Positions 1-64,000 of a DNA stretch of 64,000 bases are shown here, one piece after another (position 1 is the first letter of the stretch; the number at the start of each line of letters is the position of its first letter). Location of the stretch: positions 227,503-291,502 of the forward strand of contig CAVQNG010000005.1 in the NCBI GenBank assembly GCA_963713825.1. Direction: 5' to 3'. The position numbers were made by a program, and so were the translations under genes. Below the pieces are notes generated by a model that saw only the letters and a program-made list of their open reading frames with translations, was not told the DNA's origin and did not search any database. The stretch is from an uncultured Acidobacteriota bacterium (lineage in GTDB: Bacteria; Acidobacteriota; Thermoanaerobaculia; Multivoradales; JAHEKO01).

Positions 1-257
1 ACTGTTCGTGCCCTGTTTGCCAACGCGTCAGCCGCGCCCTGCTGCATCATCTGATTCGTAGCGGTGAGCTCACCGGAGCAGTGCTGGCCACCCAGCACAA
101 TGTCCGCTTCTATCTTGACTTTGTGGCTCATCTCAGAGAAGCTATCGCGTCCGGAACGCTGACCGGTTTTGCGGCGTCGGTCGCTGCTCGCTATCCGGAA
201 AATGGTTCGTTCTCGGAATCGCCGGCAACTCCCGATTCAACCGCTTCCATACCCTGA
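1..257 (+). CDS. tgt: queuine tRNA-ribosyltransferase Tgt, 3' end; the 5' end lies outside the window
   Basis: Frame 3 translates to CSCPVCQRVSRALLHHLIRSGELTGAVLATQHNVRFYLDFVAHLREAI..., which matches the Tgt C-terminal zinc site (CxCxxC...H) and C-terminal helix. The stop is at 255-257. It sits in the conserved tgt-yajC-secDF position. Confidence 0.7.
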   Translation, partial: CSCPVCQRVSRALLHHLIRSGELTGAVLATQHNVRFYLDFVAHLREAIASGTLTGFAASVAARYPENGSFSESPATPDSTASIP

Positions 258-340
258 TCTCGAGAAGGATTTCGGAGAGTTCTACCTTGACGCCGCCGAG
301 GAATCGGGCGTAATCGCCGCAGGCTAGAGGAAAAGCACCT

Positions 341-667
341 ATGAGTCAGCACATCGCAATTCTCGCCGCCGCAGAAGGGGCATCGGCACCTGCATTCATG
401 CAGTTCGTGCCGATCCTGCTGGTCTTCGCTATCTTCTACTTCTTGTTGATCGCGCCGATGCGCAAGCGGCAGAAGGCGCTTCAGGGACTGATCGAAGGCC
501 TGAAGAAAGGCGATCGGGTGGTCACGAACGGCGGACTGTACGGTACGGTCGCGGCCGTCGAGGAACAAGTGGTCATCCTCAAGCTGGCCGAGAACCTGAA
601 AGTCAGAGTCGCGAAGTCGGCGATCGCGGGCCTCGAGGGACAAGAGGAGCAAGGAGAGCGTAAATGA
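341..667 (+). CDS. yajC: preprotein translocase subunit YajC
   Basis: 108 aa with a single TM helix followed by a YajC-like hydrophilic domain (GDRVVTNGGLYGTV...). A GAGGA RBS lies about 10 nt upstream. The stop overlaps the secD start (ATGA). Confidence 0.85.
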   Translation: MSQHIAILAAAEGASAPAFMQFVPILLVFAIFYFLLIAPMRKRQKALQGLIEGLKKGDRVVTNGGLYGTVAAVEEQVVILKLAENLKVRVAKSAIAGLEGQEEQGERK

Positions 668-2238
668 GCAGCAAACTTCTCTGGCGGGGACTTCTGATCG
701 CGGCTGTCGTCGGGCTGGCGATATTTTCGGCTTATCCCCTTCAGGAAAAACTCAAGCTCGGGCTGGATCTGCGAGGCGGCATTCACCTGGTTCTGCAGGT
801 GGAAGTCGATGATGCCGTCAGGTCGGAGACAACCAAAGACATCGATCGCCTGCTTCAAGAAGTTGCCGATGCTGGACTCGAAGGCGTCACAGCGAACCAA
901 ACGTCGAGCTCCAGCTTTGAGATGCAGGGTGTACCCCAGGGGCGAGATCGAGAGGTCGGTGGCATCGTCAGCGAGTATATGCCTGGCTGGAATTGGCAGC
1001 GGCGGGGAGATCTGTTGGCTTTCAAGATGGAAATCGCCAATCTCAACGAGATCGAGAACCTGGCTGTCAAGCAGGCGCTGGAGACAATCCGCAACCGTGT
1101 AGACGAATTTGGTGTTGCCGATCCACTCATTCAGCGCCAGGGCATGGAGGGTGATCGTATCGTGGTGCAGCTGCCCGGGGTCGACGACCCCGAGCGCGTC
1201 AAGAAGCTGATCAAGAACACTGCCTTTCTGGAGTTTCGGCTCGTTACCCATCCTCCCGGTGGTGGGGGCGTTGCGAGCCGTGAGGAGATCACGGCCCACT
1301 ACGGCGGTCAGATCCCCTCGAGCATCGAGATTCTCACCGGATCCATTCGTGATGACCAGGGCCGGGCAATTGGGCAGCAGTTCTATGCGGTGGAGAAGCG
1401 GACAGTCATCACCGGTCGTGACCTGAAGACTGCGCGGCCCGGTGTCGGTGAGTTCAATCAGCCGGTCGTCAACTTCTATCTCACCCATGAGGGTGGGAAG
1501 CTGTTCGCCGAGGCCACCGGTGCCAATGTCGGCAAGGGGCTGGCAATCGTGCTGGACGGCAATGTGGTCTCCGCTCCGAACATCCGGTCGCGAATCGGCG
1601 ACTCTGGTCTCATCGAGGGTTCCTTCACCAGGCAGGAAGTCGAAGATCTGTCGACCGTCTTGAGATCGGGTGCCCTGCCTGCCGGCATCACCTATCTGGA
1701 GGAGCGAACAGTGGGTCCGACCCTGGGTCAGGACTCCATTCGGCAAGGCCTCAGGGCGGGTGTCATCGGACTGTCCCTGGTAGTTCTTGCCATGCTCCTG
1801 GTCTACAAGGGCACGGGGTTGAATGCCATTATCGCCCTGATTCTCAACATCATTCTCATTTTCGGAGCGCTGGCCTATTTCGGCGCCACCCTGACCTTGC
1901 CCGGCATCGCAGGCATCGTGCTGACGATTGGCATGGCCGTCGATGCCAACGTGCTGATCTTCGAGCGAATCCGTGAAGAGCTGCACCATGGCAGGACGGT
2001 GAAGTCGGCCATCGACGCCGGCTTTGGCAAGGCCCTGTCGTCGGTGATGGATGCCAATATCACGACCTTGATTGCGGCGCTGTTTCTGTTCCAGTTCGGA
2101 ACCGGACCGATCCGGGGATTCGCGGTGACCCTGTCGATCGGCATCCTGGCGTCGCTGTTCACCGCTATCTTCGTGAGTCGATGGATCTTCGACGTGGTTC
2201 TTTCGAGGCGACGTCGAGTCGATCGGTTGTCGATCTAG
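664..2238 (+). CDS. secD: protein translocase subunit SecD
   Basis: 524 aa with an N-terminal TM, a large periplasmic domain and a C-terminal 6-TM SecD/SecF-type block (LTLPGIAGIVLTIGMAVDANVLIFERIREE). Confidence 0.95.
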   Translation: MSSKLLWRGLLIAAVVGLAIFSAYPLQEKLKLGLDLRGGIHLVLQVEVDDAVRSETTKDIDRLLQEVADAGLEGVTANQTSSSSFEMQGVPQGRDREVGGIVSEYMPGWNWQRRGDLLAFKMEIANLNEIENLAVKQALETIRNRVDEFGVADPLIQRQGMEGDRIVVQLPGVDDPERVKKLIKNTAFLEFRLVTHPPGGGGVASREEITAHYGGQIPSSIEILTGSIRDDQGRAIGQQFYAVEKRTVITGRDLKTARPGVGEFNQPVVNFYLTHEGGKLFAEATGANVGKGLAIVLDGNVVSAPNIRSRIGDSGLIEGSFTRQEVEDLSTVLRSGALPAGITYLEERTVGPTLGQDSIRQGLRAGVIGLSLVVLAMLLVYKGTGLNAIIALILNIILIFGALAYFGATLTLPGIAGIVLTIGMAVDANVLIFERIREELHHGRTVKSAIDAGFGKALSSVMDANITTLIAALFLFQFGTGPIRGFAVTLSIGILASLFTAIFVSRWIFDVVLSRRRRVDRLSI

Positions 2239-2293
2239 TCATACGGGCTTGATCTCGATCGGTTGACGAACTACGGTCGCGGGAGTTGAGAGT

Positions 2294-3469
2294 ATGGAGT
2301 TCTTCCAAAACACGAACATCGACTTCATGAAGTATCGCAAGCACTTCGTGCTGATTTCGATCGCACTGCTGGCGATCTCTGTCCTCGAGGTCTTCATCCA
2401 AAAGAGTCTGAACGTGGGCATCGACTTCGCGGGCGGTACCCAGTTGACGATCAAGTTCAGCGACAAGCCCGAGGTCGATGAGTTGCGGGATGTCGTTTCC
2501 GCCGCCGGGGTGAGAGATGCGCAGATCCAGAGATTCGGAGCCGAAGAAGCCGACGAGGTGATCATCAAGACCGCCACTGTCGCTGGTAATGAGGAAGGCA
2601 CCCAGGCTGAAGTCGTCCAGGCTCTGGATGAACGTTTCAACGGCGAGTCAGCCGGCGGATTCGACCTCAACCGGCGCGGCAGGGACGCTCTGGCCAGCCT
2701 GCTTCTGGAAAGCGACCCGGATCGGGTCGTGGCGCAAGACCCGGAAGTGGCCCGGCAGCGCTATGAGGAGCTGGCCGAGGCGATTCTCGAGCAGCGTCGC
2801 GTTAACGGTTTGCTGGAGTCCTGGGACGAGGTGGCAGGAGTCAGCAACGAGGTTCGGACCGCGCTCGAAAGGCAGACCTATCTGGGCGAATTTGCCGTTC
2901 TTGGGTCCGAGAACGTTGGCCCCCAGATCGGAGCGGAATTGCGGCGCAAGGGCATTCTGGCCGTGGTCTCTTCCCTGCTCGGGATGCTGATCTACATCTG
3001 GTTCCGATTCGAGCTACGTTTCGGGGTCGGAGCGCTGGTAGCGGTGACCCATGACGTGCTGATCGTTCTCGGTCTGTTCTCCATGGCCGGCTTCGAGTTC
3101 AATCTGACGACGATCGCCGGCTTCTTGACGCTGATCGGATATTCGGTCAACGACACTGTCGTCGTCTTCGACCGGGTGCGGGAGAATCTCCGCCGCAGCC
3201 GACGGGAGCCCCTGGTGGAGACCATGAACAAGAGTCTGAATCAGACCCTCTCCCGAACTGTGCTGACCTCAGGCACGACTCTTCTCGCGGTTGGCAGCCT
3301 CCTGCTGTTCGGTGGAGATGTCTTGAGAGGCTTCGCGTTCATCATTACGGTTGGCGTGATCGTCGGGACCTATTCCTCTATATATGTAGCCAGCCCATTC
3401 GCTCTACTCTGGGAAAAATGGTTCGGCAGCGAACGCGGGCGGCAATCTCCAAGACAGAGTCCGGCCTGA
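2294..3469 (+). CDS. secF: protein translocase subunit SecF
   Basis: 391 aa with the SecF periplasmic domain and a C-terminal SecD/F membrane domain (GYSVNDTVVVFDRVRENL). Confidence 0.95.
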   Translation: MEFFQNTNIDFMKYRKHFVLISIALLAISVLEVFIQKSLNVGIDFAGGTQLTIKFSDKPEVDELRDVVSAAGVRDAQIQRFGAEEADEVIIKTATVAGNEEGTQAEVVQALDERFNGESAGGFDLNRRGRDALASLLLESDPDRVVAQDPEVARQRYEELAEAILEQRRVNGLLESWDEVAGVSNEVRTALERQTYLGEFAVLGSENVGPQIGAELRRKGILAVVSSLLGMLIYIWFRFELRFGVGALVAVTHDVLIVLGLFSMAGFEFNLTTIAGFLTLIGYSVNDTVVVFDRVRENLRRSRREPLVETMNKSLNQTLSRTVLTSGTTLLAVGSLLLFGGDVLRGFAFIITVGVIVGTYSSIYVASPFALLWEKWFGSERGRQSPRQSPA

Positions 3470-3669
3470 GTCCAAGCGCACCGCGCCCACGGTGCGGAGA
3501 AACCAGATCGATCGACACCTCTTCTATCGGGTTCGTTCAGCGGGCTGGGCAGCAGCTGCAGTGTGCCGCAGGATAGCGGTGCCGACCGTCCTCTATAATT
3601 CGCCAGGAAAGCGCGGCTGCCCAGATTTTTGTGTCGACGTCGGCATTCTCGCAGTCGCCGAGACGGCGC

Positions 3670-5916
3670 ATGGCGAACCTCAGACGATCCTTCGGCTCCA
3701 ACCACCTCCGACCACCGGTCGAGGTGCGCGAGGACGTGCAGTTCGAGGACGTTCTGGCAGGGCTGAGGCGTCACGACAGGCCATTCGACGAAGCGTTTCT
3801 CCAGTCTCTCTACGAGTTCTCCCGTGACACCCACGGGGACCAGGTGCGGCGCTCCGGCAAGCCGTACTTCACCCATCCCCTCCATGTGGCATACATCCTG
3901 GCCGACCTGGGCTTCGACGAGACCTGCGTTGCTGTCGGCCTGCTGCACGACGTGTTGGAGGACACCCTGGCCGAGAGGCAGGAGCTGGCCGATCGTTTCG
4001 GTGAGGAGATCGCTCAACTGGTCGATGGGGTCACCAAGATCGGTCGCCATTCGTACGTGCGGCGCGACCAGGCACAGGCCGAGACCTTTCGCAAGTTGAT
4101 CCTGGCCTCGGCCAAGGACATTCGCGTCATCCTCGTCAAGCTGGCGGACCGTCTGCACAACATGCAGACTCTCGAGCACATGCCAGTCGAGTCGCGGCGG
4201 CGCATCGCTCGAGAGACGCTGGAGATCTACGCGCCGACCGCCCATCGCCTCGGCATGTCGAAAGTGCAGGGCGACTTACAGGACCTGGCGTTCTTTCATC
4301 TTCATCCCAATGACTTCAGCGAGCTCCGAACACAGATTCAGCAGAAGGTCAAACTTGGACGGCAGGCCACCGAGAAGATTCGTGCCCAGTTGGTCGACTT
4401 GTTGAGCGAGGCAGGGCTCGAAGCCGAGATCAGTTTTCGGGTCAAGCGCTTCTATTCCATTTACCAGAAGATGCGTCGGCAGGGGATTGACGCCTCGCAG
4501 CTCTACGATTACCTGGCCTTTCGAATCGTCACTCCGTCGGTCCGTGACTGTTACGCCTGTCTGGGCGTGGTGCATCAGGCCTGGCGACCGGTACCCGGTC
4601 GATTCAAGGACTACATCGCCATGCCGAAGCCGAACCTCTATCAGTCTCTGCACACCACTCTCGTCAGTCCCAATGGCGAGCCGTTCGAGGTCCAGATTCG
4701 CACCCAGGAGATGGACCTGATCGCCGAGGACGGTATCGCTGCACACTGGCGCTACAAAGAGGGCGATCCGGAGCCGGCCGAAACCGATCAGAGCTTCTCC
4801 TGGCTACGCCAGCTCCTGGAGTGGCAGAAGGACGTGCAAGACCCGCGCACATTTCTCAATTCTCTGAAGATCGATCTCTATCCCGACGAGGTGTATGTCT
4901 TTACCCCGAAGGGTGACGTGTACTCGTTTCCCCGCGGCGCCACGCCCTTGGACTTCGCTTACAAGATCCACACCGATCTGGGGCACCACTGTGTGGGGGC
5001 GAAGATCAACGGCAAGCTCGAGCCCCTGCGCAGCGAGCTCAAGAACGGCGACATCGTCGAGATCGTGACCAACCCCTCCCGCTTCCCGAGTCGCGACTGG
5101 CTGAGTTTCGTCGCCACGTCCAGAGCCAAGACCAAGATCCGTCAGTGGCTCAACACGGAGCAGAAAGAGCGCGCGACAGAGATCGGCAAGCGTCTGGTGG
5201 AGAAGGAGCTCAAGAAGCACAAGGTCGGCATGAAGCGCTTCCTCGACAGCGACGGCCTGGGCGAGTACCTGACCGCCGAGGGTATCGCCCGCCCAGGGGA
5301 TCTCTTTGCCTCAGTCGGGTACGGCAAGACCTCGGTGCGACACCTACTGAATCGAGTCCTGACGAGCGACGAGCTGGAGACGGTGGAACAAGAGCCAGGC
5401 CCCTTGCGTCGCGCCGTCACCAAGATCCTGCCCTTCGGCAGTGACGCCATCGCGGTCAAAGGCCAGAGCGATCTGCTGGCCTACCTGGCCAAGTGCTGCA
5501 GCCCAGTTCCCGGCGAGCCGATCGTCGGCTACATCACGCGGGGCAGAGGTGTGTCGGTGCACTCGGTAGAGTGCACGAACGTCCAGAACCTGCTGTACAA
5601 CCAGGAGCGAGAGATCGAGGTCGAGTGGGCTCGCCAGAGCGATGAGCTGTACCCGGTGGTGCTGGTCATCGAGACGGAAGACAACCCCGGCATGCTGGCC
5701 CGGCTCACTGAGGTGATGGCGAAGCACAACAGCAACATCCGGCAGATCGAGGCGGAAACCATCGAGTCGGGTCGTGGCCTGATCGAAGTCGTTGTCGAGG
5801 TGCAAAACCGCAAGCACCTAGAGCGACTCCGCCAGAGCATCCGCGCTCTGCCCGGAGTCTTCGAAGTCGGACGACGACGTGGCCCAGGCTTGAAGACAGA
5901 CCACAACACAGACTGA
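3670..5916 (+). CDS. rel: bifunctional (p)ppGpp synthetase/hydrolase (RelA/SpoT homolog, Rel type)
   Basis: Contains the HD hydrolase motif (HPLHVAYILADLG...LLHDVLEDT), the RelA_SpoT synthetase domain (YRSLHTTLVSPNGEPFEVQIRT), a TGS domain and a C-terminal ACT domain. The ORF opens at 3631 (GTG); ATG 3670 (MANLRR) is the more likely start. Confidence 0.95.
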   Translation: MANLRRSFGSNHLRPPVEVREDVQFEDVLAGLRRHDRPFDEAFLQSLYEFSRDTHGDQVRRSGKPYFTHPLHVAYILADLGFDETCVAVGLLHDVLEDTLAERQELADRFGEEIAQLVDGVTKIGRHSYVRRDQAQAETFRKLILASAKDIRVILVKLADRLHNMQTLEHMPVESRRRIARETLEIYAPTAHRLGMSKVQGDLQDLAFFHLHPNDFSELRTQIQQKVKLGRQATEKIRAQLVDLLSEAGLEAEISFRVKRFYSIYQKMRRQGIDASQLYDYLAFRIVTPSVRDCYACLGVVHQAWRPVPGRFKDYIAMPKPNLYQSLHTTLVSPNGEPFEVQIRTQEMDLIAEDGIAAHWRYKEGDPEPAETDQSFSWLRQLLEWQKDVQDPRTFLNSLKIDLYPDEVYVFTPKGDVYSFPRGATPLDFAYKIHTDLGHHCVGAKINGKLEPLRSELKNGDIVEIVTNPSRFPSRDWLSFVATSRAKTKIRQWLNTEQKERATEIGKRLVEKELKKHKVGMKRFLDSDGLGEYLTAEGIARPGDLFASVGYGKTSVRHLLNRVLTSDELETVEQEPGPLRRAVTKILPFGSDAIAVKGQSDLLAYLAKCCSPVPGEPIVGYITRGRGVSVHSVECTNVQNLLYNQEREIEVEWARQSDELYPVVLVIETEDNPGMLARLTEVMAKHNSNIRQIEAETIESGRGLIEVVVEVQNRKHLERLRQSIRALPGVFEVGRRRGPGLKTDHNTD

Positions 5917-6023
5917 GCTGGCATGGCCTGCTCAACCGGGACTGGACGGGCTCACCCACCGTGGGGCGAGTCTGGTTTTCAGGAGTGGAGTCGGATCGCT
6001 TCGAATCGAAAGAGCCTGCCACC

Positions 6024-6254
6024 TCAAGAATCGACTTCGACCTCTTCGGGCTGCCAGTTACGAGTCTCCGGCTTTTGCACCTTGCCGCTTCTCAGGCAGC
6101 GGGTGCAAACCCAGACGCGCTGAGTCGCACCGTCGATCACCGCGCGCACCTTTTGCAGGTTCGGTTCCCAGGTCCGGTTCGAGACGTTGTGGGCATGACT
6201 GATACTGCGTCCTGCCACGGTTCCTTTGCCACAGATTGCACATTGCTTGGACAT
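6024..6254 (-). CDS. rpmB: 50S ribosomal protein L28
   Basis: 76 aa beginning MSKQCAICGKGTVAGRSISHAHNVSNRTWEPNLQKVR..., which matches the bL28 signature. An AAGGAG RBS lies 8 nt upstream of the ATG on the minus strand. Confidence 0.9.
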   Translation of the reverse strand: MSKQCAICGKGTVAGRSISHAHNVSNRTWEPNLQKVRAVIDGATQRVWVCTRCLRSGKVQKPETRNWQPEEVEVDS

Positions 6255-6319
6255 GTTGTGGATCTCCTTGACTTCTCAGAAGAAGGCGCCTACGGTAGCA
6301 GAAACGTGGGAGAGATCCA

Positions 6320-6382
6320 ATAGATGCGACTCGAAAATGAACGGTTCGAAATCTGGTGTGTTGGGGTTCGAGATGCATCTAT
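6320..6382. promoter_or_regulatory. long imperfect inverted repeat (hairpin) in the rpmB/pilM divergent intergenic region
   Basis: 5' arm ATAGATGCGACTCGAA (6320-6335) and 3' arm TTCGAGATGCATCTAT (6367-6382) pair over 16 positions with one G-U wobble and one mismatch. The loop is 31 nt. Confidence 0.4.
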
Positions 6383-6486
6383 GCAAACTCGTCGAAGCTG
6401 CGGAGGGAGACAAGACGGTCACCGGGAGGTCGGGCTGCTCGATGGAAAGCGTCCGATTCTGACCGAGAGTTTGTGACCGGTGCCCT

Positions 6487-6521
6487 TGACAGGAAAAAAG
6501 GCTTCTTGTTAGTTTCCAGTA
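6487..6521 (+). promoter_or_regulatory. candidate sigma70-type promoter for the pilM operon
   Basis: TTGACA at 6487-6492, then a 17-18 nt spacer and TTAGTT/TAGTTT (TAnnnT). It lies in a locally AT-rich patch about 60 nt upstream of the pilM start and also contains the near-palindrome TGCAAACTTGCA. Confidence 0.3.
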
Positions 6522-6584
6522 AAGCTTGAAGAATTGATGTGCAAACTTGCATAAACACAGTGTTTTCAGGAGTTTCCTGGCGTC

Positions 6585-7643
6585 GTGTTTTGGTCACGGT
6601 CTAAAAGCGTAGTAGGGCTAGACATCGGTAGTTCCGGTGTCAAGCTCGTCGAGCTCAAAGAGCGCAAGCCCGGCGACTACCATCTCCTTCGGGTTGGAGT
6701 GGAGCCTCTGTCACCGGAAGCCATTGTCGATGGGTCCATCATGGATTCGTCGCTGGTCGTGGATGCCATTCAAAAGCTAACTCAGGAGACCGGCGCCAAG
6801 GGGTCGAGTTGCGCCACTTCCGTCTCCGGGCACTCGGTGATCATCAAGAAGATCCAGGTGCCGGCGATGCCGACCGCCGAACTGGAGGAGTCCATCCAGT
6901 GGGAGGCAGAGCAGTACATCCCATTCGACATCAATGATGTCCGACTCGACTATGTCGTGTTGTCCGAAGGGATGTCCGGGGATGACTCGATGGAGGTGCT
7001 GCTGGTTGCCGTCAAGCGGGACAAGGTCAATGACTACGTGTCCGTCATCAGCCAGTGTGGCAAGAGCCCGGCGGTTGTCGATCTCGATGCCTTCGCGGTG
7101 CAGAACGCGTATGAGGTCAACCACGACCTGGACCCCAATAAAGTAGTCGCGCTTGTCAACATGGGTGCGGGTGTCACCAACATCAACATCCTGGCACACG
7201 GCTCGACGGTCTTCTGGCGGGATATTTCATTCGGTGGTAATCAGTTCACCGAAGCCCTGCAGCGTGAATACAACCTGTCCTTCGATCAGGCCGAGAGAGT
7301 CAAACGGGGCGAGCAGGTCGAGGAGTGCTCGGCAGCAGAAGCTCGTGCGGTTCTCGACTCTGTTTCCGCGGAGATGGCTTCTGAGATCCAGAAGACCTTC
7401 GACTTCTTCGCTGCCACGGCCGCCGAGGACAGTGTTGATGAGCTAATGCTCTCTGGCGGTTGTGCACAGACGCCGAATCTGCAGTCCGTACTGCAAGAGA
7501 GGTTCGGAGTTCGCACCGAGCTGATGAACCCGTTGCGCCGCATTCACTTCCGGGAGAGCGACTTTGACAGCCAGTGGCTACAGTCCATCGCGCCGATGCT
7601 GACCGTGGCCGTAGGACTGGCAGTCCGCAAGGTCGGGGAATAG
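6585..7643 (+). CDS. pilM: type IV pilus assembly protein PilM (actin-like ATPase fold)
   Basis: 352 aa beginning SVVGLDIGSSGVKLVEL, an FtsA/PilM-type actin-like fold. It is the first gene of the pilMNOPQ run. GTG start with an AGGAG RBS. Confidence 0.9.
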   Translation: MFWSRSKSVVGLDIGSSGVKLVELKERKPGDYHLLRVGVEPLSPEAIVDGSIMDSSLVVDAIQKLTQETGAKGSSCATSVSGHSVIIKKIQVPAMPTAELEESIQWEAEQYIPFDINDVRLDYVVLSEGMSGDDSMEVLLVAVKRDKVNDYVSVISQCGKSPAVVDLDAFAVQNAYEVNHDLDPNKVVALVNMGAGVTNINILAHGSTVFWRDISFGGNQFTEALQREYNLSFDQAERVKRGEQVEECSAAEARAVLDSVSAEMASEIQKTFDFFAATAAEDSVDELMLSGGCAQTPNLQSVLQERFGVRTELMNPLRRIHFRESDFDSQWLQSIAPMLTVAVGLAVRKVGE

Positions 7644-7649
7644 CGAACC

Positions 7650-8255
7650 ATGATCAAGATCAATCTGGTTGGCGAAAGAAAGCGTCCGGCTGCGCCTGGG
7701 CCCTCGCAGTTGAAGGGTATCCAGGAGGGCGCCAACGCTGGGTTGTGGGCTCTGGTGGGGCTGGTTCTGGCCGGCATCCTGATCACTCTTGGACACCTCT
7801 ATATCGTCAACGGCAAGGTGAAGGATATGCAGGCGCAGGTTGTCGAGGCCGAGAAAGAGGTCAAGGAGCTCGAGCCCTACATCAAGGAAGTCGAAGCGTA
7901 CAAGGCCAAGAAGTCCGAGCTCGAGCGCAAAGTCCAGGTCATCAATCAGTTGAAGACCAACCAGAGAGGGCCGGTCCAGATCATGGACCAGGTATCCCGT
8001 GCCCTGCCCGAGCTGCTGTGGCTCACCAAGATGGACGTCACGCCGACGACCATCACCATTTCTGGCGAGGCCTTCAACACCAATGCCGTAGCCAACTTCA
8101 TCGAGAACCTCGATCGCGTCACCGAGTTTCAGGAACCGATACTCAGAGATACGTCGCAGCGGGGTCAGATCTACACTTTCGTGGTGGCTTTCAATTACAC
8201 CTATCAAGTTCCGCCGGCGGAGCAGCCCGAAGGGGCCGACGCCACGGCAGGATAG
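7650..8255 (+). CDS. pilN: type IV pilus assembly protein PilN
   Basis: 201 aa beginning MIKINLV, with one TM helix and a coiled-coil periplasmic domain. Assigned from its position between pilM and pilO. Confidence 0.85.
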   Translation: MIKINLVGERKRPAAPGPSQLKGIQEGANAGLWALVGLVLAGILITLGHLYIVNGKVKDMQAQVVEAEKEVKELEPYIKEVEAYKAKKSELERKVQVINQLKTNQRGPVQIMDQVSRALPELLWLTKMDVTPTTITISGEAFNTNAVANFIENLDRVTEFQEPILRDTSQRGQIYTFVVAFNYTYQVPPAEQPEGADATAG

Positions 8256-8270
8256 GAGAGGCTGGCGAGA

Positions 8271-8876
8271 ATGGGAATCCGAACCGGTCTGGAAGACAAA
8301 CCCTGGTGGGTCTCGGCAATCGTGGGCCTCGTGCTGGCATGCTTGCTGTACTGGGGCGGGCACCACTATTTGCTGAAACCCAAGTACAAGGAGCTCGACG
8401 CCCAAGAGGCGAAGTTGGCCGAGCTTCAGATCAAGATTCAAGAAGGTCGGGCGGCCAAGGCAGAACTGCCGCGCTTCCGAGAAGAGGTCCAGCGCCTCGA
8501 GCTCGAGTTGGACAAACTGCTCCGAATTCTTCCGGCTCGTCGCAACACTCCCGAGTTGCTGCGTCGAATCCGGGACCTGACCGAGCAGGGTGACTTCGAG
8601 CTCAAGCGATTCACACCTGGGAACTTCATCGATCAGGAGTTCTACAGCGAGTGGCCGATCGCCATCAGCCTGGACGGCACCTATCACAACCTTGCTCTGC
8701 TCTTCGATCGCGTGGGTCGGTTCTCCCGCATCATCAATATCGAAGGGTTGAAGATTCAGAACGTTCGCTCGCGAGACTCGGGGGCCGACACCATCGAGGC
8801 CAGTTTCACGGCGAAGACATTCATCTACAAAGAGCCCACCCCTGTCGAAGAAGAGGGCGTGGTCGAGGGTCAGTAG
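8271..8876 (+). CDS. pilO: type IV pilus assembly protein PilO
   Basis: 201 aa with one TM helix, a coiled coil and a PilO-like C-terminal domain. Confidence 0.85.
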   Translation: MGIRTGLEDKPWWVSAIVGLVLACLLYWGGHHYLLKPKYKELDAQEAKLAELQIKIQEGRAAKAELPRFREEVQRLELELDKLLRILPARRNTPELLRRIRDLTEQGDFELKRFTPGNFIDQEFYSEWPIAISLDGTYHNLALLFDRVGRFSRIINIEGLKIQNVRSRDSGADTIEASFTAKTFIYKEPTPVEEEGVVEGQ

Positions 8877-8881
8877 ACGGA

Positions 8882-9442
8882 ATGAGAATCGGGAGAAGGA
8901 TGATGAAATCGACAGCAAAGCGAACCCTGGCATCGACAGCGCTGTTCATGGCGTTGGCCCTGGTCATCGGGTGGCAGTCGACTGCTGTCTTGGCCCAGGA
9001 GCCAGAGGCCGCGCCGGCCCAACCGACGCTGCCGGCCCTGGATGACGAACCCGATACCAACGTGGACGACCTCCTGAAAGACGAATCAGCGATGTTGGCT
9101 GGTGAGGGCTACTACTACGATCCGGGTGATCGTCGGGACCCCTTCAAGTCGTTGATGGAGGCCAGAGACCGCCCGTTGATTCGGGGACCCAGGCCGGAAG
9201 GTATTCCTGGCCTGTTGATTGATGAGATTGACATTACCGGCGTCTTTGTCACTGCGAATGGGCCGATCATTCAGGTCCAGTCCTCTGACCGAGAGCAGAG
9301 CTATCTCCTGAGGATCGGGGATCAACTCTACGACGGTGATGTGATCGGTATCAGTGGCAACGAAGCGATATTCAAGCAGATTGTGGACGACCCGACCGCT
9401 CTTAAGCCGTTTCGGGAGGTGGTCAAGAAGCTCAACCCATGA
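8882..9442 (+). CDS. pilP: type IV pilus assembly protein PilP (secreted)
   Basis: Signal peptide MKSTAKRTLASTALFMALALVIGWQSTAVLAQ. A low-complexity linker is followed by a PilP-like beta domain (GVFVTANGPIIQVQSSDREQSYLLRIGDQLYDGDVIGI). The start could also be ATG 8900, which has a better RBS. The stop overlaps the pilQ start (ATGA). Confidence 0.7.
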   Translation: MRIGRRMMKSTAKRTLASTALFMALALVIGWQSTAVLAQEPEAAPAQPTLPALDDEPDTNVDDLLKDESAMLAGEGYYYDPGDRRDPFKSLMEARDRPLIRGPRPEGIPGLLIDEIDITGVFVTANGPIIQVQSSDREQSYLLRIGDQLYDGDVIGISGNEAIFKQIVDDPTALKPFREVVKKLNP

Positions 9443-12096
9443 GCGGGCACGGGATATCCCGGGCACCTGCTGGTGGGAGGGAGGCGAGCGCCATGCGTAG
9501 TATCGCGAATAGAATTAGTCGGAGGGGTATGCGGCTCCTTGGCGCCTTGTATGGCGTCACGGCAGCGATGATCCTGATCGCTGCTGTAACGGTTCTACCG
9601 GCCCAGGCTGCGGCGACCTCGACAACTGAGATCCAAAACCTGGCGGTACATCGGGGGTCGGGTGGGGCCCAACTCGAGGTGGCTAGCGATGGCACCCTCG
9701 TTTGGACTACCTATCGGGACGCCGATGGCCGTCTGGTTATCGAGCTGCCCAACAGCACGCCGGCAGACTCGGTCATCGACCTTTGGCCTGACGACGGCCT
9801 GCTCGAGGCCGTGGAGGTCACTACCGAGAACGGTGGTGATCGCCCCCTGACGCGTCTCACCATTCGGACGCGGGGTGCCACGGAACACTCGATTCAGGCT
9901 TCGGGGCCCGCCCTGTTGGTGGATTTCACCGCCATCGGCGAGGTCGCTGAGCGAACCTGGGACGAGCCGTCAGCAGACGACGCCGACACCCTGGCCGTGC
10001 AGTCGGTCGTGGTCGAGGAAGAGACTCTGCCAGCGGCACCGCCAGCCCCGAGAGTATCGACGGCCGAAACGCCGTTCGATGCTATTCAGGGACCGGTCGG
10101 TGAACCGATCGGCGTCGCGGCGACACAGCTCGAAGGCATCGAGGTGTCGAGTCATGACGGCGAGACCGTCGTGCGGATCGTCGGTGACGGTGGCTTCTAT
10201 TTTTCGAGCTTCAACCTCGATGCGCCCGATCGCTTCGTGGTCGACCTGCTCGGAGTCGCCAATCGGGCGCCTTCCCCCAGCATCATGGTCGAGAACCACA
10301 CGGTCGAGAGAGTGCGGATTGCCCAGTTCAAGGCGCAGCCCGACATGGTCTCCCGGGTCGTTGTGGATTTGAGAGATGCATCGGATACCCGGGTCGAGCA
10401 GATTCCGAACGGCCTGGAGCTGCGATTCGCTTCCAGCGCAGTGGCAACCATGGAGCTCCAGGAGAGCCCCATGGTCGAAGAGGCTCCCCAGGTTGCGGCT
10501 CTCGAGCCGACACCGGTCGAGCCCGAGCCTGTCGCCGTCGCGGAGCCGATCGTCGAGCCTGAGCCGGAAGGCATGGGTGCCAATGAGAACGGTACTGTCG
10601 GCGCCCATGAGCTTTCGACTCCGCCGGCTGCACTTCCTGTCGAGATCCAGCCCGAGCCGATCGCTCCCGAACCGGAGCCGGAGGTCGTCGAGCCCATCGC
10701 TGCAGCGACTCCCGAACCGGAATACCAGATTGCCGATGCGAGCCTGACCCGAGAGCCGGAACCCTCCTTTGTTAGCAGCAGCTATCAGGACGAGGTTGTC
10801 GAGGGCGGTGCGGCGCCACAAGCACAGGCCGCGCAGTCCTTTTCCAGCCAGACTGTCAGTGGCGATGCTCCGACCTACACCGGAGCGCCGATGTCCATCA
10901 GCCTGAAGGATGGCGACATCAAAGACGTCCTGCGGTCCTTCGCTCAGATCAGCGGCTTGAACATCGTCGTGCAGCCCGGCGTCACGGGAACAGTGACCGT
11001 CGAGTTGACGGATGTTCCGTGGGACCAGGCGCTCGAAGAGATCCTCAAGATCAACGGTCTCGGCTACGTGCTCGAAGGCAACATCATGCGCGTCGCCCCG
11101 ATCAAGGTCCTGGCCGACGAAGCGTCGGAGCGGCAGAGATTACGCCAGGCCAATGCGCTCTCCGTGCCGCTGAAGACCATCATGAAGCGCGTCAGCTACG
11201 CCGAGGCGAGCACGATGGCCGGCATTCTCATGTCCGGTGGTGGTGCCAGTCTGGTGAGTCAGCGCGGTTCGGTAGTCGTCGATTCGCGGACCAACACCCT
11301 GATCATCAAAGAGCTGCCGGACTACATCGACACGGTCCTGGCGGTCATCGAGACCTTGGATGTTCCAGAGCCTCAAGTCATGATCGAGGCCAGGATCATC
11401 GAGACCACGAAGCGATTCAATCGAACTCTGGGTATCCAGTGGGGCTTCAATGGAGTTTCGTCTCCCGCTTATGGGAACACGACCGGACTCCAGTTCCCGA
11501 ACCAGGGCTCGGTCGACGGTAGTGTCAATCTGCTGACCGGTGGTAGCAACGGTCTCCTGGATATTTCCCTGGGGAACGTACTCGGGACCTTCTCGATCGA
11601 CGCAACCCTGCAAGCGGCCGAGGACGAGGGGCTGATCAACATTCTGTCAGCCCCGAAGGTCGCGACCCTGAACAACGAGCAGGCCTCCATTCAGAGCGGT
11701 CTGCAGATCCCGATTCAGACGGTGGCCAACAACACAGTCAGCGTGCAGTTTGTCAACGCCACGCTGCGATTGGATGTCACTCCGCATGTCACTGCCGAGG
11801 GCACCGTGCTGATGGATATCAATATCCAGAAGCGAGAGCCTTTGCTGGCCTTCACCGTTGTGGGAGCGACGAACGCCCCCATCGCGACGAAGGACGCGCG
11901 GACCCGAGTGATCGTCCGGGACGGTGGTACAACGGTCATCGGAGGTATCTACAAGGTTACTTCGGACCAGGGTGAGGATCGAGTCCCAGGGCTCGCCAAT
12001 ATTCCTGTTCTGGGTCATCTCTTCAAGAACAAGCGTCGAAGCGATGAGAACGAAGAGCTGTTGATCTTCATCACCCCAAGGGTGATCAAGCTATAG
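9439..12096 (+). CDS. pilQ: type IV pilus secretin PilQ with two N-terminal AMIN domains
   Basis: 885 aa. It has a signal peptide, two AMIN-like beta domains, an acidic Pro/Glu-rich linker (PEPEPEVVEP...), a secretin-N/STN domain (ISLKDGDIKDVLRSFAQISGLNIVV) and a C-terminal secretin domain (GGTTVIGGIYK...VPGLANIPVLGHLFKN). Confidence 0.9.
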   Translation: MSGHGISRAPAGGREASAMRSIANRISRRGMRLLGALYGVTAAMILIAAVTVLPAQAAATSTTEIQNLAVHRGSGGAQLEVASDGTLVWTTYRDADGRLVIELPNSTPADSVIDLWPDDGLLEAVEVTTENGGDRPLTRLTIRTRGATEHSIQASGPALLVDFTAIGEVAERTWDEPSADDADTLAVQSVVVEEETLPAAPPAPRVSTAETPFDAIQGPVGEPIGVAATQLEGIEVSSHDGETVVRIVGDGGFYFSSFNLDAPDRFVVDLLGVANRAPSPSIMVENHTVERVRIAQFKAQPDMVSRVVVDLRDASDTRVEQIPNGLELRFASSAVATMELQESPMVEEAPQVAALEPTPVEPEPVAVAEPIVEPEPEGMGANENGTVGAHELSTPPAALPVEIQPEPIAPEPEPEVVEPIAAATPEPEYQIADASLTREPEPSFVSSSYQDEVVEGGAAPQAQAAQSFSSQTVSGDAPTYTGAPMSISLKDGDIKDVLRSFAQISGLNIVVQPGVTGTVTVELTDVPWDQALEEILKINGLGYVLEGNIMRVAPIKVLADEASERQRLRQANALSVPLKTIMKRVSYAEASTMAGILMSGGGASLVSQRGSVVVDSRTNTLIIKELPDYIDTVLAVIETLDVPEPQVMIEARIIETTKRFNRTLGIQWGFNGVSSPAYGNTTGLQFPNQGSVDGSVNLLTGGSNGLLDISLGNVLGTFSIDATLQAAEDEGLINILSAPKVATLNNEQASIQSGLQIPIQTVANNTVSVQFVNATLRLDVTPHVTAEGTVLMDINIQKREPLLAFTVVGATNAPIATKDARTRVIVRDGGTTVIGGIYKVTSDQGEDRVPGLANIPVLGHLFKNKRRSDENEELLIFITPRVIKL

Positions 12097-12115
12097 GCTG
12101 ACGGAGGAGCTGCTA

Positions 12116-12676
12116 ATGCGCCGTGTCACGAACTATTTGTTGATCCTAATCCTGGCCGTTGGCGTTGCTGGATGCGACAGCAATACGGACAGGACCGATG
12201 GTGGTGGCGTCCTGCTCTCGGTCAGCGACTTCGACGGACTGCCGCTGTTGGCAAGTGTCAATTCGACATTGTCAACCGGCGGTCTGATTCAAATCGAGTC
12301 GTTAACCATTCAGAACATCGCCAAGAACCCGACGGGTACTACCAGCGATCTGATGAACGTCGAGATTCAGTCGTACGAGGTCCAGTACTCGCGAGCCGAT
12401 CGAGGAACGCGGGTGCCGACCCCCTACGTGCGCGGGATTTTCGGCGTGGCGCCGGTCGATGGGACCGTGGACTACGAGAACTTGCCTGTCATGAGCTCCG
12501 ATCAGCTGAATACGACGCCTCTGTCGGACCTCAAGTACTCCAATGGAGGCGTCGACACAGAGACAGGGGAGCCCAAGATCGTTCTGAACTTCCAGGTCCG
12601 ATTCTTCGGCCGTACACTGTCGGGTGACACCGTCGATACGCAGCCGATCTTCTTCACAATCGAGTTCATTCCTTAG
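12116..12676 (+). CDS. hypothetical lipoprotein
   Basis: Lipobox LAVGVAGCDS. 186 aa, with no recognisable catalytic motif. It lies immediately downstream of pilQ. Confidence 0.6.
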   Translation: MRRVTNYLLILILAVGVAGCDSNTDRTDGGGVLLSVSDFDGLPLLASVNSTLSTGGLIQIESLTIQNIAKNPTGTTSDLMNVEIQSYEVQYSRADRGTRVPTPYVRGIFGVAPVDGTVDYENLPVMSSDQLNTTPLSDLKYSNGGVDTETGEPKIVLNFQVRFFGRTLSGDTVDTQPIFFTIEFIP

Positions 12677-12707
12677 CCCTGCGGGGCCGTAGAGCAGGAG
12701 AGTCGCC

Positions 12708-13232
12708 ATGAGTCGACTGAAAGACAGAAGGTTCCAAGGGCTGATCGTCACCGCCGTTTGCGGGCTGGCCTTGCTGGTGGCGTGTTCGACAGATTCGCCG
12801 ACGGCCCCCTTGCAGGTGCCACCACCACCAACTGACGGAGGTGGTGGCGTCGGTACCGGGGAAGCCCCCTTCATTACTAGCATCTCACCCAACACTGGAA
12901 CCGGGGCCGGTGGCACGACCGTCGAGATCAAGGGAATAGGTTTCTTCGCTCCGCTTCGGGTGGATTTTGACGGCGCTCTGGCAATCGTACAAAGCGTCTC
13001 CTCCAATGGCACCTCCATCAGGGTCAAGACTCCGCCCTACGGTGGAGATTACGACCTGGACGCCTGCGACTATATTGGGCTGCTGGACGGAGAACGCAAC
13101 TCGCCGACGCCGGTGGACGTCACGGTTGAGCTTTCTGCTTCCGGTGGGAGCGATTCCGTCACAGCGGGTTTCAACTACGTGCCAGTGGACACGGAGTGCT
13201 ACGAGGCTGGAATCCTAGGAGTAGGAAATTAG
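12708..13232 (+). CDS. lipoprotein with an IPT/TIG Ig-like domain
   Basis: Lipobox LLVACST and a PPPP linker. ITSISPNTGTGAGGTTVEIKGIGF is a classic IPT/TIG motif. Confidence 0.7.
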   Translation: MSRLKDRRFQGLIVTAVCGLALLVACSTDSPTAPLQVPPPPTDGGGGVGTGEAPFITSISPNTGTGAGGTTVEIKGIGFFAPLRVDFDGALAIVQSVSSNGTSIRVKTPPYGGDYDLDACDYIGLLDGERNSPTPVDVTVELSASGGSDSVTAGFNYVPVDTECYEAGILGVGN

Positions 13233-13349
13233 GGCAACGGAGGCTTCTACTAGCAAGACTCGCTAGTAAGGATTCAGTTGAGTGCAGAGAGTCTCCGAGG
13301 CGGCTACCTAGACGGGTAGCCGCCTCTGTTCGTATACTCCTGTGAAGCC

Positions 13350-14606
13350 ATGCGCTATTTCCTGACAGCCTGCGTGATTGTGCTCCTGATAGCCGTCGTA
13401 CCTGGCTGTGACAAGGCCTCCCCGGTTGCCCCTGCCGGTACGACGATCAGTCTCAGCGTCAATCCATCTCGCATCGATATCAGCGGCACTGCCTCGATCA
13501 CGGCCATCGTCAGGCGCGACAACGGTACCGCGGTCAACCCGGGCACCGAAGTCAATTTCTCGACCTCGCTCGGATTACTGGATCCAGAGCTCGCCACGAC
13601 CGATGATGCCGGTGTGGCCCGAACCACGTTGAAGGGGGCTGGGCAGGTCGGAGTGGCCACGATCGAGGCCAGTACCGGGGCCGCAACGCCCTCGACGGTG
13701 GAGTTGCAGATCGGCTCCCTGGCTTCTTCGGCCACTCTCGTGGCCAGCCCTACCGCTATTGGACAGGGAGGTGGGACCATCGAGCTGCTGGCCGTCGTGC
13801 GCGACGATGCCGGTCAGCTGCTGAACGAGCTGGCTGTCAACTTCTCGACGACTGCGGGGACACTACAATCGCGTGGTGCGGCAATACTCACCAATCAGCT
13901 TGGCGAGGCGAGAGACCAGCTGACGGTTACCGAGCTCGACATCATCGCCCTGACAACAAACGTCATTACGGTCACTGTGTTCGCCTCCACGGACGGCGGC
14001 TCGCTCTTGGAGACCACGACGGACATCAGCGTTCGGGGTCTGATCTCCAATATCTCTCTCCAGGTCTCACCGGGCTCGGTGGCGGCATCGGGTGGCACGC
14101 TGAAGCTGCTCGCCCTGGTGAAGGACGACGTGGGGCTGGGAGTCCAGGGGGCGGGTGTCAACTTCGTCAGCCAGGCCGGTACGCTGGCCTCGGGTGGAGG
14201 GGTTCTGCGCACCGATTCGGGTGGACAGGCCGAAGACTCCCTGACCTTGACGGTGCAAGATATCGATGCGCTCGGCAGTCGAACCTTCAAAGTCCAAGCC
14301 TTCAGTACCGACTCGACAGGGGCGCAAATTTCGGCCGAATTCACGGTCAGCGTACAGACCGGTGCACCGATTGCCGACTTCACCTTTGTGGCGACGGGGC
14401 TCTCCGTCCAGTTCAACAATCAGAGCTCAGGCGATCAACCGCTGTCCTACTTGTGGGATTTTGGCGACAGCACGACGCCCGCCAACCGGACCGAGGCCAA
14501 TCCACTGCACAGCTACACCAATCCCGGCACGTTCAACGTGACGCTGGAAGTCACCAACTCGGTGGGAACGGACAGCGTCACCAAACCGGTCGTGGTTCAA
14601 CAGTAG
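13350..14606 (+). CDS. lipoprotein with three tandem Big-like Ig domains and a C-terminal PKD domain
   Basis: Lipobox VVPGCDK. There are three repeats of about 100 aa (...ASITAIVRRDNGTAVNPGTEVNFSTSLGLL.../...ELLAVVRDDAGQLLNELAVNFSTTAGTL.../...KLLALVKDDVGLGVQGAGVNFVSQAGTL...). The C-terminal PKD signature is YLWDFGDSTTP...HSYTNPGTFNVTLEVTN. Confidence 0.75.
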   Translation: MRYFLTACVIVLLIAVVPGCDKASPVAPAGTTISLSVNPSRIDISGTASITAIVRRDNGTAVNPGTEVNFSTSLGLLDPELATTDDAGVARTTLKGAGQVGVATIEASTGAATPSTVELQIGSLASSATLVASPTAIGQGGGTIELLAVVRDDAGQLLNELAVNFSTTAGTLQSRGAAILTNQLGEARDQLTVTELDIIALTTNVITVTVFASTDGGSLLETTTDISVRGLISNISLQVSPGSVAASGGTLKLLALVKDDVGLGVQGAGVNFVSQAGTLASGGGVLRTDSGGQAEDSLTLTVQDIDALGSRTFKVQAFSTDSTGAQISAEFTVSVQTGAPIADFTFVATGLSVQFNNQSSGDQPLSYLWDFGDSTTPANRTEANPLHSYTNPGTFNVTLEVTNSVGTDSVTKPVVVQQ

Positions 14607-14792
14607 CTGCGCCTGCGATAGCAGACTCGAAATTCCTCGGCGGCGCCTCGCGCCGGTTCACTCCTCTGCACCCGAGCTGTCGAATCTCGGCTATAATCTG
14701 GCAGTTCCATGTCGGGTGAGAGTGCACGCACTCTCGATAGAGAGAGGCCTGTAAATCTCGCCAGTTTGCCCTCGAATCGGATGGGTCGAGCC

Positions 14793-15878
14793 ATGAGCGA
14801 ATCGATCGAAGAGATGCTCCAGCGGTGGGAGGAAGAGCCCACACCACAGCTGTCCCTACAGCTGGCTGAAGAGTACCGTCGACAGGGTCGGCTCGAGGAG
14901 GGCACCACCATCCTCGAACAGGCTCTACGGCTGCATCCGAACCATGTCGCTGCCCGCGTCGCCTACGGGCGATTCCTTCTCGAGTCGGGCCAGATGGAAG
15001 ATGCTGCAGCGGTTCTGGAAGCGGTGGTCGATGAAGATCCGACCCACCTGGTGGCCAACAAGCTCTTGATCGGCCTTTACCTCGAAGGCAACCGTCTCAA
15101 GGACGCCAGGGATCGTCTCGATCTCTACAAACTGCTCAACGAGAGCGATCCGGAGATCGAAATGCTCGAGGCGCAGCTGACGTCGAGCGGCTCTCCTGGA
15201 GCTCCGCCAACCTCGGTCGATGCGGGAGGGCGGGTCTTCGTGCTCGGTGGGTCGCCACCGCCACCGGATCTCCAGAGATTGGTTGCTGAGGGCGGTTCGA
15301 GAGTCGGGCTGCGGGCCCGGCCGAGGGCTCTGGCATCCGAAGGCCCTTTCGGTGATCTCTGGCAGGGTGTCGATCAGGAGGAGTACGACCACGCACTCGG
15401 AGCTGAGGGGATTTTTCCTGTCGTTGTAGCGGTGGTTGCCGAGGAGTCCGAGGCAGCTCTGGTGGTCGAAATCGAAGACGTCGAGGCGCCGGAGATCGAG
15501 CTGGTCTCGGAGCCGGAGTTGGCTGAAGAGGAGCTTGAAGAGGCGGCCGTGGAGCCCGAGCCGATCATGGAAGCGGTGGAAGATGCGCCGCTTCCAGCGA
15601 TCGGAGCAACGACGACTCTGGCGAATCTCTATCTGGACCAGGGGCACTTGGACGATGCCGCGCTGGCATTCGAGGAGGTCCTGGCGAGAGAGCCGGACAA
15701 TGCGGCTGCGAGCCACGGCCTGGCCGAGACGCGCCGCAGAATGGGTGAATCCCTGGAGGCCGAGGATTCGGCGGATGGGGAAGAGGAAGACGACAGGCTG
15801 GGGGCCCGCGATCGAAAGGCTCGTGTTCTGCGTCAGTACCTCGATCGACTGAAGGCTGCCAGCGGGAGGCTGCAATAG
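14793..15878 (+). CDS. TPR-repeat protein with an acidic low-complexity central region
   Basis: N-terminal TPRs (LAEEYRRQGRLEEGTTILEQALRLHPNHVAARVAYGRFL...), an acidic E/P-rich stretch, and a C-terminal TPR (LANLYLDQGHLDDAALAFEEVLAREPDN). The ORF opens at 14709; ATG 14793 (MSESIEEM) is a plausible start. Confidence 0.7.
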   Translation: MSESIEEMLQRWEEEPTPQLSLQLAEEYRRQGRLEEGTTILEQALRLHPNHVAARVAYGRFLLESGQMEDAAAVLEAVVDEDPTHLVANKLLIGLYLEGNRLKDARDRLDLYKLLNESDPEIEMLEAQLTSSGSPGAPPTSVDAGGRVFVLGGSPPPPDLQRLVAEGGSRVGLRARPRALASEGPFGDLWQGVDQEEYDHALGAEGIFPVVVAVVAEESEAALVVEIEDVEAPEIELVSEPELAEEELEEAAVEPEPIMEAVEDAPLPAIGATTTLANLYLDQGHLDDAALAFEEVLAREPDNAAASHGLAETRRRMGESLEAEDSADGEEEDDRLGARDRKARVLRQYLDRLKAASGRLQ

Positions 15879-15881
15879 ATC

Positions 15882-16241
15882 ATGTTTCAGGAAAGACTGC
15901 AGAGTATCTGCGACAGCATCGATGGCGCCCTGGCAGTGTCCCTCGTCGACGCTGATGGCATTACCGTAGAAGCGATCAGCGACGGCTCCTCCCTCGATCT
16001 GGAGGCACTTGGCGCCGAGCTTTTGGCGCAGACGCGGACAATCTCGAGGGACCACCGGGAGTTGGCGATGGGGGAGGTGCGACAGCTCTCCGTCACGACC
16101 GACCTGTACACGGTCCTGGTGAGCGCGCTGACCGGCAACTACAGTCTGCTTCTGGTTCTCGAGGAAAAGGGCGGCAGCTATGGGAAAGCCCGTTTCGAGC
16201 TGCGGCGAGCGCAGTTGAAGCTCGAGGGTGACCTGGCCTAG
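15882..16241 (+). CDS. Roadblock/LC7 domain protein (MglB-like)
   Basis: 119 aa: ...GALAVSLVDADGITVEAISDG...TTDLYTVLVSALTGNYSLLLVLEEKGGSYGKARFELRRA, a Roadblock/LC7 fold. It starts 4 nt after the TPR gene stop. Confidence 0.75.
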   Translation: MFQERLQSICDSIDGALAVSLVDADGITVEAISDGSSLDLEALGAELLAQTRTISRDHRELAMGEVRQLSVTTDLYTVLVSALTGNYSLLLVLEEKGGSYGKARFELRRAQLKLEGDLA

Positions 16242-16303
16242 CCTGGCAATCGATGCCTGGTGCCCGGTCCAACGACTATCGAGTCCATAGGTGAGGAGCG
16301 TCT

Positions 16304-16804
16304 GTGCTGACTTTCGAACAGATCAAGGAGTTGATCGACCTCGTTCGAGAACGCCAACTACTGGGTGTGGAGATCGAGAGGTCGGGATTTCGATTGAAGA
16401 TCGACGGCCGACCCGCCGAAGCGGTGACCGTGATTGCAGGCGACGCCCAGTCGGATAGCCGTAGCGCGGCAGGCCAGGTATCGAAGGCAATCGCGGCCGA
16501 CAGCGAGTCGGCCACTCCAACGGCTGCGGAGGCGGAAGCAGCTGCCGAAGCCGAGTTGGCCGGGGTTCATGTCCTGCGGTCCCCGATCGTCGGCACGTTC
16601 TACACCGCTCCCAGTCCAGATGCCGAGCCCTACGTCAGGGCCGGTGACCGGGTCAAGCGGGGGCAGGTGCTGTGCATCGTCGAAGCGATGAAGCTGATGA
16701 ACGAGATCGAGTCCGATGAAGACGGAGTCGTCGAAAAGGCCTTCCCCAAGAACGCGCAGCCGGTGGAATTTGGTGAGCCGCTTTTCGCCATCATCCCCGA
16801 TTGA
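16304..16804 (+). CDS. accB: acetyl-CoA carboxylase biotin carboxyl carrier protein
   Basis: C-terminal biotinyl domain containing the EAMKLMNEIES motif. It lies upstream of accC. Probable GTG start. Confidence 0.9.
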   Translation: MLTFEQIKELIDLVRERQLLGVEIERSGFRLKIDGRPAEAVTVIAGDAQSDSRSAAGQVSKAIAADSESATPTAAEAEAAAEAELAGVHVLRSPIVGTFYTAPSPDAEPYVRAGDRVKRGQVLCIVEAMKLMNEIESDEDGVVEKAFPKNAQPVEFGEPLFAIIPD

Positions 16805-16857
16805 GTTTGGATGTAGCCTCGGCATTCCAGACTTGAAAGCGCAGTCCATCCTGTTCG

Positions 16858-18222
16858 ATGTTTGAAAAAGTCCTCATTGCGAACCGCGGCGAGATCGCGC
16901 TGCGGCTGATTCAAGCGTGTCGGGAGCTGGACATTGCGACGGTGGCCGTGCACAGCACCGCGGATGAGGACTCGTTGCACGTCACCTATGCCGACGAGGC
17001 GGTCTGTATCGGGCCGCCAGCTTCCAGCGACAGCTACCTCAATGTGTCGAGCATCATCGCTGCGGCGGAGATCACCGGGGCCGATGCGGTGCATCCGGGA
17101 TATGGCTTCCTGGCGGAGAATGCAGCCTTCGCGGAGGTCCTTGGCGAGTGCAACCTGAAGTGGATTGGCCCCTCACCCGACAGCATCCGGCTGATGGGAG
17201 ACAAGGCGAAGGCGAGGCAGACCGCAGCGGAGGCGGGCGTCCCAGTCTTGCCTGGCAGCAAGGAGCCCCTGGCAGATGCCGCTGGCGCCGAACGAGCGGC
17301 CGGCGAGGTGGGCTACCCGGTCATCCTGAAGGCGGCTGCCGGAGGTGGTGGCCGCGGCATGAGAATTGTTCAAGAGCCCGCCGAGTTGGAGAGCCAGTTC
17401 AATACCGCCAGCGAAGAAGCTCTGAAGGCGTTCGGCGACGGCACCATCTACCTCGAGCGCTACCTCGTCGAACCGCGGCACATCGAGTTCCAGGTGCTGG
17501 GAGACAAGTACGGCAAGATCATCCATCTTGGAGAGCGGGAGTGCTCGATCCAGCGGCGCCACCAGAAGCTCATCGAAGAGGCACCTTCGCCCGTTTTGAC
17601 GCCTCTGCTGAGGGACCAGATGGGAGCTGCGGCCGTGCGACTCGCGGCAGTCGTCGGATACGAGAATGCCGGCACCGTTGAGTTCCTCCTGGACCATGAT
17701 GGCCGTTTCTATTTCATGGAGATGAACACCCGTATCCAGGTCGAGCACCCGGTCACCGAGATCGTGACGGGACAGGACCTGGTCAAGTGGCAGATCCGGC
17801 TGGCCGCTGGCGAGCGGCTGAATCTGCCCGATTCAGTGCCGGTCAGGGGACATGCCATCGAGTGTCGGATCAACGCCGAGGATCCGAAGCGGTTCACCCC
17901 GTCGCCGGGCAGAATCGAGTCGTATCACCAGCCTGGCGGGCCGGGAATCCGGGTCGATACCCATGTCTACGGTGGCTATTTCATTCCCCCTTACTACGAC
18001 TCTCTCATCGCCAAGTTGATCGCCTTCGGTGAAACTCGTGACGAAGCGATCGTTCGCATGGAGAGGGCGTTGGAGTTCTTCGTCGTCGAGGGGGTGGAGA
18101 CTTCCATTCCGCTTCATCAGCGCATCATGCGAGATGCCAGGTTCCGGTCCGGCAACATCTCGACTCGATTCATGGAGCGCTTCCTGGAGGCGAGCGGCGA
18201 TCGGCCGAGAGTCGAGGCGTAG
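16858..18222 (+). CDS. accC: acetyl-CoA carboxylase biotin carboxylase subunit
   Basis: Begins [16 protein letters not shown] and has an ATP-grasp domain. 454 aa. Confidence 0.95.
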
Positions 18223-18287
18223 AATCTCTGTCAATAGAGCAGTGAAGGTACTTCTGCCAAGCAGCTGATCGCAAGGCTGATGGAGGG

Positions 18288-19742
18288 TTGCGTATGAGTG
18301 CGACAGAGCAGTTCAGCTCACGCTGGGGCCTGATTCTGGCGACCCTGGGTATGGCTGTCGGCACCGGCAACATCTGGCGGTTCCCACGGATCGTTGCGAC
18401 CAACGGCGGTGGCGCTTTCCTGGTCTCCTGGGTCGTCTTTCTCTTTATCTGGTCGGTGCCCCTGATGATTGTCGAGTTCTCGTTTGGCAAGCGGGGCCGC
18501 AAGGGCACGGTGGGCAGCTTCATCACCATGGGCGGCAAGGGCGCCGGATGGATGGGCGGCTGGGTGGCCCTCTGCGCGACCTTCATCATGTTCTATTACT
18601 CGGTCGTGGCGGGATGGTGTCTGCGCTACTTCGCGGCCGCCGTACAGGGGGGGCTTACCGGCCAGAGCTCGACGGCCTTCTGGGAAAGTTACGCCGGTAG
18701 CGGCCTGGCGTGGGTCACGAATGCCATCGCCCTGGGTCTGGCCATCGGAGTGGTCTGGTTCGGGGTGCGTGGAATCGAGCGCGTGGCCAAGGTCCTGATC
18801 CCCACTCTGTTCGTCCTGGTCTTGATGCTGGCCATCCGAGCGGTGACCCTGCCTGGGGCGACCGCTGGCCTCGAGTTTCTGTTCCGACCGGACTGGAGCG
18901 CCCTCGGAGACGTCAGGATCTGGCTCCAAGCGCTGACGCAGAATGCCTGGGACACAGGCGCCGGGTGGGGCTTGATTCTGACCTTTGCCGTCTATATGAA
19001 GTCGCGGGAGGACATTCCGCTGAACGCCTTCCTCATCGGCTTCGGCAACAACAGCGTGTCACTGCTGGCCGGCATCATGGTCCTGTGCACGGTCTTCGCG
19101 ATCAATCCCGGCGCCCGCAGCGAGATCGTCGGCGCCGGCAACGAGGGGCTGACCTTCATCTGGATGCCGCAGCTGTTTGCGCAGATGCCAGGTGGCCAGT
19201 TCTTCATGATCTTCTTCTTCCTGGCCTTGTCGTTCGCGGCCCTCACCAGCCTCATATCGATGGTCGAGCTCCTGACTCGCAACCTCATGGATGCTGGCAT
19301 GAGGAGACGCAAGGCCGTCGGTATCGTCGCTCTATTGGCTCTCGCATTCAGCACGCCGTCGGCGTTGTCATTGAGCTTTCTCCACAACCAGGATTGGGTA
19401 TGGGGAGTAGGTCTGGTGCTGTCAGGCCTCTTGTATGCCGTGGCGGCACGCCGATTCGGGGTCGAACGACTACGGCGGGAGGTTGTCAACGCGGACGGCT
19501 GCGACCTGCCTGTCGGTAGCTGGTGGACCTTCATCGTGTCTGTCGTCGTACCCATCGAAGCCGTCGTGCTGATGATCTGGTTCCTCTGGGAGGCCAGGGG
19601 AGCGGATCCTGAACACTGGCTCGACCCGTTCAAGTCGGGCTCCGTGGGTACGGTTCTGGCGCAGTGGGCGATCGTTCTGGTGGCGCTGCTGGTACTCAAT
19701 CGTTGGTTGGGCCGCCGAGTCGGTGCCGAGGGTGCCTCGTGA
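18288..19742 (+). CDS. sodium-dependent transporter, NSS (SNF) family
   Basis: WGLILATLGMAVGTGNIWRFP...GGGAFLVSWVVFLF is the NSS family signature. It has 11-12 predicted TM helices. Confidence 0.9.
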   Translation: MRMSATEQFSSRWGLILATLGMAVGTGNIWRFPRIVATNGGGAFLVSWVVFLFIWSVPLMIVEFSFGKRGRKGTVGSFITMGGKGAGWMGGWVALCATFIMFYYSVVAGWCLRYFAAAVQGGLTGQSSTAFWESYAGSGLAWVTNAIALGLAIGVVWFGVRGIERVAKVLIPTLFVLVLMLAIRAVTLPGATAGLEFLFRPDWSALGDVRIWLQALTQNAWDTGAGWGLILTFAVYMKSREDIPLNAFLIGFGNNSVSLLAGIMVLCTVFAINPGARSEIVGAGNEGLTFIWMPQLFAQMPGGQFFMIFFFLALSFAALTSLISMVELLTRNLMDAGMRRRKAVGIVALLALAFSTPSALSLSFLHNQDWVWGVGLVLSGLLYAVAARRFGVERLRREVVNADGCDLPVGSWWTFIVSVVVPIEAVVLMIWFLWEARGADPEHWLDPFKSGSVGTVLAQWAIVLVALLVLNRWLGRRVGAEGAS

Positions 19743-19785
19743 CGACTGGTCGGAGTCGGCGAACGAGCTGCGGGGAGAACAGACT

Positions 19786-19914
19786 ATGAGTACTTCGGCA
19801 ATCGTCATGATGGTCCTGATCTGCGGCGTCGTCTGGGGTGGGTTCGTCTATTTCTTGACTCGTGCGATGCGAAGCGAGGGTAGGAAGCAGACAGCAGCCC
19901 GAGCGGACGACTGA
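19786..19914 (+). CDS. MetS-like small membrane subunit associated with the NSS transporter
   Basis: 42 aa: MSTSAIVMMVLICGVVWGGFVYFLTRAMRSEGRK, a single TM helix. It lies immediately downstream of the NSS gene, which is the typical arrangement for NSS small subunits. Confidence 0.55.
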   Translation: MSTSAIVMMVLICGVVWGGFVYFLTRAMRSEGRKQTAARADD

Positions 19915-19936
19915 GTCGCCGTTGAGAGATCATCGC

Positions 19937-20470
19937 GTGACAACACCTCCAGTTCGACACATCTATCTGACCGGTTTCATGGGAGCGGGTAAGTCGACTG
20001 TCGGTCGGGCCTTGGGCAAGAGCCTCGGCTGGAACTTCCTGGACCTCGACCGGTTCGTCGAAGAGCGCTGTCAGATGTCGATCTCACGGGTCTTCACCGA
20101 GAGGGGTGAGGACTGGTTCCGGCAGCAGGAGCACGAAGCTCTGGCGGCGGTTCCGAGCCAGGCCGAGACGGTCGTCGCCGTTGGAGGCGGAGCCCTGGTG
20201 CGGCCAGACAATCGGCGCTTGATGCGACAGAGAGGCGTCACGGTCTGGCTAGATGCGCCCTTTTCGCTTATCCTTCAGCGTCTGGGTGACGGCGAGCGCA
20301 TGGCGAGGCCCCTGTTTTCCGATGAGGGTGCGGCCCGAGCGCTGTTCGACCAACGCCGATCGCTATATGCCCGCGCGGACCACGTTGTTCAAATACGACC
20401 GGAGTCGGAACCCGAAGCTGTGGCCAAACACATCGTCAACCTGATCGAGAAGTCGATATGCGCTACCTGA
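19937..20470 (+). CDS. aroK: shikimate kinase
   Basis: P-loop IYLTGFMGAGKSTVGRALG followed by the shikimate kinase core. Probable GTG start at 19937. Confidence 0.85.
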   Translation: MTTPPVRHIYLTGFMGAGKSTVGRALGKSLGWNFLDLDRFVEERCQMSISRVFTERGEDWFRQQEHEALAAVPSQAETVVAVGGGALVRPDNRRLMRQRGVTVWLDAPFSLILQRLGDGERMARPLFSDEGAARALFDQRRSLYARADHVVQIRPESEPEAVAKHIVNLIEKSICAT

Positions 20471-21201
20471 TCGTCGCAGACATGCACGGCAACGGTCCGG
20501 CGCTGGCCGCAGTGCTGGATCATGCCAACGAGCGGGGCTTCGATGCGGCGCTCATTCTCGGCGACCTGGTGGGCTACGGGGCTTCGCCCAACGAGGTGGT
20601 AGGGACTCTCAGGGACCTGCCTGTTGCGAAGCACTTCGTGCGCGGGAACCACGACAAGGTGGCTGCCGGAATCACCGATGGCAGAGGCTTCAATCCGACG
20701 GCCCTGGCTGCTGCTCGGTGGACTCAAGCGGCGCTGGCCGAGGACAACCTGGAGTTCGTGCGCGAGATGCCGCAGGGTCCACTGACTGTCGAGCCGGGCT
20801 TGGTGATCTGCCATGGAAGCCCATTCGATGAAGACGAGTACCTGCTCTCAGCGGGCCATGCCGAGGAGATCTTCGAGTCGATGCCGGGCCAGTGGACGTT
20901 CTTTGGCCATACCCACCTGCCGTCGTTGTTTCGCCGCTTCGAGGGGCGTGTCGAGGCCAGTTTGCTGGATGGCGAGGAGCAGGTTCTCCAGCTGGAGGGT
21001 GGAACCGACGTTCTGCTCAACCCGGGGTCGGTAGGCCAACCAAGGGACCGTGACCCCCGAGCCTCCTACATGCTCCTGGATACAGGGTCCTCTCGGGTCG
21101 AGCACTTCAGGGTCGAGTACTCGATCGTCGAAGCCCAGCAGGAGATCCGGCAGGCAGGGCTGCCCGACGCACTGGCGGACCGCCTGGTTCTCGGAATCTG
21201 A
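20458..21201 (+). CDS. metallophosphoesterase (calcineurin-like, YfcE-like)
   Basis: Motifs MRYLIVADMHGN...GDLVGYG...GNHD...GHTH. It overlaps the 3' end of aroK by 13 nt. Confidence 0.8.
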   Translation: MRYLIVADMHGNGPALAAVLDHANERGFDAALILGDLVGYGASPNEVVGTLRDLPVAKHFVRGNHDKVAAGITDGRGFNPTALAAARWTQAALAEDNLEFVREMPQGPLTVEPGLVICHGSPFDEDEYLLSAGHAEEIFESMPGQWTFFGHTHLPSLFRRFEGRVEASLLDGEEQVLQLEGGTDVLLNPGSVGQPRDRDPRASYMLLDTGSSRVEHFRVEYSIVEAQQEIRQAGLPDALADRLVLGI

Positions 21202-21260
21202 TCTGCGATGGAAGGCGGTTCCGGCTCGCTATCGACCGAGAACCAACAAAGTCGGGGGCA

Positions 21261-22238
21261 CTACTGCGGTGCGGCCCCGCCGATCACTGCACCAGATTCT
21301 GCCATTCTCAAGAGCTCTTCGAAGTCCGGGTCGCTCCCGCCGGCCATTTCGAGGCCGATTTGCCAGGTGTCGACGGCCTGCTCGACCTCGCCGAGCTGAT
21401 ACAGAGCCAGGCCACGGTAGAGCAACGCCTGCTGATGGTCGGGATAGGTCGCCAGAACCCTGTCGAGAAGGTCCCTCCCGACCTCGAACTGCCCCATGCT
21501 GACACGCACGATGCCGTGGACCAGCAGGGCGTCGGGATCGTCGGGGAGGCGCTGCAATACCTCGCCAGCCAAGGAGAAGGCCTCGAAGAACTGGCCTGCC
21601 GACAACAGGATGAGAGACAGCTGTTTCTTGGCAGCCCAGTCTTCGGGATCGTTGACGATGCGTGTCTGCAGTTCCGCCGCCTGTGCCGCGAGCGCTGGCG
21701 GCAATGCCGCCATCTGGCCCGAATGGGGATCTTCGGAAGCTCCAGGCGCGGCCTGAGCCATCGGCTGCTGCGCTGCCGGTTTCGCATCGCGCACGGCGAA
21801 GTAGACCAGCAGGGCGACAATTCCAACCATGGCGGCACCGATGAGGACGCCCGTGAGCATGGGGCGGCCCCGCGGGGCAGTGCCATCGGTCGGCGGCTGC
21901 CGGGCTTCGTCCAGCTCGTCTTGTTCGACGGTTTCCGCCTTGGCAGGTGCGATCTCGGGCTGCTGCTCCTGGAGTCGATCGAGCTCCATGAGAGTCCTGG
22001 CGGCCGCGTCCACGAGGGAGTCGCGCTCGGACTGGCTCAGATTGTCCTCGTCGGCTGCTCGCAGCCGCCGATAGAGGTCGTCCCGCCGGTCCTCCAGGTC
22101 GCGGATCTTGAGGGCAACGTCGGCTGCTTCCGCTTCTTTCTCCGCCGCCTGATGGCGAAATCGGAGGGCCAGCCAGATGCCCGTCGCCAGGCCCACCGCC
22201 AGCACCAGCAAGCTCGGCGCCCAAGTCATCTCATTCAC
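21261..22238 (-). CDS. ccmI: cytochrome c-type biogenesis protein CcmI/CycH (TM plus TPR)
   Basis: N-terminal TM helix, a coiled coil, a second TM helix and C-terminal TPRs. It is the last gene of the ccm operon. Confidence 0.75.
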   Translation of the reverse strand: MNEMTWAPSLLVLAVGLATGIWLALRFRHQAAEKEAEAADVALKIRDLEDRRDDLYRRLRAADEDNLSQSERDSLVDAAARTLMELDRLQEQQPEIAPAKAETVEQDELDEARQPPTDGTAPRGRPMLTGVLIGAAMVGIVALLVYFAVRDAKPAAQQPMAQAAPGASEDPHSGQMAALPPALAAQAAELQTRIVNDPEDWAAKKQLSLILLSAGQFFEAFSLAGEVLQRLPDDPDALLVHGIVRVSMGQFEVGRDLLDRVLATYPDHQQALLYRGLALYQLGEVEQAVDTWQIGLEMAGGSDPDFEELLRMAESGAVIGGAAPQ

Positions 22239-22777
22239 GATGCAACCTCCCGTCTGACTCGCTCCCGGTAGCTTTCGAGCTCATTCTCCGAGCTCGACAC
22301 AGCGGGAGTCGACTCCTCTGAAGCGACGGCTGCCGGCTTTTTCATTCTCGCCGCCAGAAAGATCAGGCCGCCCAAAAGCACGGCAAGAGGTGCTAGCCAG
22401 ACGAGAAGGTTGAATCCCCTGGCTTTCGGCTCGAGACGGATGAACTCGCCATAGGACTGCTCGAAGTATTCCAGCACCTGCGACTCCGAGTAGCCTTTCG
22501 ACAGCATATCCCTGACTTCGCTCTTCATCGCCATGGCGAGGGCCGTCGGCGAGTCGGCGATGGAGAGACCCTGGCAGACCGGGCAACGCATGATCCCGGC
22601 GACGTCCTCGGTGATGAGGTCTAGCTCCGGGCCGGAGAGCGGTGGGCCGGCGGGCTCACCCACGAGGTCCCAGTTGGCGGCCCCGATGGGCGCCTCCTGG
22701 CCCGTCGCGGCAGGCGAGACGCAGACCGAAAGAGCGATGAGAAGTAGGGCAGAACCGATTGAACGCATGGCTATCAT
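22235..22777 (-). CDS. ccmH: cytochrome c-type biogenesis protein CcmH/CcmL
   Basis: Signal peptide, the RCPVCQG (CXXC) motif and a C-terminal TM helix. The start overlaps the ccmG stop (ATGA). The ORF track extends it to 23086, but that extension has no homology. Confidence 0.8.
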   Translation of the reverse strand: MIAMRSIGSALLLIALSVCVSPAATGQEAPIGAANWDLVGEPAGPPLSGPELDLITEDVAGIMRCPVCQGLSIADSPTALAMAMKSEVRDMLSKGYSESQVLEYFEQSYGEFIRLEPKARGFNLLVWLAPLAVLLGGLIFLAARMKKPAAVASEESTPAVSSSENELESYRERVRREVAS

Positions 22778-23295
22778 CCGCTGCTGAGCATGCCGTTGAG
22801 GAGACTTGCGAGCTCGTTGGGGTGAAGTGCGCCGGTGGCCTTCTTGATGATCACACCATCCCGGTCGATGAAGAAGGTCTCGGGCGCTCCGTAGACACCA
22901 TAGGCAATCGCGACGGTACCGGCGTCGTCTACAAGGCTGGGTCCCCAGGCCCCACGTCGATCGATGAAAGCCTGGATATTCTCCGGCTCGTCCTGGTAGA
23001 TCACGCCGAGGAACTCGACAGAGCCTTCGTATTGCTTGGCCCCAGCTTGTAGCACCGGATGCTCGGCGATACAGGGCTGGCACCATGTGGCCCAGAAGTT
23101 GATGACCACTGGCTTGCCGCGCAGATCGGCCAGTCGCACCATCTCGCCGTCCAGACCGCGCAGAGCGAAGTCGGGAGCGGCCCTGCCGACCAGGGGTGAG
23201 TCGATCGCTCGGGGATCCTTGCCGAACGACAGGGCGAGGAAGACGAGGAGAGGAGTGACGATCAATGCTCCTACAATGAGCACTTTCCGATTCAT
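22774..23295 (-). CDS. ccmG: thiol:disulfide interchange protein CcmG/DsbE
   Basis: TM anchor followed by a TlpA-like thioredoxin domain containing the FWATWCQPC active site. Confidence 0.9.
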   Translation of the reverse strand: MNRKVLIVGALIVTPLLVFLALSFGKDPRAIDSPLVGRAAPDFALRGLDGEMVRLADLRGKPVVINFWATWCQPCIAEHPVLQAGAKQYEGSVEFLGVIYQDEPENIQAFIDRRGAWGPSLVDDAGTVAIAYGVYGAPETFFIDRDGVIIKKATGALHPNELASLLNGMLSSG

Positions 23296-25277
23296 CAGGT
23301 CGTTGCCTCCACAGTTCTGGCGCTCTTGGCCGTGGCCGCGGATCGGGGTGGAATCAGGCAGACGACTGTGCCAGCCACCATGATCAAGACGCCGAGCCAG
23401 ACCCAGACTACAGCCGGAGTCACGATAGCCCGCAGGCCAATGCGTCCGTCCTCACCGACACTCATGACCGTCAGGTAGAGGTCATGGGTCAGTGTCGTGC
23501 GCACGGCGGGGGTGCCGATGGGCTCCCTCTGAGTCGGATAGTGATTGAATCTCGGTTCGAGGATTCCCTTGTCCTTGCCCTTGTGCACGACCTGGATGGT
23601 CGCCTTCTCGGCGGTCAGATGGGGCTCGCGCTCGATGGTGAGCTGAGTGAACGTCAGATCGTAGCCACCGACAGCGGCCGATTGACCCGGCGCCAGGGTC
23701 GCCTCCAGATTCTCCTTGTAGGTCGAGGAGATGGCGATCGCCACGAACGTTACGATGACTCCCAAATGCACGAGATAGGCGCCTGTCCGCCGCGGTGCGC
23801 GAACGAAGGTCTGGAGAACCGCCTGCCCGGCGGATTCGCCCTTCTTCGCACGGAGGCGCGCTGGCCGCAAGGCCTGATCCAAAGTGACCCAAAGGGCGTA
23901 ACCGGCCAGGAAGGCGGTCAACAGTATCGACCAGGATCGCGCCCCGGCCAGCAGCGCCAGAATGAGTCCGACAACGGCGGCTGGCAGCGGCCAGACGAGG
24001 GCTCTCTGTAGAGCCTGCTTGTCAGCTCGGCCCCAAGGTAGGGCCGGGCCGATGCCGATCAGAGCCAGCAATCCGAGGCAGATCGGTACCGCCATGCGAT
24101 TGAAATAGGGCTCACCGACGCTGACCTTCACCCCACGTACAGCCTCGGCAATGATGGGGAAGATCGTGCCGACCAGCACCGTGAAGGTAAAGGTGACCAG
24201 CAGCAGATTGTTGAGAAGGAACGCTCCTTCCCGGGCTACGACAGCGTCCTCCGAAGGTTCGGAGACCAGAGTGTCGATCCGCAAACTGAGCAGGATGATC
24301 GAGGCTACCAGAGCGATGCCGAGGAAGATCAGAAAGAGAGGCCCGATCGGGCTCTGGGTGAAGGAGTGAACCGAGTTGACGACACCGGATCGGGTCAGGA
24401 AGGTGCCCAGGATGGTGAGCAGGAACGTCACCATCACAAGAATCACGGTCCAGGCCTTGAGGGTGCCGCGGCGCTGTTGCACAACCGCGGAATGGAGTGC
24501 GGCAATCGCTGTCAGCCAGGGCAGGAAGGATGCGTTCTCGACGGGATCCCAGGCCCAGTAGCCGCCCCATCCCAGCACCTCGTAGGACCACCAGCCACCC
24601 AGCATGATGCCCAGAGTCAGAAAGCTCGTGGGCACCAGAAGCCAGTTGCGGAGTGGGCGCAGCCAGCTGGCACCCAACTGGCCTCGCAGCAAGGCCGCGA
24701 CGGCCATGGCGAACGGTACGCTCATGCCGACATAGCCGAGGTAGAGCATCGGCGGGTGGATGATCATCAGGATGTGGTTCTGCAGCAACGGATTCGGGCC
24801 AGGGCCATCCGTCGGGATGGGCAGGGGCGTTGGCCGGAACGGATTGGCCGGTCCGGCGATCAGGAAGCTGAAGAATAAACCGATGAGGAAGAGAGTGCCC
24901 AGGGTATAGGCCAGGTAGTCTTCGTGGCCTCTGCGCTGCAGCAGTGTCACCCCGGCGGTGAAAAGCCCCAGAACCAGACCCCAGAACAGAATGGAGCCCT
25001 CCAGGGAAGACCAGAGGGAGACGATCGTGATGTGCAGCGGTGTGGCCAGCGAACCGACGCTAGCGACATAGGACACGGAGAAGTCCCTGGTGACCAGGGC
25101 GTACTCCATAATGAGGTTGGCCAAGATCATGAACAGCGCAAAGGCCAACGCCATGCGGCGGGTCCACTGCAGGCCAGCAGCCGATCGGCTCGCCCCCGCA
25201 AAGAAGCCGAGAGGCGCCCCGATTGCACAGGTCATGAGGGCCAGGAGAACGGCCGCTGAGCCGAGTTGGCTGATCAC
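23295..25277 (-). CDS. ccmF: cytochrome c heme lyase subunit CcmF
   Basis: 660 aa polytopic membrane protein with the WD-rich motif WGGYWAWDPVENASF. Confidence 0.95.
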   Translation of the reverse strand: MISQLGSAAVLLALMTCAIGAPLGFFAGASRSAAGLQWTRRMALAFALFMILANLIMEYALVTRDFSVSYVASVGSLATPLHITIVSLWSSLEGSILFWGLVLGLFTAGVTLLQRRGHEDYLAYTLGTLFLIGLFFSFLIAGPANPFRPTPLPIPTDGPGPNPLLQNHILMIIHPPMLYLGYVGMSVPFAMAVAALLRGQLGASWLRPLRNWLLVPTSFLTLGIMLGGWWSYEVLGWGGYWAWDPVENASFLPWLTAIAALHSAVVQQRRGTLKAWTVILVMVTFLLTILGTFLTRSGVVNSVHSFTQSPIGPLFLIFLGIALVASIILLSLRIDTLVSEPSEDAVVAREGAFLLNNLLLVTFTFTVLVGTIFPIIAEAVRGVKVSVGEPYFNRMAVPICLGLLALIGIGPALPWGRADKQALQRALVWPLPAAVVGLILALLAGARSWSILLTAFLAGYALWVTLDQALRPARLRAKKGESAGQAVLQTFVRAPRRTGAYLVHLGVIVTFVAIAISSTYKENLEATLAPGQSAAVGGYDLTFTQLTIEREPHLTAEKATIQVVHKGKDKGILEPRFNHYPTQREPIGTPAVRTTLTHDLYLTVMSVGEDGRIGLRAIVTPAVVWVWLGVLIMVAGTVVCLIPPRSAATAKSARTVEATT

Positions 25278-25765
25278 TCTGCGCTCTCCTTCTCCTTGGC
25301 CTGCTTGTCCATCTCGAACTGCATGGACTTCATCATTTCGGCCATGTCCACACTCTCACCGTCACCGGGCGCCTGATACTGGTTGTCGTGCTTGACCAGG
25401 AGGCGTTGGGTTTCGAATTGGCCAGCCCGATTGACGGAGCCTTCGACCACCACGCCGACACCTTCGCGGAACATGGCGGGCGGCACCGATTTCGTGCTGA
25501 TCGGAATGCTGGCCTCGCCGTCGGTGACGGCGAACTTCAGGGTCAGACCGTCCTCACTGTGTTGAATCGTGCCCGGCTCCACCAGGCCACCGAGTCGGAT
25601 GGTGGCTCCGAGGGCTTTGTCGCCCGAGGCTTCGAGCTCCGTCGGACTCCAGTAGTAGACGAGGTTCTCTCCGATACCACCAAAAGCCAGGAAGGCCAGT
25701 ACTCCAGCGGCGACCATGATGGCGACAACTGCCAGGATTCGACGTCGATTTCTTTCGCTGCTCAT
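25274..25765 (-). CDS. ccmE: cytochrome c maturation heme chaperone CcmE
   Basis: TM anchor followed by an OB fold (YYWSPTELEA...LKFAVTDGEASIPISTKSVPPAMFREGVGVVVEG). The start is the ATG at 25765, which lies inside the longer ORF shown in the track. Confidence 0.9.
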   Translation of the reverse strand: MSSERNRRRILAVVAIMVAAGVLAFLAFGGIGENLVYYWSPTELEASGDKALGATIRLGGLVEPGTIQHSEDGLTLKFAVTDGEASIPISTKSVPPAMFREGVGVVVEGSVNRAGQFETQRLLVKHDNQYQAPGDGESVDMAEMMKSMQFEMDKQAKEKESAE

Positions 25766-25778
25766 GCTAGAAGTCCTC

Positions 25779-25904
25779 TTACTCGAGTTCGGTTTTCCGG
25801 CGGCGGTGAATAAGGCTCCATGCATACACGGCCAGTCCCGCCACGGTAATGCTGTAGGCTGCTACTACGTAACTCCAACCACCGACAATAACGCCATCAG
25901 TCAT
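25779..25904 (-). CDS. ccmD: heme exporter protein CcmD (small, 41 aa)
   Basis: MTDGVIVGGWSYVVAAYSITVAGLAVYAWSLIHRRRKTELE: one TM helix and a basic tail. It sits between ccmC and ccmE. The start overlaps the ccmC stop. It is below the ORF-track size cutoff. Confidence 0.6.
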   Translation of the reverse strand: MTDGVIVGGWSYVVAAYSITVAGLAVYAWSLIHRRRKTELE

Positions 25905-26598
25905 GGCTCGATCCTCCTATGGGGGCTAGGCGCTCCGGCTCTGCCACATTGTCCTGACGCCTTCTGGCGAGCTCCAGTCGGGCCCGCTGAGCCATCATCC
26001 AAATGGCGATAAACAGGATCGCGAAGGCGTTGATCCGCAGCGGCACGACCATCATGGGAGCCACGGTGTCCGGAGTGGACTGTACCTGATGGAGGCTGCG
26101 CCACCAGCGGACGCAGAAGTAGACCAGGGGCACATCGACGAAGGCGACGATCGTGGCAATCGCGGTCCAGGTGGCTCGCCGGCCCGAATCGTGGACGAAC
26201 GAGCGCAGCGCCAGGACGCCGGCAAACAACAGGAGCATGATGAGCGAGGTCGTCAACCGGACGTCCCAGTCCCACCAGACACCCCATGTCGCCCGCGCCC
26301 AGATGCTGCCTTGGACCAGGAGCAGTGCATTCAGGACGATGCCCACTTCGGCGGCGGCCGTCGTCATCGCATCCCATTTCGGGCGATGCGTCCAAAGCGA
26401 GACGATAGCGAAGATGAAGGCGAGGGTGTAGAGCAGCATCGCATTCCACGCACAGGGCACGTGGACATACATGATGCGCTGCACCTCGCCCATGTAGCGC
26501 TCGGCCGGCGCCACGAAGAGCCCGATATAGCTGCCGATGAAAAGCAGCAGCAGGCCCAACAGGCCGAGGCCCGAGTCCCATTTGAATTGGCGCGTCAT
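25897..26598 (-). CDS. ccmC: heme exporter protein CcmC
   Basis: WGVWWDWDVRLTT is the WWD motif. It has 6 TM helices. The start at 26598 overlaps the ccmB stop (ATGA). Confidence 0.9.
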   Translation of the reverse strand: MTRQFKWDSGLGLLGLLLLFIGSYIGLFVAPAERYMGEVQRIMYVHVPCAWNAMLLYTLAFIFAIVSLWTHRPKWDAMTTAAAEVGIVLNALLLVQGSIWARATWGVWWDWDVRLTTSLIMLLLFAGVLALRSFVHDSGRRATWTAIATIVAFVDVPLVYFCVRWWRSLHQVQSTPDTVAPMMVVPLRINAFAILFIAIWMMAQRARLELARRRQDNVAEPERLAPIGGSSHD

Positions 26599-27281
26599 AT
26601 GCCCTCCTCGATGGCGTGTGGGAAAAGCAGGCCACAGAGACTCCAGTAGATGATGGCGAAGCTTGCCAGCAATGTGGCCCACGAACCGACCTGAGACATA
26701 GGGTCACCCGTCAAAATCAGGGTGGTGGACTTGACCGCCCCCATGAGAACAGGAATAACCAGGGGAAACAGCAGCAGAGGCAGGAGAACGTCCTGGCTCT
26801 GCAGGCGACTCGTCATGGCGGCGTAAAGGGTTCCGGGAGCCGATAGGCCCGCTGCCGCCAACGTCCACAGGCCAAGCAGCACCGCCAGACCCTTGAGATC
26901 CAGTTCAACGGAGTAGAGGATCAGCCCCACCGGAGTCAGTACCGGTGCCAGCAACATCAGGAACAGCGTGTTGCTCAGCGTCTTGCCGTAGTAGAGGGCG
27001 ATAGGGTCGACCGGCAGCAGTAGGAGGCCCTCGATGGCTCGTTGCTCCTGTTCGACTCTGAAGCTCTCCGAAAGGCCCAGGGTCGAGCTCAACAAGAGGG
27101 CGAGAACCAGGAATCCTCCAGCCGCGGCCCGCAGCAGCGTGCTGTCCGGACCGACCGCGAACGAGAACAGCAACAGGGTGACGACCCCGAACAGCAGGAC
27201 GGAGATCAAACGACCCTTGCCTCGCCATTCCAGCAAGAGATCCTTGCGCACGACCGTCATGGCCTGACCGAGCAGATTCAT
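26595..27281 (-). CDS. ccmB: heme exporter permease CcmB
   Basis: 6-TM ABC permease beginning MNLLGQAMTVVRKDLLLEWRGK. The start at 27281 overlaps the ccmA stop (ATGA). Confidence 0.85.
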   Translation of the reverse strand: MNLLGQAMTVVRKDLLLEWRGKGRLISVLLFGVVTLLLFSFAVGPDSTLLRAAAGGFLVLALLLSSTLGLSESFRVEQEQRAIEGLLLLPVDPIALYYGKTLSNTLFLMLLAPVLTPVGLILYSVELDLKGLAVLLGLWTLAAAGLSAPGTLYAAMTSRLQSQDVLLPLLLFPLVIPVLMGAVKSTTLILTGDPMSQVGSWATLLASFAIIYWSLCGLLFPHAIEEGI

Positions 27282-27988
27282 ACCGTCGTACCCACGTGGT
27301 CCAGCAGCTCGTTTCCGGTGCCCTGCCAGAGCATCTGTCCTTGCTGCAGGAGAATCGCCCGATCGCACAGCTTCGTTGACCGCGGCAGGTTGTGAGAGGC
27401 GAGAACAACGGTCTTGCCGGCCGTGCGGTACCCTTCGATCCACTCCTCGATGAGATTCTGCCCCGCGGCATCGAGGGCGGAGAAGGGCTCGTCCAGAAGC
27501 ACGAGCTTGGGTTTCTCGAGCCTGGTGCGTAGCAGTGTGAGGCGCTTTCTCATGCCAGCTGAGAACCCTCCAACCGGATAGTCCCGGCGATCGTCGAGGT
27601 CTACCTCGCGCAGGAGCTCGATCGCCTGCTCCTCGGCCAGCTCCATGCCGCCGAGCCGGGTCCAGACCTGGAGCATCTCGAGAGCTGACAGTTGTGAGTA
27701 GAGGTAGTTGTCATGCCCCACCAGCGTCAGGGTGCGACGGCAGGCCAGCTTCTCCTGTTCCGGGTCCATCCCGTAGATCATCATGCTGCCTTGGGTCGGC
27801 TTGTAGAGGCCGGCAATGAGTCGCAGAAGTGTCGTCTTGCCCGAACCGTTGGCGCCGGCCAGGAGCAGGACCTCGCCGGGGCGGACTTCGAGATCGCAAT
27901 GCGCCAGGGCCCACTGGCGTCCGAACCGCTTTCCGAGGCTGGTGGTCTGGACGGCAAGAGGAGCGGAGTCTGCGGCGCGGGTAGACAT
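27278..27988 (-). CDS. ccmA: heme exporter ATP-binding protein CcmA
   Basis: ABC ATPase with Walker A GANGSGKTT and the signature LSAGMRKRL. It is the first gene of the ccmABCDEFGHI operon. Confidence 0.9.
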   Translation of the reverse strand: MSTRAADSAPLAVQTTSLGKRFGRQWALAHCDLEVRPGEVLLLAGANGSGKTTLLRLIAGLYKPTQGSMMIYGMDPEQEKLACRRTLTLVGHDNYLYSQLSALEMLQVWTRLGGMELAEEQAIELLREVDLDDRRDYPVGGFSAGMRKRLTLLRTRLEKPKLVLLDEPFSALDAAGQNLIEEWIEGYRTAGKTVVLASHNLPRSTKLCDRAILLQQGQMLWQGTGNELLDHVGTTV

Positions 27989-28165
27989 GATTGGGGCTGT
28001 GATTGGTGGTACGCGGGTCGGGAAAAGACAGATCTACGACAACCACCCAGTCTGGACCCGCAGCGGGTAGGCATCGGCCGCCAACTCTAGCAGAATCCTG
28101 CGGGCTAGCGACAGTTGCCGACAACGCCACGAATCATGCCATGGACGCCAGGGAAGTGTCGTAGC

Positions 28166-30166
28166 ATGGGGCTCGTGACCGTCAAGCGACTCTCAATCGT
28201 CGGCGCTTTGATTCTGGCCTCTTGCAGTGGTGCTCATGCTCCGGAAGGAGCCGTGGACAGGTACACCTGGGAGGTCTCCGACCTGCAGGAGCGTGGGATG
28301 CTCCTGCTGCTGGAGGATCGGCGCCAATACGACCCGTTTGCGGTCGAAATGACGCGAGATGCCAACCCGGATTTGCGCGCTGATCTGGCAGGAACTCTGG
28401 GAAGAGTACGCGACCCGCAGGGATTGACCATCCTCGAGGAGTTGTTGGCCGACCCAGAGGCGGTCGTTCGACGCGCTGCGGCCTTTGGGCTTGGGCTGCT
28501 CGGAGACGCTCGGGCCATCGATCCTCTTCTGGGGGCAGCGGCTGACACGGACCTGGAAACGGGCCGCAGGGCAGTCGCCTCGCTGGCCAGCTTGAACACC
28601 GATCTCCAGCGGGTGATCGTAGCCATGAACGCACTACCAGCCGAGGAGACCTGGCGACGATTGCTGCCCTCCCTTTACAGGTTCCCCGGTTCCGACACTC
28701 TTTCGGTCGCGCAACAAGCGCTGACCCTGAGGGAGCCAGAGCTCCGGAAGCTGGCGTTCTACGCCCTGGCGCGCGATCCTCTCCCCGAGGCGGCCCCGCT
28801 CATTCGTCCCTTTCTACAGGATCCTGATCCGTGGGTGAGTGGCTTGGCTGCGCGAGCGCTCGGGCAGGTGGGCGACAGACAAGATTTCGACCTCATCGAA
28901 CCGCTTCTGAACGATGAGACAACTCCGGTGGTCCAAGCCTTGCGAGCGGGCAGCAACCTGGTCGCACGAAGTGAAGACGCTGCGCCCGAGGATTGGATCC
29001 CGGAGCTCTTGCGGTTGATGCGGCATCCGGATCCAGGTGTGGCCATCACGGCTACAGAGACCGCCGCTGCCTGGCTGCCCAACGGTTCCCTGGCAGACGC
29101 AATCGTGGCGCTGGTTACCTCCGGTTCCGGGCGCCAGAAGGAGGTGGCCATCCTGTCCCTGGCCGCGGGTGGCGATTCACGGGGCGCGGCTCTTCTTCCG
29201 CCCCTGTCGCGGGATGCCGATCCCCGGTGGCGAGCCGTGGCCGCGACAGCGGCAGCCGAGCTCGGGATGACTTCGACCCTGGTGACCCTGCTCGAGGACG
29301 GCGACCCTGGAGTTCGGCTCTCAGCCCTCACCGGTGTAGTAGACCTCGAGCAGGAGTGGGCTGGTGGATCCGTGGTCCAGATGCTGGAGGACTCTGACCC
29401 CGCCGTGCGGGGAAAAGCGCTCGAGTGGGCGGCAGAGAATCCAGAGATTCCGGTGGATCTTCTGGAGCAGGGATTGGCCGGTCCACCTCGTCAGCCGGTG
29501 GAGTTGTACCTGCACGGCACTGCCGCGTTGCTGGCCAGAGCTCTCGGCGAGCCTCTGGAAAGGGGAGAGATCGTCAGAATCCTCGAAGAGCTGGCCTCGC
29601 GGGCGGACTACCCGGTGCGGGTTCGGGCTGGCCTCGCACTGGAGGAGCTGGGACGCCCCCGACCGGCCGTGGGACCGGCGAGCGTCCGACGCACTGCGCC
29701 TACCTACCGAGAGTTGATCCGACGCTCCTCCAGGCCTCGATTCGTCGAGCTGCACACCCATCACGGCATCGTCAGATTGGAGCTCGATTGCCCGACGGCT
29801 CCTTTGACCTGTCTGAACTTCCTGCAGTTGGTCAATCAGGGGTTCTACGACGGTCTGGAGTTCCATCGCGTCGTGCCCGATTTCGTGGTTCAGGGAGGCG
29901 ACCCCCGAGGGGATGGCTGGGGCGGCCCGGGGTACACGATCCGAGACGAGTTGAGCGGCAAGCCGTTCGGTAGAGGCGTCATCGGAATGGCCCTGGCCGG
30001 TCCTGATACGGGCGGCAGCCAGTTCTTCATCACGCTCTCTCCCCAGCCTCACCTGGACGCCGCTTTTACCGCCTTTGGGGAAGTGACCGACGGAATGGAG
30101 GTGCTCCTGCAGCTCGAGCAGGGCGATCGCATCGAGCGTCTCCTGGAGGTGCCGTTAAGGCACTGA
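28166..30166 (+). CDS. lipoprotein fusion of HEAT/PBS-lyase-like repeats and a cyclophilin-type peptidyl-prolyl isomerase
   Basis: Lipobox ILASCSG. About 500 aa of HEAT-like repeats follow (AAFGLGLLGDARAIDPLL, ARALGQVGD...). The C-terminal cyclophilin is HTHHGIVRLELDCPTAPLTCLNFLQLVNQGFYDGLEFHRVVPDFVVQGGDPRGDGWGGPGY...GSQFFITL. The ORF opens at 28115. Confidence 0.8.
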   Translation: MGLVTVKRLSIVGALILASCSGAHAPEGAVDRYTWEVSDLQERGMLLLLEDRRQYDPFAVEMTRDANPDLRADLAGTLGRVRDPQGLTILEELLADPEAVVRRAAAFGLGLLGDARAIDPLLGAAADTDLETGRRAVASLASLNTDLQRVIVAMNALPAEETWRRLLPSLYRFPGSDTLSVAQQALTLREPELRKLAFYALARDPLPEAAPLIRPFLQDPDPWVSGLAARALGQVGDRQDFDLIEPLLNDETTPVVQALRAGSNLVARSEDAAPEDWIPELLRLMRHPDPGVAITATETAAAWLPNGSLADAIVALVTSGSGRQKEVAILSLAAGGDSRGAALLPPLSRDADPRWRAVAATAAAELGMTSTLVTLLEDGDPGVRLSALTGVVDLEQEWAGGSVVQMLEDSDPAVRGKALEWAAENPEIPVDLLEQGLAGPPRQPVELYLHGTAALLARALGEPLERGEIVRILEELASRADYPVRVRAGLALEELGRPRPAVGPASVRRTAPTYRELIRRSSRPRFVELHTHHGIVRLELDCPTAPLTCLNFLQLVNQGFYDGLEFHRVVPDFVVQGGDPRGDGWGGPGYTIRDELSGKPFGRGVIGMALAGPDTGGSQFFITLSPQPHLDAAFTAFGEVTDGMEVLLQLEQGDRIERLLEVPLRH

Positions 30167-30230
30167 TGCCCACCTCCACGGCAGCGGTGAAGCAAGGTCT
30201 GCCAAGGGGCTGAGGTACACTGCTTCGTTC

Positions 30231-30821
30231 ATGACGGTGAGGCGTCGAATCAACCGACTGGCCCTCGGTCGTGCTCTTCGTGGCACGATTCTGATCGGCG
30301 TTTGGACCCTTGTGATGGCCCTACCGACAACAGCCCAAGAATCGGACGAATCGATCCTCCTCGGCGCCGTGACCCGCGCTGAGATCGAAGCCGCGATACC
30401 CGACTGGGTGAGCGAGGCGATGGCATCGCAGCCCGATCTGGAAGCGACGGATCGGCTCCTGCAGGCGATCGATGGCGCCGAAGTTGTGGTCTATCTGGGT
30501 TCCTGGTGCGACGATACCCGTCGGGAGTTGGGACGCTTCTGGTGGGCCCTGGATTCGTTGGGAGTGGAGGGGCCATCTCAAGTGACCTATGTGGCCGTTG
30601 ATCGCAGCCTGACTAAGCCAGCCGACCAGGTCGCAGGAGTGGGCCTGATCAGGGTTCCCACGATCGTGGTGAGACGCGGCGGCGTCGAGCAGGGTCGCAT
30701 CGTGGAAGAGTCGCCCAATGGCATCGAGATCGACCTCCTCGGCCTCCTCGGCGGGGAGGTGAGCGGGACCATCACCGCTAGCGAAGACCTCTGGATCGAG
30801 GAGACCGACTCCCAGCCCTGA
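30231..30821 (+). CDS. secreted thioredoxin-fold protein (single Cys, SWCDDT)
   Basis: Signal peptide, then VVVYLGSWCDDTRRELGRFW...VPTIVVRRGG, consistent with a thioredoxin-like fold. It has one Cys only, so it is not a canonical CxxC oxidoreductase. Confidence 0.55.
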   Translation: MTVRRRINRLALGRALRGTILIGVWTLVMALPTTAQESDESILLGAVTRAEIEAAIPDWVSEAMASQPDLEATDRLLQAIDGAEVVVYLGSWCDDTRRELGRFWWALDSLGVEGPSQVTYVAVDRSLTKPADQVAGVGLIRVPTIVVRRGGVEQGRIVEESPNGIEIDLLGLLGGEVSGTITASEDLWIEETDSQP

Positions 30822-30849
30822 ACCTGCGGCTGGAGTAGGCACCGAAACG

Positions 30850-31011
30850 ATGAAGAACCTGGGGTGGGGCCTGCAGTTCCTGGCTCTCATTGTCGTCGGA
30901 TGTGCCCTGCTCTTGGGGTTGGCCTATGAGTCCATGGCCGCCGAGCTGAGTCTCCTCGGGCTGGGTATCCTTCTCTTCATGCTGGGCAAGCGGATTCAGG
31001 ACGACAGCTGA
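30850..31011 (+). CDS. small hypothetical membrane protein (53 aa)
   Basis: MKNLGWGLQFLALIVVGCALLLGLAYESMAAELSLLGLGILLFMLGKRIQDDS: two hydrophobic helices. It is not in the ORF track because it is under 60 aa. Confidence 0.3.
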   Translation: MKNLGWGLQFLALIVVGCALLLGLAYESMAAELSLLGLGILLFMLGKRIQDDS

Positions 31012-31062
31012 TGGGCCGTGAGGAACAGGTCTGACGAATTGCCAAGATCCGAGGAAGGTGTG

Positions 31063-32043
31063 AAAAGGCTACTGATTCTGGGAGATCTGCCGGGTGACGG
31101 TGTTAGGCGGCTGCAAGGCAGTTGCGAGGTCGAAGTGCACGACGGTGAGGGGCTCGGCGAGGCCGAGCTGATCAGGCTCATTCCAGGGTTCCACGGCCTT
31201 CTGACCCTGCTGATCCACCCCGTGACCGAGCGCGTACTGGCGGCTGCCGATCGTCTACAGATCGTCGCCAACTGTGCCGTCGGAGTCGACAACATCGACC
31301 TGGCTGCCGCCGAGCGCCACCGGGTCATCGTGACGAACACCCCGGATGTGCTGACGGCCGACACCGCCGATCTGACGTGGGGCCTGATCCTGGCCGTCTT
31401 GCGGGGCATTGTCAGTGGAGACAAGTATCTTCGCCGCGGGAGCTTTCACGGCTGGCGGCCGAAGCTCTTGATGGGTCGCTCGCTCGCCGCCGTGACCCTC
31501 GGTGTCGTCGGGCCGGGCCGAATCGGGCGAGCCGTTTTGGCCCGGGCCCCAGCCTTCGGAGTTCGGAGCCTCTATCATGGTCCTTCTCGACTCCCGGAAC
31601 AGACGGAGCGCGAACTGGAAACGGAATGGTGTGGGCTCGAAGACCTACTGATGGCGAGTGATGTGGTCTCTCTCCACGTGCCGCTGAACACTGACACCCG
31701 TCACCTCATGGACCGCCGAACGCTGCTAAGCATGAAGAAGGGGAGCTTCCTCATCAACACGGCCCGGGGCCCCCTGGTCGACGAGTCGGCTCTGGCGGAC
31801 GCCGTGGCCAGCGGCCACCTTGCCGGTGCCGGACTCGACGTCTATGAGGCCGAGCCCGAGGTGCATCCGCGGCTTCTGGAGCTCGACAACGTCGTTCTGG
31901 TACCCCATATCGGCTCAGCGACGATAGAAACCCGTACACGTATGGCAGACTGTTGCTTCGAGGACCTCTACACGGTTCTCGTGGAGGAGACGGTTCCAGA
32001 GAGGGCCCTGGTGAAACCAGCCCCTGAGGGCGAAAAGCCATAG
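31063..32043 (+). CDS. D-isomer-specific 2-hydroxyacid dehydrogenase (glyoxylate/hydroxypyruvate reductase-like)
   Basis: NAD-binding motif GVVGPGRIGRAV, plus catalytic-region motifs LINTARGPLVDESAL and VLVPHIGSAT. Probable GTG start at 31063 (ORF opens 31018). Confidence 0.85.
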   Translation, partial: KRLLILGDLPGDGVRRLQGSCEVEVHDGEGLGEAELIRLIPGFHGLLTLLIHPVTERVLAAADRLQIVANCAVGVDNIDLAAAERHRVIVTNTPDVLTADTADLTWGLILAVLRGIVSGDKYLRRGSFHGWRPKLLMGRSLAAVTLGVVGPGRIGRAVLARAPAFGVRSLYHGPSRLPEQTERELETEWCGLEDLLMASDVVSLHVPLNTDTRHLMDRRTLLSMKKGSFLINTARGPLVDESALADAVASGHLAGAGLDVYEAEPEVHPRLLELDNVVLVPHIGSATIETRTRMADCCFEDLYTVLVEETVPERALVKPAPEGEKP

Positions 32044-32132
32044 ACAGCAGGCACCAAGGGATGTCTCCGCAGGTCGATCGTTGAGGCCTTCACAGCCATC
32101 CTGCAACCTTTCACGAATGAGCACGTAATGAG

Positions 32133-32720
32133 ATGACGACGGGATCGACGCAGCTTACGGACGCGGAATTGGTCGCGGCGATCCTCAAAGGAGAGCAGGA
32201 GCTTTTCAGTGATCTGGTTCAACGCTATCAAGGCCGTTTGGTCAATTACCTCTACCGCCTCCTCCGCAACGCGTCGGAGGCCGAGGACCTTGCCCAGGAG
32301 GTCTTTCTCAAGCTCTACCGAGCTCTGGACCGGTACGATCCGAGCTATAAGTTCTCAACGTGGCTTTTCCGCGTCGCTCAAAACGCCGCGATCGACCAGA
32401 TTCGTAAGCGCCGCCTGCAGCTCGTCTCCATGGATCGAGCCGGCGACGGCACCAGCGGTTCGGGTACCTGGGAGTTTCCGAGCTCCGATCCGAGCCCATA
32501 CGGCGACTTGCGCAACACCGAGCGCGGAGAAGCGATCCAAGAAGCGATTGATGAACTACCCTGGGACTACCGAGAGTTGATTGTGTTACGCCATTTTGGT
32601 GAATTGTCCTACGACGAAATCGCGACTCTCAAAGGTATGCCTCTTGGAACGGTCAAGAACAAGCTCTTTCGGGGTCGCCAGATGATGAAGGACAAGCTAC
32701 GCGACTTCTTGACGGACTGA
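32133..32720 (+). CDS. RNA polymerase ECF sigma factor (sigma-70 family)
   Basis: Sigma-70 region 2 (DAELVAAILKGEQELFSDLVQRYQGRLVNYLYRLLRNASEAEDLAQEVFLKLYRAL) and region 4 (ELPWDYRELIVLRHFGELSYDEIATLKGMPLGTVKNKL). Confidence 0.9.
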   Translation: MTTGSTQLTDAELVAAILKGEQELFSDLVQRYQGRLVNYLYRLLRNASEAEDLAQEVFLKLYRALDRYDPSYKFSTWLFRVAQNAAIDQIRKRRLQLVSMDRAGDGTSGSGTWEFPSSDPSPYGDLRNTERGEAIQEAIDELPWDYRELIVLRHFGELSYDEIATLKGMPLGTVKNKLFRGRQMMKDKLRDFLTD

Positions 32721-32745
32721 GTCCGACAGTGAGGCAACGGCAGCC

Positions 32746-33348
32746 ATGAGGACAAGAGAACCCGACCACAGCACCTACCAGGAGTGGCTCCATTCGGAGC
32801 TCGATGGTGGACTGACGACCGGTGAGCGGTCGCAGCTGCGCGATCACCTCGCCTTCTGTGATCAGTGCAAGGCAGAGAAAGAGGAGTTGATCAAGCTCGA
32901 GCGTCTCCTGGCCGAGTCCCGCTTGCCGGTGCGAGCCGACTTCTGTGACGAGGTCATGGCGTCGCTTCCAGCCTCGGGTTGGGAGGCGCGTTTTCCAAGA
33001 AGCTGGATTGCCGCCCTGGTCGCGGTCGTAGTTCTGGTCGCAGGGGCCGCTGCCCTCATTTCGTCGGCCGGGCAGGGTGTCGAGCCGACAGTGCCGTTGG
33101 CAGGAGCCTTGGCGGCGATCCTCGGCATGCTTCAGTCCTCCGCCCTGGCCGGGGCTGGACTCCTGACCGCCTCCTGGAAGGGTCTGGGTCTGGCATTCCA
33201 GGAGCTGCTCGGCGGCTCGATCTGGAATCTCGTGGCCGTCAGCGTCCTGGTATTCGCCGTAGACTTCATGCTGATCCGCATGCTCCTTCGACAGGGCCAG
33301 CCCGCAGCGGAGCGCTCCGGTCGCTCCGCTTCCAACGACGATTCATAG
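32746..33348 (+). CDS. anti-sigma factor (zf-HC2 type) with a TM segment
   Basis: HLAFCDQCKAEKEEL is an HxxxCxxC zinc finger. It has a TM helix and a C-terminal extracytoplasmic domain, and lies immediately downstream of the ECF sigma gene. Confidence 0.8.
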   Translation: MRTREPDHSTYQEWLHSELDGGLTTGERSQLRDHLAFCDQCKAEKEELIKLERLLAESRLPVRADFCDEVMASLPASGWEARFPRSWIAALVAVVVLVAGAAALISSAGQGVEPTVPLAGALAAILGMLQSSALAGAGLLTASWKGLGLAFQELLGGSIWNLVAVSVLVFAVDFMLIRMLLRQGQPAAERSGRSASNDDS

Positions 33349-34025
33349 CGCTACCTGGCGCTCCGAGGGATGAGGCGCCCGGCTCACCGCCGGCCGTTCT
33401 TTGTGGGGTTGGGGTTGAGGCGGCTGTCGCTTGCTCCAGCCCGTCCCTGAGGGCTTGGAGCTGAGAGGCCCGTCCGGGTGGCCCGCCTGGGGGACGGCGT
33501 CGGCTACTCAGACTGCAACGGGCGGGCCGCCACCTTGTCACGTCATCGCGCCGGATCTGGTGTGCTCTTCGACGGCTCTTGCGCTGCGCTCGACGTGGCA
33601 CCCCCTGACGAACCACCCGAACGATCCTCTGGCACCGACTGGCAGTGAGGCAGGCAGAGCAATAGGGGCGTAAGGGCGTAGGGGGCTAGGGCTTGAGCCT
33701 CTGTTCCCCCTAAGCCCTCAAAGACTGGCCGGAAGCAATGCCCGGCCACTTCACCCCCCACTGCCCCAAGGGCCGGCAGGGAGGTGCGACCGGACGCGCC
33801 TCAACCCCAGGCCGGGCGGGTGGGGGCCCAGGGGGTTCTTGCAGCGGTAGGGAGGATAAGCCCCCTGGGGGCCCCACGTCGGACCCCTCAGGATCAGTCT
33901 CTTTGCCCAGGACCCAGGACCCGGGTCCCAAGCCCCAAGGGTCGGCCGGGAGGCACGCGCGGGCGACTCAACCCGCCGTGTCTGAGCTAAACTCTGCAGG
34001 AGCGCGCCGGGGAATAGAGCTTGCC

Positions 34026-36229
34026 GTGAAACGACTGATTCCAGATCGACACACTCTCTTGGGCGTCAGCCTGGCGGCGGCAGTGCTACTGGGGCTTTTC
34101 GGTTGCTCCAAGCCTGGTGGGCCGAAGATCGAAGGCGCTCAAGGGGCGCCGGTCATCCTGATCTCGATTGATACGCTGCGCTCCGATCGACTCCCGGTTT
34201 ATGGCTACGACAAGGTCGAGACGCCCCATCTGGATGCCTTTGCTCGCGATGCGATCACCTTCGATCGGGCCTACAGCCACACGCCGCTGACCCTGCCCTC
34301 GCACGCCTCGATCCTGAGCGGCAAGCTGCCCGACCAGCACGGTGTTCGCGACAACGTCGGTTATGACGTGCCGGACGACCTGGTGGCCTTCCTGCCACGA
34401 GATCTCGGGGCCGAAGGGTACAAGACGGGTGCGGCCGTCTCCGCCTACGTCCTGCGCGGCGAGACCGGCATCGCCAACGGCTTCGATTTCTTCGAGGACG
34501 ACATCCGATTTCAGGAGGGTGTCGCTGGGGGGCTCTCTCACGCCGTGGAGGCGAAACCCTGAATGCCGCGCGTGGCTGGCTGCGCTCGGTGGCGGCGGAG
34601 AAGTTCTTCTTCTTCTTTCATCTGTACGAGCCACATCTGCCCTGGGAGGCACCGGAACCGTACGCCTCACGATTCGAAGACCCCTACGATGCCGAGGTGG
34701 CAGCCGCCGACGCGGTGGTGGGGGAGCTGATCGCAGAGCTCAAGGAGCTGGAGGTCTACTCGAAGGCCATCATCATCGTGGTCTCGGATCACGGGGAAGG
34801 CCTCCGCAGTCATGGCTACATGGAGCATGGGTTCTTCCTGTACCGTGAGGACATTCAGGTGCCGCTGCTGTTGAAGCTGCCGAGTCAGCAACAGGGCGGT
34901 ACGAGGCGGACAGCCGACGCGCAGCTCGTGGATCTCTACCCGACGATCGCAGGATTGGTCGGCCTGCCGACCGACGACAGCCTGCCGGGATGCTCCTTGC
35001 TGATGCTTCCCGAGTGCGGCGGCCCCGACCGGATCGTCTACTCCGAGAGCTTCTACGCTCGTCTGCATTTCGGCTGGAGTGATCTGGCCTCCTTGGTGCA
35101 GGGCAAGTATCACTACATCGATGGACCTCAACCCGAGCTCTACGACCTCGAAGAGGATCCCTTGGAGACGACGAACATTCTCAGGGATCAGAGGCACGTT
35201 TACGGCGCTCTGCACAAGAGGCTCGAGGAATTCAATCGGCAACTCGAGCCCCCGATGGAGGTGGACGAGGAGACCCGCAGCCGCTTGGAGGCGTTGGGCT
35301 ACCTTGGTTCGAGCCCGGGCGATCTGGAAGGGCCGCTTCCCGACCCGAAGTCAGAGTTTCAGACTCTGCAAGAGCTGAACGAGGCGAGGACTCTCCTCGA
35401 CAACGGTGAGTTCGAGCAGGCGGCGACGATCGCCAGGCAGGCGGTCGAGGCCAATCCCAGAATGATCGACGCCTGGGATGTTCTGGGCAATGCCCTCGAG
35501 CAGCAGGGACAACTCGACGGGGCTCTGGAAGCCTACAGACAGGGGATGGAGGTCTCGGGACCGCGGTCGGAGGTGATTCTGGCGATCTCGAGAGTGCAGT
35601 TGGAGCTCGGTCGGGTCGAGGAGGCAGTGGCAGGGATCGAAGCGGCGCGCCAGGCCGGGGTCATCAACCCCAATTCGATGCGACGCATCGGTCTGCAGCT
35701 CGTCGAGTGGGGGCGAACCGAAGAGGCTCTCTCCATCGTCGAGGAGGCGGCCGAGGACGGTACTGCCGAGTCGTTGGGAGCCCTGGGACGGGTGCTTTCC
35801 GAGCTCGATCGACAGCAGGATGCAATCGACGTCCTGAACCGAGCTCTGGCCGTCGATCCTGACCACGCACGAGCCCACGAATACCTGGGCCTGGTCTATC
35901 TGCGTCTGAGCGAGAGCGCGCCATCTCGCGACTACTCGGAGAGGGCCGTGGAGTTGGATCCGACTCTGGCGGACGCCTGGAACAACCTCGGCGCCGCGCT
36001 CTATTTTCTGGGCCGGCCAGAAGAGGCTCTGCAGGCCTGGGAGACGGCGGTCGAGCAGGACCCCTCTCAGTACGAGACGCTGTTCAACATCGGCATCAAG
36101 GCTCCCGAGCTCGGCCGGCTCGACCAAGCCAGGGTGGCTCTGCGGCGCTTCATAGAAACCGCTCCAGAGCGGCGGTATGCGGCAGATATCGAGGAAGCGC
36201 AGCGCATCCTGCGTCAACTCGGCGGTTGA
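34026..36229 (+). pseudogene. sulfatase-like (alkaline phosphatase superfamily) lipoprotein fused to C-terminal TPRs, split by a frameshift near 34530-34560
   Basis: N-part 34026-34562: lipobox LFGCSK, PVILISIDTLRSDRLP, PLTLPSHASILSG...HGVRDN. C-part from 34589: FFFFFHLYEPH...VSDHGEGL plus TPRs. In the second frame the sequence reads back upstream as ETLNAARGWLRSV, which matches DTLAAARDWLQSV in the intact paralog at 56906-59116. Confidence 0.7.
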
Positions 36230-36364
36230 AAGGAGAGGTTTTGAAGATCCGGCGTAGCCGAAGGAGGATGGTCTTTTGGAGTATGGCAGTAGCGATGGGG
36301 TGCGACTGCTGCCGGCTCCAGTCAGGCGCAGAACCTACCGGCGATCGTCGTCGAGGAGGGGAGC

Positions 36365-37195
36365 GTGGCGCGACAAGAGGTCGTCGCACTGGGCCGCGAC
36401 CTGGTCGTGTCTGGCGAAGCGATGAGCGACGTGGTCTCCATCAGCGGCTCGACGCGGGTCGAGGGTCGAGTCGGCGGCGACGTCATCGTTTTGGGCGGTG
36501 ACGGCCTGCTGAGCGAGACGGCTCGCATCGAGGGCGATGTCTTCGTTCTGGGTGGTCGGTTGGAGGCCGCGCCCGGAGCACGGATCGAGGGGCGCTCGGT
36601 GTCCTACCCGACCGTCAGCTCCGCCTGGCTGACCCTCATGGAAGGTCCTTCGCTCGGGCTGTCGGCCGCTTCGCCGGTGATTCTCGGCGCCAAGCTGGCC
36701 CTGATGGCCGCGTGGCTCGCCTTGACTTTGCTTCTTTTTGCCACCAGCGGACGGCAGTTGCTGGAAACCTCGGAGTCCGTGCAAGCGAATCCAGGTCGCA
36801 ACTTCGTGACCGGGGTGGCGGCTGTCCTCGCGATGCTGTTGACCGCCTTGTTCTTCAGCGCCTTCGCCGCCGCCATCGTCGGCATTCCCCTGTTGATTCT
36901 CGTCGTGCTTCTGGCCCTGATGCTGAAGCTCTGGGGTATGGTGAGTGTCTTTCACGCCACCGGCTATTGGTTGGTTGCAAGGCTCTTCAAGAAGCGGGCT
37001 CTGCCGCTGAACTATGCGCTCGTCGGTCTTCTGGTCCTGGGTGCGGTCAAGCTCGTACCCTGGGTTGGGACCTGGGCTTGGACGGTGGCCACCTTCATCG
37101 GGGTCGGCTCCACACTGACCACGAAGTTCGGGCGGCAGGAGCCCTGGTTCGATCTCGAAGTGACTGACCGACGAAGCTCTCCAGTACGACTCTGA
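36365..37195 (+). CDS. membrane-anchored bactofilin-like (polymer-forming cytoskeletal) protein
   Basis: N-terminus has repeated GDVxVxG beta-helix motifs (VEGRVGGDVIVLGGDGLL...IEGDVFVLGGRLEAAPGARIEG). The C-terminus has about 4 TM helices. GTG start, with an in-frame stop at 36290-36292. Confidence 0.65.
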   Translation: MARQEVVALGRDLVVSGEAMSDVVSISGSTRVEGRVGGDVIVLGGDGLLSETARIEGDVFVLGGRLEAAPGARIEGRSVSYPTVSSAWLTLMEGPSLGLSAASPVILGAKLALMAAWLALTLLLFATSGRQLLETSESVQANPGRNFVTGVAAVLAMLLTALFFSAFAAAIVGIPLLILVVLLALMLKLWGMVSVFHATGYWLVARLFKKRALPLNYALVGLLVLGAVKLVPWVGTWAWTVATFIGVGSTLTTKFGRQEPWFDLEVTDRRSSPVRL

Positions 37196-37375
37196 AGCGT
37201 CCGTCGACCCCATCCGACGCTCTGCTTGACCCTTCCTGAGCGATCCCATACGCTGTCGATGTCTCCCCGGACCTCGGGGTCGCGCCTGCCCTGGCAGGGT
37301 GGCGAGATGGGAGCGACCGCGGCGAGGGCCTCCGAGCAGAGTCCGGGGAGGATCACGAAACAACAAGGAGGAACT

Positions 37376-38273
37376 CGTGGGACAGGTTGAGAAGCTTGGC
37401 GTTGTTGGAGCAGGAACGATGGGGCACGGAATCGCCCAGGTGGCGGCACAGGCCGGATTCGAAGTCACCCTGGTAGACGCCGTGAGCGAGGCTCTCGTGA
37501 CCGGAGTCGGTCGCGTCGAGAAGTCGTTGGGCAAGCTCGTCAACAAAGGAAAGCTGGAAGAGGAGGACCGTCAGTCGGCACTTGCCAGGATTACGACCAG
37601 CACCGATCTGGGAGAGCTCGCCGATGCGGCGCTGGTGGTCGAGGCGGTGGTGGAGAAGCTGGAGGTCAAGTGCGAGATCCTGTCCGAATTGGATCGGATC
37701 TGCACCCCGGAGACCATTCTGGCCTCCAATACCAGCTCGATCTCCATCACCCGACTTGCGGCGGCGACATCTCGTCCCGGCAAAGTGATCGGCATGCACT
37801 TCATGAACCCGGTTCCCTTGATGAAGCTGGTGGAGATCATTCGGGGCCTGGCAACCGAGCCGGAAGTGTTGGCGCGGGTCGAGGAGCTCACCCGCCAGCT
37901 CGGCAAGACCCCTGTCGAGGTGCACGATGCGCCGGGCTTCGTGTCGAATCGTGTTCTCATGCCAATGATCAACGAGGCCATCTTCTGCCTTTATGAAGGA
38001 GTCGGAACGGTTCCGGCCATCGATGAGGTCATGAAGCTGGGAATGAACCATCCCATGGGCCCCCTGGCATTGGCCGATCTCATCGGGCTGGATGTCTGTC
38101 TCGACATTCTCCGCGTGCTGTACGATGGCTTCGTGGATCCGAAGTACCGACCATGCCCATTGCTGGTGAAGATGGTGGATGCCGGCTACCTGGGTCGCAA
38201 GACGGGCAGCGGCTTCTACACCTATGGTGAGGGTGAAGCCAGAGCCTTCGACCCTGCTCGAGGTTATCGATAG
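37376..38273 (+). CDS. hbd: 3-hydroxybutyryl-CoA / 3-hydroxyacyl-CoA dehydrogenase
   Basis: Rossmann motif KLGVVGAGTMGHGIAQV followed by the 3HCDH N- and C-terminal domains. GTG start at 37376; the ORF opens at 37299. Confidence 0.9.
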
Positions 38274-40127
38274 ATGTTCTGTCAGGTCTGTGGGGCAGAG
38301 AACTCGGACGAGTTGGAGTACTGCTCCCGCTGTGATCAGAAGTTGTTGGTGCTGTCGGGTGTTCCTTCGCCCCCGGTCGAGGGCGATACCTTCGAGGAGG
38401 CTCCCGAAGAGGGTTTCTCGCTCGACGAGCACCTGCTGGAACGCATCTCCATCCTCGAGGAGGCGGTCAAACGGACGGCCGATACGGTGCGTCAGCTGCT
38501 GACTACCCTCCACAAGCAGGAGCGCAGCATTCTGATCAACCAGTCGGGGTTGGCAACGCTGCGTGAGATTCTGGAGGATCGGCGACTCATCGCGCGCGAG
38601 GAGTGGAGCGAGCTCTGGCAGTCGAAGGTGGACTATCAGATGCTGGCCCTGGAGAAGAGGGAGCGCTTTGTGGGACTTCGGGACCGGATCTCGGCCCTAC
38701 ACAAGGGCAATCGTCGGACCCTCTTCAACAAGCTCCTCGAAGATGCGGAGTACGCCCTGTACGGCTTCGACATCGAGGCCGCGCTGCAGGCTCTCGAGGC
38801 GGCTCACCGACTCGATCGCGACAACTACGAGCTCAACTACTTTCTGGGCGAAACCTACTTCAACGAGGGGCAGGCCAGTGTCGCCCTGTCCTACTTCAGA
38901 CGCGTTTTGGAGGTCAAGCCCGACCACTACGAGGGCCTGGTTTACAGTGGCGTCATCCATCATGAGCAGGGTGACAGCGAGAGGGCGATCGAGCAGCTAC
39001 AGCGGGCTGTGGCCCTGTTTCCCGATTCCTTCCTACCGCACTTCAGTCTGGGCGCCGTCTATGCGGGACAGGGTAACTTGTCCAAGGCGGTGGTCCTGCT
39101 CGAGAAGGCCGTCGAGATCGATCCCGTGCCCCAGGCTCTGTTTCTTCTCGGCAGCTCGCTGTATGAGATGGGGAAGGTCACCGCGGCGATCGGCTATCTA
39201 CAGCAGGTCGTCCGGCACGATCCGGCCTACGAAGAGGCCTATCACCTCCTGGGACTGGCCTATTTGGATCGGCACTGGAACCGCAAGGCCCTCGAGGCCT
39301 TTCGCCAGGCACAGCGCCTCAACCCCACGAAGATGCGCTACCAGGATCTCGTGCGGTACCTGTCGGGCCAGGCTGACCGGCCCTTGCCGGAGATCTCGGC
39401 CGAGGCCCAGACCTGGATTCGGGAGGCCGAAGAGGAGATCGTCGAGGGACATTCCGGTCGCGCGGTCTCGCTGTACAGGCGAGCGATCGACAGCGATCCC
39501 GACAATCCGACCCTGCTGATGTCGTATGCCCTGCTCTGCCTGCAACTCGAGCGGGCCCAGGAGACCGAGAAGGTGACGCGGCGGATCCTGGACCTCGAGC
39601 CCGGCGAGATGCTCAAGGCGACAGCCTGCGCGACGCTCATCGAGGCTCTGCGCAGCGAAGGCCGCTACAGGGAAGGCAACCGCATAGGCCAACGTCTTCT
39701 CGACGAGGGCACCTCCGACTTTTCGCGCACCATCGCCTACTACGAGATGGCCTACAACATGGCCGAGATGGAGGAGGACCTGGACAAGGCGCTGGAGTTC
39801 GCCCAGCGCTCTCTGGAGCTGGCACCAGAAGAGCTGCGGCAGTTCCCCTTGGCCGCGCTGGGCTGGGTCCACTACAAGAGGAAGGAGTTCGATCAGGCGA
39901 TCGACTTTCTCGACCGCTCGAGCCGTCTGGAAACGTCGGTCACCACCCTGACCCATTTGGGAATGGCGTTGCTGGCCTCGGGAGCCGAGGAGAGAGCCCG
40001 TACCGTCCTGGCTGAAGCCAGGAGTCTGGAGGGGGCTGAGACATCGGTCGAGCAGAAGATGATGGAGTGTCTGAAGACCAGCAATCGTCTTTTGGACAGA
40101 GTGCAGCAGGGTCGAGCCAAGAAGTAG
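38274..40127 (+). CDS. zinc-ribbon plus TPR repeat protein
   Basis: N-terminal CxxC...CxxC ribbon (MFCQVCGAENSDELEYCSRCDQ), a coiled coil, and at least 8 TPRs. The ATG immediately follows the hbd stop codon. Confidence 0.75.
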   Translation: MFCQVCGAENSDELEYCSRCDQKLLVLSGVPSPPVEGDTFEEAPEEGFSLDEHLLERISILEEAVKRTADTVRQLLTTLHKQERSILINQSGLATLREILEDRRLIAREEWSELWQSKVDYQMLALEKRERFVGLRDRISALHKGNRRTLFNKLLEDAEYALYGFDIEAALQALEAAHRLDRDNYELNYFLGETYFNEGQASVALSYFRRVLEVKPDHYEGLVYSGVIHHEQGDSERAIEQLQRAVALFPDSFLPHFSLGAVYAGQGNLSKAVVLLEKAVEIDPVPQALFLLGSSLYEMGKVTAAIGYLQQVVRHDPAYEEAYHLLGLAYLDRHWNRKALEAFRQAQRLNPTKMRYQDLVRYLSGQADRPLPEISAEAQTWIREAEEEIVEGHSGRAVSLYRRAIDSDPDNPTLLMSYALLCLQLERAQETEKVTRRILDLEPGEMLKATACATLIEALRSEGRYREGNRIGQRLLDEGTSDFSRTIAYYEMAYNMAEMEEDLDKALEFAQRSLELAPEELRQFPLAALGWVHYKRKEFDQAIDFLDRSSRLETSVTTLTHLGMALLASGAEERARTVLAEARSLEGAETSVEQKMMECLKTSNRLLDRVQQGRAKK

Positions 40128-40159
40128 TCCCCACGCCTGAAAGAAAGAGAGAGTCGTCG

Positions 40160-41869
40160 ATGCGCTGGAGCAAGTTCTATCTGTTTACCACCAGAGAGGT
40201 GCCGAACGACGCCGAAGTCGTCAGTCACCAGCTCATGGTGCGAGCCGGGATGATCCGCAAGGCGGCTGCAGGCATCTACACCTATCTGCCGCTCGGATGG
40301 CGGAGCATCCGCAAGATGATGGACATCGTGCGCCGCGAAATGGACGCGGCCGGCGCCGTGGAGCTGCTGATGCCGGCAGTCCACCCGGCCGAGCTCTGGA
40401 AGGAGACGGAGCGTTGGGACGTTTTCGGCGATCTGCTCTTGAAGATGAAGGACCGCAATCAGCGCGACTTCTGTTTGGGTCCGACGCATGAGGAAGTGGT
40501 GACCGATGCGGTGCGCCACGATGTGAAGAGCTATCGGCAGTTGCCCTTCAACCTCTACCAGATTCAGGACAAGTTTCGTGACGAGATTCGCCCGCGGTTC
40601 GGCCTCATGCGAGCCCGGGAGTTCTTCATGAAGGACGCCTACTCCTTCCATGCCGGCGCCGACAGCCTGGACGAAACCTACGAGGCGATGCGGCAGGCCT
40701 ACTGCAAGGTGTTCGAGGACTGCAAACTGGAGTACTCCATGGTCGAGGCCCTGAGCGGCGCCATCGGCGGCTCGGCGTCGCACGAGTTCATGGTGCTTGC
40801 CGACACCGGCGAGGACGCGGTGGTCAGCTGCGCGAGCTGCGGATACGCCGCCAACGTGGAGAAGGCCGAAGCGCGCCCGTTGACTTCAGACTCCTCTGGC
40901 GGGGACCCCGAAGATCTGCTGGAGGTTTCGACCCCGGCAGCAACGACCATTGCCGACGTGACGGGGCTCCTGGAGGTCGGAGCCGAGCGCTTGGTGAAGA
41001 CCCTGGTTTATGAAACGGAGGAGGGCCCTGTCCTGGCTCTTGTCCGGGGGGACCGGGACCTCAACGAGGCGAAGCTGGCGAGCTTCCTGGGTGCCCAACA
41101 CCTGAAGATGGCTGGTGACGAGCTCGTCGAGAGAGTCACCGGTGCGCCGGTCGGTTTCGCCGGGCCGGTCGGTCTGCCGCCAGCGGTTCGAATCGTCGCC
41201 GACGAGTCGATCCGGGAATCCACCAATTTCGTCGTTGGAGCCAACAAAGCCGATGCCCACTTCACCGGCGTCAACTGGGGTCGCGATGTCGATCTGAGCG
41301 AATGGACCGATCTGTTGCTGGTCACCGGAGGCGACGGCTGCCCACGGTGCGATGGCACCCTCGAGTTGCACCGCGGAATCGAGGTCGGTCACATTTTCAA
41401 GCTGGGTACGAAGTACTCGGAAGCCATGCACTGCACCTATCTGGACGACCAGGGGGCCTCGCATCCCATGACCATGGGGTGCTATGGGCTCGGTATCGGC
41501 CGCACCGTGGCGGCGGCCATCGAGCAGAATCACGACGAGAACGGCATCATCTGGCCGCTGCCGTTGGCACCGTTCGAAGTCCTGGTGATGGGTCTGAGCT
41601 CGAGGGACGAGCAGGTGGTGGAGACGGCCGACCGTCTCTACGGTCAGCTCGACGAGCAGGGCATCGAGGTGCTCTACGATGACCGCGACGAGCGACCGGG
41701 AGTCAAGTTCAAGGACGCCGACCTCATCGGCATTCCGGTGCGCTTGGTTGTCGGCGCCAAGAGCCTGGCCGAGGGGCAGGTGGAGCTTTCCCGGCGCCGC
41801 GACGGCGAGAAGATCCTCGTCCCGGTCGAGAACGCGATCGAGAAGATCAAAGAGCTGCTGGCTGGCTAG
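40160..41869 (+). CDS. proS: proline--tRNA ligase
   Basis: MRWSKFYLFTTREVPNDAEVVSHQLMVRAGMIRK... carries class II aaRS motifs, an anticodon-binding domain and an editing insertion. The ORF opens at 40067; ATG 40160 matches the ProS N-terminus. Confidence 0.95.
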   Translation: MRWSKFYLFTTREVPNDAEVVSHQLMVRAGMIRKAAAGIYTYLPLGWRSIRKMMDIVRREMDAAGAVELLMPAVHPAELWKETERWDVFGDLLLKMKDRNQRDFCLGPTHEEVVTDAVRHDVKSYRQLPFNLYQIQDKFRDEIRPRFGLMRAREFFMKDAYSFHAGADSLDETYEAMRQAYCKVFEDCKLEYSMVEALSGAIGGSASHEFMVLADTGEDAVVSCASCGYAANVEKAEARPLTSDSSGGDPEDLLEVSTPAATTIADVTGLLEVGAERLVKTLVYETEEGPVLALVRGDRDLNEAKLASFLGAQHLKMAGDELVERVTGAPVGFAGPVGLPPAVRIVADESIRESTNFVVGANKADAHFTGVNWGRDVDLSEWTDLLLVTGGDGCPRCDGTLELHRGIEVGHIFKLGTKYSEAMHCTYLDDQGASHPMTMGCYGLGIGRTVAAAIEQNHDENGIIWPLPLAPFEVLVMGLSSRDEQVVETADRLYGQLDEQGIEVLYDDRDERPGVKFKDADLIGIPVRLVVGAKSLAEGQVELSRRRDGEKILVPVENAIEKIKELLAG

Positions 41870-44460
41870 CTGTCGGCCAACTGGCTCAGTCGTTGGCGAA
41901 CGAGGTTGGCTCGTGGGTCGCCTGGGGCGGCGCTCAGAAAAGCGCTCAAATGGTCCTTCGCCGCGTCGGGGCGATCGAGTGGTCCCGCATACAGATCCGC
42001 CAGCTCCAGATGGAGGTCGTGCTGCTCAGGGGCGATGCGCAGGGCCTCTTCCAGGTAGTCGGCCGCCTGCTGCCAGTCCTGCTGCCTTCCCGCCGAGATG
42101 CCCAGGTTCACCATGGCTTGCCAGAGGCCGGGATCGACCTGCAGGGCCTTCTCATAGTGCTGGCGAGCCTCGGCGACGCGACCCTGCTGCTCGACGATCA
42201 GCCCCAAATCGCTCCAGGTGTTCGCCTGTAGAGGGTCGATCTCGACAACCTGCCGCAGCCGTTCTTCCGCCCCAGCTAGATCCTGCCGCTGAATTTGGAT
42301 GGCCGCCAGCAGGGACAAGGCAGCCGTATTTCGAGGCTCGGTCATGAGTAGACCATCGAGCTCGGCCTGCGCTTCGTCGAGGCGGCCGGCCTGCAAGTGA
42401 CCTGCGGCCTGCTGAACTGCCGGGCTTGGCGCTGCGGCCGTGGGTGGCGCTGCACCGCTCTTTTGCGACCGTGCGAAGTCGAGGGCGGCTTGGAGGTCTG
42501 GCCTGGGGTCCTCGGACAGGCTCAGCGCGCGGCTCAGGTGGGCCTCCGCAGCGTCGGCGTCGCGAAGTCGTATTGCTAGAAGACCGAGCCTGGAATGAAG
42601 CTCGAGGTCGTTCGGCCAGCGTTCGAGGGCCGCCCGTAGGGTGTTGGCGGCGGCCTGGAATTCCTCTGAGGTCTCCTCGGCCTCGGCGAGGAAAAGGTGG
42701 CCCTCGAGGATTGTCGGATCTTGGTCGAGGGCTCCCTGCAGGCGGTGGATGGCGCTCTCAGTCTCCGCGTCCACCATCTCTGCGAGTCGGGCGTAGTAGA
42801 TGTTGATCCAGGGCTCGGCGGGCGATTGTTGTAGCGCTTCCTCAACCACCGCCCGGGCTCGATCGAGATCTCCGAGCTGCAGCAGTAGGATGGTCCGCTC
42901 CATCCATGCCTTCGTCAAGTCGGGATCGATCTCCAGTGCCTTCTCGGTCAGCTCGAGTGCCTCGGTCCTGTTGCCTTGCTGGTGCTCGATCGTCGCGTAG
43001 AGCAGGAGAATCGAGGCCGGATTGGCATCCAGAGCCAGGAGCCTCTGGATCACCGGCTCGATTTCCTCGTATCGACCGGCGTCGGCCAGGGCCTGCGGCA
43101 GCTCACGAAGAGCGGTCAGATTATCCGGGTCGAGGCGTAGAACTCGCTCTAGCTCGGCAACGGTTTCGGCCGCAGAGTGGGGCCCCCGATCGAAGAAGTC
43201 GAGCAGATCGTTGTGCAGGCCAATCATCTCGCTTGGATCGGGACGCTGGAGGTTCTCGAGTGCCCTGGGCTGGGTGGCCGCCATGTAGCCGAGGCTGCGC
43301 AGTGCCTCAGCGGTCTCGGTATCGAGCTCGATCTGCTGTTCACTCTCGACGATGAAGTTGGCTAGCTCCGCTGCCAGGGCAGCCACCATGTCAGGCTCCC
43401 GCGCGGCCAGATTGATGGCTTCTCCTGGGTCCTTTTCGAGGTTGTAGAGCTCGGGAGTTGTCGTTTGGATGAGCTTCCACGGCCAGCGCAGCAGGCTGTG
43501 CAGTCGGGCCCAGCCATAGGCGCTATAGCCCTGATAGCTCTCCGCATAGAGGGGGTCCGTCGATACCTCGCCTGCCGCAGTCAACTTGGGTCGAAGACTG
43601 CGTCCCGTGGCCTGCGGTCGTGGATCGACCCCCAGGAAGTCGAGGAGAGTCGGGAGAATGTCGATCTGGCTGACGGGCGTCTCGTCTCGAAGTCCTTGCG
43701 GCCCTCCGGGGACAGTCAGGATCCAGGGAATCAGCAAGGTCGAATCGTAGACCAGGATGCCATGTGTCCCCTCACCGTGCTCGTCCAGGCTCTCTCCATG
43801 GTCGCCGACGACGGCGATGACCACGTTGCCGCCAAGGCGCGGATGCTCCAGGAGTCGTCCGATCTGCGCGTCGACATAGGCCACCTCGCCGTCGTAGGGC
43901 CGGGGTCCGTAGCGCTCGGCGAACGGAGACGGAGGTGAGTAGGGGGCATGGGGGTCGAAGAGGTGCACCCAGGCGAAGAACCTCTCGTCGGCCCCGAGCC
44001 CGTCGAACCATTCTCTTGTCGATTCGACGACTACTGCGGCCGGTCGATCCGAGATGCCCCAGCGGGAGGTCGCGTTGGACCCACCGCCGATCTGATCGTC
44101 ATAAGCCTCGAAGCCCTGGGCCAAGCCGTAGGAGCTGCCAAGGACGGCCGCGCCAACGAAGGCTGCAGTCCTGAAGCCCTCGCCTCCGAGGATCTCGGCC
44201 ATGGTCTCGAAGTCTGCCTCGAGTCGGTTGATGCCGTTGTTTCGCACCCCGTGCTGCGGAGGGTAGAGGCCCGTCAGGATCGAAGCATGAGAGGGCAGGG
44301 TGATGGGGGCGACGGCATAGGCGCGATCGAAGACGATGCCGCTCGCCGCCAGACGGGCCAGGGTCGGAGTCTCTACGTCGATGGCACCGTAAGGCTCCAG
44401 CCGGTCGGGTCGAAGGGTGTCGATCGTGACCAGGAGCAGGGACAGCTCGCCAGACTCCAA
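41866..44460 (-). CDS. sulfatase-like (alkaline phosphatase superfamily) plus TPR fusion protein, paralog 2; the N-terminal signal peptide is out of frame
   Basis: 864 aa: LLLVTIDTLRPDRL, PITLPSHASILTG...HGVRNN, VVGDHGESL, then about 400 aa of TPR. The lipoprotein signal peptide (MFSAATQRSMWRQLVALMALTTLYFGSSC, ATG at 44590) lies in another frame, in ORF 44099-44734. This implies a frameshift near 44455-44475, so the functional gene probably spans 41866-44590. Confidence 0.75.
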   Translation of the reverse strand: MESGELSLLLVTIDTLRPDRLEPYGAIDVETPTLARLAASGIVFDRAYAVAPITLPSHASILTGLYPPQHGVRNNGINRLEADFETMAEILGGEGFRTAAFVGAAVLGSSYGLAQGFEAYDDQIGGGSNATSRWGISDRPAAVVVESTREWFDGLGADERFFAWVHLFDPHAPYSPPSPFAERYGPRPYDGEVAYVDAQIGRLLEHPRLGGNVVIAVVGDHGESLDEHGEGTHGILVYDSTLLIPWILTVPGGPQGLRDETPVSQIDILPTLLDFLGVDPRPQATGRSLRPKLTAAGEVSTDPLYAESYQGYSAYGWARLHSLLRWPWKLIQTTTPELYNLEKDPGEAINLAAREPDMVAALAAELANFIVESEQQIELDTETAEALRSLGYMAATQPRALENLQRPDPSEMIGLHNDLLDFFDRGPHSAAETVAELERVLRLDPDNLTALRELPQALADAGRYEEIEPVIQRLLALDANPASILLLYATIEHQQGNRTEALELTEKALEIDPDLTKAWMERTILLLQLGDLDRARAVVEEALQQSPAEPWINIYYARLAEMVDAETESAIHRLQGALDQDPTILEGHLFLAEAEETSEEFQAAANTLRAALERWPNDLELHSRLGLLAIRLRDADAAEAHLSRALSLSEDPRPDLQAALDFARSQKSGAAPPTAAAPSPAVQQAAGHLQAGRLDEAQAELDGLLMTEPRNTAALSLLAAIQIQRQDLAGAEERLRQVVEIDPLQANTWSDLGLIVEQQGRVAEARQHYEKALQVDPGLWQAMVNLGISAGRQQDWQQAADYLEEALRIAPEQHDLHLELADLYAGPLDRPDAAKDHLSAFLSAAPGDPRANLVRQRLSQLADS

Positions 44461-44707
44461 GATCGGCAGCCGAGCTGGAGCCTTCCGACTCCGGTTGTCG
44501 ACTGCAGCTGGAGCCGAAGTAGAGCGTTGTCAGGGCCATGAGAGCCACCAGTTGGCGCCACATTGACCGCTGTGTTGCCGCGGAGAACATGCTGGGATCG
44601 TAGTGCAGAAAGAAACCTCGGTCCAGCCGCTGGCGCTTGATCGCTGCGAACCGATCCCGTACTCTCCAGCCGAGGCATCCGTTACTGAGTGATCCTGGAA
44701 AGAACCG

Positions 44708-46441
44708 ATGGCAAGCACGGCAAGTGAGAGGCATGGGCGATATCTCGTGCTGACTCTCGTGGCTGCGATGATCTCGACGCTTCCCGTGGTTGCGGGGCAG
44801 CCCCGTTTTGCCGAAGTGTCAGCCGAGATCGGGCTCGACTTCGTCCACTTCAACGGCATGTCGGGTGAGCTCTACTTCGTGGAGATGATGGGCCAGGGAC
44901 TGGCGATCCTGGACTACGACAACGATGGCGACCTCGATGTCTACTTCCTGCAGGGTCACATGCTCGGTGAAGGCAAGTCGGTGGAAGACGCCACCATACC
45001 GCCCAAATACCCGCAGCCCTTCACGGATCGGCTCTATCGGAATGACCTGACAAGGGGAGTGGATGGAGAGTTGCAGGCCCATTTTGTCGACGTCACGGAG
45101 CAGATCGGTCTGGCGGCCCATGGCTACGGCATCGGTGTCGCCAGCGGTGACTACGACAACGATGGCTGGACGGACCTCTACCTCAACAACTGGGGGTCCA
45201 ACCAGATGCTGAGAAACACCGGCGACGGGACGTTTGGCGACGCGACCGAGGAGACAGGAACCGATGATCCTCGTTACAGCGCTTCGTCGACGTTCCTCGA
45301 CTTCGATCGAGACGGGTGGTTGGACCTGTTCGTCGCCAACTATGTCGATTGGACCCTGGCGAGACGCAAGGCCTGCACGGGCATGGGTGGGGCGCGGGAT
45401 TACTGCGCTCCATGGGCCTTCGAGCCGGTGCCGGACAGCCTCTTTCGCAATCGGGGCAACGGTCGTTTCGAAACTGCGACCCGTTCAGCGGGAGTGAGCA
45501 GCGAGTACGGCGCCGGTCTCGGCGTGGTGAGCGCCGACTTCAACGACGACGGCTGGCCGGACATCTACGTCGCCAACGATGCGTCCCCCAACCAGCTATG
45601 GATGAACCAGCGCGACGGAACCTTCATCAACGATGGGCTGCTGGCCGGCTGCGCTGTCAATGACATGGGAATGCCCGAAGGCAGCATGGGTGTCGTGGCC
45701 GGCGACATCAACGGCGATGGCAGCTACGATCTGTTCATGTCGCACATTGTCGAGGAGACGAATACCCTCTATCTCAACGACGGCAGCGGCATGTTCAGCG
45801 AGACCACACGCGACAGTGGGTTGGCGTTGCCGAGCTTCAAGTACACAGGCTTCGGAACCGCTCTTTTCGACTTCGACAACGATGGCTGGCTCGACTTGTT
45901 CATTGCCAACGGTGCCGTGCATGAGATCGAGCACCTGGCGCGGGCAGGGGACATCTTTCCGATTCACCAGCCCGATACGCTCTATCACGGCCTCGGGAAG
46001 GGTCGCTTCGCCGAGGTGACCCAGGAGGCCGGAGCTTTCGTGTTCTCGGAAGTGGGGCGCGGAGTGGTCTTCGGCGACCTGGAGAATGATGGCGATTCCG
46101 ACCTCCTGGTCGCCAACAATGGCGGTCGCGCTCGAGTGTTTCGCAACGAGGCGGGCAACAGCGTCAATTGGATGGGTCTGCGCTTCGTCAGTCCATCGCA
46201 TCACCAGCCGCCGGGTGTGAAGGTCGAGGCCGTGCGCTCCGACGGATTCGAGATTTGGCGTCGCAATGGCACCGATGGCAGCTATGCTTCGGCGGGTGAG
46301 CCTCGGGTGCTGCTCGGCCTCGATGCGGCGAACGGACCCGTGCGGCTGCGAGTCCGCTGGCCAGGGGGGCGGGTCCAAGAGTTCCCTGGCTTGCCGCCGA
46401 ACCACTACATCACGATCATGGACAAAGGAGATCACAAGTGA
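44708..46441 (+). CDS. CRTAC1-family protein (FG-GAP/VCBS beta-propeller plus ASPIC/UnbV domain), paralog 1
   Basis: Signal peptide. At least 7 FG-GAP-like repeats (DYDNDGDLDVYF, GDYDNDGWTDLYLNNWG, DFDRDGWLDLFVANY, ...) and a C-terminal ASPIC/UnbV domain (NWMGLRFVS...RVRWPGGRVQEF). Confidence 0.85.
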   Translation: MASTASERHGRYLVLTLVAAMISTLPVVAGQPRFAEVSAEIGLDFVHFNGMSGELYFVEMMGQGLAILDYDNDGDLDVYFLQGHMLGEGKSVEDATIPPKYPQPFTDRLYRNDLTRGVDGELQAHFVDVTEQIGLAAHGYGIGVASGDYDNDGWTDLYLNNWGSNQMLRNTGDGTFGDATEETGTDDPRYSASSTFLDFDRDGWLDLFVANYVDWTLARRKACTGMGGARDYCAPWAFEPVPDSLFRNRGNGRFETATRSAGVSSEYGAGLGVVSADFNDDGWPDIYVANDASPNQLWMNQRDGTFINDGLLAGCAVNDMGMPEGSMGVVAGDINGDGSYDLFMSHIVEETNTLYLNDGSGMFSETTRDSGLALPSFKYTGFGTALFDFDNDGWLDLFIANGAVHEIEHLARAGDIFPIHQPDTLYHGLGKGRFAEVTQEAGAFVFSEVGRGVVFGDLENDGDSDLLVANNGGRARVFRNEAGNSVNWMGLRFVSPSHHQPPGVKVEAVRSDGFEIWRRNGTDGSYASAGEPRVLLGLDAANGPVRLRVRWPGGRVQEFPGLPPNHYITIMDKGDHK

Positions 46442-48375
46442 ATTACGGCGCTCTCAGCCGAGCCTCACGGGGACGATGGGGTGCTCACCGTTGGCTCATA
46501 GCGGCCGTCGTCGTTCAGGTGCTGGCCTGTTCTGGTGCTCTGTGGAGCCAAGAACCCGATGCCTTCGATGCCCTGATCGAGGTCCCGGTACCGGCCCTGG
46601 ACAAGTTCGAACAGGCGATCCAGGACCAGTTGCTGGAGCAGCGGGCCAGCCTCGACGGGCTCGTCTCCAGAACCGACGTGCCACGCCTGGAGCTGATGGA
46701 GTCCTTCGGCAAGACAGGGCAGCTGTACTTCCTCTATGAGGTCTACGAAGCCGCGCAGGCCTGTTTCATCAATGCGCGGACGCTCGCTCCCAGAGACTTC
46801 CGTTGGCACTACTACATAGGCGTCGTCTACAGCCGCCAGGGTGAGGCCGCGAAGGCTATCGACAGCCTCGAGCAGGCGGTTCCTCTGCGCCCTCAGAGTA
46901 TCCCTGCTCACATGCGCCTGGGCCTCCTCGAGTTCGATCACGGTGACCTCGACAGAGCAGAACAGGAGTTTCTCGCCGCGCTCGAGATCAAGTCCGATCT
47001 CGCAGCTGCTCACCACGGCCTTGGAATGGTCGCCCTCCGGCGTGGCGACCCGCAAATGGCGATCCAGCACCTCGAAAGGGCTCTGGAGCTGCAGCCGAAA
47101 GCAACGACCATTCATCAGCAGCTCGGTCTGGCCTATCGCGAGCTGGGAGATCTCGATCGGGCGCGCTATCACCTGCAACTCAACGAGCACGACCCGGTGA
47201 TGTTCCCCGATCCACTCGTCTTTCGTCTGTCTGGCCTGATTCAGGGCAGCCGGTTCTACATCAAGCTGGGTAACGAAGCTCTCAAGGCAGGGCGACTCGG
47301 ACAGGCGATCGACGACTTCAGCGAGGCGGTAGCCAGGGATCCCGAGGAGAAGCTCGCCCAATACAATCTCGGTCAGGCCCTGCTGCAAGCCCAACGCTTC
47401 GACGAAGCGATCCAGCACTTTGAACGAGCGCTCGACATCGATCCGGACTTTCGCGACGCTCACTACAATCTGGGTACAACGCTCAGCGAGCTCGAGCGCT
47501 TCGAAGAATCCGCGGCCCACTTCCAAAGAGCCCGCGAGATCGATCCCCAGGATCGGGAGGCGCGTTTGCAGTGGGCCATGGCAATGGGCCGGGCCGGAAA
47601 GGCTCGGGAGGCGGTCGAAGAGCTACAGGCACTGCGCGCCGAGAATCCTGACGATGCCGGAGTCGCCCTGAGCCTGGCGGCCATTCTGGGGCCCGTGGGG
47701 CAGGTCGATGCGGCCCGCGCAGAGTTGGACCGGGCCCTGTCCATCTCCCGCGAACCGGCGCTCGAGGCCGAGGCGCATTTCCAGCTCGGTCTACTGGACC
47801 AGGGTGAAGGAGCAACAGCGTCGGCGATCGATCACTTCCTGACCGCTGGCGAGCTCAATCCGAAGTTGAGCGCTGCCAACACCGCCGCCGGTGCGCTACA
47901 GGCCCAGCAAGGGGCCTTCGAGGCGGCCGCCGAGAGTTTCGAGCGGGTGGTCGAAGTCGATGCAACGAATGAGATAGCCCGATTCAGCAGGGCCATGGCC
48001 CTGCTGCTGGCAGGCAACTACCAGCTGGCGACCGACGAACTGGAAGAGGATCTCGAGATTCTGCCGCAGAGCCTTCCCCTGCGGCATCTGTTGGCCCGCC
48101 TGCTGGCCACGGTCCCGGACGAGTCAGTTCGTGATGGAGATCGAGCCCTGGTATTGGCGAAGGAGGTCTTCGGACTGGCTGTCAGCGCCGACCACGCCGA
48201 AACCCTGGCGATGGCCTGGGCGGAATCGGGCGATTTCGACACCGCCATCCAGTGGCAGGAGAGGGCTCTGGAGCTGTTGCCTGAAGGCGGAGGCCCCGGA
48301 CAGGCCTCTGCAGCGCGCCTCCGCCTGGAGCAGTACCAGAGCGGGCAAGCCTGCAGGGAGCCGTGGAAGGACTGA
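46438..48375 (+). CDS. secreted TPR-repeat protein
   Basis: Signal/lipobox (VLACSG) and at least 12 TPRs. The GTG start overlaps the stop of the upstream CRTAC1 gene. Confidence 0.75.
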   Translation: MNYGALSRASRGRWGAHRWLIAAVVVQVLACSGALWSQEPDAFDALIEVPVPALDKFEQAIQDQLLEQRASLDGLVSRTDVPRLELMESFGKTGQLYFLYEVYEAAQACFINARTLAPRDFRWHYYIGVVYSRQGEAAKAIDSLEQAVPLRPQSIPAHMRLGLLEFDHGDLDRAEQEFLAALEIKSDLAAAHHGLGMVALRRGDPQMAIQHLERALELQPKATTIHQQLGLAYRELGDLDRARYHLQLNEHDPVMFPDPLVFRLSGLIQGSRFYIKLGNEALKAGRLGQAIDDFSEAVARDPEEKLAQYNLGQALLQAQRFDEAIQHFERALDIDPDFRDAHYNLGTTLSELERFEESAAHFQRAREIDPQDREARLQWAMAMGRAGKAREAVEELQALRAENPDDAGVALSLAAILGPVGQVDAARAELDRALSISREPALEAEAHFQLGLLDQGEGATASAIDHFLTAGELNPKLSAANTAAGALQAQQGAFEAAAESFERVVEVDATNEIARFSRAMALLLAGNYQLATDELEEDLEILPQSLPLRHLLARLLATVPDESVRDGDRALVLAKEVFGLAVSADHAETLAMAWAESGDFDTAIQWQERALELLPEGGGPGQASAARLRLEQYQSGQACREPWKD

Positions 48376-48384
48376 TGTCCAGCC

Positions 48385-50013
48385 TCAGTCGGTTGTCGGC
48401 TCGCTCAGCGCCGCCAGGTTCTTGGCGGCGAGCGGATCGTCGGGCTGCAGCATCAGAACCTGCTCCAGGAGGAGCTTGGCCTCTTCGTTCTCGTCTTTGG
48501 CCATCAACAGCACCGCGAGGTCGTTCATGGCAGCGGTGTGCTGCGGTGCCATGGTGATGGTCTTGCGTAGATCTTCCTCGGCCGGGCCACTCAGTCCGAT
48601 GTCGAGCCGAACCACCCCTCGCATGTAGTAGGAATCGGCGATGTCGGGGGCCAGCTGCACTGCGGATTCCGCGACATCCAGGGCTTCCTGGAGGCGGCCC
48701 ATCTCCGACAGCAGTCGCGCTTCGAAAAGCATGGGCCGGGGGTCCCCTGGTGCCAGGATTGCCTCTTGTCGCACAGTTCTCAGAGCGGCCTCGCGGTTGC
48801 CACCGCTCGACAGGTGCATGGCCCAGCGCAATCGAGCCCCGGTGGGGTCGTTGGCCAGCGTGCCCAGCGACAGAGCGGCACCTTCCGGGTCGGTACCTCT
48901 GAGAATCTGGCTGACCTGAAGCGCCGTTCGACTCTCCTCGTCCCGTCCCTCCGCCGCCAGCGCTGCGCTCAACCACTCCCAGGCTTCCGGATTGCTGGGA
49001 TCGACAGCCGTCGCATATTCGAGAGGCGGCAGGGCATCGGAGCTCCGTCCCGCCTGGCTCAGCATCTGGCCGTAGTCCGCGGTGACCTCGGCCGCCAGAA
49101 TCCGGTCGGAGTCCGGTGAGTCTGGTCCGATGCTGGATTGGAGGCTCTCGGCTACCGGTTGCAACGTCTGAATTGCTGCGTCTTGCTGCCCCATCGCGGC
49201 CTGGGCACGGGCTTGAAGTCGTACGAGGTCGGGATCGGTGCCGGCTTTTCCTTCGAGTGCCTGGAGCGCGGATTCAGGCTGACCCACCAAGAGATAGCTC
49301 TCTGCCAGGACACTCAGCACCTGGGGCTCGAGGCCGTCTGGCGGACTTTCCGACAGCGGCTGGATCACGGCGAGAGCACCCCAGCCATCCTCGTTCAGCA
49401 GCCCGACACGACCGCGGAGAATATTGGCGGCCGGCAGATCCAGGGGCAGGGTCATCAGCACGTCTTCGGCATCGGAGGCCCGCCCGAGAGCCACTGCACA
49501 GGAGGTTGCGGCAAGCAGGGCACCGGTATCCTCGGGGTGAAGCCTGCTCCATGGGCGCAGGAGCAGGAAGGCGTCCATCAGGTTGCCTTGGCGCAGCCGG
49601 ACGAATCCCAATTCCCGAGCGGCAGGGCTGACCGGCGTCATCGCTAGCGATCGCTCCAGATATCCCTTCGCCTTGTCGAGATCACCCACTCCAGCCGCCG
49701 CACGTCCGGCGTTGTAAAGCACTGCAGGCTCGGCCTCTGGTGAGTCGGCCAGGGGCGTCAGAATGGTCACGGCATCGGCGGCTCGGTCAGCTTCGAGATA
49801 GAGCGCCCCAAGGGTTTGCGAGACTCGGGAGTCCTTCTCACCCTGGGCAAGGGCCTCTTCCAGCTCGGTGATCGCTGGGTCGAGCTCACCCGATTCGAGA
49901 TGTTTCAACACCCGATTGAGAGTCTCGTCGGCCGCGGTCGGTTCCTGCTGGCCAGCCGCGGCAAGCGGTAGAAGAACAAGCAGTAGCAGTGAGAGGTGGA
50001 TCGAATGTCTCAT
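48385..50013 (-). CDS. secreted TPR-repeat protein
   Basis: Signal peptide MRHSIHLSLLLLVLLPLAAAGQQ. TPRs throughout; 542 aa. Confidence 0.75.
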   Translation of the reverse strand: MRHSIHLSLLLLVLLPLAAAGQQEPTAADETLNRVLKHLESGELDPAITELEEALAQGEKDSRVSQTLGALYLEADRAADAVTILTPLADSPEAEPAVLYNAGRAAAGVGDLDKAKGYLERSLAMTPVSPAARELGFVRLRQGNLMDAFLLLRPWSRLHPEDTGALLAATSCAVALGRASDAEDVLMTLPLDLPAANILRGRVGLLNEDGWGALAVIQPLSESPPDGLEPQVLSVLAESYLLVGQPESALQALEGKAGTDPDLVRLQARAQAAMGQQDAAIQTLQPVAESLQSSIGPDSPDSDRILAAEVTADYGQMLSQAGRSSDALPPLEYATAVDPSNPEAWEWLSAALAAEGRDEESRTALQVSQILRGTDPEGAALSLGTLANDPTGARLRWAMHLSSGGNREAALRTVRQEAILAPGDPRPMLFEARLLSEMGRLQEALDVAESAVQLAPDIADSYYMRGVVRLDIGLSGPAEEDLRKTITMAPQHTAAMNDLAVLLMAKDENEEAKLLLEQVLMLQPDDPLAAKNLAALSEPTTD

Positions 50014-50191
50014 AGTCGTCTCGATTCTGGTTGGGAAGGGTCACCCGTTCGCGCCAGGCAATACGGGTTAGAATTACGGTCGGAGCGGAAGTATGGACCG
50101 AACTGCTCGCACGATTGAGCGGTCAAGGAGTTCTTTTAGCCGCACTTCCCACAGTATATACAAGTGTCGACAACCTCCAGGAAGCTCGAAG

Positions 50192-51358
50192 ATGACCAGG
50201 AATCTCTTGCATGGATCGGCCCCAGGGTCCGCCCTGGCTTCTGGCAATAGACCTCGACGGCTCCTCGTCCCATTTCTGGCAGGCGTGCTGGTGGCGCCAT
50301 TGTTCGGGCCGGCCATAGCTTCGACTCAGGCAGCAGCCTCGTCCGATGCCCAGAGCTCGATGCAAGCGGAGCTCGAGGTACGTCGGCGCTTGATGGCGCA
50401 TCCCGAGCAGCCGGAGATCTATCTCGAACTGGCGGATCTGCAGGTCTCCCGAGGGGCTGAGGAGGAGGCGTTGGCGACGCTGGTGAGCAGTAGCAACCGT
50501 TTCCTGGGCGCGGACGAGCCCAAGAAGGCGGTCCTGGTGCTGAACAAAGCCGCCGAAATGCGTCCGGACGATGCCGAGCTGCAGTTTCTCCTGGGCAAGG
50601 CCCACACTCAGAATCGTGACTTCGAAGCCGCCGAGGCGCCGCTGCGTCGGTCCATCGAGCTGGGCTCGGAGGACCCCTCGGTCCTGGTCTATCTCGGTGC
50701 CATCCTCTGGGAGAGTGGCCGCATGGCGGAAGCCGAGCCGGTCTACCGGCAAGCGATCGAAGCCACGGACCGAGCCTTCATGCCACTGTCACAGTTGGGC
50801 CGGCTGCTCCTATGGCAAGGCCAGTTCGAAGATGCAGCACAGTTGCTGCAGGAGGCGGCCCAGAAGAACCCCCGAGATGTGGGCACGCTCTTCGATCTAG
50901 CCGAGGCTCTGCGAGGCTCGAACCAGGCCGAAGAGGCCATTGCTACTTATCGCCGCGTGGTTCTTCTCGCTCCCAAGCTGAACAAGGCGCACTACGGACT
51001 GGCGATGTTGCTGGCCCGTCAGGGCGATCGTGAGGGCAGCAAAGCGGAGTTCGAGATCTACAACCAGCTCATTCTTGCCGCAGAGGAAGGCAACCGGATG
51101 GCCGAGATCGAAGAAGGTGAGGTCGATCGGGCCGGATTGATGCTGCGACAGGGACAAGTCGAGGCGGCCATCGCCCATCTCGAGAGTCTCGAAGAGACTG
51201 TCGAAGTGGATCTGGCGAAAGCACAGGCCTACCGGGCCGCAGGCAGGCTGGACGATGCGGTGGAGAGCCTGCAGCGCGCCGTTGCCTTCGATCCCAGCCG
51301 TCAGGATGTGCGCCAGATGTTGGCCAGCATTCGCATGGAAATGGCCCAGGGCCAATGA
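50192..51358 (+). CDS. secreted TPR-repeat protein
   Basis: Signal peptide, then TPRs (LGKAHTQNRDFEAAEAPLRRSIELGSEDP...). The ORF opens at 50093. The stop overlaps the start of the downstream CRTAC1 gene (ATGA). Confidence 0.75.
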   Translation: MTRNLLHGSAPGSALASGNRPRRLLVPFLAGVLVAPLFGPAIASTQAAASSDAQSSMQAELEVRRRLMAHPEQPEIYLELADLQVSRGAEEEALATLVSSSNRFLGADEPKKAVLVLNKAAEMRPDDAELQFLLGKAHTQNRDFEAAEAPLRRSIELGSEDPSVLVYLGAILWESGRMAEAEPVYRQAIEATDRAFMPLSQLGRLLLWQGQFEDAAQLLQEAAQKNPRDVGTLFDLAEALRGSNQAEEAIATYRRVVLLAPKLNKAHYGLAMLLARQGDREGSKAEFEIYNQLILAAEEGNRMAEIEEGEVDRAGLMLRQGQVEAAIAHLESLEETVEVDLAKAQAYRAAGRLDDAVESLQRAVAFDPSRQDVRQMLASIRMEMAQGQ

Positions 51359-53040
51359 GAAAGCCGACCTCCAGGCGCCCTTGGTCGTGGCTCGGCCTGA
51401 CCTTGGCTGGTCTGCTGCTCGGCTCGGCGGTGACGGCCGTCGCCCAACAGGACTCGTGCCGTGGGACCGCGATGGCCGAGGCGGCAGAGGACGTCGGCAT
51501 CCACTTCGTGCACGCTCGGGGCGAGACGGGGAACTTCTACAACCCCGAGACGATGGGCTCCGGACTAGCCTGGTTCGACTACGACGGTGATGGTTGGTTG
51601 GACTGCTATCTCGTCCAGTCGGGCCCCTTTCCTCCGACCGCGGAGGGCAGCGACGCGGCCACCAACCAGATGTTTCGCAACACCGGCGACGGGCGCTTCG
51701 AGAACGTCACTGGGCGCACGGGCTCCGGCGAGCGGAGCTATGGACAGGGAGTCCTCGGTGCCGACTTCGACGGTGATCGGATGCCGGATATCTTCCTCGC
51801 CAACTGGGGCGTCGATCGCTTGCTGATGAATCGTGGTGATGGGACTTTCGAAGACCGCACGGCCGAGTCGGGTGTGGATGTCGAGGGCGCCAACGGTTGG
51901 AGCTCCGGTGCGGCTCTCGGCGACGCCGATCGGGACGGCGATCTGGATCTCTATCTGGTGATCTATGTGGAGCACGATCCCGAGCACGAGCCCTTTTGCC
52001 TCCACCCCTCGACAGGTGAGCGTTGGTACTGTGGTCCGTCACCATTCGAGCCCAAGATGGACATCTTCTTCCGCAACCAGGGTGGTGCGGTGTTCAAGGA
52101 CGAGACTCTGGAGGCGGGCTTCGAGACTGCCAACGGCAAGGGGCTGGGTGTGCTGTTCGTCGATCTCAATGGCGACAACTGGCCCGATGTCTACGTTGCC
52201 AACGACATGACCTTCAACCTTCTGTTCGTCAACAAAGGTGATGGAACCTTCGAGGACCTGTCGTTGATGTCGGGGGTGGCGGTGAGCCGTGACGGGATGC
52301 CCGAGGCGGGAATGGGAGTGGCGATCGGCGATGTGGATGGCGACGGTGATGCCGACATGGCGGTGGCCAACTTCGACGTCCAGACCAACACCCTCTACAC
52401 CAATCAGGGGGACCTCTTCTTCGAAGATACCTCCGCTGCCAGCGGTTTCGGCGCCGCTTCGTTCAACTACGTCGGGTTCGGCCTCGTCATGGCCGACTTC
52501 AACCGTGACGGCCATATGGACTTCTTCAACGGTACCGGGCACACCGTCGAGATCTCGCCACGCGCCAACGTCTTCTACGAGCAGCCGGATGTCCTGCTGC
52601 TCGGCGACGGCAAAGGAAATTTCGCCGAGCCCGACTGCCCGCTGCCGAATAAGCTCCCCTCGGTCTCGCGTGGCGTGGCCTACGCCGACTATGACAACGA
52701 CGGCGACCCGGACATCGGAATCCAACGCAGCGGCCGGGCCTTTTCCCTGCTTCGCAACGACACGCAGGCCGGCAGCTGGCTGGGTCTGCGTCTGTGGAGT
52801 AACACGGCCAACAGCGAAGGTGTTGGCGCGGTGGCAACACTCACAACGAGCCAGGGCGTTCAGAAACGCTGGGTGATCGCCGGCAGCAGCTACCAGTCCT
52901 CGTCGGACATCCGCGTCCTCTTCGGCTTCGACGAGAAGGCGGAGATTCACGAAGTCGAGATCCTCTGGCAATCCGGTAAGGTGCAGCGGATTCTTCAACC
53001 TCCTCTCGAGAGTTATCTCACGGTGCGGGAGCCCCTGTGA
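51355..53040 (+). CDS. CRTAC1-family protein (FG-GAP plus ASPIC/UnbV), paralog 2
   Basis: Signal peptide; FG-GAP repeats (FDYDGDGWLDCYL, ADFDGDRMPDIFLANWG, GDADRDGDLDLYLV, ...); C-terminal UnbV/ASPIC domain (SWLGLRLWS...EVEILWQSGKVQR). Confidence 0.85.
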   Translation: MRKPTSRRPWSWLGLTLAGLLLGSAVTAVAQQDSCRGTAMAEAAEDVGIHFVHARGETGNFYNPETMGSGLAWFDYDGDGWLDCYLVQSGPFPPTAEGSDAATNQMFRNTGDGRFENVTGRTGSGERSYGQGVLGADFDGDRMPDIFLANWGVDRLLMNRGDGTFEDRTAESGVDVEGANGWSSGAALGDADRDGDLDLYLVIYVEHDPEHEPFCLHPSTGERWYCGPSPFEPKMDIFFRNQGGAVFKDETLEAGFETANGKGLGVLFVDLNGDNWPDVYVANDMTFNLLFVNKGDGTFEDLSLMSGVAVSRDGMPEAGMGVAIGDVDGDGDADMAVANFDVQTNTLYTNQGDLFFEDTSAASGFGAASFNYVGFGLVMADFNRDGHMDFFNGTGHTVEISPRANVFYEQPDVLLLGDGKGNFAEPDCPLPNKLPSVSRGVAYADYDNDGDPDIGIQRSGRAFSLLRNDTQAGSWLGLRLWSNTANSEGVGAVATLTTSQGVQKRWVIAGSSYQSSSDIRVLFGFDEKAEIHEVEILWQSGKVQRILQPPLESYLTVREPL

Positions 53041-53049
53041 GTCGTGGGA

Positions 53050-55059
53050 ATGACCATGCATAGACGAATCGAAATCTCATTCACCAATCGAGCTGGTTTG
53101 CTGGCTCTCGCTGTCCTGGGGCTCGCCTTGGGCCTGACGTCGTCCGCTGCCGCTCAGCTACCCGATCTGTTGCCGATACCAGATGTCGAGCTCACCGAAG
53201 ACGTGGAATCCGGTGTGCAGGAGGTCTTTCCGCAACTGCGTCAGGCGATCGATCAGCTGGAGGCGAACAGTGGCACGACCGCGTCTCAGCTTGCCGAGGC
53301 CTATGGTGAGCTGGGTCGCGCGGCCCTCTACTATGAGACATCGGCGGTGATCGAGCCGGCGCTGAAGAATGCGCAGCGACTGGATCCCGAGGACTCCCGT
53401 TGGCCCTACTATCTGGGTGCCTACTACCAGGATCAGCGGCGACTCGAAGAGGCCACGGATCAGCTGGTGATAGCACATCAGCTGCAACCAGACAACGCGG
53501 CGATCAATGTACGCCTCGGGCAGCTGGCCTTGCTGTCGGATCGGCCGGAGCAGGCGCCAGAGTACTTCGAGAAGGCGACGGGCAGCGACGGTTTCGCGGC
53601 CCTGGCGCTGTATGGTCTGGGGCGGAGCGCCGGTCTGCGGGGTGACGACGCGGCCGCCCTGGAGCTCTACAAAGCGGCCCTGGAGCTGCAGCCTGAAGCG
53701 GCCGAGATCCATCAACAGATGGGACTCGCCTATCGCAAGCTGGGTGACATGGACGCGGCGCGGGAGCACCTGTCAAAGCAGGCTTCGGGCAGCCTCTCTT
53801 TCCCGGACCCCTTGATGGACTCGTTGAAAAGCGATTTTTCGCGCAGTCATCTCTTTGCCGGTCTCGAGGCCCAATCCACAGGTCGTTGGGAGGCGGCCGT
53901 TGCCGAGTACCGCAAGGCGGTGAATGAGGATCCGACCAATGGTGTCAACCACCAGATTCTGGCCGACGCTCTGGAGAAGAGTGGCGATCTGGATTCAGCC
54001 ATCGAAGAGTTTCGGCTGGCTGCCTCCTTGCTGCCGAGTGATGGGATGGTCCGTGTGCAGCTGGCGAAGGCTCTGGTCACTAGAGATGGCGTCAGCGACG
54101 AGGCGATCGATATGTTCCGTCGAGCGGTCGAACTGACTCCGGGCCTCGTGGAGGCGAGAAGGGGACTGGCATCCGTTCTGCTGCACCAGCAACGCTACGA
54201 GGAGGCGCTCGAGCACCTCGATGCGACCCTCGAGATCGATTCGACTGATCCTGGAGCCAGATTGATGCGCGCTCGAGCCCTGGCTGCAGTGGGCAGAGAG
54301 ACCGAGGCCAAGTTGGACCTCGAGTCGATCGTCGCGGCACAACCGGAAGCGCTCGAAGCGACACTCGACTTAGCAGCGCTCGAGGCCCGTCAAGGCAAGT
54401 TCGGTGCCGCCATCACGAGGCTCGAAGGCCTCCTCGTAAGCGCCGACGACGACAACTCGAGAGCGATTCTGAATTTCGAGATCGGCGGGCTGAAGCAACT
54501 GGCCGGCGATGACGAGGCAGCGCTCCAATACTACGAGGCGGCAATCGAACAAGCGCCTGAGCTCAGGGACGCTCAGTTCAACCGGGCCGTCTCGCTGGGC
54601 CGACTCGGCAGGCAGGCAGAGGCGGAAGAGCAGCTGCGGCAGGTCCTCGAGATCGACCCGCAGGATGAGAAGAGCTACCTCGCATTGGCACAGACCTTGG
54701 CAGGCCGCGGGCAGTTCGCGGATTCTCGGCAAGTCCTACAGGATGGACTGGATGAGGTCGTGGAGAGCAAGCTGCTCATGGCTGCCATGGTGCAGTTGCT
54801 GCTCGCCAGCCCCGATCCGGAGACCCGTGACGCGGCGGCCGCGGTACCCTTGGCCACCCGACTGCACGAGATCGACCCGTCGGTCCAGAACGGTGCCATG
54901 GTCGCGGCGGCCCTCGGCGCGTCTGGCCGCTCTGCAGAGGCGGCGGAGTGGCAGGCCAGAGTTCTGCGCCAGGCCGAAGCGGCTGGTTGGCCCCAGGAAC
55001 AGCTGCAGCGCATGCGATCCGACCTGGCGCTGTACCGGCAGCGGGCCGGGGGAGGCTGA
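53050..55059 (+). CDS. secreted TPR-repeat protein
   Basis: Signal peptide; at least 12 TPRs; about 670 aa. The stop (TGA) shares its last base with the ATG of the downstream CRTAC1 gene (TGATG). Confidence 0.75.
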   Translation: MTMHRRIEISFTNRAGLLALAVLGLALGLTSSAAAQLPDLLPIPDVELTEDVESGVQEVFPQLRQAIDQLEANSGTTASQLAEAYGELGRAALYYETSAVIEPALKNAQRLDPEDSRWPYYLGAYYQDQRRLEEATDQLVIAHQLQPDNAAINVRLGQLALLSDRPEQAPEYFEKATGSDGFAALALYGLGRSAGLRGDDAAALELYKAALELQPEAAEIHQQMGLAYRKLGDMDAAREHLSKQASGSLSFPDPLMDSLKSDFSRSHLFAGLEAQSTGRWEAAVAEYRKAVNEDPTNGVNHQILADALEKSGDLDSAIEEFRLAASLLPSDGMVRVQLAKALVTRDGVSDEAIDMFRRAVELTPGLVEARRGLASVLLHQQRYEEALEHLDATLEIDSTDPGARLMRARALAAVGRETEAKLDLESIVAAQPEALEATLDLAALEARQGKFGAAITRLEGLLVSADDDNSRAILNFEIGGLKQLAGDDEAALQYYEAAIEQAPELRDAQFNRAVSLGRLGRQAEAEEQLRQVLEIDPQDEKSYLALAQTLAGRGQFADSRQVLQDGLDEVVESKLLMAAMVQLLLASPDPETRDAAAAVPLATRLHEIDPSVQNGAMVAAALGASGRSAEAAEWQARVLRQAEAAGWPQEQLQRMRSDLALYRQRAGGG

Positions 55060-56867
55060 TGAGCCCGCAGAGAGGCGCTCGGGAGGTGTCGACCTGGCGC
55101 ATTGCCATCAGGCGTTGGCGCCTGCTGAGACTCACCCTGCTCGCCTGTTTCGCCTTGGTGCCTCTGGAGCATCTTCACGCCCAGACTCCGTCACCGGACG
55201 ATTCGACAGGAGATGCGAGTCCCGGTTTCATCTTCTCGGATGCAAGTCTTCCTGCCGGGTTTGATTTTCACCTGTTCAACGGTGCGTCGGGCGAGATCTA
55301 CTTCCTCGAGATCATGGGTTCGGGGGGCGGATTGATCGACTTCGACGCCGATGGGGATCTCGATCTCTACGCGGTGCAGGGCACGATGCTGGCGCCGGGC
55401 AAAGGCGTCGAAGACGCCGAGATTCCCCCGCAGCATCCAATCCCCTTGACCGACCGGCTGTATCGCAATGACCTGGAGGTCGATCCCCAGGGGCGTCGGT
55501 CGCTGCACTTCACCGACGTGACGGAGAAAGCGGGCCTGACTCGATCCGAGTACGGCTTTGGTGTGGCGACCGGGGACTACGACAACGATGGCTGGACCGA
55601 CCTCTATGTGACGAACTTCGGCTCGAATCAGCTGCTTCGCAACAATGGGGACGGCACGTTCGCCGATGTCACCGAGGTTTCGGGAAGCGATGACAAGGGT
55701 TGGAGTGTCAGCGCCAGCTTTGTGGACTTCGATCGCGATGGGTGGCTGGATCTCTACGTCACGAACTATGTGGACTTCAGCGTCGAAAAGCGGCGCCACT
55801 GCCTGAACCCGATGGGCGCCGCCGACTACTGCGATCCGGATGCCTATCCTTCGGGTGATGATCGTTTGTTTCGCAATCGCGGCGATGGAACTTTCGAGGA
55901 TGTCTCGATCCAGGCCGGCATCCGAGTCGAGCCGAGGACAGGCCTGGGTGTCGCTTCGGCCGACTTCGACCTCGATGGCTGGCCCGATCTCTACGTCGCC
56001 AACGACGGCATGTCCAATCTGCTGTTCATGAACAATCGGGACGGCACCTTTCGTGACGACACCCTGCTGGCCGGTTGTGCGGTCAACTCGGAAGGCCAGC
56101 GAGAGGCTTCCATGGGCATCGATGTCGCCGATGTGGACAACGATGGCGACGAAGACATCTTTCTGACCCACTACGCGCGGGAGACCAATACTCTCTACAT
56201 CAACGACGGCACAGCGATGTTCGACGATGTGACGCAAGTCAGCGGCCTGGCGACACCGAGCTGGAATTTCACCAGCTTCGGGACCCACCTTTTCGACTAC
56301 GACAACGACGGTCTGCTCGACATCATGACGGTGAGCGGCGCCGTGACGATCTTCTCCAATGGCAGTCGGGAGAACCTGGCGCAGAGGAATCAACTGTTTC
56401 GCAACCTCGATGGCAGGCATTTCGAAGACATGAGCGACCAGGCAAGCGAAGCCTTCCTCCTGGAGGAGGTGAGCCGGGGCGCGGCCTTCGGCGACATCGA
56501 CAACGATGGGGACACCGACGTCGTGGTCTTCAACAACTCGGAGCCCTCCCGCCTGCTGGTCAACCAGGTTGGCTCCGATCGTCAATGGCTGGGACTTCGA
56601 CTGGTGGGGAAGGGCACGCCCCGCGACATGCAAGGGGCCTGGGTAGAGCTCAGGCAGCCGCCTGGGCCGACGCTATGGCGCCGCGTTCATACCGATGGCA
56701 GCTACGCCTCGGCGAGCGACCCTCGACTGCTCTTCGGGCTGGCCGACCGGACTTCGCCGGGCACGGCGCGAGTCTCCTGGCCGAGCGGTCTGGTCGAGGA
56801 GTTCACCGATCTGCCGGTGGGGCAGTACACGGAGTTGAAGGAAGGCACCGGTCGAGCCCTGGAGTAG
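55059..56867 (+). CDS. CRTAC1-family protein (FG-GAP plus ASPIC/UnbV), paralog 3
   Basis: Signal peptide. About 65% aa identity to paralog 1 over the propeller (GDYDNDGWTDLYVTNFGSNQLLRNNGDGTF...). C-terminal ASPIC/UnbV domain. The ORF opens at 54948 inside the upstream gene; ATG 55059 is the likely start. Confidence 0.85.
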   Translation: MSPQRGAREVSTWRIAIRRWRLLRLTLLACFALVPLEHLHAQTPSPDDSTGDASPGFIFSDASLPAGFDFHLFNGASGEIYFLEIMGSGGGLIDFDADGDLDLYAVQGTMLAPGKGVEDAEIPPQHPIPLTDRLYRNDLEVDPQGRRSLHFTDVTEKAGLTRSEYGFGVATGDYDNDGWTDLYVTNFGSNQLLRNNGDGTFADVTEVSGSDDKGWSVSASFVDFDRDGWLDLYVTNYVDFSVEKRRHCLNPMGAADYCDPDAYPSGDDRLFRNRGDGTFEDVSIQAGIRVEPRTGLGVASADFDLDGWPDLYVANDGMSNLLFMNNRDGTFRDDTLLAGCAVNSEGQREASMGIDVADVDNDGDEDIFLTHYARETNTLYINDGTAMFDDVTQVSGLATPSWNFTSFGTHLFDYDNDGLLDIMTVSGAVTIFSNGSRENLAQRNQLFRNLDGRHFEDMSDQASEAFLLEEVSRGAAFGDIDNDGDTDVVVFNNSEPSRLLVNQVGSDRQWLGLRLVGKGTPRDMQGAWVELRQPPGPTLWRRVHTDGSYASASDPRLLFGLADRTSPGTARVSWPSGLVEEFTDLPVGQYTELKEGTGRALE

Positions 56868-56905
56868 GTGGCCCCTCGCGCAGCTCGATCGGTCGGGAGG
56901 GTCGA

Positions 56906-59116
56906 TCAACCCAGCTCGCGAAGAGCTGGGTCCTGCGGCCAACGGCGAAGAGCATCCTGTAACACGCTGTTGGCGACTGCCGGTTGACCGATACGGCGGA
57001 GGGTCTGGACGGCCTTGGCATGGGCCACCGCGGTGGGATTCTCCTCGACCATTCGTTGGAGGCTGGCTCGAGCCTGTTGCGAGTCGCCCTGCATGGTGTA
57101 GACCACGGCAAGACTGGTGAAGGCGTCCAGCTCTGTAGGGAACAGATCGGTCTCCTTGGCGTAGGCCTCGGTGGCCTTGTCGAGCTCTTCGAGTCGGGCG
57201 AAGCAGCTGCCTCGTAGGTAGTACGCACCACGAATCGACGGCCAGTCGGTCCGGTCACCGAACTCCGAGAGAAGCTCATCGGTGAGGTCCAGCGCCTCCC
57301 TGAAGCGGTTCTGGCTGAAGCGCAGCTCGGCGGCAGTGAGGAGTGGCCCCAGCCGGGAGCCACGGCGGGCTAGAGCCTCCTCGACGATCGGCGCAGCACT
57401 GCCCAGGTCACCCTGGCGAATTCGAATCTGGGCCAGCACGTCGCGACTCTGCTCGTGACCGTCGACCGCCAGCTCGGCGTACTGCGCTGCCTCGTCGAGT
57501 CGCCCCAGACCGAGGAGCGCGGAAGCCATCGCGCCTGCTACCGGCGGAGAACCTCCTGATAGCTCCATGGCTCGTTCGAAGGCTTCGAGAGCCGCCTGTG
57601 TCTGTCCCATCGCCATACGCGCGTGGCCGAGCTGCTCCCAGGCATCGATCAGCTGCGGTTGTTTGTCGGCCACTGCCTGGAAGGCCTCCGCGGCCGCTTC
57701 GTAGCTACCCTGGGCGTAGGCCTCGAATGCGACCTTCAGCTCTTCGACGGTTGCCAGCTGGCTCTTGGGGTCGGCGAGATCGCCGCTGTCGCTGCCGACG
57801 GTCGACCCCAGATACCCCAGAGCGGCCAGCCGGGCGCGAGTTTCGGCATCTTCCTCGGAAGGGGGAGCGAAACTCTGCTCGTAGGCGTCGAGATGCTGGC
57901 GCATCCTGCCGAGAGCACGGCGGTCGTCACGCAGGATGTTGTTGGTTTCTCCCGGATCCTGGTCGAGATGGTAGAGCTCCGGGTCGGGTCCCTGAATGTA
58001 GTGGTAGGGCGGGTCGACAACCGAGAAGAGCTCGCTCCACCCGAAGTGAAACCGCGGGAAGAAGGTCTCGGAGTAGATGGGGCGAGGCTCTCCCTCATCC
58101 TCGCCGGCCAGCAGAGATCGGCCAGGCAGGTCTTGGGGAATGTCGATGTCGAGTAGAGCCGCGATTGTCGGGACGACGTCGATGAGGCCGACGGCCCGCT
58201 CGACCGTGGTTCCACCCTTGTCCGCAGAAGGCAATTTGAGAAGAAGCGGGATCTGCAGGGACTCTCGATAGAGCAACAGGCCATGCTCGTAGTCGCCATG
58301 GTCGTACAGCCCCTCGCCGTGGTCGGAGGTAAGGATGATGATGGACGAGTCGTAGATGTCGAGCTTTTGGAGCTCATCGAGGAGCGCGCCGATCACCGCG
58401 TCGGCGGCCGCCACCTCGCCATCGTAGGCCGACTCGTAGCGTGAGGCGAAGGGCTCCGGAGGATCATGGGGAGCATGAGGCTCATAGATGTGAAAGAAGA
58501 AGAAGAAGGGCTCGCCGGCCACCGATTGAAGCCAGTCTCGCGCCGCAGCGAGGGTGTCGTGGCCGTCGCGCTGGACGTCGCTGAGCAGCGTCTTGGCGCC
58601 GATCACCAGGTGGTCGTCGTAGAAGTCGAATCCGGCATCGAGACCCGCCGTGGCTCGCAGAACGAAGGCCGACACTGCAGCACCCGTGCGGTAGCCGAGC
58701 TTCTCGAGCATCCTGGGAAGGTATGGCAGGCCTTCGGTCCTGAGGCGGTAGCCGGCATTGTCGCGCACTCCGTGCTCGGGCGGGTAGAGGCCCGTGAGCA
58801 TGGAAACGTGTGCCGGCAGGGTAAGGGGTACTTGTGTATAGGCCTGGCGAAAGAGGATCGAGTCGGCCCTCAGGCGGTCGATCGCCGGCGTCGCGACCCG
58901 ATCGTAGCCGTAGGCGGGGAGCCGGTCGGAGCGCAGGGTATCAATCGAGATCAGGATAACGGGGGTGCCCGATGCAGCCGACGGCCCTGCCGCCTGCCGG
59001 TCGCAGGAGAGAAGGCTGAGCCCCAACAGCGCGAGCCAACAAACAACCAGCCCGCGCTCGGTGATCGAGCGCAGGGCCGGAAGGGAACGACTTCGAACGG
59101 TTTTCGTGGTGGCCAA
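56906..59116 (-). CDS. sulfatase-like (alkaline phosphatase superfamily) lipoprotein plus TPR fusion, paralog 3 (intact)
   Basis: Lipobox LLSCDR. PVILISIDTLRSDRLP, VPLTLPAHVSMLTGLYPPEHGVRDN, FFFFFHIYEPH, LTSDHGEGL, then a C-terminal TPR array of about 330 aa. 736 aa. Confidence 0.85.
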   Translation of the reverse strand: MATTKTVRSRSLPALRSITERGLVVCWLALLGLSLLSCDRQAAGPSAASGTPVILISIDTLRSDRLPAYGYDRVATPAIDRLRADSILFRQAYTQVPLTLPAHVSMLTGLYPPEHGVRDNAGYRLRTEGLPYLPRMLEKLGYRTGAAVSAFVLRATAGLDAGFDFYDDHLVIGAKTLLSDVQRDGHDTLAAARDWLQSVAGEPFFFFFHIYEPHAPHDPPEPFASRYESAYDGEVAAADAVIGALLDELQKLDIYDSSIIILTSDHGEGLYDHGDYEHGLLLYRESLQIPLLLKLPSADKGGTTVERAVGLIDVVPTIAALLDIDIPQDLPGRSLLAGEDEGEPRPIYSETFFPRFHFGWSELFSVVDPPYHYIQGPDPELYHLDQDPGETNNILRDDRRALGRMRQHLDAYEQSFAPPSEEDAETRARLAALGYLGSTVGSDSGDLADPKSQLATVEELKVAFEAYAQGSYEAAAEAFQAVADKQPQLIDAWEQLGHARMAMGQTQAALEAFERAMELSGGSPPVAGAMASALLGLGRLDEAAQYAELAVDGHEQSRDVLAQIRIRQGDLGSAAPIVEEALARRGSRLGPLLTAAELRFSQNRFREALDLTDELLSEFGDRTDWPSIRGAYYLRGSCFARLEELDKATEAYAKETDLFPTELDAFTSLAVVYTMQGDSQQARASLQRMVEENPTAVAHAKAVQTLRRIGQPAVANSVLQDALRRWPQDPALRELG

Positions 59117-59148
59117 GAGCGCGACAGCTCGGAAGAGCTGCGGTCCTC

Positions 59149-60093
59149 CTATTCACCCTGCTGCAGATACTCCAGGAAGTCCCTGGCCTCGGTCGCGCGT
59201 GGCGTGTCGGGAGCGAGCTCGATGAGCTTCTCGAAATCGGCCGCTGCGGCATCGTTCTCACCCTTGTTGAGCAGCACCAGACCTCGGTAGTAGTAGGCGG
59301 CCGCGAGGTCGGGGAAGTTCCCGACGACTCTCTCGAACTCCACCAGCGCCTCGTCCAGATTACCGTCGTTGTAGAGATCGATGCCGACGTTCAAATAGGC
59401 ATCGGCGTCGAGTAGCTCGCCTTCCGGGAGCTGATCCATGAAGACTTTTGCCTCGTCTGGGCGCCCCTGTGCCACCAACATGCTGCTCAGGAGCTTCAGA
59501 GCATCGATGTTGTCGGGCTCGATCTCCACGATCCGCCTCAGGGTTGCTTCGGCCTGTTCCAGGTTGTCTTCCTGGTAGTAGGTGCGGGCGATGCCCATCA
59601 GCACGGGAGGGTGATTCTCCACGTCGAGCTCGGCCAGCGCGTTCTCATACTCGGCCCGAGCCTCGGTGGTCTTGCCTTCCTGCAGGAGCTGATTCCCTTG
59701 TTCGAGGAGCTCCACCGACAACTCGGCTGCGGCCTCGGCCAGCACTTCCGGCGGGATGGGTCGCAGAGTGACATTGACGGTGGCGGATCTACCGAACTCA
59801 TTCGCCCCCACTGTTCCCTCTGAAGGGACATAGCCCGGAAACTCGATGCTGACGGTCCACATGCCGTTGGTCAGCCCAAGAAAACTCCACTTGCCCTTCG
59901 CGTTGGTGAAGAAGGGCTCGGGCCCCTCGCCGGCCCGGATGAGAGTGATCCTGGCGCCTTCGATGGGTTCGCCGTTTTCGTCCTTTACGGTGCCTTGTAA
60001 GCGGCCTCGCCCGGCCCAGCCCTGTGCCAGCACAGGGGTTGCCGCGACAGCCAGAAGTAGAGCTATCACTACCAGGGTTGCAACGTGTCGCAT
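59149..60093 (-). CDS. secreted carboxypeptidase-regulatory-like domain plus TPR protein
   Basis: Signal peptide MRHVATLVVIALLLAVAATPVLAQG. A CarbopepD_reg-like beta domain (GRLQGTVKDENGEPIEGARITLIRAG...GKWSFLGLTNGMWTVSIEFPGY) is followed by TPRs. The ORF opens at 60219. Confidence 0.7.
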   Translation of the reverse strand: MRHVATLVVIALLLAVAATPVLAQGWAGRGRLQGTVKDENGEPIEGARITLIRAGEGPEPFFTNAKGKWSFLGLTNGMWTVSIEFPGYVPSEGTVGANEFGRSATVNVTLRPIPPEVLAEAAAELSVELLEQGNQLLQEGKTTEARAEYENALAELDVENHPPVLMGIARTYYQEDNLEQAEATLRRIVEIEPDNIDALKLLSSMLVAQGRPDEAKVFMDQLPEGELLDADAYLNVGIDLYNDGNLDEALVEFERVVGNFPDLAAAYYYRGLVLLNKGENDAAAADFEKLIELAPDTPRATEARDFLEYLQQGE

Positions 60094-60185
60094 GCTGATC
60101 TCCTCATGGAATGTGGGCCGACGATCTGCCTCCAGCGGGGGGAGTGCCGCCGGCCAAAGACGGGCCGAGTTTAGCAGAAAAAAAA

Positions 60186-60208
60186 GCCGGGGGCTCGAGG
60201 CCCCCGGC
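60186..60208 (-). terminator. rho-independent terminator downstream of the TonB-dependent receptor gene
   Basis: On the minus strand: a 9-bp GC stem GCCGGGGGC / GCCCCCGGC with loop CUCGA, followed by U8. It lies 30 nt after the stop of the 60238-63315 gene. Confidence 0.6.
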
Positions 60209-60237
60209 GGGAAAAACAAGTGCTGCAGTACTAGGAC

Positions 60238-63200
60238 TTACCGCCAGTTCAAGCGGACACCGAGTCGGAAGACCCGAGGTGCCAGCGAGGTACTGATCCA
60301 CCCCACGTTGCTGGAGGTGGTGTTGCGGAAGCGATCCAGTACGACACCGTCGTTGAAGATATTGAAGGCATCGATCGAGAAGGTCAGGCCGAGGTTACCC
60401 GTCGTCCTGAACTCTTTTTCGAGCCGCATATCCATGGAGAACAGATCCTCCATTCGGTAGTCGTCGATGCTCGGAGCACCCTGAATCGACCGTGAAATTC
60501 CGTCCAGGCCGGTTCTGTTCCGGTAGTACGGAATCGGATAGCCCTGACGGCCGGTCATGTTGGCGGCGACGTTGAAGCCCCACGGGCGATCCGGCGCCAC
60601 CTGGTACATGCCATTCAAGTTCCAACCCCATTCGGACTGCAGCCAGGACTCGTTGCGGCCGGAACCAGTCGACTGAATGACATAGGTCGAGCCGTCGATC
60701 ACGGCACCAGCAGCCACGCCAGGCAGCACGCGGTTGGGATCGTTGTTGTTGAAGTAGCTCGTCGGCACACTCCAGGTCTCGTCGAAGTTGTACTGGACGT
60801 AACCACGCATCATCCACTGGTTCGCCAGTCGCTTCGTGAAGCCGATGGTGCCACCGAGGTAGTCGATCTCACGGTCACCGTTGGTGAACAGCTGACCACC
60901 CGTGTAGTTCCATTTCGACGGATCCGCCGAAAAGGTGTTATACGAGTAGGTCCCCGCAGGTCCACCAATGCCCGGAATCGTGATGTCGAGTTGGGTCGGG
61001 TCCGTGATGTACTCACTGGCCGGAATCGTCTGCGGTGTCGCGTTGTCGTTGCCGACAGGTGTGAACAGCCGCTGGAAGTCCTGTACATCCGTGACCTTAC
61101 GCCAGGTGAGAGTACCGCTGACCACGAACTCAGGCAGGAAGGCATGCTCGGCACCAAGGATCAACTCGTTGGTGAGCGGTGCATCCATGCCCGGGTCGTT
61201 CTTGTTGGATGACGACAGGGCTGTCGGGTCATTGGGGTTGAAGCCCCAGTATCCCGCCGCTACCTCGTACTGCTCGCCGTCATCGTAGAAGCCCGGGAAA
61301 CCACCCGGATCGTCGACGAAGACGATGTACGCTAGTTGCGCGGACAAGGGACTCGTGCGGCTGATATTGCCCAGCGACATGACATCCGGGAACTGCGAGA
61401 AGCTACCGCGCAGCAGCGTTTTGCGCTCCTCACCGAGGGCGTAAGTAACACCCAGGCGGGGAGTGATGCTCGACCAATTGAGCCCGTCGGCGTCGTTACC
61501 GGCGAAGTCGATGGCAGGCATTTCATTCGGGAAGCCGATGTTGGCATCCACGACACCAGCCGTGTTCTCACCGGACTGGTCGTCCCAACGGAAGCCGACG
61601 TTGAATGTCCATGAGCCCATCGTCATCGTGTCCTGGACCCACAACGAATCGTAATTCGTGATGTTAGGTACGGGACCCTGACGGTAGGCGTAGACCGCAG
61701 CGTAGTCGTCCGCACGGTTCACAGGCAGTCCAAGCGAGGCACCCAGAGCGACATCGCCCGCCACGCCGGCATAGGTGCCGTCGTAGTGGAAGATGTTCCG
61801 GCCGGGGTACGACCAGGCACTCTCGGTGGAAGCTTCACGCGTCCGGCCACCGAACTTGAGCTCGTGGTTCAAGTTCGACGTGGTGAAGAAGTAGGAGCCG
61901 TCGATCTTGATCTCCTCGGTCGGACGGCTGTTGCCGCCGGAAGCGTTGTTGGTCGTGAAACCGTTGCCGTCGGTGTACTTCTCACCGCCGGGGAACGGAT
62001 TTGCAGCGTTGCCCGAACCGGCACCACCCTGCGCCGTCAGCGAGAAACCGCCATCGACAAAGGAGTACTGACCGGTCAGGAAGAGGTTCGAGCCGAAGAC
62101 GTGCGTGTCCTCGATCTTGGTGATCCCCGTCGGACCACGCTGGTTCCAGGTCGCCGAGGGGTCGCTGTCCGGCGACGCGCCACGGCCGATCTTCCGTTTG
62201 TCACCGTTGTTGAAGGAGGCGACGAACGAGTTGGCCGCGGTGAACTGGGCGTTCAACTTGATCGCGGTGCCTTCGAGGATCGTGCGGTCGGACTGGCCAC
62301 CACCGGTGATCCGGTTGATGTCGTTCTGACCCCACGAAGCCCACAGCCAGACGCGATCCCGCCACGCCGGACCACCAGCCTCGAAGCCGAATTCCTGGAT
62401 ACGATCCACCGTGTCACCTTGATAGTTCGTCTGGCCCGGTCCGAGATCGCTCTGGCTGAAGCCAGGATCAGCGGCTTCGAGCGCGCCGAAGTAACCACCA
62501 GCGTCGGTCAGCAGGAAGCGGGCCGTGCCGCGGAACTCGTTGGTACCACGCTTGGTCACCATGTTGACCGAGACACCGGCTGCGCCCTTGCTTACATCGG
62601 GACCACCGGTTGCCAGCTGAATCTCGGAGAACTGGTCGAAATCGTAGTAGGTCGGTGAGGAGCCGATGGCGGACATGTCCGTGATCTGGACACCGTCGAC
62701 AAGAAAGTCGTTCTCGTCGCCGTTGTTGGCCTGGCCACGGAAGACGGCCTGCTGGCCGCTCTCGTTACCACCGACGTTGATGCGGTCGGTCATGACACCG
62801 GGAGCCTGCTGCACGATGGCCCACGGGTCACGCGCGCTCGGAATGCTCTCGAGCTCGACCTGACTGATCGTGGTACCGGCAGTGAGCTTGCGCTCATCCA
62901 ACAGCGGGCTCTCGGAAGTCACCGTGATCACCTCACCAATGGCAGCACTGAGCTGCACCTGGATCGTGGTGCTCTTACCGACTCTGACGCTGACGTTCGG
63001 GTACTCAACGGTGGAGAAACCGTCCAGGGTGGCCTTCAGGCTGTAATTGCCTGGGGCCAGACCGAGGAAACGTGTTTCACCCTGTGCGTTGGTAATCCCG
63101 AGTCTGGGCGCTCCGCCACCCACCATTTCAACATTGACGCCTGGCAGAGTTTGTCCTGCGGTGTCGGTGACCTGAACATAAATGTTCCCGGTCTCCTCCT

Positions 63201-63315
63201 GCGCTACTGCCATGGTGCTCAGCAGGAGCGCAACACCGAAGACAACGTACTTTCGCCACATGCTTCGGTTCATACGAAAAACCTCCTTGGTCATTCGTGT
63301 TTGGAGCTTTCGCAC
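60238..63315 (-). CDS. TonB-dependent receptor-like outer membrane protein with an N-terminal CarbopepD_reg domain
   Basis: Signal peptide. N-terminal carboxypeptidase-regulatory-like domain (GNIYVQVTDTAGQTLPGVNVEMVGG...LAPGNYSLKATLDGFST), a plug-like region, and a beta-barrel of about 750 aa. 1025 aa. Confidence 0.8.
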   Translation of the reverse strand: MRKLQTRMTKEVFRMNRSMWRKYVVFGVALLLSTMAVAQEETGNIYVQVTDTAGQTLPGVNVEMVGGGAPRLGITNAQGETRFLGLAPGNYSLKATLDGFSTVEYPNVSVRVGKSTTIQVQLSAAIGEVITVTSESPLLDERKLTAGTTISQVELESIPSARDPWAIVQQAPGVMTDRINVGGNESGQQAVFRGQANNGDENDFLVDGVQITDMSAIGSSPTYYDFDQFSEIQLATGGPDVSKGAAGVSVNMVTKRGTNEFRGTARFLLTDAGGYFGALEAADPGFSQSDLGPGQTNYQGDTVDRIQEFGFEAGGPAWRDRVWLWASWGQNDINRITGGGQSDRTILEGTAIKLNAQFTAANSFVASFNNGDKRKIGRGASPDSDPSATWNQRGPTGITKIEDTHVFGSNLFLTGQYSFVDGGFSLTAQGGAGSGNAANPFPGGEKYTDGNGFTTNNASGGNSRPTEEIKIDGSYFFTTSNLNHELKFGGRTREASTESAWSYPGRNIFHYDGTYAGVAGDVALGASLGLPVNRADDYAAVYAYRQGPVPNITNYDSLWVQDTMTMGSWTFNVGFRWDDQSGENTAGVVDANIGFPNEMPAIDFAGNDADGLNWSSITPRLGVTYALGEERKTLLRGSFSQFPDVMSLGNISRTSPLSAQLAYIVFVDDPGGFPGFYDDGEQYEVAAGYWGFNPNDPTALSSSNKNDPGMDAPLTNELILGAEHAFLPEFVVSGTLTWRKVTDVQDFQRLFTPVGNDNATPQTIPASEYITDPTQLDITIPGIGGPAGTYSYNTFSADPSKWNYTGGQLFTNGDREIDYLGGTIGFTKRLANQWMMRGYVQYNFDETWSVPTSYFNNNDPNRVLPGVAAGAVIDGSTYVIQSTGSGRNESWLQSEWGWNLNGMYQVAPDRPWGFNVAANMTGRQGYPIPYYRNRTGLDGISRSIQGAPSIDDYRMEDLFSMDMRLEKEFRTTGNLGLTFSIDAFNIFNDGVVLDRFRNTTSSNVGWISTSLAPRVFRLGVRLNWR

Positions 63316-63755
63316 GCTGCCAAAGCTCCGCTTACGTTGTTATAAAAGAACGAGGACATGACATCCTCGAATGCACACGCTGGATAAAGCCTCACCGAAT
63401 TGTCCGAACTCGAAAACTCTATAGAAACCATCACTACCAAGTCAAGCAAAGTCGCTGCCAACTTTTTTGGCGACTTGTTTGAGACTACTAAATGTTTGAT
63501 AAGTATAGGCTTAGGGCTTTCCACAAGGGGTGTGGACTGAGGTGGGGAAGGGGTCGATTCGGTCCTTTGAACTCGTCCAATCCAATTTTCTGGATTCTGG
63601 CCCCGTAAGGCCCTGGGAAGCCTTGGGTGCAGGGCTGGATCTGCTGGCAATCGGGACGGAGTATGATGATGCGACCGACCGGCGCTGCGGCCCAGCAAAC
63701 CTTTCCGCAGGGCTCGACGTATGGGAAGGATGGGAGATCAGTGAAACACGGCACC

Positions 63756-64000
63756 ATGAAGGCAAGATCAGGTTTTCAGATTCTCTCGCTGGCCGTGCTG
63801 TGCACGGCGGTTGCGGGCTGCTCGGGATACGAGCCGATCGATCCTCAGGAGCTCTTGTACGACGATTTGGCGGCGAGAGTTGGAGCCGAGAGAGCCCGGA
63901 GCATTGCAGTGCCCTTCCAGATCAATGATGAGATCCGCCAGGCAATGCGTGGGCGCGCCATGCCGATCGGCCGCGAGAAGACGCGCACCAGTGCGATTCT
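63756..64000 (+). CDS. hypothetical lipoprotein; the 3' end lies outside the window
   Basis: MKARSGFQILSLAVLCTAVAGCSGYEPIDPQELLYDDL..., lipobox VAGCS. The frame runs open to the end of the window. The track's ORF 63530-63928 is in a different frame and looks spurious. Confidence 0.4.
   Translation, partial: MKARSGFQILSLAVLCTAVAGCSGYEPIDPQELLYDDLAARVGAERARSIAVPFQINDEIRQAMRGRAMPIGREKTRTSAI

Follow-up and report, generated by a model that had tools for sequence, protein, structure and literature searches.

The 64,000-nucleotide stretch of DNA analyzed here (the window) carries a chromosomal gene cluster, in a Thermoanaerobaculia-type acidobacterium, in which two cell-envelope modules, each conserved independently of the other, are brought together. 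Module 1 is a cassette of two genes, the first encoding a secreted CRTAC1-like calcium beta-propeller and the second a TPR partner of ~570–650 aa. Module 2 is composed of an Oar-subclass receptor, a terminator or attenuator, a CarboxypepD_reg-TPR protein, and then at least one sulfatase-fold/TPR lipoprotein.

Organization and genomic setting of the cluster

Eleven tightly packed genes were found within 41866–63315. They encode two sulfatase-fold/TPR lipoproteins, three CRTAC1-family propellers, four secreted TPR proteins, one CarboxypepD_reg-TPR protein, and one Oar-type TonB-dependent receptor. A third sulfatase-fold/TPR copy lies outside this region, at 34026–36229. The features are as follows.

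32133–32720, + strand: ECF sigma factor (Pfam Sigma70_r2/r4_2)
32746–33348, + strand: zf-HC2 anti-sigma factor (Pfam zf-HC2)
33738/34026–36229, + strand: sulfatase-fold/TPR lipoprotein copy A, lipobox LFGC (Pfam Sulfatase split over two ORFs, plus TPR)
41866–44460/44563, − strand: sulfatase-fold/TPR lipoprotein copy B, lipobox FGSSC, T-L-P-S-H (Pfam)
44708–46441, + strand: CRTAC_1, secreted calcium-motif beta-propeller with C-terminal UnbV_ASPIC (Pfam FG-GAP_3, UnbV_ASPIC)
46438–48375, + strand: TPR_46438, TPR partner of CRTAC_1, probable lipoprotein (VLAC) (Pfam TPR)
48385–50013, − strand: secreted TPR protein, lone gene on the opposite strand (Pfam TPR; signal peptide by inspection)
50192–51358, + strand: secreted TPR protein 5′ of CRTAC_2, 4-nt overlap (Pfam TPR; start from the L001 gene call)
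51355–53040, + strand: CRTAC_2 (Pfam FG-GAP_3, UnbV_ASPIC)
53050–55059, + strand: TPR_53044, TPR partner downstream of CRTAC_2 (Pfam TPR; homologue of 46438–48375)
55059–56867, + strand: CRTAC_3 (Pfam; its ATG shares 1 nt with the preceding stop codon)
56906–59116, − strand: sulfatase-fold/TPR lipoprotein copy C, lipobox LLSC, T-L-P-A-H, intact (Pfam)
59149–60093 (ORF to 60219), − strand: secreted CarboxypepD_reg-TPR protein (Pfam)
~60176–60210, − strand: intrinsic-terminator-like hairpin (9 G-C pairs, loop of 5) plus T8 (sequence)
60238–63315, − strand: Oar-subclass TonB-dependent receptor (Pfam CarboxypepD_reg, Plug, OMP_b-brl_4)

Pfam searches confirmed the domain families named in the preliminary description of this DNA (sulfatase plus TPR, FG-GAP_3 plus UnbV_ASPIC, CarboxypepD_reg plus TPR, and the receptor). 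That description had also counted at least six secreted TPR proteins; only four stand-alone TPR genes are present in the region, plus the CarboxypepD_reg-TPR gene, and the TPR gene at 38274 lies outside it, begins with a zinc-ribbon, and has no signal peptide. Neighboring genes overlap by 1–4 nt, indicating operon structure. Inspection of the N-termini revealed signal peptides or lipoboxes, including those of the three sulfatase-like proteins, in agreement with the earlier view that the products are envelope-targeted; no transmembrane domains beyond the signal sequence were seen in the N-termini inspected.

GC content is flat throughout the window (0.59–0.65), the cluster is flanked by core genes (proS, 3-hydroxyacyl-CoA dehydrogenase, ccm, pil, and secDF), and relatives show the same layout adjoining proS or thrS. 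A mobile genomic island was rejected on these grounds. Pfam assigned none of the 11 genes to glycoside hydrolases, lyases, or esterases, and the cluster contains neither an inner-membrane transporter nor a hybrid two-component regulator. A SusD-family gene was likewise absent, the receptor's neighbor matching CarboxypepD_reg and TPR models alone. A literature search found no paper on the combination of sulfatase-like/TPR, CRTAC1, and TPR genes, consistent with the earlier statement that no characterized pathway combines them. The ECF sigma/anti-sigma pair (32133–33348) lies directly 5′ of sulfatase-TPR copy A and is a possible candidate regulator.

CRTAC1-like propellers and their TPR partners

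All three CRTAC copies scored above the Pfam cut-offs, with 144–153 bits for FG-GAP_3 and 40–57 bits for UnbV_ASPIC, and a structural match to CRTAC1 was obtained for the CRTAC1-family proteins. Propeller blades of this kind carry Dx[DN]xDG calcium-binding loops (PMC3123361). In CRTAC_1, the loops read DYDNDG, DFDRDG, DFNDDG, DINGDG, DFDNDG, and DLENDG and are predicted calcium sites; their Asp and Gly columns are invariant across 53 CRTAC sequences.

A CRTAC gene followed by a ~570–650 aa TPR partner, adjacent and on the same strand, was observed at 41 of 80 CRTAC loci, from Acidobacteriota, Planctomycetota, and others. Within 3 kb of a CRTAC gene, the density of TPR ORFs was ~5–7 times that at greater distances. 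Downstream partners elsewhere scored a median of 180 bits against TPR_46438, compared with 67 for other TPR ORFs, and partner distances tracked CRTAC distances (Mantel r 0.82, 0 of 2000 permutations). By these sequence comparisons, the downstream partners form a specific, conserved family, of which TPR_46438 is the prototype.

Module 1 occurs here twice, as CRTAC_1/TPR_46438, where the TPR gene overlaps the CRTAC_1 stop by 4 nt, and as CRTAC_2/TPR_53044, together with extra CRTAC and TPR genes. One of the latter, at 50192–51358, heads a four-gene plus-strand operon; another, the lone minus-strand gene at 48385–50013, is also present in L087, an 85% relative, where it encodes 542 aa.

Divergence of the paralogs

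The preliminary description had reported 65–70% identity for paralog pairs 1 and 3, and had taken long near-identical nucleotide stretches as a sign of recent duplication. The measured amino-acid identity between CRTAC_1 and CRTAC_3 was 51.6% (66% nucleotide identity over 1076 nt), and CRTAC_2 was 36–38% identical to both. Sulfatase-TPR copies A and C shared 43–57% identity and copies B and C 31%, while TPR_46438 and TPR_53044 shared 29% over 610 aa. The quoted 23-mer GACTACGACAACGATGGCTGGAC does occur exactly in both genes, at 45149 and 55575 (0 matches expected by chance), but it is the longest exact string common to CRTAC_1 and CRTAC_3. It codes for the DYDNDGW calcium blade motif, and another blade of the same gene also matches it with 3 mismatches. 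Since the paralogs differ among themselves as much as from orthologues in other genomes, recent duplication was not upheld, and the cluster paralogs are ancient.

Fold and active site of the sulfatase-fold/TPR lipoproteins

Two of the three sulfatase-TPR genes are interrupted by single-base frameshifts in this assembly. The frame change in copy A was placed at ~34535, beside a GGGGGG run, by tblastn with copy C. Copy B has one extra A near 44459 compared with the 99.98%-identical contig L001, on which the gene is intact (898 aa); here the extra base separates the signal peptide from the enzyme domain.

The sulfatase-like proteins matched Pfam Sulfatase at 145 bits and also SGSH_C. The AlphaFold model of copy C had a pLDDT of 89.8, and each of the top 50 Foldseek matches to this predicted structure was an S1 sulfatase or a phosphonate monoester hydrolase (E ~1e-18 to 1e-19, target TM 0.6–0.69), with the match spanning the whole domain including the C-terminal subdomain. 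Among NCBIfam sulfatase models, none reached its cut-off (131 bits vs 481); weak NCBIfam matches to MCR-12 and YejM were observed.

The formylglycine motif C/S-x-P-x-R is missing from all three copies. Of 120 homologues, 119 have T-x-P-x-H in its place, as do 147 of 150 cluster representatives; C/S-x-P-x-R occurs in none. T99 aligned with the formylglycine Cys/Ser and H103 with the Arg of the solved sulfatases 6pt4 and 7oz8, and H278 aligned with the sulfate-binding Lys in HMMER alignments with 7oz8 and 6pt6. The Asp and Asp-His metal ligands are kept, D59, D265, and H266 aligning with the ligands of solved sulfatases. The S1 signature II pattern is G-Y-x-[ST]-x-x-x-G-K-x-x-H (PROSITE); the corresponding region reads GYRTGAAVSAFV, placing S149 at the Lys position and V152 at the His position in our own motif register, set without superposition. 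Across 67 sequences (~50% mean identity), D59, T60, T99, H103, S149, V152, H209, H214, D265, H266, H273, and H278 were invariant. In EfAS, the signature II catalytic residues are K110 and H112, and the sulfate-binding Lys after the D-[HN] metal pair is K324; the Arg, two Lys, and the signature-II His are required in S1 sulfatases (PMC12421950).

The sequences thus do not fit a formylglycine S1 sulfatase, given the changes of Cys/Ser to Thr, Arg to His, the GKxH Lys/His to Ser/Val, and the sulfate-binding Lys to His. No maturase-like gene (FGE/anSME) was found among the window ORFs scanned. The S1-sulfatase fold is kept with a re-tooled active site, whose replacements are conserved across the family, and this catalytic-domain family comprises 20,198 cluster representatives at E ≤ 1e-30. 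Because the sulfatase catalytic residues are replaced by invariant others, threonine-nucleophile chemistry, probably on phosphoesters, is suggested. The phosphoester reading is argued from residue identities and by analogy with NPP, PafA, EptA, and LtaS-type enzymes, which use Thr nucleophiles; a role in binding instead of cleavage would be just as compatible with the re-tooled site.

The receptor and the CarboxypepD_reg-TPR protein

The Oar subclass is defined by a PF13620 N-terminal extension followed by a Plug and a 22-strand barrel (PMC6434023). The receptor showed CarboxypepD_reg at 53 bits (residues 45–123), Plug at 28 bits (148–247), and OMP_b-brl_4 at 73 bits (351–1014), and EVITVTS at about residue 127 is, by inspection, the predicted TonB box. 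Its homologues carry the name TonB-dependent receptor in Thermoanaerobaculia; it had no sequence match among solved TonB-dependent transporters. Directly 3′ of the receptor stop codon, between it and the CarboxypepD_reg-TPR gene, is the 9-bp all-GC hairpin followed by T8, at 60208–60176 on the minus strand. This gene pair and its terminator thus stand as earlier described. The CarboxypepD_reg-TPR gene starts at the ATG at 60093, preceded by a GAGGAG ribosome-binding site; its product has no lipobox by inspection, and its N-domain is 28% identical to the receptor N-terminal domain. As a paralogous receptor elsewhere in the genome of locus L002 is found without either partner gene, the link of the cluster receptor to its neighbors is specific.

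Conservation of the two modules

Co-localization was analyzed in 8 loci of copy C homologues (49–85% identity), from 9 close orthologous loci overall, a small and non-random sample selected for long contigs. Six of the 8 have the CarboxypepD_reg-TPR gene immediately 5′ of the sulfatase-TPR gene, an Oar-type receptor was present in 6 (plus one locus truncated at a contig end), and CRTAC genes were less than 10 kb away in 6. Both modules occurred together in 7 of the 9 close loci. L093 (76% identity) repeats the window layout; in L090, TPR, CRTAC, and sulfatase-TPR genes form one operon with 4-nt stop/start overlaps, and in L005, a CRTAC gene follows the sulfatase-TPR gene by 43 nt on the same strand. 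Therefore, the check proposed in the preliminary description, co-localization in related genomes, passed for close relatives, and the receptor, CarboxypepD_reg-TPR, and sulfatase-fold/TPR genes recur jointly in Thermoanaerobaculia-type genomes.

More widely, a sulfatase-TPR gene was found at 2 of 80 CRTAC loci and a receptor at 1 of 80. Among 79 sulfatase-TPR loci of the wider metagenome set, 4 had a CRTAC gene and 21 a receptor, and of the 27 loci with sufficient DNA upstream, 8 carry a receptor there; these receptor counts are lower bounds, because neighbors were detected by single-sequence phmmer on stop-to-stop ORFs. Tandem sulfatase-TPR arrays occurred at 31 of 79 loci. Both modules were together at 2 of 80 CRTAC loci and at 3 of 78 more distant sulfatase-TPR loci. 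Such rare co-occurrence, from the CRTAC side and among distant sulfatase-TPR homologues, indicates that the two modules can work apart, and the 2/80 and 4/79 counts do not support a single three-family system. In the island, two modules that are each conserved on their own are joined in a lineage-specific manner.

Possible functions of the cluster

As the best explanation, we tentatively propose that the two conserved modules, joined here, act jointly in TonB-dependent capture and processing of an extracellular or envelope macromolecule. They would cooperate at the outer membrane and in the periplasm as one apparatus. Binding and scaffolding would fall to the propellers and TPR proteins, and the lipoproteins with the Thr nucleophile would cleave off or transfer a group of phosphoester type, not sulfate. 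The receptor would carry the product across the outer membrane, or possibly the proteins of the apparatus. A chance or historical juxtaposition of three hugely expanded acidobacterial envelope families, with no function common to the modules, is rather doubtful. The families are indeed very large (at least 7956, at least 7991, and 2227 matches, and the 20,198 catalytic-domain representatives), the modules lie on opposite strands in the window, and co-occurrence at CRTAC and sulfatase-TPR loci is as rare as stated above. However, adjacency is kept in 7 of 9 loci despite divergence of the sulfatase-TPR proteins to 49–85% identity, genes share one strand in two close loci (in L090 with stop/start overlaps), and the paralogous receptor in one such genome lacks these neighbors.

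The preliminary description had suggested a periplasmic or outer-membrane substrate-processing or uptake system, possibly for a complex anionic glycan or cell-envelope polymer. Read as a PUL-like system, it would have true sulfatases that desulfate a sulfated or anionic glycan ahead of TonB-dependent uptake. This idea can cite the Pfam Sulfatase and SGSH_C matches, carbohydrate sulfatases as the best sequence and fold matches, and the SusC/Oar-like N-terminal extension of the receptor. Its main support falls away because neither the formylglycine motif nor three other sulfatase catalytic residues are found in the sulfatase-like domains: T-x-P-x-H prevails among homologues and representatives, and invariant His, Ser, His, and Val occupy the positions of the required Arg, two Lys, and signature-II His (PMC12421950). 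With the NCBIfam shortfall, and no SusD-family gene, glycoside hydrolase, lyase, or other carbohydrate-active enzyme in the cluster, we give it the slimmest chance. Secretion of the neighboring TPR, CRTAC, or sulfatase-fold proteins by the Oar-subclass receptor, comparable to Myxococcus Oar/PopC, would fit its architecture (PMC6434023), the export signals seen by inspection on all neighbors, and the homology of the CarboxypepD_reg-TPR domain to the receptor's own extension. Nevertheless, three of the candidate cargoes, being lipoproteins, have a sorting route of their own, and the CRTAC/TPR cassette is mostly without such a receptor nearby. To our knowledge, only one Oar-type exporter is documented, and most TonB-dependent transporters import; we regard secretion as improbable. 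An envelope maintenance or biogenesis scaffold, with propeller and TPR proteins acting like TolB/CpoB or BamB/BamD and a Thr enzyme like EptA, LtaS, or OpgB, is very improbable. TPR domains are typical of envelope scaffolds, MCR-12 and YejM are weakly matched, and the Thr nucleophile with a His 12 residues past the Asp-His pair presumably resembles the phosphoethanolamine-transferase site (EptA/MCR-1 numbering). The predicted fold, however, is that of a soluble S1 sulfatase/phosphonate monoester hydrolase with a C-terminal subdomain rather than a membrane-anchored transferase, transmembrane domains past the signal sequence were not seen, and the high copy number and tandem arrays resemble substrate diversification, not housekeeping.

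A bolder form of the joint capture-and-processing proposal, which we consider unlikely, is that Acidobacteriota have their own PUL counterpart, with an Oar-type transporter, TPR scaffolds in place of SusD, CRTAC1-like calcium propellers as substrate binders, and Thr enzymes acting on phosphodiester-linked polymers. Candidate polymers would be teichoic acids, extracellular DNA, phosphoglycans, or phospholipid head groups. If true, this would give bacterial CRTAC1/UnbV proteins, for which we know of no role, their first function. It would also define a very large unrecognized S1-sulfatase-fold clade in which formylglycine is swapped for threonine, and in metagenomes from soil and sediment, "arylsulfatase/choline-sulfatase" annotations would be wrong by the thousands.

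Comparison with known systems

Similar to Bacteroidota PULs (SusC/SusD) and proteobacterial CUT loci, the cluster has an outer-membrane TonB-dependent transporter whose N-terminal extension is of the CarboxypepD_reg type. Downstream genes encode exported helical-repeat proteins as well as binding and ester-cleaving proteins of the surface or periplasm, in families diversified into paralogs. In contrast to these loci, its "sulfatases" lack formylglycine machinery, it has no SusD-family gene, glycoside hydrolase, lyase, inner-membrane transporter, or hybrid two-component regulator, and the receptor's neighbor here is a non-lipoprotein CarboxypepD_reg-TPR protein. Myxococcus xanthus Oar is a TonB-dependent transporter needed for PopC secretion. 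The cluster receptor shares its PF13620 extension, Plug with a TonB-box-like motif, and large barrel (PMC6434023), although no PopC-like subtilisin is near. The sulfatase-fold proteins resemble S1 sulfatases and phosphonate monoester hydrolases (9fo1, 6pt4, 4uph, EfAS) in whole-domain fold, C-terminal subdomain, Asp and Asp-His metal ligands, and the PH-x-P segment, and differ in the Thr, His, Ser, Val, and His replacements, the ~290-residue C-terminal TPR fusion, and the lipoprotein anchor. We know of no biochemical function to transfer from vertebrate CRTAC1 (ASPIC) or the enediyne-cassette UnbV/E4. Both share the FG-GAP/VCBS propeller, Dx[DN]xDG motifs, and C-terminal UnbV_ASPIC with the cluster CRTACs, which lack an EGF-like tail and are encoded with a dedicated TPR partner gene.

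Gene content and organization of the cluster

We analyzed positions 41866-63315 with Pfam, together with the third sulfatase-like gene outside this region. Eleven genes occupy the region with intergenic space near nil, and the assignments were as follows.

34026-36229, plus strand: Sulfatase plus TPR fusion, copy A (outside the region)
41866-44563, minus strand: Sulfatase plus TPR fusion, copy B
start 44708: FG-GAP_3 plus UnbV_ASPIC protein, CRTAC_1
46438: stand-alone TPR protein, TPR_46438
48385, minus strand: stand-alone TPR protein
50192: stand-alone TPR protein, TPR_50192
start 51355: FG-GAP_3 plus UnbV_ASPIC protein, CRTAC_2
53050: stand-alone TPR protein, TPR_53050
start 55059: FG-GAP_3 plus UnbV_ASPIC protein, CRTAC_3
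56906-59116, minus strand: Sulfatase plus TPR fusion, copy C
59149-60093, minus strand: CarboxypepD_reg plus TPR protein
60238-63315, minus strand: receptor with CarboxypepD_reg, Plug and OMP_b-brl_4 domains

All domain calls of the preliminary description agreed with Pfam. It had also counted at least six secreted TPR proteins; TPR genes were indeed present, and only five of them, TPR-only or TPR plus CarboxypepD_reg, lie in the region. One unit runs from CRTAC_1 to TPR_46438 with a 4-nt overlap, and another comprises TPR_50192, CRTAC_2, TPR_53050, and CRTAC_3, whose successive junctions are 4-nt, a small gap, and 1-nt. On the minus strand, the receptor gene is followed by a strong hairpin with T8 (60208-60176), a ribosome-binding site, the ATG at 60093 of the CarboxypepD_reg-TPR gene, and copy C. 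Every product of the cluster carries a signal peptide or a lipobox, and the lipoboxes LFGC, FGSSC, and LLSC indicate that the three sulfatase-like proteins are lipoproteins; these features, like the TonB box, were called by eye. We thereby established the operon structure and, from the signal sequences, the envelope location of the products. None of nine proteins reached the cut-off of any NCBIfam model, and the CRTAC proteins and the receptor gave no NCBIfam match at all. Similarly, Rfam gave no match at gathering score in the whole window, a riboswitch upstream of the receptor included, and a promoter scan found 2 sites compared to 2.9 expected.

Two of the three sulfatase-TPR genes contain a single-base frameshift in this assembly. 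In copy A, the frame changes at ~34535, beside a G6 run; the upstream part stops at 34562, and copy C homology goes on in another frame from 34535; either the assembly miscounts the homopolymer or copy A is a pseudogene. Immediately upstream of copy A (32133-33348) lie genes for an ECF sigma factor and for a zf-HC2 anti-sigma factor, a pair that could regulate it. Near 44459, copy B carries one additional A: the window reads CCAAGAT, and a 99.98% identical public contig (2755-2760; ERR11523668) reads CCAGAT. This base puts the signal peptide of the lipoprotein out of frame with its enzyme domain, and the gene in that contig is intact, encoding an 898-aa lipoprotein. Elsewhere in the 13.4 kb, the two sequences differ by two substitutions.

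The remaining window is ordinary chromosome containing secDF, relA/spoT, pilM-Q, accC, aroK, ccmEFH, a 3-hydroxyacyl-CoA dehydrogenase gene, and proS. The possibility of a mobile island was rejected because GC is flat (0.59-0.65) and the flanks are core genes. A protein 97% identical at NCBI is named 'CRTAC1 family protein [Thermoanaerobaculia bacterium]', and homologues of the sulfatase-TPR proteins and the receptor likewise carry the taxon label Thermoanaerobaculia bacterium; the source is an acidobacterium of Thermoanaerobaculia type. Outside the region, 38274-40127 encodes a 617-aa TPR protein with an N-terminal zinc-ribbon-like CxxC...CxxC and no signal peptide; its gene starts with the base that directly follows the 3-hydroxyacyl-CoA dehydrogenase stop codon and overlaps the proS ORF at its 3' end, and a relation to the secreted TPR genes is unlikely. 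We also observed a 683-aa protein with HEAT repeats fused to a C-terminal cyclophilin-type peptidyl-prolyl isomerase (28115-30166). The type IV pilus genes pilM-Q (6585-12096), whose secretin has AMIN and STN domains, are followed downstream by genes for a Big_1/PKD protein (13350-14606) and a TPR protein (14709-15878).

Age of the paralogs

Paralog pairs 1 and 3 had been described as close, at about 65-70% amino-acid identity, and as pointing to recent duplication. Pairwise comparison contradicted this. CRTAC_1 and CRTAC_3 share 51.6% amino-acid identity (66% at the DNA level over 1076 nt), and CRTAC_2 is 36-38% identical to both. Copies A and C of the sulfatase-TPR protein are 43-57% identical, copies B and C 31%, and the two long TPR partners 29%. 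The 23-mer reported as shared between CRTAC_1 and CRTAC_3 does occur exactly, at 45149 and 55575, and no longer exact string is common to the two genes. The encoded peptide is DYDNDGW, a propeller-blade calcium-loop motif, and within the same gene a different blade has the string with 3 mismatches. Recent duplication was therefore rejected, as the paralogs stand at 31-57% amino-acid identity and the 23-mer is a motif. Furthermore, orthologues in other genomes match each window paralog about as well as the paralogs match one another, indicating that the duplications are ancient.

A re-tooled active site in the sulfatase-fold domain

Structure prediction of copy C gave a pLDDT of 89.8, and the closest solved folds were S1 sulfatases and phosphonate monoester hydrolases. 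HMMER alignment with solved sulfatases placed T99 at the formylglycine Cys/Ser position, H103 at the motif Arg position, and H278 at the sulfate-binding Lys position. In our own register, GYRTGAAVSAFV matches the start of sulfatase signature II (PROSITE), and S149 and V152 then fall on the catalytic Lys and His sites. The equivalent residues in the manganese arylsulfatase EfAS, an S1 enzyme that has been studied well, are R65, K110, H112, and K324, each mutation of which abolished or drastically cut activity (PMC12421950). EfAS was considered as a Thr-type precedent and rejected, since it uses Cys61/formylglycine.

Residues D59, T60, T99, H103, S149, V152, H209, H214, D265, H266, H273, and H278 were invariant in 67 sequences of ~50% mean identity. 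The T-x-P-x-H motif was found in 119 of 120 homologues and, with one representative taken from each of 150 clusters at 50% identity, in 147; C/S-x-P-x-R occurred in none of the 150. This invariant set and near-universal motif indicate that the residue replacements do not reflect decay, and the alignments show a predicted active site that is re-tooled and conserved. Of the 150 representatives, 140 are at least 600 aa long and thus carry an extension at the C-terminus like the TPR-bearing one of copy C. The search with the catalytic domain returned 20,198 cluster representatives at E≤1e-30. Some relatives of 1317-1549 aa (P0361-P0363) showed two matched stretches, and the Thr-type catalytic domain appears to be present twice in one protein.

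Of the five catalytic features of S1 sulfatases tested at the sequence level, the sulfatase-fold proteins lack four. The phosphoryl-transfer branches of the alkaline phosphatase superfamily, namely NPP, PafA, EptA/MCR, and LtaS, have as their hallmark a Thr nucleophile and metal sites rich in His, and the local motif T[LF]P.H.S..TGLYP..HG resembles the NPP nucleophile motif. From this hallmark and this likeness, we infer that the sulfatase-fold/TPR enzymes would perform phosphoester chemistry.

Two separately conserved modules

The preliminary description treated the three families as a single island of about 21 kb. We analyzed the context of eight copy C homologues of 49-85% identity, picked for long contigs. 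As shown, a CarboxypepD_reg-TPR gene lies directly upstream in six of the eight loci and a CarboxypepD_reg-type receptor gene upstream in six, one further locus ending at a contig edge. CRTAC genes, mostly several and with TPR genes, were within 10 kb in 6/8. In L090, TPR, CRTAC, and sulfatase-TPR genes overlap stop-to-start as one operon, and proS is near the cluster, as in the window; in L005, a CRTAC gene begins 43 nt past the sulfatase-TPR gene on the same strand. A paralogous receptor (L092) from the genome that also contains L002 lacks all of these neighbors, indicating that the link is specific to this receptor lineage, and the notion that all receptor paralogs carry them was rejected.

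Several other genes recurred around these loci. L003 (12456-15911) and L006 (12276-15542), the two related loci without CRTAC genes, contain tandem sulfatase-TPR genes followed by a convergent Ser/Thr kinase-AAA_16-TPR gene, and a Peptidase_S51-like gene precedes the receptor; this setting marks a second conserved context of the receptor and sulfatase-TPR genes. A DUF3179 gene lies a few kb from Oar-type receptors in L005 (2678-4063), L090 (5140-6600), and L092 (17669-19045), the last being the paralogous receptor locus that lacks sulfatase-TPR genes. Divergent genes upstream of the receptor in L002 (1-3932), L004 (1-1811), and L005 (1-2578) encode ~710-737-aa proteins without Pfam match beside a ~380-aa TPR protein. 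L002 and L005 each have two of these large proteins, and L004 shows one; the window end (64000) comes before the equivalent position.

A metagenome scan gave 79 further loci of 37-76% identity, whose ORFs were classed by phmmer with the window proteins. Tandem sulfatase-TPR genes occurred in 31 loci. The receptor was found in 21 loci and, among the 27 that extend 4.3 kb or more upstream, in the expected place in 8 (CarboxypepD_reg-TPR in 7), counts in which divergent receptors are under-represented because classing used single-sequence phmmer, stop-to-stop ORFs, and our own score thresholds. CRTAC genes were present in only four, one of which (L093, 76% identity) has the same layout as the window.

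The scan from the CRTAC side, one genome per species, yielded 80 loci of 34-53% identity spanning all Acidobacteriota classes as well as Planctomycetota, Gemmatimonadota, Poribacteria, and further taxa. In 41 of them, a TPR gene directly adjoins the CRTAC gene on the same strand. Among 116 CRTAC genes, the partner was downstream in 24, upstream in 24, and on at least one side in 46; 69 TPR ORFs lay within 3 kb of CRTAC genes versus only 12 in the other 544 kb. Downstream partners, typically 556-590 aa, scored a median 180 bits against TPR_46438, compared with 67 for other TPR ORFs, and form a specific family. The identity matrices of 20 CRTAC/partner pairs correlated at r = 0.82, reached by none of 2000 label permutations, which fits inheritance as a unit, the value being partly due to shared species phylogeny and no proof of physical interaction. 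A sulfatase-TPR gene was found in only 2/80 of these loci and a detectable receptor in only 1/80.

The island is thus a junction of two separately conserved modules. Module 1, CRTAC plus TPR partner, is conserved and widespread across phyla; module 2, an Oar-type receptor, a CarboxypepD_reg-TPR protein, and sulfatase-fold/TPR lipoproteins, is common in Thermoanaerobaculia-like genomes. They are adjacent in seven of nine close orthologous loci, a small set chosen for long contigs, and rarely otherwise. The proposed co-localization of the three families hence holds in close relatives and does not extend to one obligatory system. The adjacency supports a functional link in this lineage.

Proposed role and comparison with known systems

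We tentatively propose, at somewhat less than even confidence for the whole, that the two modules work together, in a TonB-dependent manner, to capture and process a polymer that is extracellular or part of the envelope. Binding and scaffolding would fall to the propellers and TPR proteins, and the lipoprotein enzymes would act on a phosphoester-type group by cleavage or transfer. Over 128 aa, the CarboxypepD_reg-TPR protein shares 28% identity in its N-domain with the N-terminal extension of the receptor (E 6e-6), and the two may bind the same periplasmic partner.

Juxtaposition without shared function is unlikely, with an appreciable share of the probability. In architecture, the receptor fits the definition of the Oar subclass (PMC6434023), and no solved relatives were detected by sequence; Oar-like secretion of the neighboring proteins is improbable. 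Envelope maintenance is a slightly weaker candidate still. A sulfated-glycan system, along the lines of the anionic glycan suggested in the preliminary description, is the least probable.

In soils and sediments, Acidobacteriota rank with the most abundant bacteria, and we know of no role assigned to their largest paralog families, the CRTAC1/ASPIC-UnbV propellers, TPR proteins, and Oar-type receptors. The expansion of ASPIC/UnbV and TonB-receptor paralogs in Solibacter (PMC3174227) and multiple copies in Poribacteria (PMC3909097) are mentioned in passing in the literature. A CRTAC protein with a dedicated TPR partner, joined to a receptor/hydrolase operon in one lineage, provides concrete testable protein pairs, and the cassette-operon junction offers a candidate physiological context. 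The sulfatase-fold/TPR family comprises ~20,000 clusters at 50% identity (E≤1e-30), with members labeled 'arylsulfatase A-like', 'choline-sulfatase', or 'sulfatase-like hydrolase/transferase' in databases. Judged by the active-site residues, the annotation 'sulfatase' is probably mistaken for a very large class of Acidobacteriota genes, and metagenome surveys counting these genes as sulfatases would overstate the potential for sulfated-glycan degradation. Of most immediate use are the CRTAC/TPR pairs, as testable complexes, and this annotation warning.

In the open-access literature, we found no description of the gene combination or of the Thr-type sulfatase-fold/TPR family, in agreement with the preliminary view that no described pathway joins these families. 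Because it has neither the SusD gene nor the carbohydrate-active enzymes that define them, the cluster is not a member of the PUL/CUT class, the TonB-dependent-transporter-centered utilization loci that are the closest known kind to it.

What the first reader, a model, noticed from the sequence alone, without database searches (positions are those of the whole stretch)
56906..59116. The sulfatase-like domains lack the formylglycine motif: Thr and His replace Cys/Ser and Arg
In all three paralogs the position that aligns with the sulfatase C/S-x-P-x-R active-site motif reads T-L-P-[SA]-H (PLTLPAHVS, PLTLPSHAS, PITLPSHAS). The following LTG...HGVRDN box and the downstream DHGE metal-site box are conserved.

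A Thr nucleophile with no Arg is characteristic of the alkaline-phosphatase-superfamily phosphoryl-transferases such as LtaS, EptA/MCR and MdoB, not of formylglycine sulfatases. These proteins are therefore probably not true sulfatases. A transferase or hydrolase acting on phospho- or sulfo-esters of an envelope polymer is more likely. Fusion of this domain to a long C-terminal TPR array is unusual.
Basis: seen in the sequence. Interest (0 to 1): 0.7.

Follow-up and report, generated by a model that had tools for sequence, protein, structure and literature searches.

The report
Threonine-type sulfatase-like lipoproteins with TPR tails
Three genes labelled "sulfatase" by domain searches keep the sulfatase fold but carry the active-site residues of phosphate-ester enzymes. 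They belong to a very large, uncharacterised family in Acidobacteriota that is often misnamed arylsulfatase or choline-sulfatase.

Summary
All three paralogs have T-L-P-[SA]-H where formylglycine sulfatases have C/S-x-P-x-R, and alignment to solved sulfatases puts Thr on the formylglycine Cys and His on the Arg. Among 388 homologs, 362 of 363 recognisable motifs read T..H, and none has Cys or Ser.

Four further changes point the same way. The sulfate-binding G-K-W-H box is [VI]-S-x-[FYW]. The Lys 13 residues after the DHG Asp is His. An H-x4-H-x-P box has the spacing seen in E. coli EptA. DHGE is kept. This residue set matches EptA/MCR-1, including the Zn1 ligands and the His395/His478 pair.

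The TPR fusion is the rule in this family, not an oddity. The gene usually lies downstream of a TonB-dependent-receptor-like gene.

Best reading: a metal-dependent, Thr-nucleophile phosphoester hydrolase tied to an outer-membrane uptake locus. This is inferred, not shown.

Two of the three copies carry frameshifts.

The parts
56906..59116 (-). Paralog A: sulfatase-like/TPR lipoprotein gene. The ORF runs from the first possible start, and the true start is uncertain. The stop codon is 56906..56908.
   Evidence: 85% identical over 687 aa to P0001/P0002.
59003..59116 (-). Signal peptide ending in a lipobox (LLSC, Cys38).
   Evidence: The syntenic ortholog L083 has an in-frame 'LALAAGAVSC' upstream of its mis-called start.
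57790..58990 (-). Catalytic domain of the alkaline-phosphatase superfamily on an S1-sulfatase scaffold, including the SGSH_C subdomain.
58931..58951 (-). ISIDTLR. Asp59 is the first metal ligand. Thr60 replaces the second Asp of the sulfatase D-D pair.
   Evidence: It aligns with EptA 'GETSR'.
58802..58828 (-). PLTLPAHVS. Thr99 is the predicted nucleophile and sits at the formylglycine position. His103 sits at the Arg position.
58757..58798 (-). LTGLYPPEHGVRDN. Asn120 lies 21 residues after the nucleophile.
58664..58696 (-). GYRTGAAVSAF. This replaces the S1 signature G-Y-x-T-x3-G-K-W-H, so the sulfate-binding Lys and His are lost (Ser149 and Phe151 in their place).
58469..58492 (-). HIYEPHAP (His209, His214). 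An H-x4-H-x-P box with the same spacing as E. coli EptA 'HTIGSHGP'.
58280..58324 (-). DHGEGLYDHGDYEHG. Asp265 and His266 are metal ligands. Glu268 and His278 (D+13) correspond to MCR-1 Glu468 and His478. Sulfatases have Lys at D+13.
56909..57769 (-). C-terminal TPR solenoid of about 17 helices.
   Evidence: Pfam TPR families. Full-length AF2 model: pLDDT 91.5, pTM 0.86, helices from residue 413 to 698.
33738..36229 (+). Paralog B, in two ORFs (33738..34562 and 34589..36229). A 1-nt frameshift at the G6 run 34527..34532 splits it. Motifs present: PLTLPSHAS, HLYEPHLP, DHGE...EHG, and the lipobox LFGC at 34095..34106.
41866..44650 (-). Paralog C. The catalytic and TPR ORF is 41866..44460. The lipoprotein signal (ATG 44590, 'LYFGSSC') is in another frame. 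The frame change lies between 44430 and 44453.
59149..60219 (-). Upstream operon partner: a CarboxypepD_reg domain plus TPR protein.
   Evidence: A full-length homolog sits directly upstream of the sulfatase-like gene in 9 related loci and in L083.
60238..63315 (-). Upstream operon partner: a TonB-dependent-receptor-like outer-membrane protein (CarboxypepD_reg + Plug + beta-barrel).
   Evidence: Present in 44 of 79 related loci. In 28 of the 30 loci where its C-terminal end could be placed, it is on the same strand and upstream. The same order is seen in L083 and L085.

Best explanation
Each paralog encodes an exported lipoprotein. Its N-terminal ~400 residues form an alkaline-phosphatase-superfamily domain with the architecture of an S1 (formylglycine) sulfatase, but the catalytic residues have been switched to the phosphoryl-transfer type.

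Proposed mechanism (paralog A numbering):
- Thr99 is the nucleophile and sits on a divalent metal held by Asp59, Asp265 and His266.
- His214 and His278 (the latter oriented by Glu268), possibly with His209 and His103, form a second metal-binding or phosphate-binding site.
- Thr99 attacks a phosphate ester, most likely a diester or phosphonate monoester, to form a phospho-Thr intermediate. Water then resolves it.

The protein has only a lipid anchor and no membrane domain. Its gene usually follows a TonB-dependent-receptor-like gene. I therefore read it as a hydrolase that processes a phosphorylated substrate at the outer membrane or in the periplasm for uptake, with the TPR solenoid docking it to a partner protein or to the substrate.

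Shown here: the residue pattern, its conservation, the fold, the lipobox and the synteny. Inferred: the metals, the chemistry, hydrolase rather than transferase, the substrate class and the role of the TPR.
For: - Thr aligns on the formylglycine Cys and His on the Arg.
- Across 388 homologs: T..H in 362 of 363 recognisable motifs; H-x4-H-x-P in 376 of 388; His at D+13 in all 349 cases where DHGE could be matched; [VI]-S-x-[FYW] instead of G-K-W-H.
- These residues are invariant or nearly so in the alignments.
- E. coli EptA shows the same H-x4-H-x-P and DHGE-x9-H-G spacing.
- In MCR-1 the matching residues are the Zn1 ligands Glu246/Thr285/Asp465/His466 and the Zn2/phosphate residues His395/His478, with Glu468 (PMC5216409).
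- Canonical sulfatases use Cys, Arg, Lys, His, His and a Lys at D+13, for example EfAS C61/R65/K110/H112/H220/K324 (PMC12421950). The S1 signatures are given in PMC5066984.
- Lipobox present in A, B, C and L083, and in 122 of 226 homologs that start with Met.
- A TBDR-like gene lies upstream on the same strand in 28 of 30 placed cases.
- Confident models: pLDDT 90.8 and 91.5.
Against: - No member has been assayed, and no metal or substrate is known.
- The overall fold and sequence are closest to true sulfatases and phosphonate monoester hydrolases, which are promiscuous, so some sulfatase activity cannot be ruled out.
- I could not inspect model coordinates. The clustering of His209, His214 and His278 around Thr99 rests on sequence spacing and homology alone.
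- TBDR-like genes are very common in Acidobacteriota. Only A sits in such an operon in this window; B and C do not.
- In one related locus a PMT_2 (GT-C) glycosyltransferase gene lies directly upstream, which would fit envelope modification.
- Two of the three copies here are frameshifted.
Confidence: 0.5

Rival explanations
1. It is a phospho-substituent transferase that decorates an envelope or exopolysaccharide polymer, as LtaS, EptA, OpgB and BcsG do.
For: The active-site residue set matches EptA/MCR-1. A PMT_2/GT-C glycosyltransferase gene lies directly upstream in L084. The TPR arrays give sub-threshold hits to the PEP-CTERM exopolysaccharide-system protein PrsT (TIGR02917, 126 bits against a cutoff of 312).
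Confidence: 0.2
2. It is a non-catalytic scaffold or binding protein (a pseudoenzyme). The alkaline-phosphatase-like domain only binds a ligand and the TPR organises an outer-membrane complex.
Against: The nucleophile, all putative metal ligands and the His pair are nearly invariant over hundreds of sequences at 40-60% identity. That is the pattern expected of an active enzyme.
Confidence: 0.1
3. It is a genuine sulfatase that uses Thr, or a modified Thr, in place of formylglycine.
For: The best Pfam, NCBIfam, PDB sequence and fold matches are all S1 sulfatases. The SGSH_C subdomain is present.
Against: The Arg and both Lys residues and one of the two His residues of the S1 active site are replaced; His214 is kept. 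Oxidising Thr would give a ketone, not formylglycine, and no formylglycine generation from Thr has been reported (PMC5066984). All NCBIfam sulfatase scores are far below their cutoffs.
Confidence: 0.05

Closest known systems
S1 formylglycine sulfatases and phosphonate monoester hydrolases (SulfAtlas S1; e.g. 7ebp, 6hhm, BT1918 7oz8, PsS1_NC 6pt4, RlPMH 2vqr)
   Different: Cys/Ser is replaced by Thr, Arg by His, the G-K-W-H box by [VI]-S-x-[FYW], the Lys at D+13 by His, and the second Asp of the D-D pair by Thr. A TPR array and a lipoprotein anchor are added.
Phosphoethanolamine transferases EptA/LptA, EptC and MCR-1
   Same: Thr nucleophile. [E/D]-T-x-R first ligand box. H-x4-H-x-P. S-D-H-G-E with His at D+13. 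This is the full Zn1 and His395/His478 residue pattern.
LtaS/LtaP, VP1736 (3lxq) and YejM/PbgA periplasmic domains
   Different: As I recall, all are tethered by N-terminal multi-pass membrane domains. Sequence similarity is marginal. E. coli OpgB scores 5.6 bits against the family profile.
Nucleotide pyrophosphatase/phosphodiesterases (PF01663; Xac NPP, ENPPs, PafA, PhoK)
   Same: Thr nucleophile. The N-terminal boxes look similar (x-S-x-D-x-x-R and T-x-P-x-H...T-G-x-x-P-x-x-H-G). The Pfam Phosphodiest hit is above threshold (62 bits). The Thr-to-Asn spacing of +21 matches NPP as I recall it from memory.

Membership tests
S1 formylglycine-dependent sulfatases | (C/S)-x-(P/A)-x-R motif with a modifiable Cys or Ser and the Arg | tested here: not met
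   T-L-P-[SA]-H in all three paralogs and in 362 of 363 homolog motifs. Motif definition from PMC5066984.
S1 formylglycine-dependent sulfatases | G-Y-x-[TSCV]-x3-G-K-...-[W..]-[H..] signature (Lys113/His115, PAS numbering) | tested here: not met
   GYRTGAAVSAF in A. The family consensus is [VI]-S-x-[FYW], never G-K.
S1 formylglycine-dependent sulfatases | Lys about 13 residues after the D-[NH]-G Asp (Lys375 in PAS; K324 in EfAS) | tested here: not met
   His in all 349 homologs where DHGE could be matched. EfAS D311/K324.
S1 formylglycine-dependent sulfatases | Two-subdomain sulfatase fold with the metal ligands Asp (N-terminal) and D-[NH]-G | tested here: met
S1 formylglycine-dependent sulfatases | A maturation enzyme (FGE or anSME) in the genome | not testable with these tools
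   Only 64 kb is available. A crude motif scan of the window found no radical-SAM CxxxCxxC motif and no FGE-like motif in any plausible ORF.
Phosphoethanolamine/phosphoglycerol transferases (EptA/MCR, LtaS, OpgB) | N-terminal multi-pass membrane domain | tested here: not met
   Only a signal peptide with a lipobox precedes the catalytic domain.
Phosphoethanolamine/phosphoglycerol transferases (EptA/MCR, LtaS, OpgB) | Thr nucleophile with acidic/Asp/His metal ligands, plus the conserved His pair and Glu (MCR-1 E246, T285, H395, D465, H466, E468, H478) | tested here: met
   D59, T99, H214, D265, H266, E268 and H278, with the same spacings as E. coli EptA. Asp stands in place of Glu at the first ligand. 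The 3-D clustering of these residues was not inspected.
Phosphoethanolamine/phosphoglycerol transferases (EptA/MCR, LtaS, OpgB) | Closest overall sequence or fold relationship | tested here: not met
NPP / type I phosphodiesterase (PF01663) | Pfam gathering score reached, and this is the best-scoring family | tested here: inconclusive
   62 bits against a cutoff of 23, but PF00884 scores 145 bits on the same region.
NPP / type I phosphodiesterase (PF01663) | Bimetallo site with three Asp and three His ligands | tested here: inconclusive
   D59, D265, H266, H214 and H278 are present. No conserved D-x3-H pair was found. No coordinates were available.
Alkaline phosphatase superfamily | Alpha/beta core with a nucleophile on a metal site formed by N-terminal Asp/Glu and C-terminal Asp-His | tested here: met

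The most novel reading that the evidence does not exclude
The enzyme-TPR lipoprotein is the substrate-processing, SusD-like partner of a SusC-like (CarboxypepD_reg-Plug-barrel) TonB-dependent transporter. Its TPR solenoid docks on the transporter or on the co-encoded CarboxypepD_reg-TPR protein, and the Thr-type domain cleaves phosphodiester-linked material at the cell surface. This would be an undescribed acidobacterial system for harvesting organic phosphorus or phosphorylated polymers. It would be built on a sulfatase scaffold that switched from formylglycine to Thr chemistry.
Probability: 0.15. Interest if true: 0.75.

Novelty: new variant of a known kind. Interest (0 to 1): 0.45.

Why it matters
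1. Annotation. Thousands of these proteins are named 'arylsulfatase A-like enzyme' or 'choline-sulfatase' in public sources. Sulfatase counts, and any inferred use of sulfated glycans, in Thermoanaerobaculia and other Acidobacteriota are probably inflated.

2. Enzyme evolution. The family is a natural hybrid: an S1-sulfatase scaffold carrying an EptA/MCR-like Thr and His-pair active site. It offers a test case for how the nucleophile and the charge-binding residues were exchanged within the alkaline phosphatase superfamily.

3. Physiology. The recurrent link to TonB-dependent-receptor-like genes gives a testable hypothesis for nutrient acquisition in an abundant but poorly cultured phylum.

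Tried and rejected
- Overall LtaS/EptA-like domain: rejected, because fold and profile scores rank S1 sulfatases first.
- 'TPR fusion is unusual': rejected.
- The Mn-dependent arylsulfatase (NCBIfam NF052527) as a possible non-formylglycine precedent: the paper shows it uses Cys61/formylglycine.
- Alkaline phosphatase PhoY (NF051873): only a 15-bit hit, and the one paper found is unrelated.
- CRTAC1-like (FG-GAP/UnbV_ASPIC) genes as the conserved partner: present in only 10 of 79 loci, so this is a subset association.
- Literature searches for this clade (sulfatase + TPR + Acidobacteria + TonB; threonine-nucleophile terms) returned nothing specific.
- Technical dead ends: the afdb50 fold library was unavailable, pHNSHP45 (mcr-1) was not in the plasmid collection, and P0289 was not on record.
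- I could not read model coordinates, so active-site geometry was not checked.
- The FGE/anSME motif scan of the window was negative but is weak evidence.

Full report
**What is there**

The flagged ORF (56906..59116, minus strand, 736 aa) encodes three parts:
- a basic N-terminus and hydrophobic stretch ending in a lipobox (LLSC, Cys38);
- a ~400-aa domain that matches Pfam Sulfatase PF00884 (145 bits), the sulfatase C-terminal subdomain SGSH_C, and more weakly Phosphodiest PF01663 (62 bits);
- a C-terminal TPR array.

There are two paralogs. C is 41866..44460 (minus strand, 864 aa). B is on the plus strand and split into 33738..34562 and 34589..36229. All three carry the reported motifs: PLTLPAHVS, PLTLPSHAS and PITLPSHAS; L[TS]G...HGVR[DN]N; and DHGE.

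**Is the Thr really at the nucleophile position?**

Yes. phmmer alignment to solved S1 sulfatases places the query Thr on Cys84 of PsS1_NC (6pt4, 'LCSPSR'; Ser in the C84S mutant 6pt6) and the His on the Arg. The same holds for BT1918 (7oz8).

The substitution is a family trait. Among 388 homologs collected in three searches, 362 of 363 recognisable motifs read T-x-P-x-H. One reads T..Y, and none has Cys or Ser.

**What else changed**

I used the S1 signatures of Barbeyron et al. (PMC5066984) and the residue roles in a recent S1 structure (EfAS C61/R65/K110/H112/H220/D311/H312/K324; PMC12421950) as the reference. The family differs from them as follows:
- It retains the first metal Asp (Asp59), the P-H-x-P His (His214) and the D-H-G pair (Asp265, His266).
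- The second Asp of the D-D pair is Thr60.
- The G-K-W-H box is V-S-A-F (family consensus [VI]-S-x-[FYW]).
- The Lys 13 residues after the DHG Asp is His278. This holds in all 349 homologs where DHGE could be matched.
- A family-specific invariant His209 creates an H-x4-H-x-P box (376 of 388 homologs).

E. coli EptA, taken from NC_000913, shows the same H-x4-H-x-P box (VLHTIGSHGP) and the same SDHGE-x9-HG. The family profile aligns His278 to the EptA 'LHG' His.

In MCR-1 these positions are the Zn1 ligands Glu246/Thr285/Asp465/His466 and the Zn2/phosphate-contacting pair His395/His478, with Glu468 orienting His478 (PMC5216409).

The active-site residue set is therefore of the phosphoryl-transfer type. 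The cationic sulfate-binding residues are gone.

**But the scaffold is a sulfatase scaffold**

An AlphaFold2 model of the catalytic domain is confident (pLDDT 90.8, pTM 0.91).
- Foldseek against the PDB returns only S1 sulfatases and phosphonate monoester hydrolases in the top 50 (TM about 0.75).
- The family HMM scores E. coli AslA at 52.7 bits, EptA at 31.0 and OpgB at 5.6.
- NCBIfam hits to arylsulfatase, choline-sulfatase and PehA are the best but lie far below their cutoffs.

The family is thus a hybrid: S1 architecture with Thr/His-pair chemistry. No solved structure in the top lists represents it.

**How common, and where**

An exhaustive search of 1.84 billion cluster representatives gives 20,304 hits at E<=1e-30. 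That total includes true sulfatases. The top 150 are all at E<1e-104 and are typically 650-750 aa long, which means they carry the TPR fusion.

Two family-specific peptide patterns found at least 588 loci in GTDB species representatives. These are almost all Thermoanaerobaculia, Holophagae or other Acidobacteriota MAGs. The subfamily of paralog C extends to Bryobacteraceae and Vicinamibacteria.

Source names include 'sulfatase-like hydrolase/transferase' (NCBI), but also 'arylsulfatase A-like enzyme' and 'choline-sulfatase' (JGI).

The TPR fusion is the norm for this family, not an oddity. That PF00884 contains Thr-type non-sulfatases is already noted in the literature (PMC5066984). I found no paper on this particular clade.

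**Context**

In the window, paralog A is the last gene of a same-strand run:
- a TonB-dependent-receptor-like outer-membrane protein (60238..63315; CarboxypepD_reg + Plug + barrel);
- a CarboxypepD_reg-TPR protein (59149..60219);
- paralog A.

The 85%-identical ortholog on a 514-kb contig has the same order.

Across 79 related loci:
- A homolog of the receptor is present in 44, and in 29 of the 38 long loci.
- Where its C-terminal end could be placed, it lies on the same strand and upstream in 28 of 30 cases.
- Nine loci also keep the CarboxypepD_reg-TPR gene directly upstream.
- Forty-seven loci contain two to four copies of the catalytic domain. One example is a receptor gene followed by three tandem copies.
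- CRTAC1-like (FG-GAP + UnbV_ASPIC) and TPR genes, which fill 44.7-56.9 kb of the window, accompany the family in only about 13% of loci.
- One locus has a PMT_2 glycosyltransferase gene directly upstream.

**Mechanism proposed**

This is inferred, not shown.
- Thr99 is activated on a divalent metal held by Asp59, Asp265 and His266.
- His214 and His278 (with Glu268) bind a second metal or the phosphoryl group.
- A phospho-Thr intermediate forms and is hydrolysed.

The protein has only a lipid anchor, where PEtN transferases such as EptA and MCR-1 and, to my knowledge, LtaS and OpgB have a membrane domain. Its nearest structural relatives are soluble hydrolases, and it sits in receptor operons. 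For these reasons I favour a hydrolase acting on phosphodiester or phosphonate substrates destined for uptake over an envelope-decorating transferase.

The full-length model is confident overall (pLDDT 91.5, pTM 0.86, about 17 TPR helices). This hints at a fixed domain arrangement, but I could not inspect the coordinates.

**Verdict**

- Observation: confirmed.
- 'Not a true sulfatase': well supported.
- 'Like LtaS/EptA': true for the catalytic residues, false for the scaffold and membrane topology.
- 'Unusual fusion': wrong.
- Substrate and biological role: open.

I rate this a new variant of a known kind, namely an alkaline-phosphatase-superfamily Thr enzyme on an S1 scaffold. Interest is moderate.

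Noticed in passing
window 34527..34532: Paralog B is split by a single-base frameshift at a run of six G. Homolog P0124 aligns residues 1-148 in frame +3 up to 34532 and residues 148-713 in frame +2 from 34529. This is either a homopolymer sequencing error or a very recent pseudogene.
   Followed up: partly
window 44430..44650: Paralog C's lipoprotein signal peptide (ATG 44590, 'MFSAATQRSMWRQLVALMALTTLYFGSSC') is in a different frame from the catalytic ORF that starts at 44460. The ortholog P0269 is in frame throughout. It aligns residues 1-63 to 44650..44453 in frame -1 and residues 71-600 in frame -2. So two of the three paralogs are frameshifted, while the long housekeeping ORFs I looked at by eye in the ORF list (which look like secDF, spoT, pilQ, accC, ccmF and proS) appear intact.
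   Followed up: partly
window 44708..56867: A repeated module of CRTAC1-like proteins (FG-GAP_3 repeats + UnbV_ASPIC; 44708..46441, 51355..53040, about 55200..56867), each followed or flanked by long TPR proteins (46438..48375, 48385..50013, 50093..51358, 53044..55059). Their function in bacteria is unknown. Similar mixtures recur next to sulfatase-like/TPR genes in L083, L084 and L086.
   Followed up: partly
L083 9824..10060, and protein P0001: The public gene call for the closest ortholog starts at 'MGTPVILISIDT' and so lacks a signal peptide. The in-frame upstream sequence encodes 'LRTLPALRSSIERGLVFCLLLALAAGAVSC', a lipoprotein signal. Start codons in this family are often mis-called, which hides the lipoprotein nature.
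   Followed up: yes
proteins P0121, P0122, P0123 (1317-1549 aa): Some family members contain two complete Thr-type catalytic domains in one polypeptide (two matched stretches each).
   Followed up: no
L084 6250..7986: A PMT_2 (GT-C, ArnT/PMT-like) glycosyltransferase gene ends 15 bp before a sulfatase-like/TPR gene on the same strand. This is the one context clue that favours envelope glycoconjugate modification.
   Followed up: no
window 54948..55059: The longest ORF of the third CRTAC1-like gene (start 54948) overlaps the end of the preceding TPR gene (53044..55059) by about 110 nt. Its N-terminal ~80 residues are Arg/Pro/Ala-rich and look non-coding. The real start is probably near 55130-55200, before the hydrophobic segment 'LLRLTLLACFALVPL'.
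   Followed up: no
window 33738..34100: The first ~120 residues of the paralog B ORF (from ATG 33738) are Pro/Gly/Arg-rich and look non-coding. The likely start is just before 'KRLIPDRHTLLGVSLAAAVLLGLFGC' (lipobox at 34095..34106).
   Followed up: no
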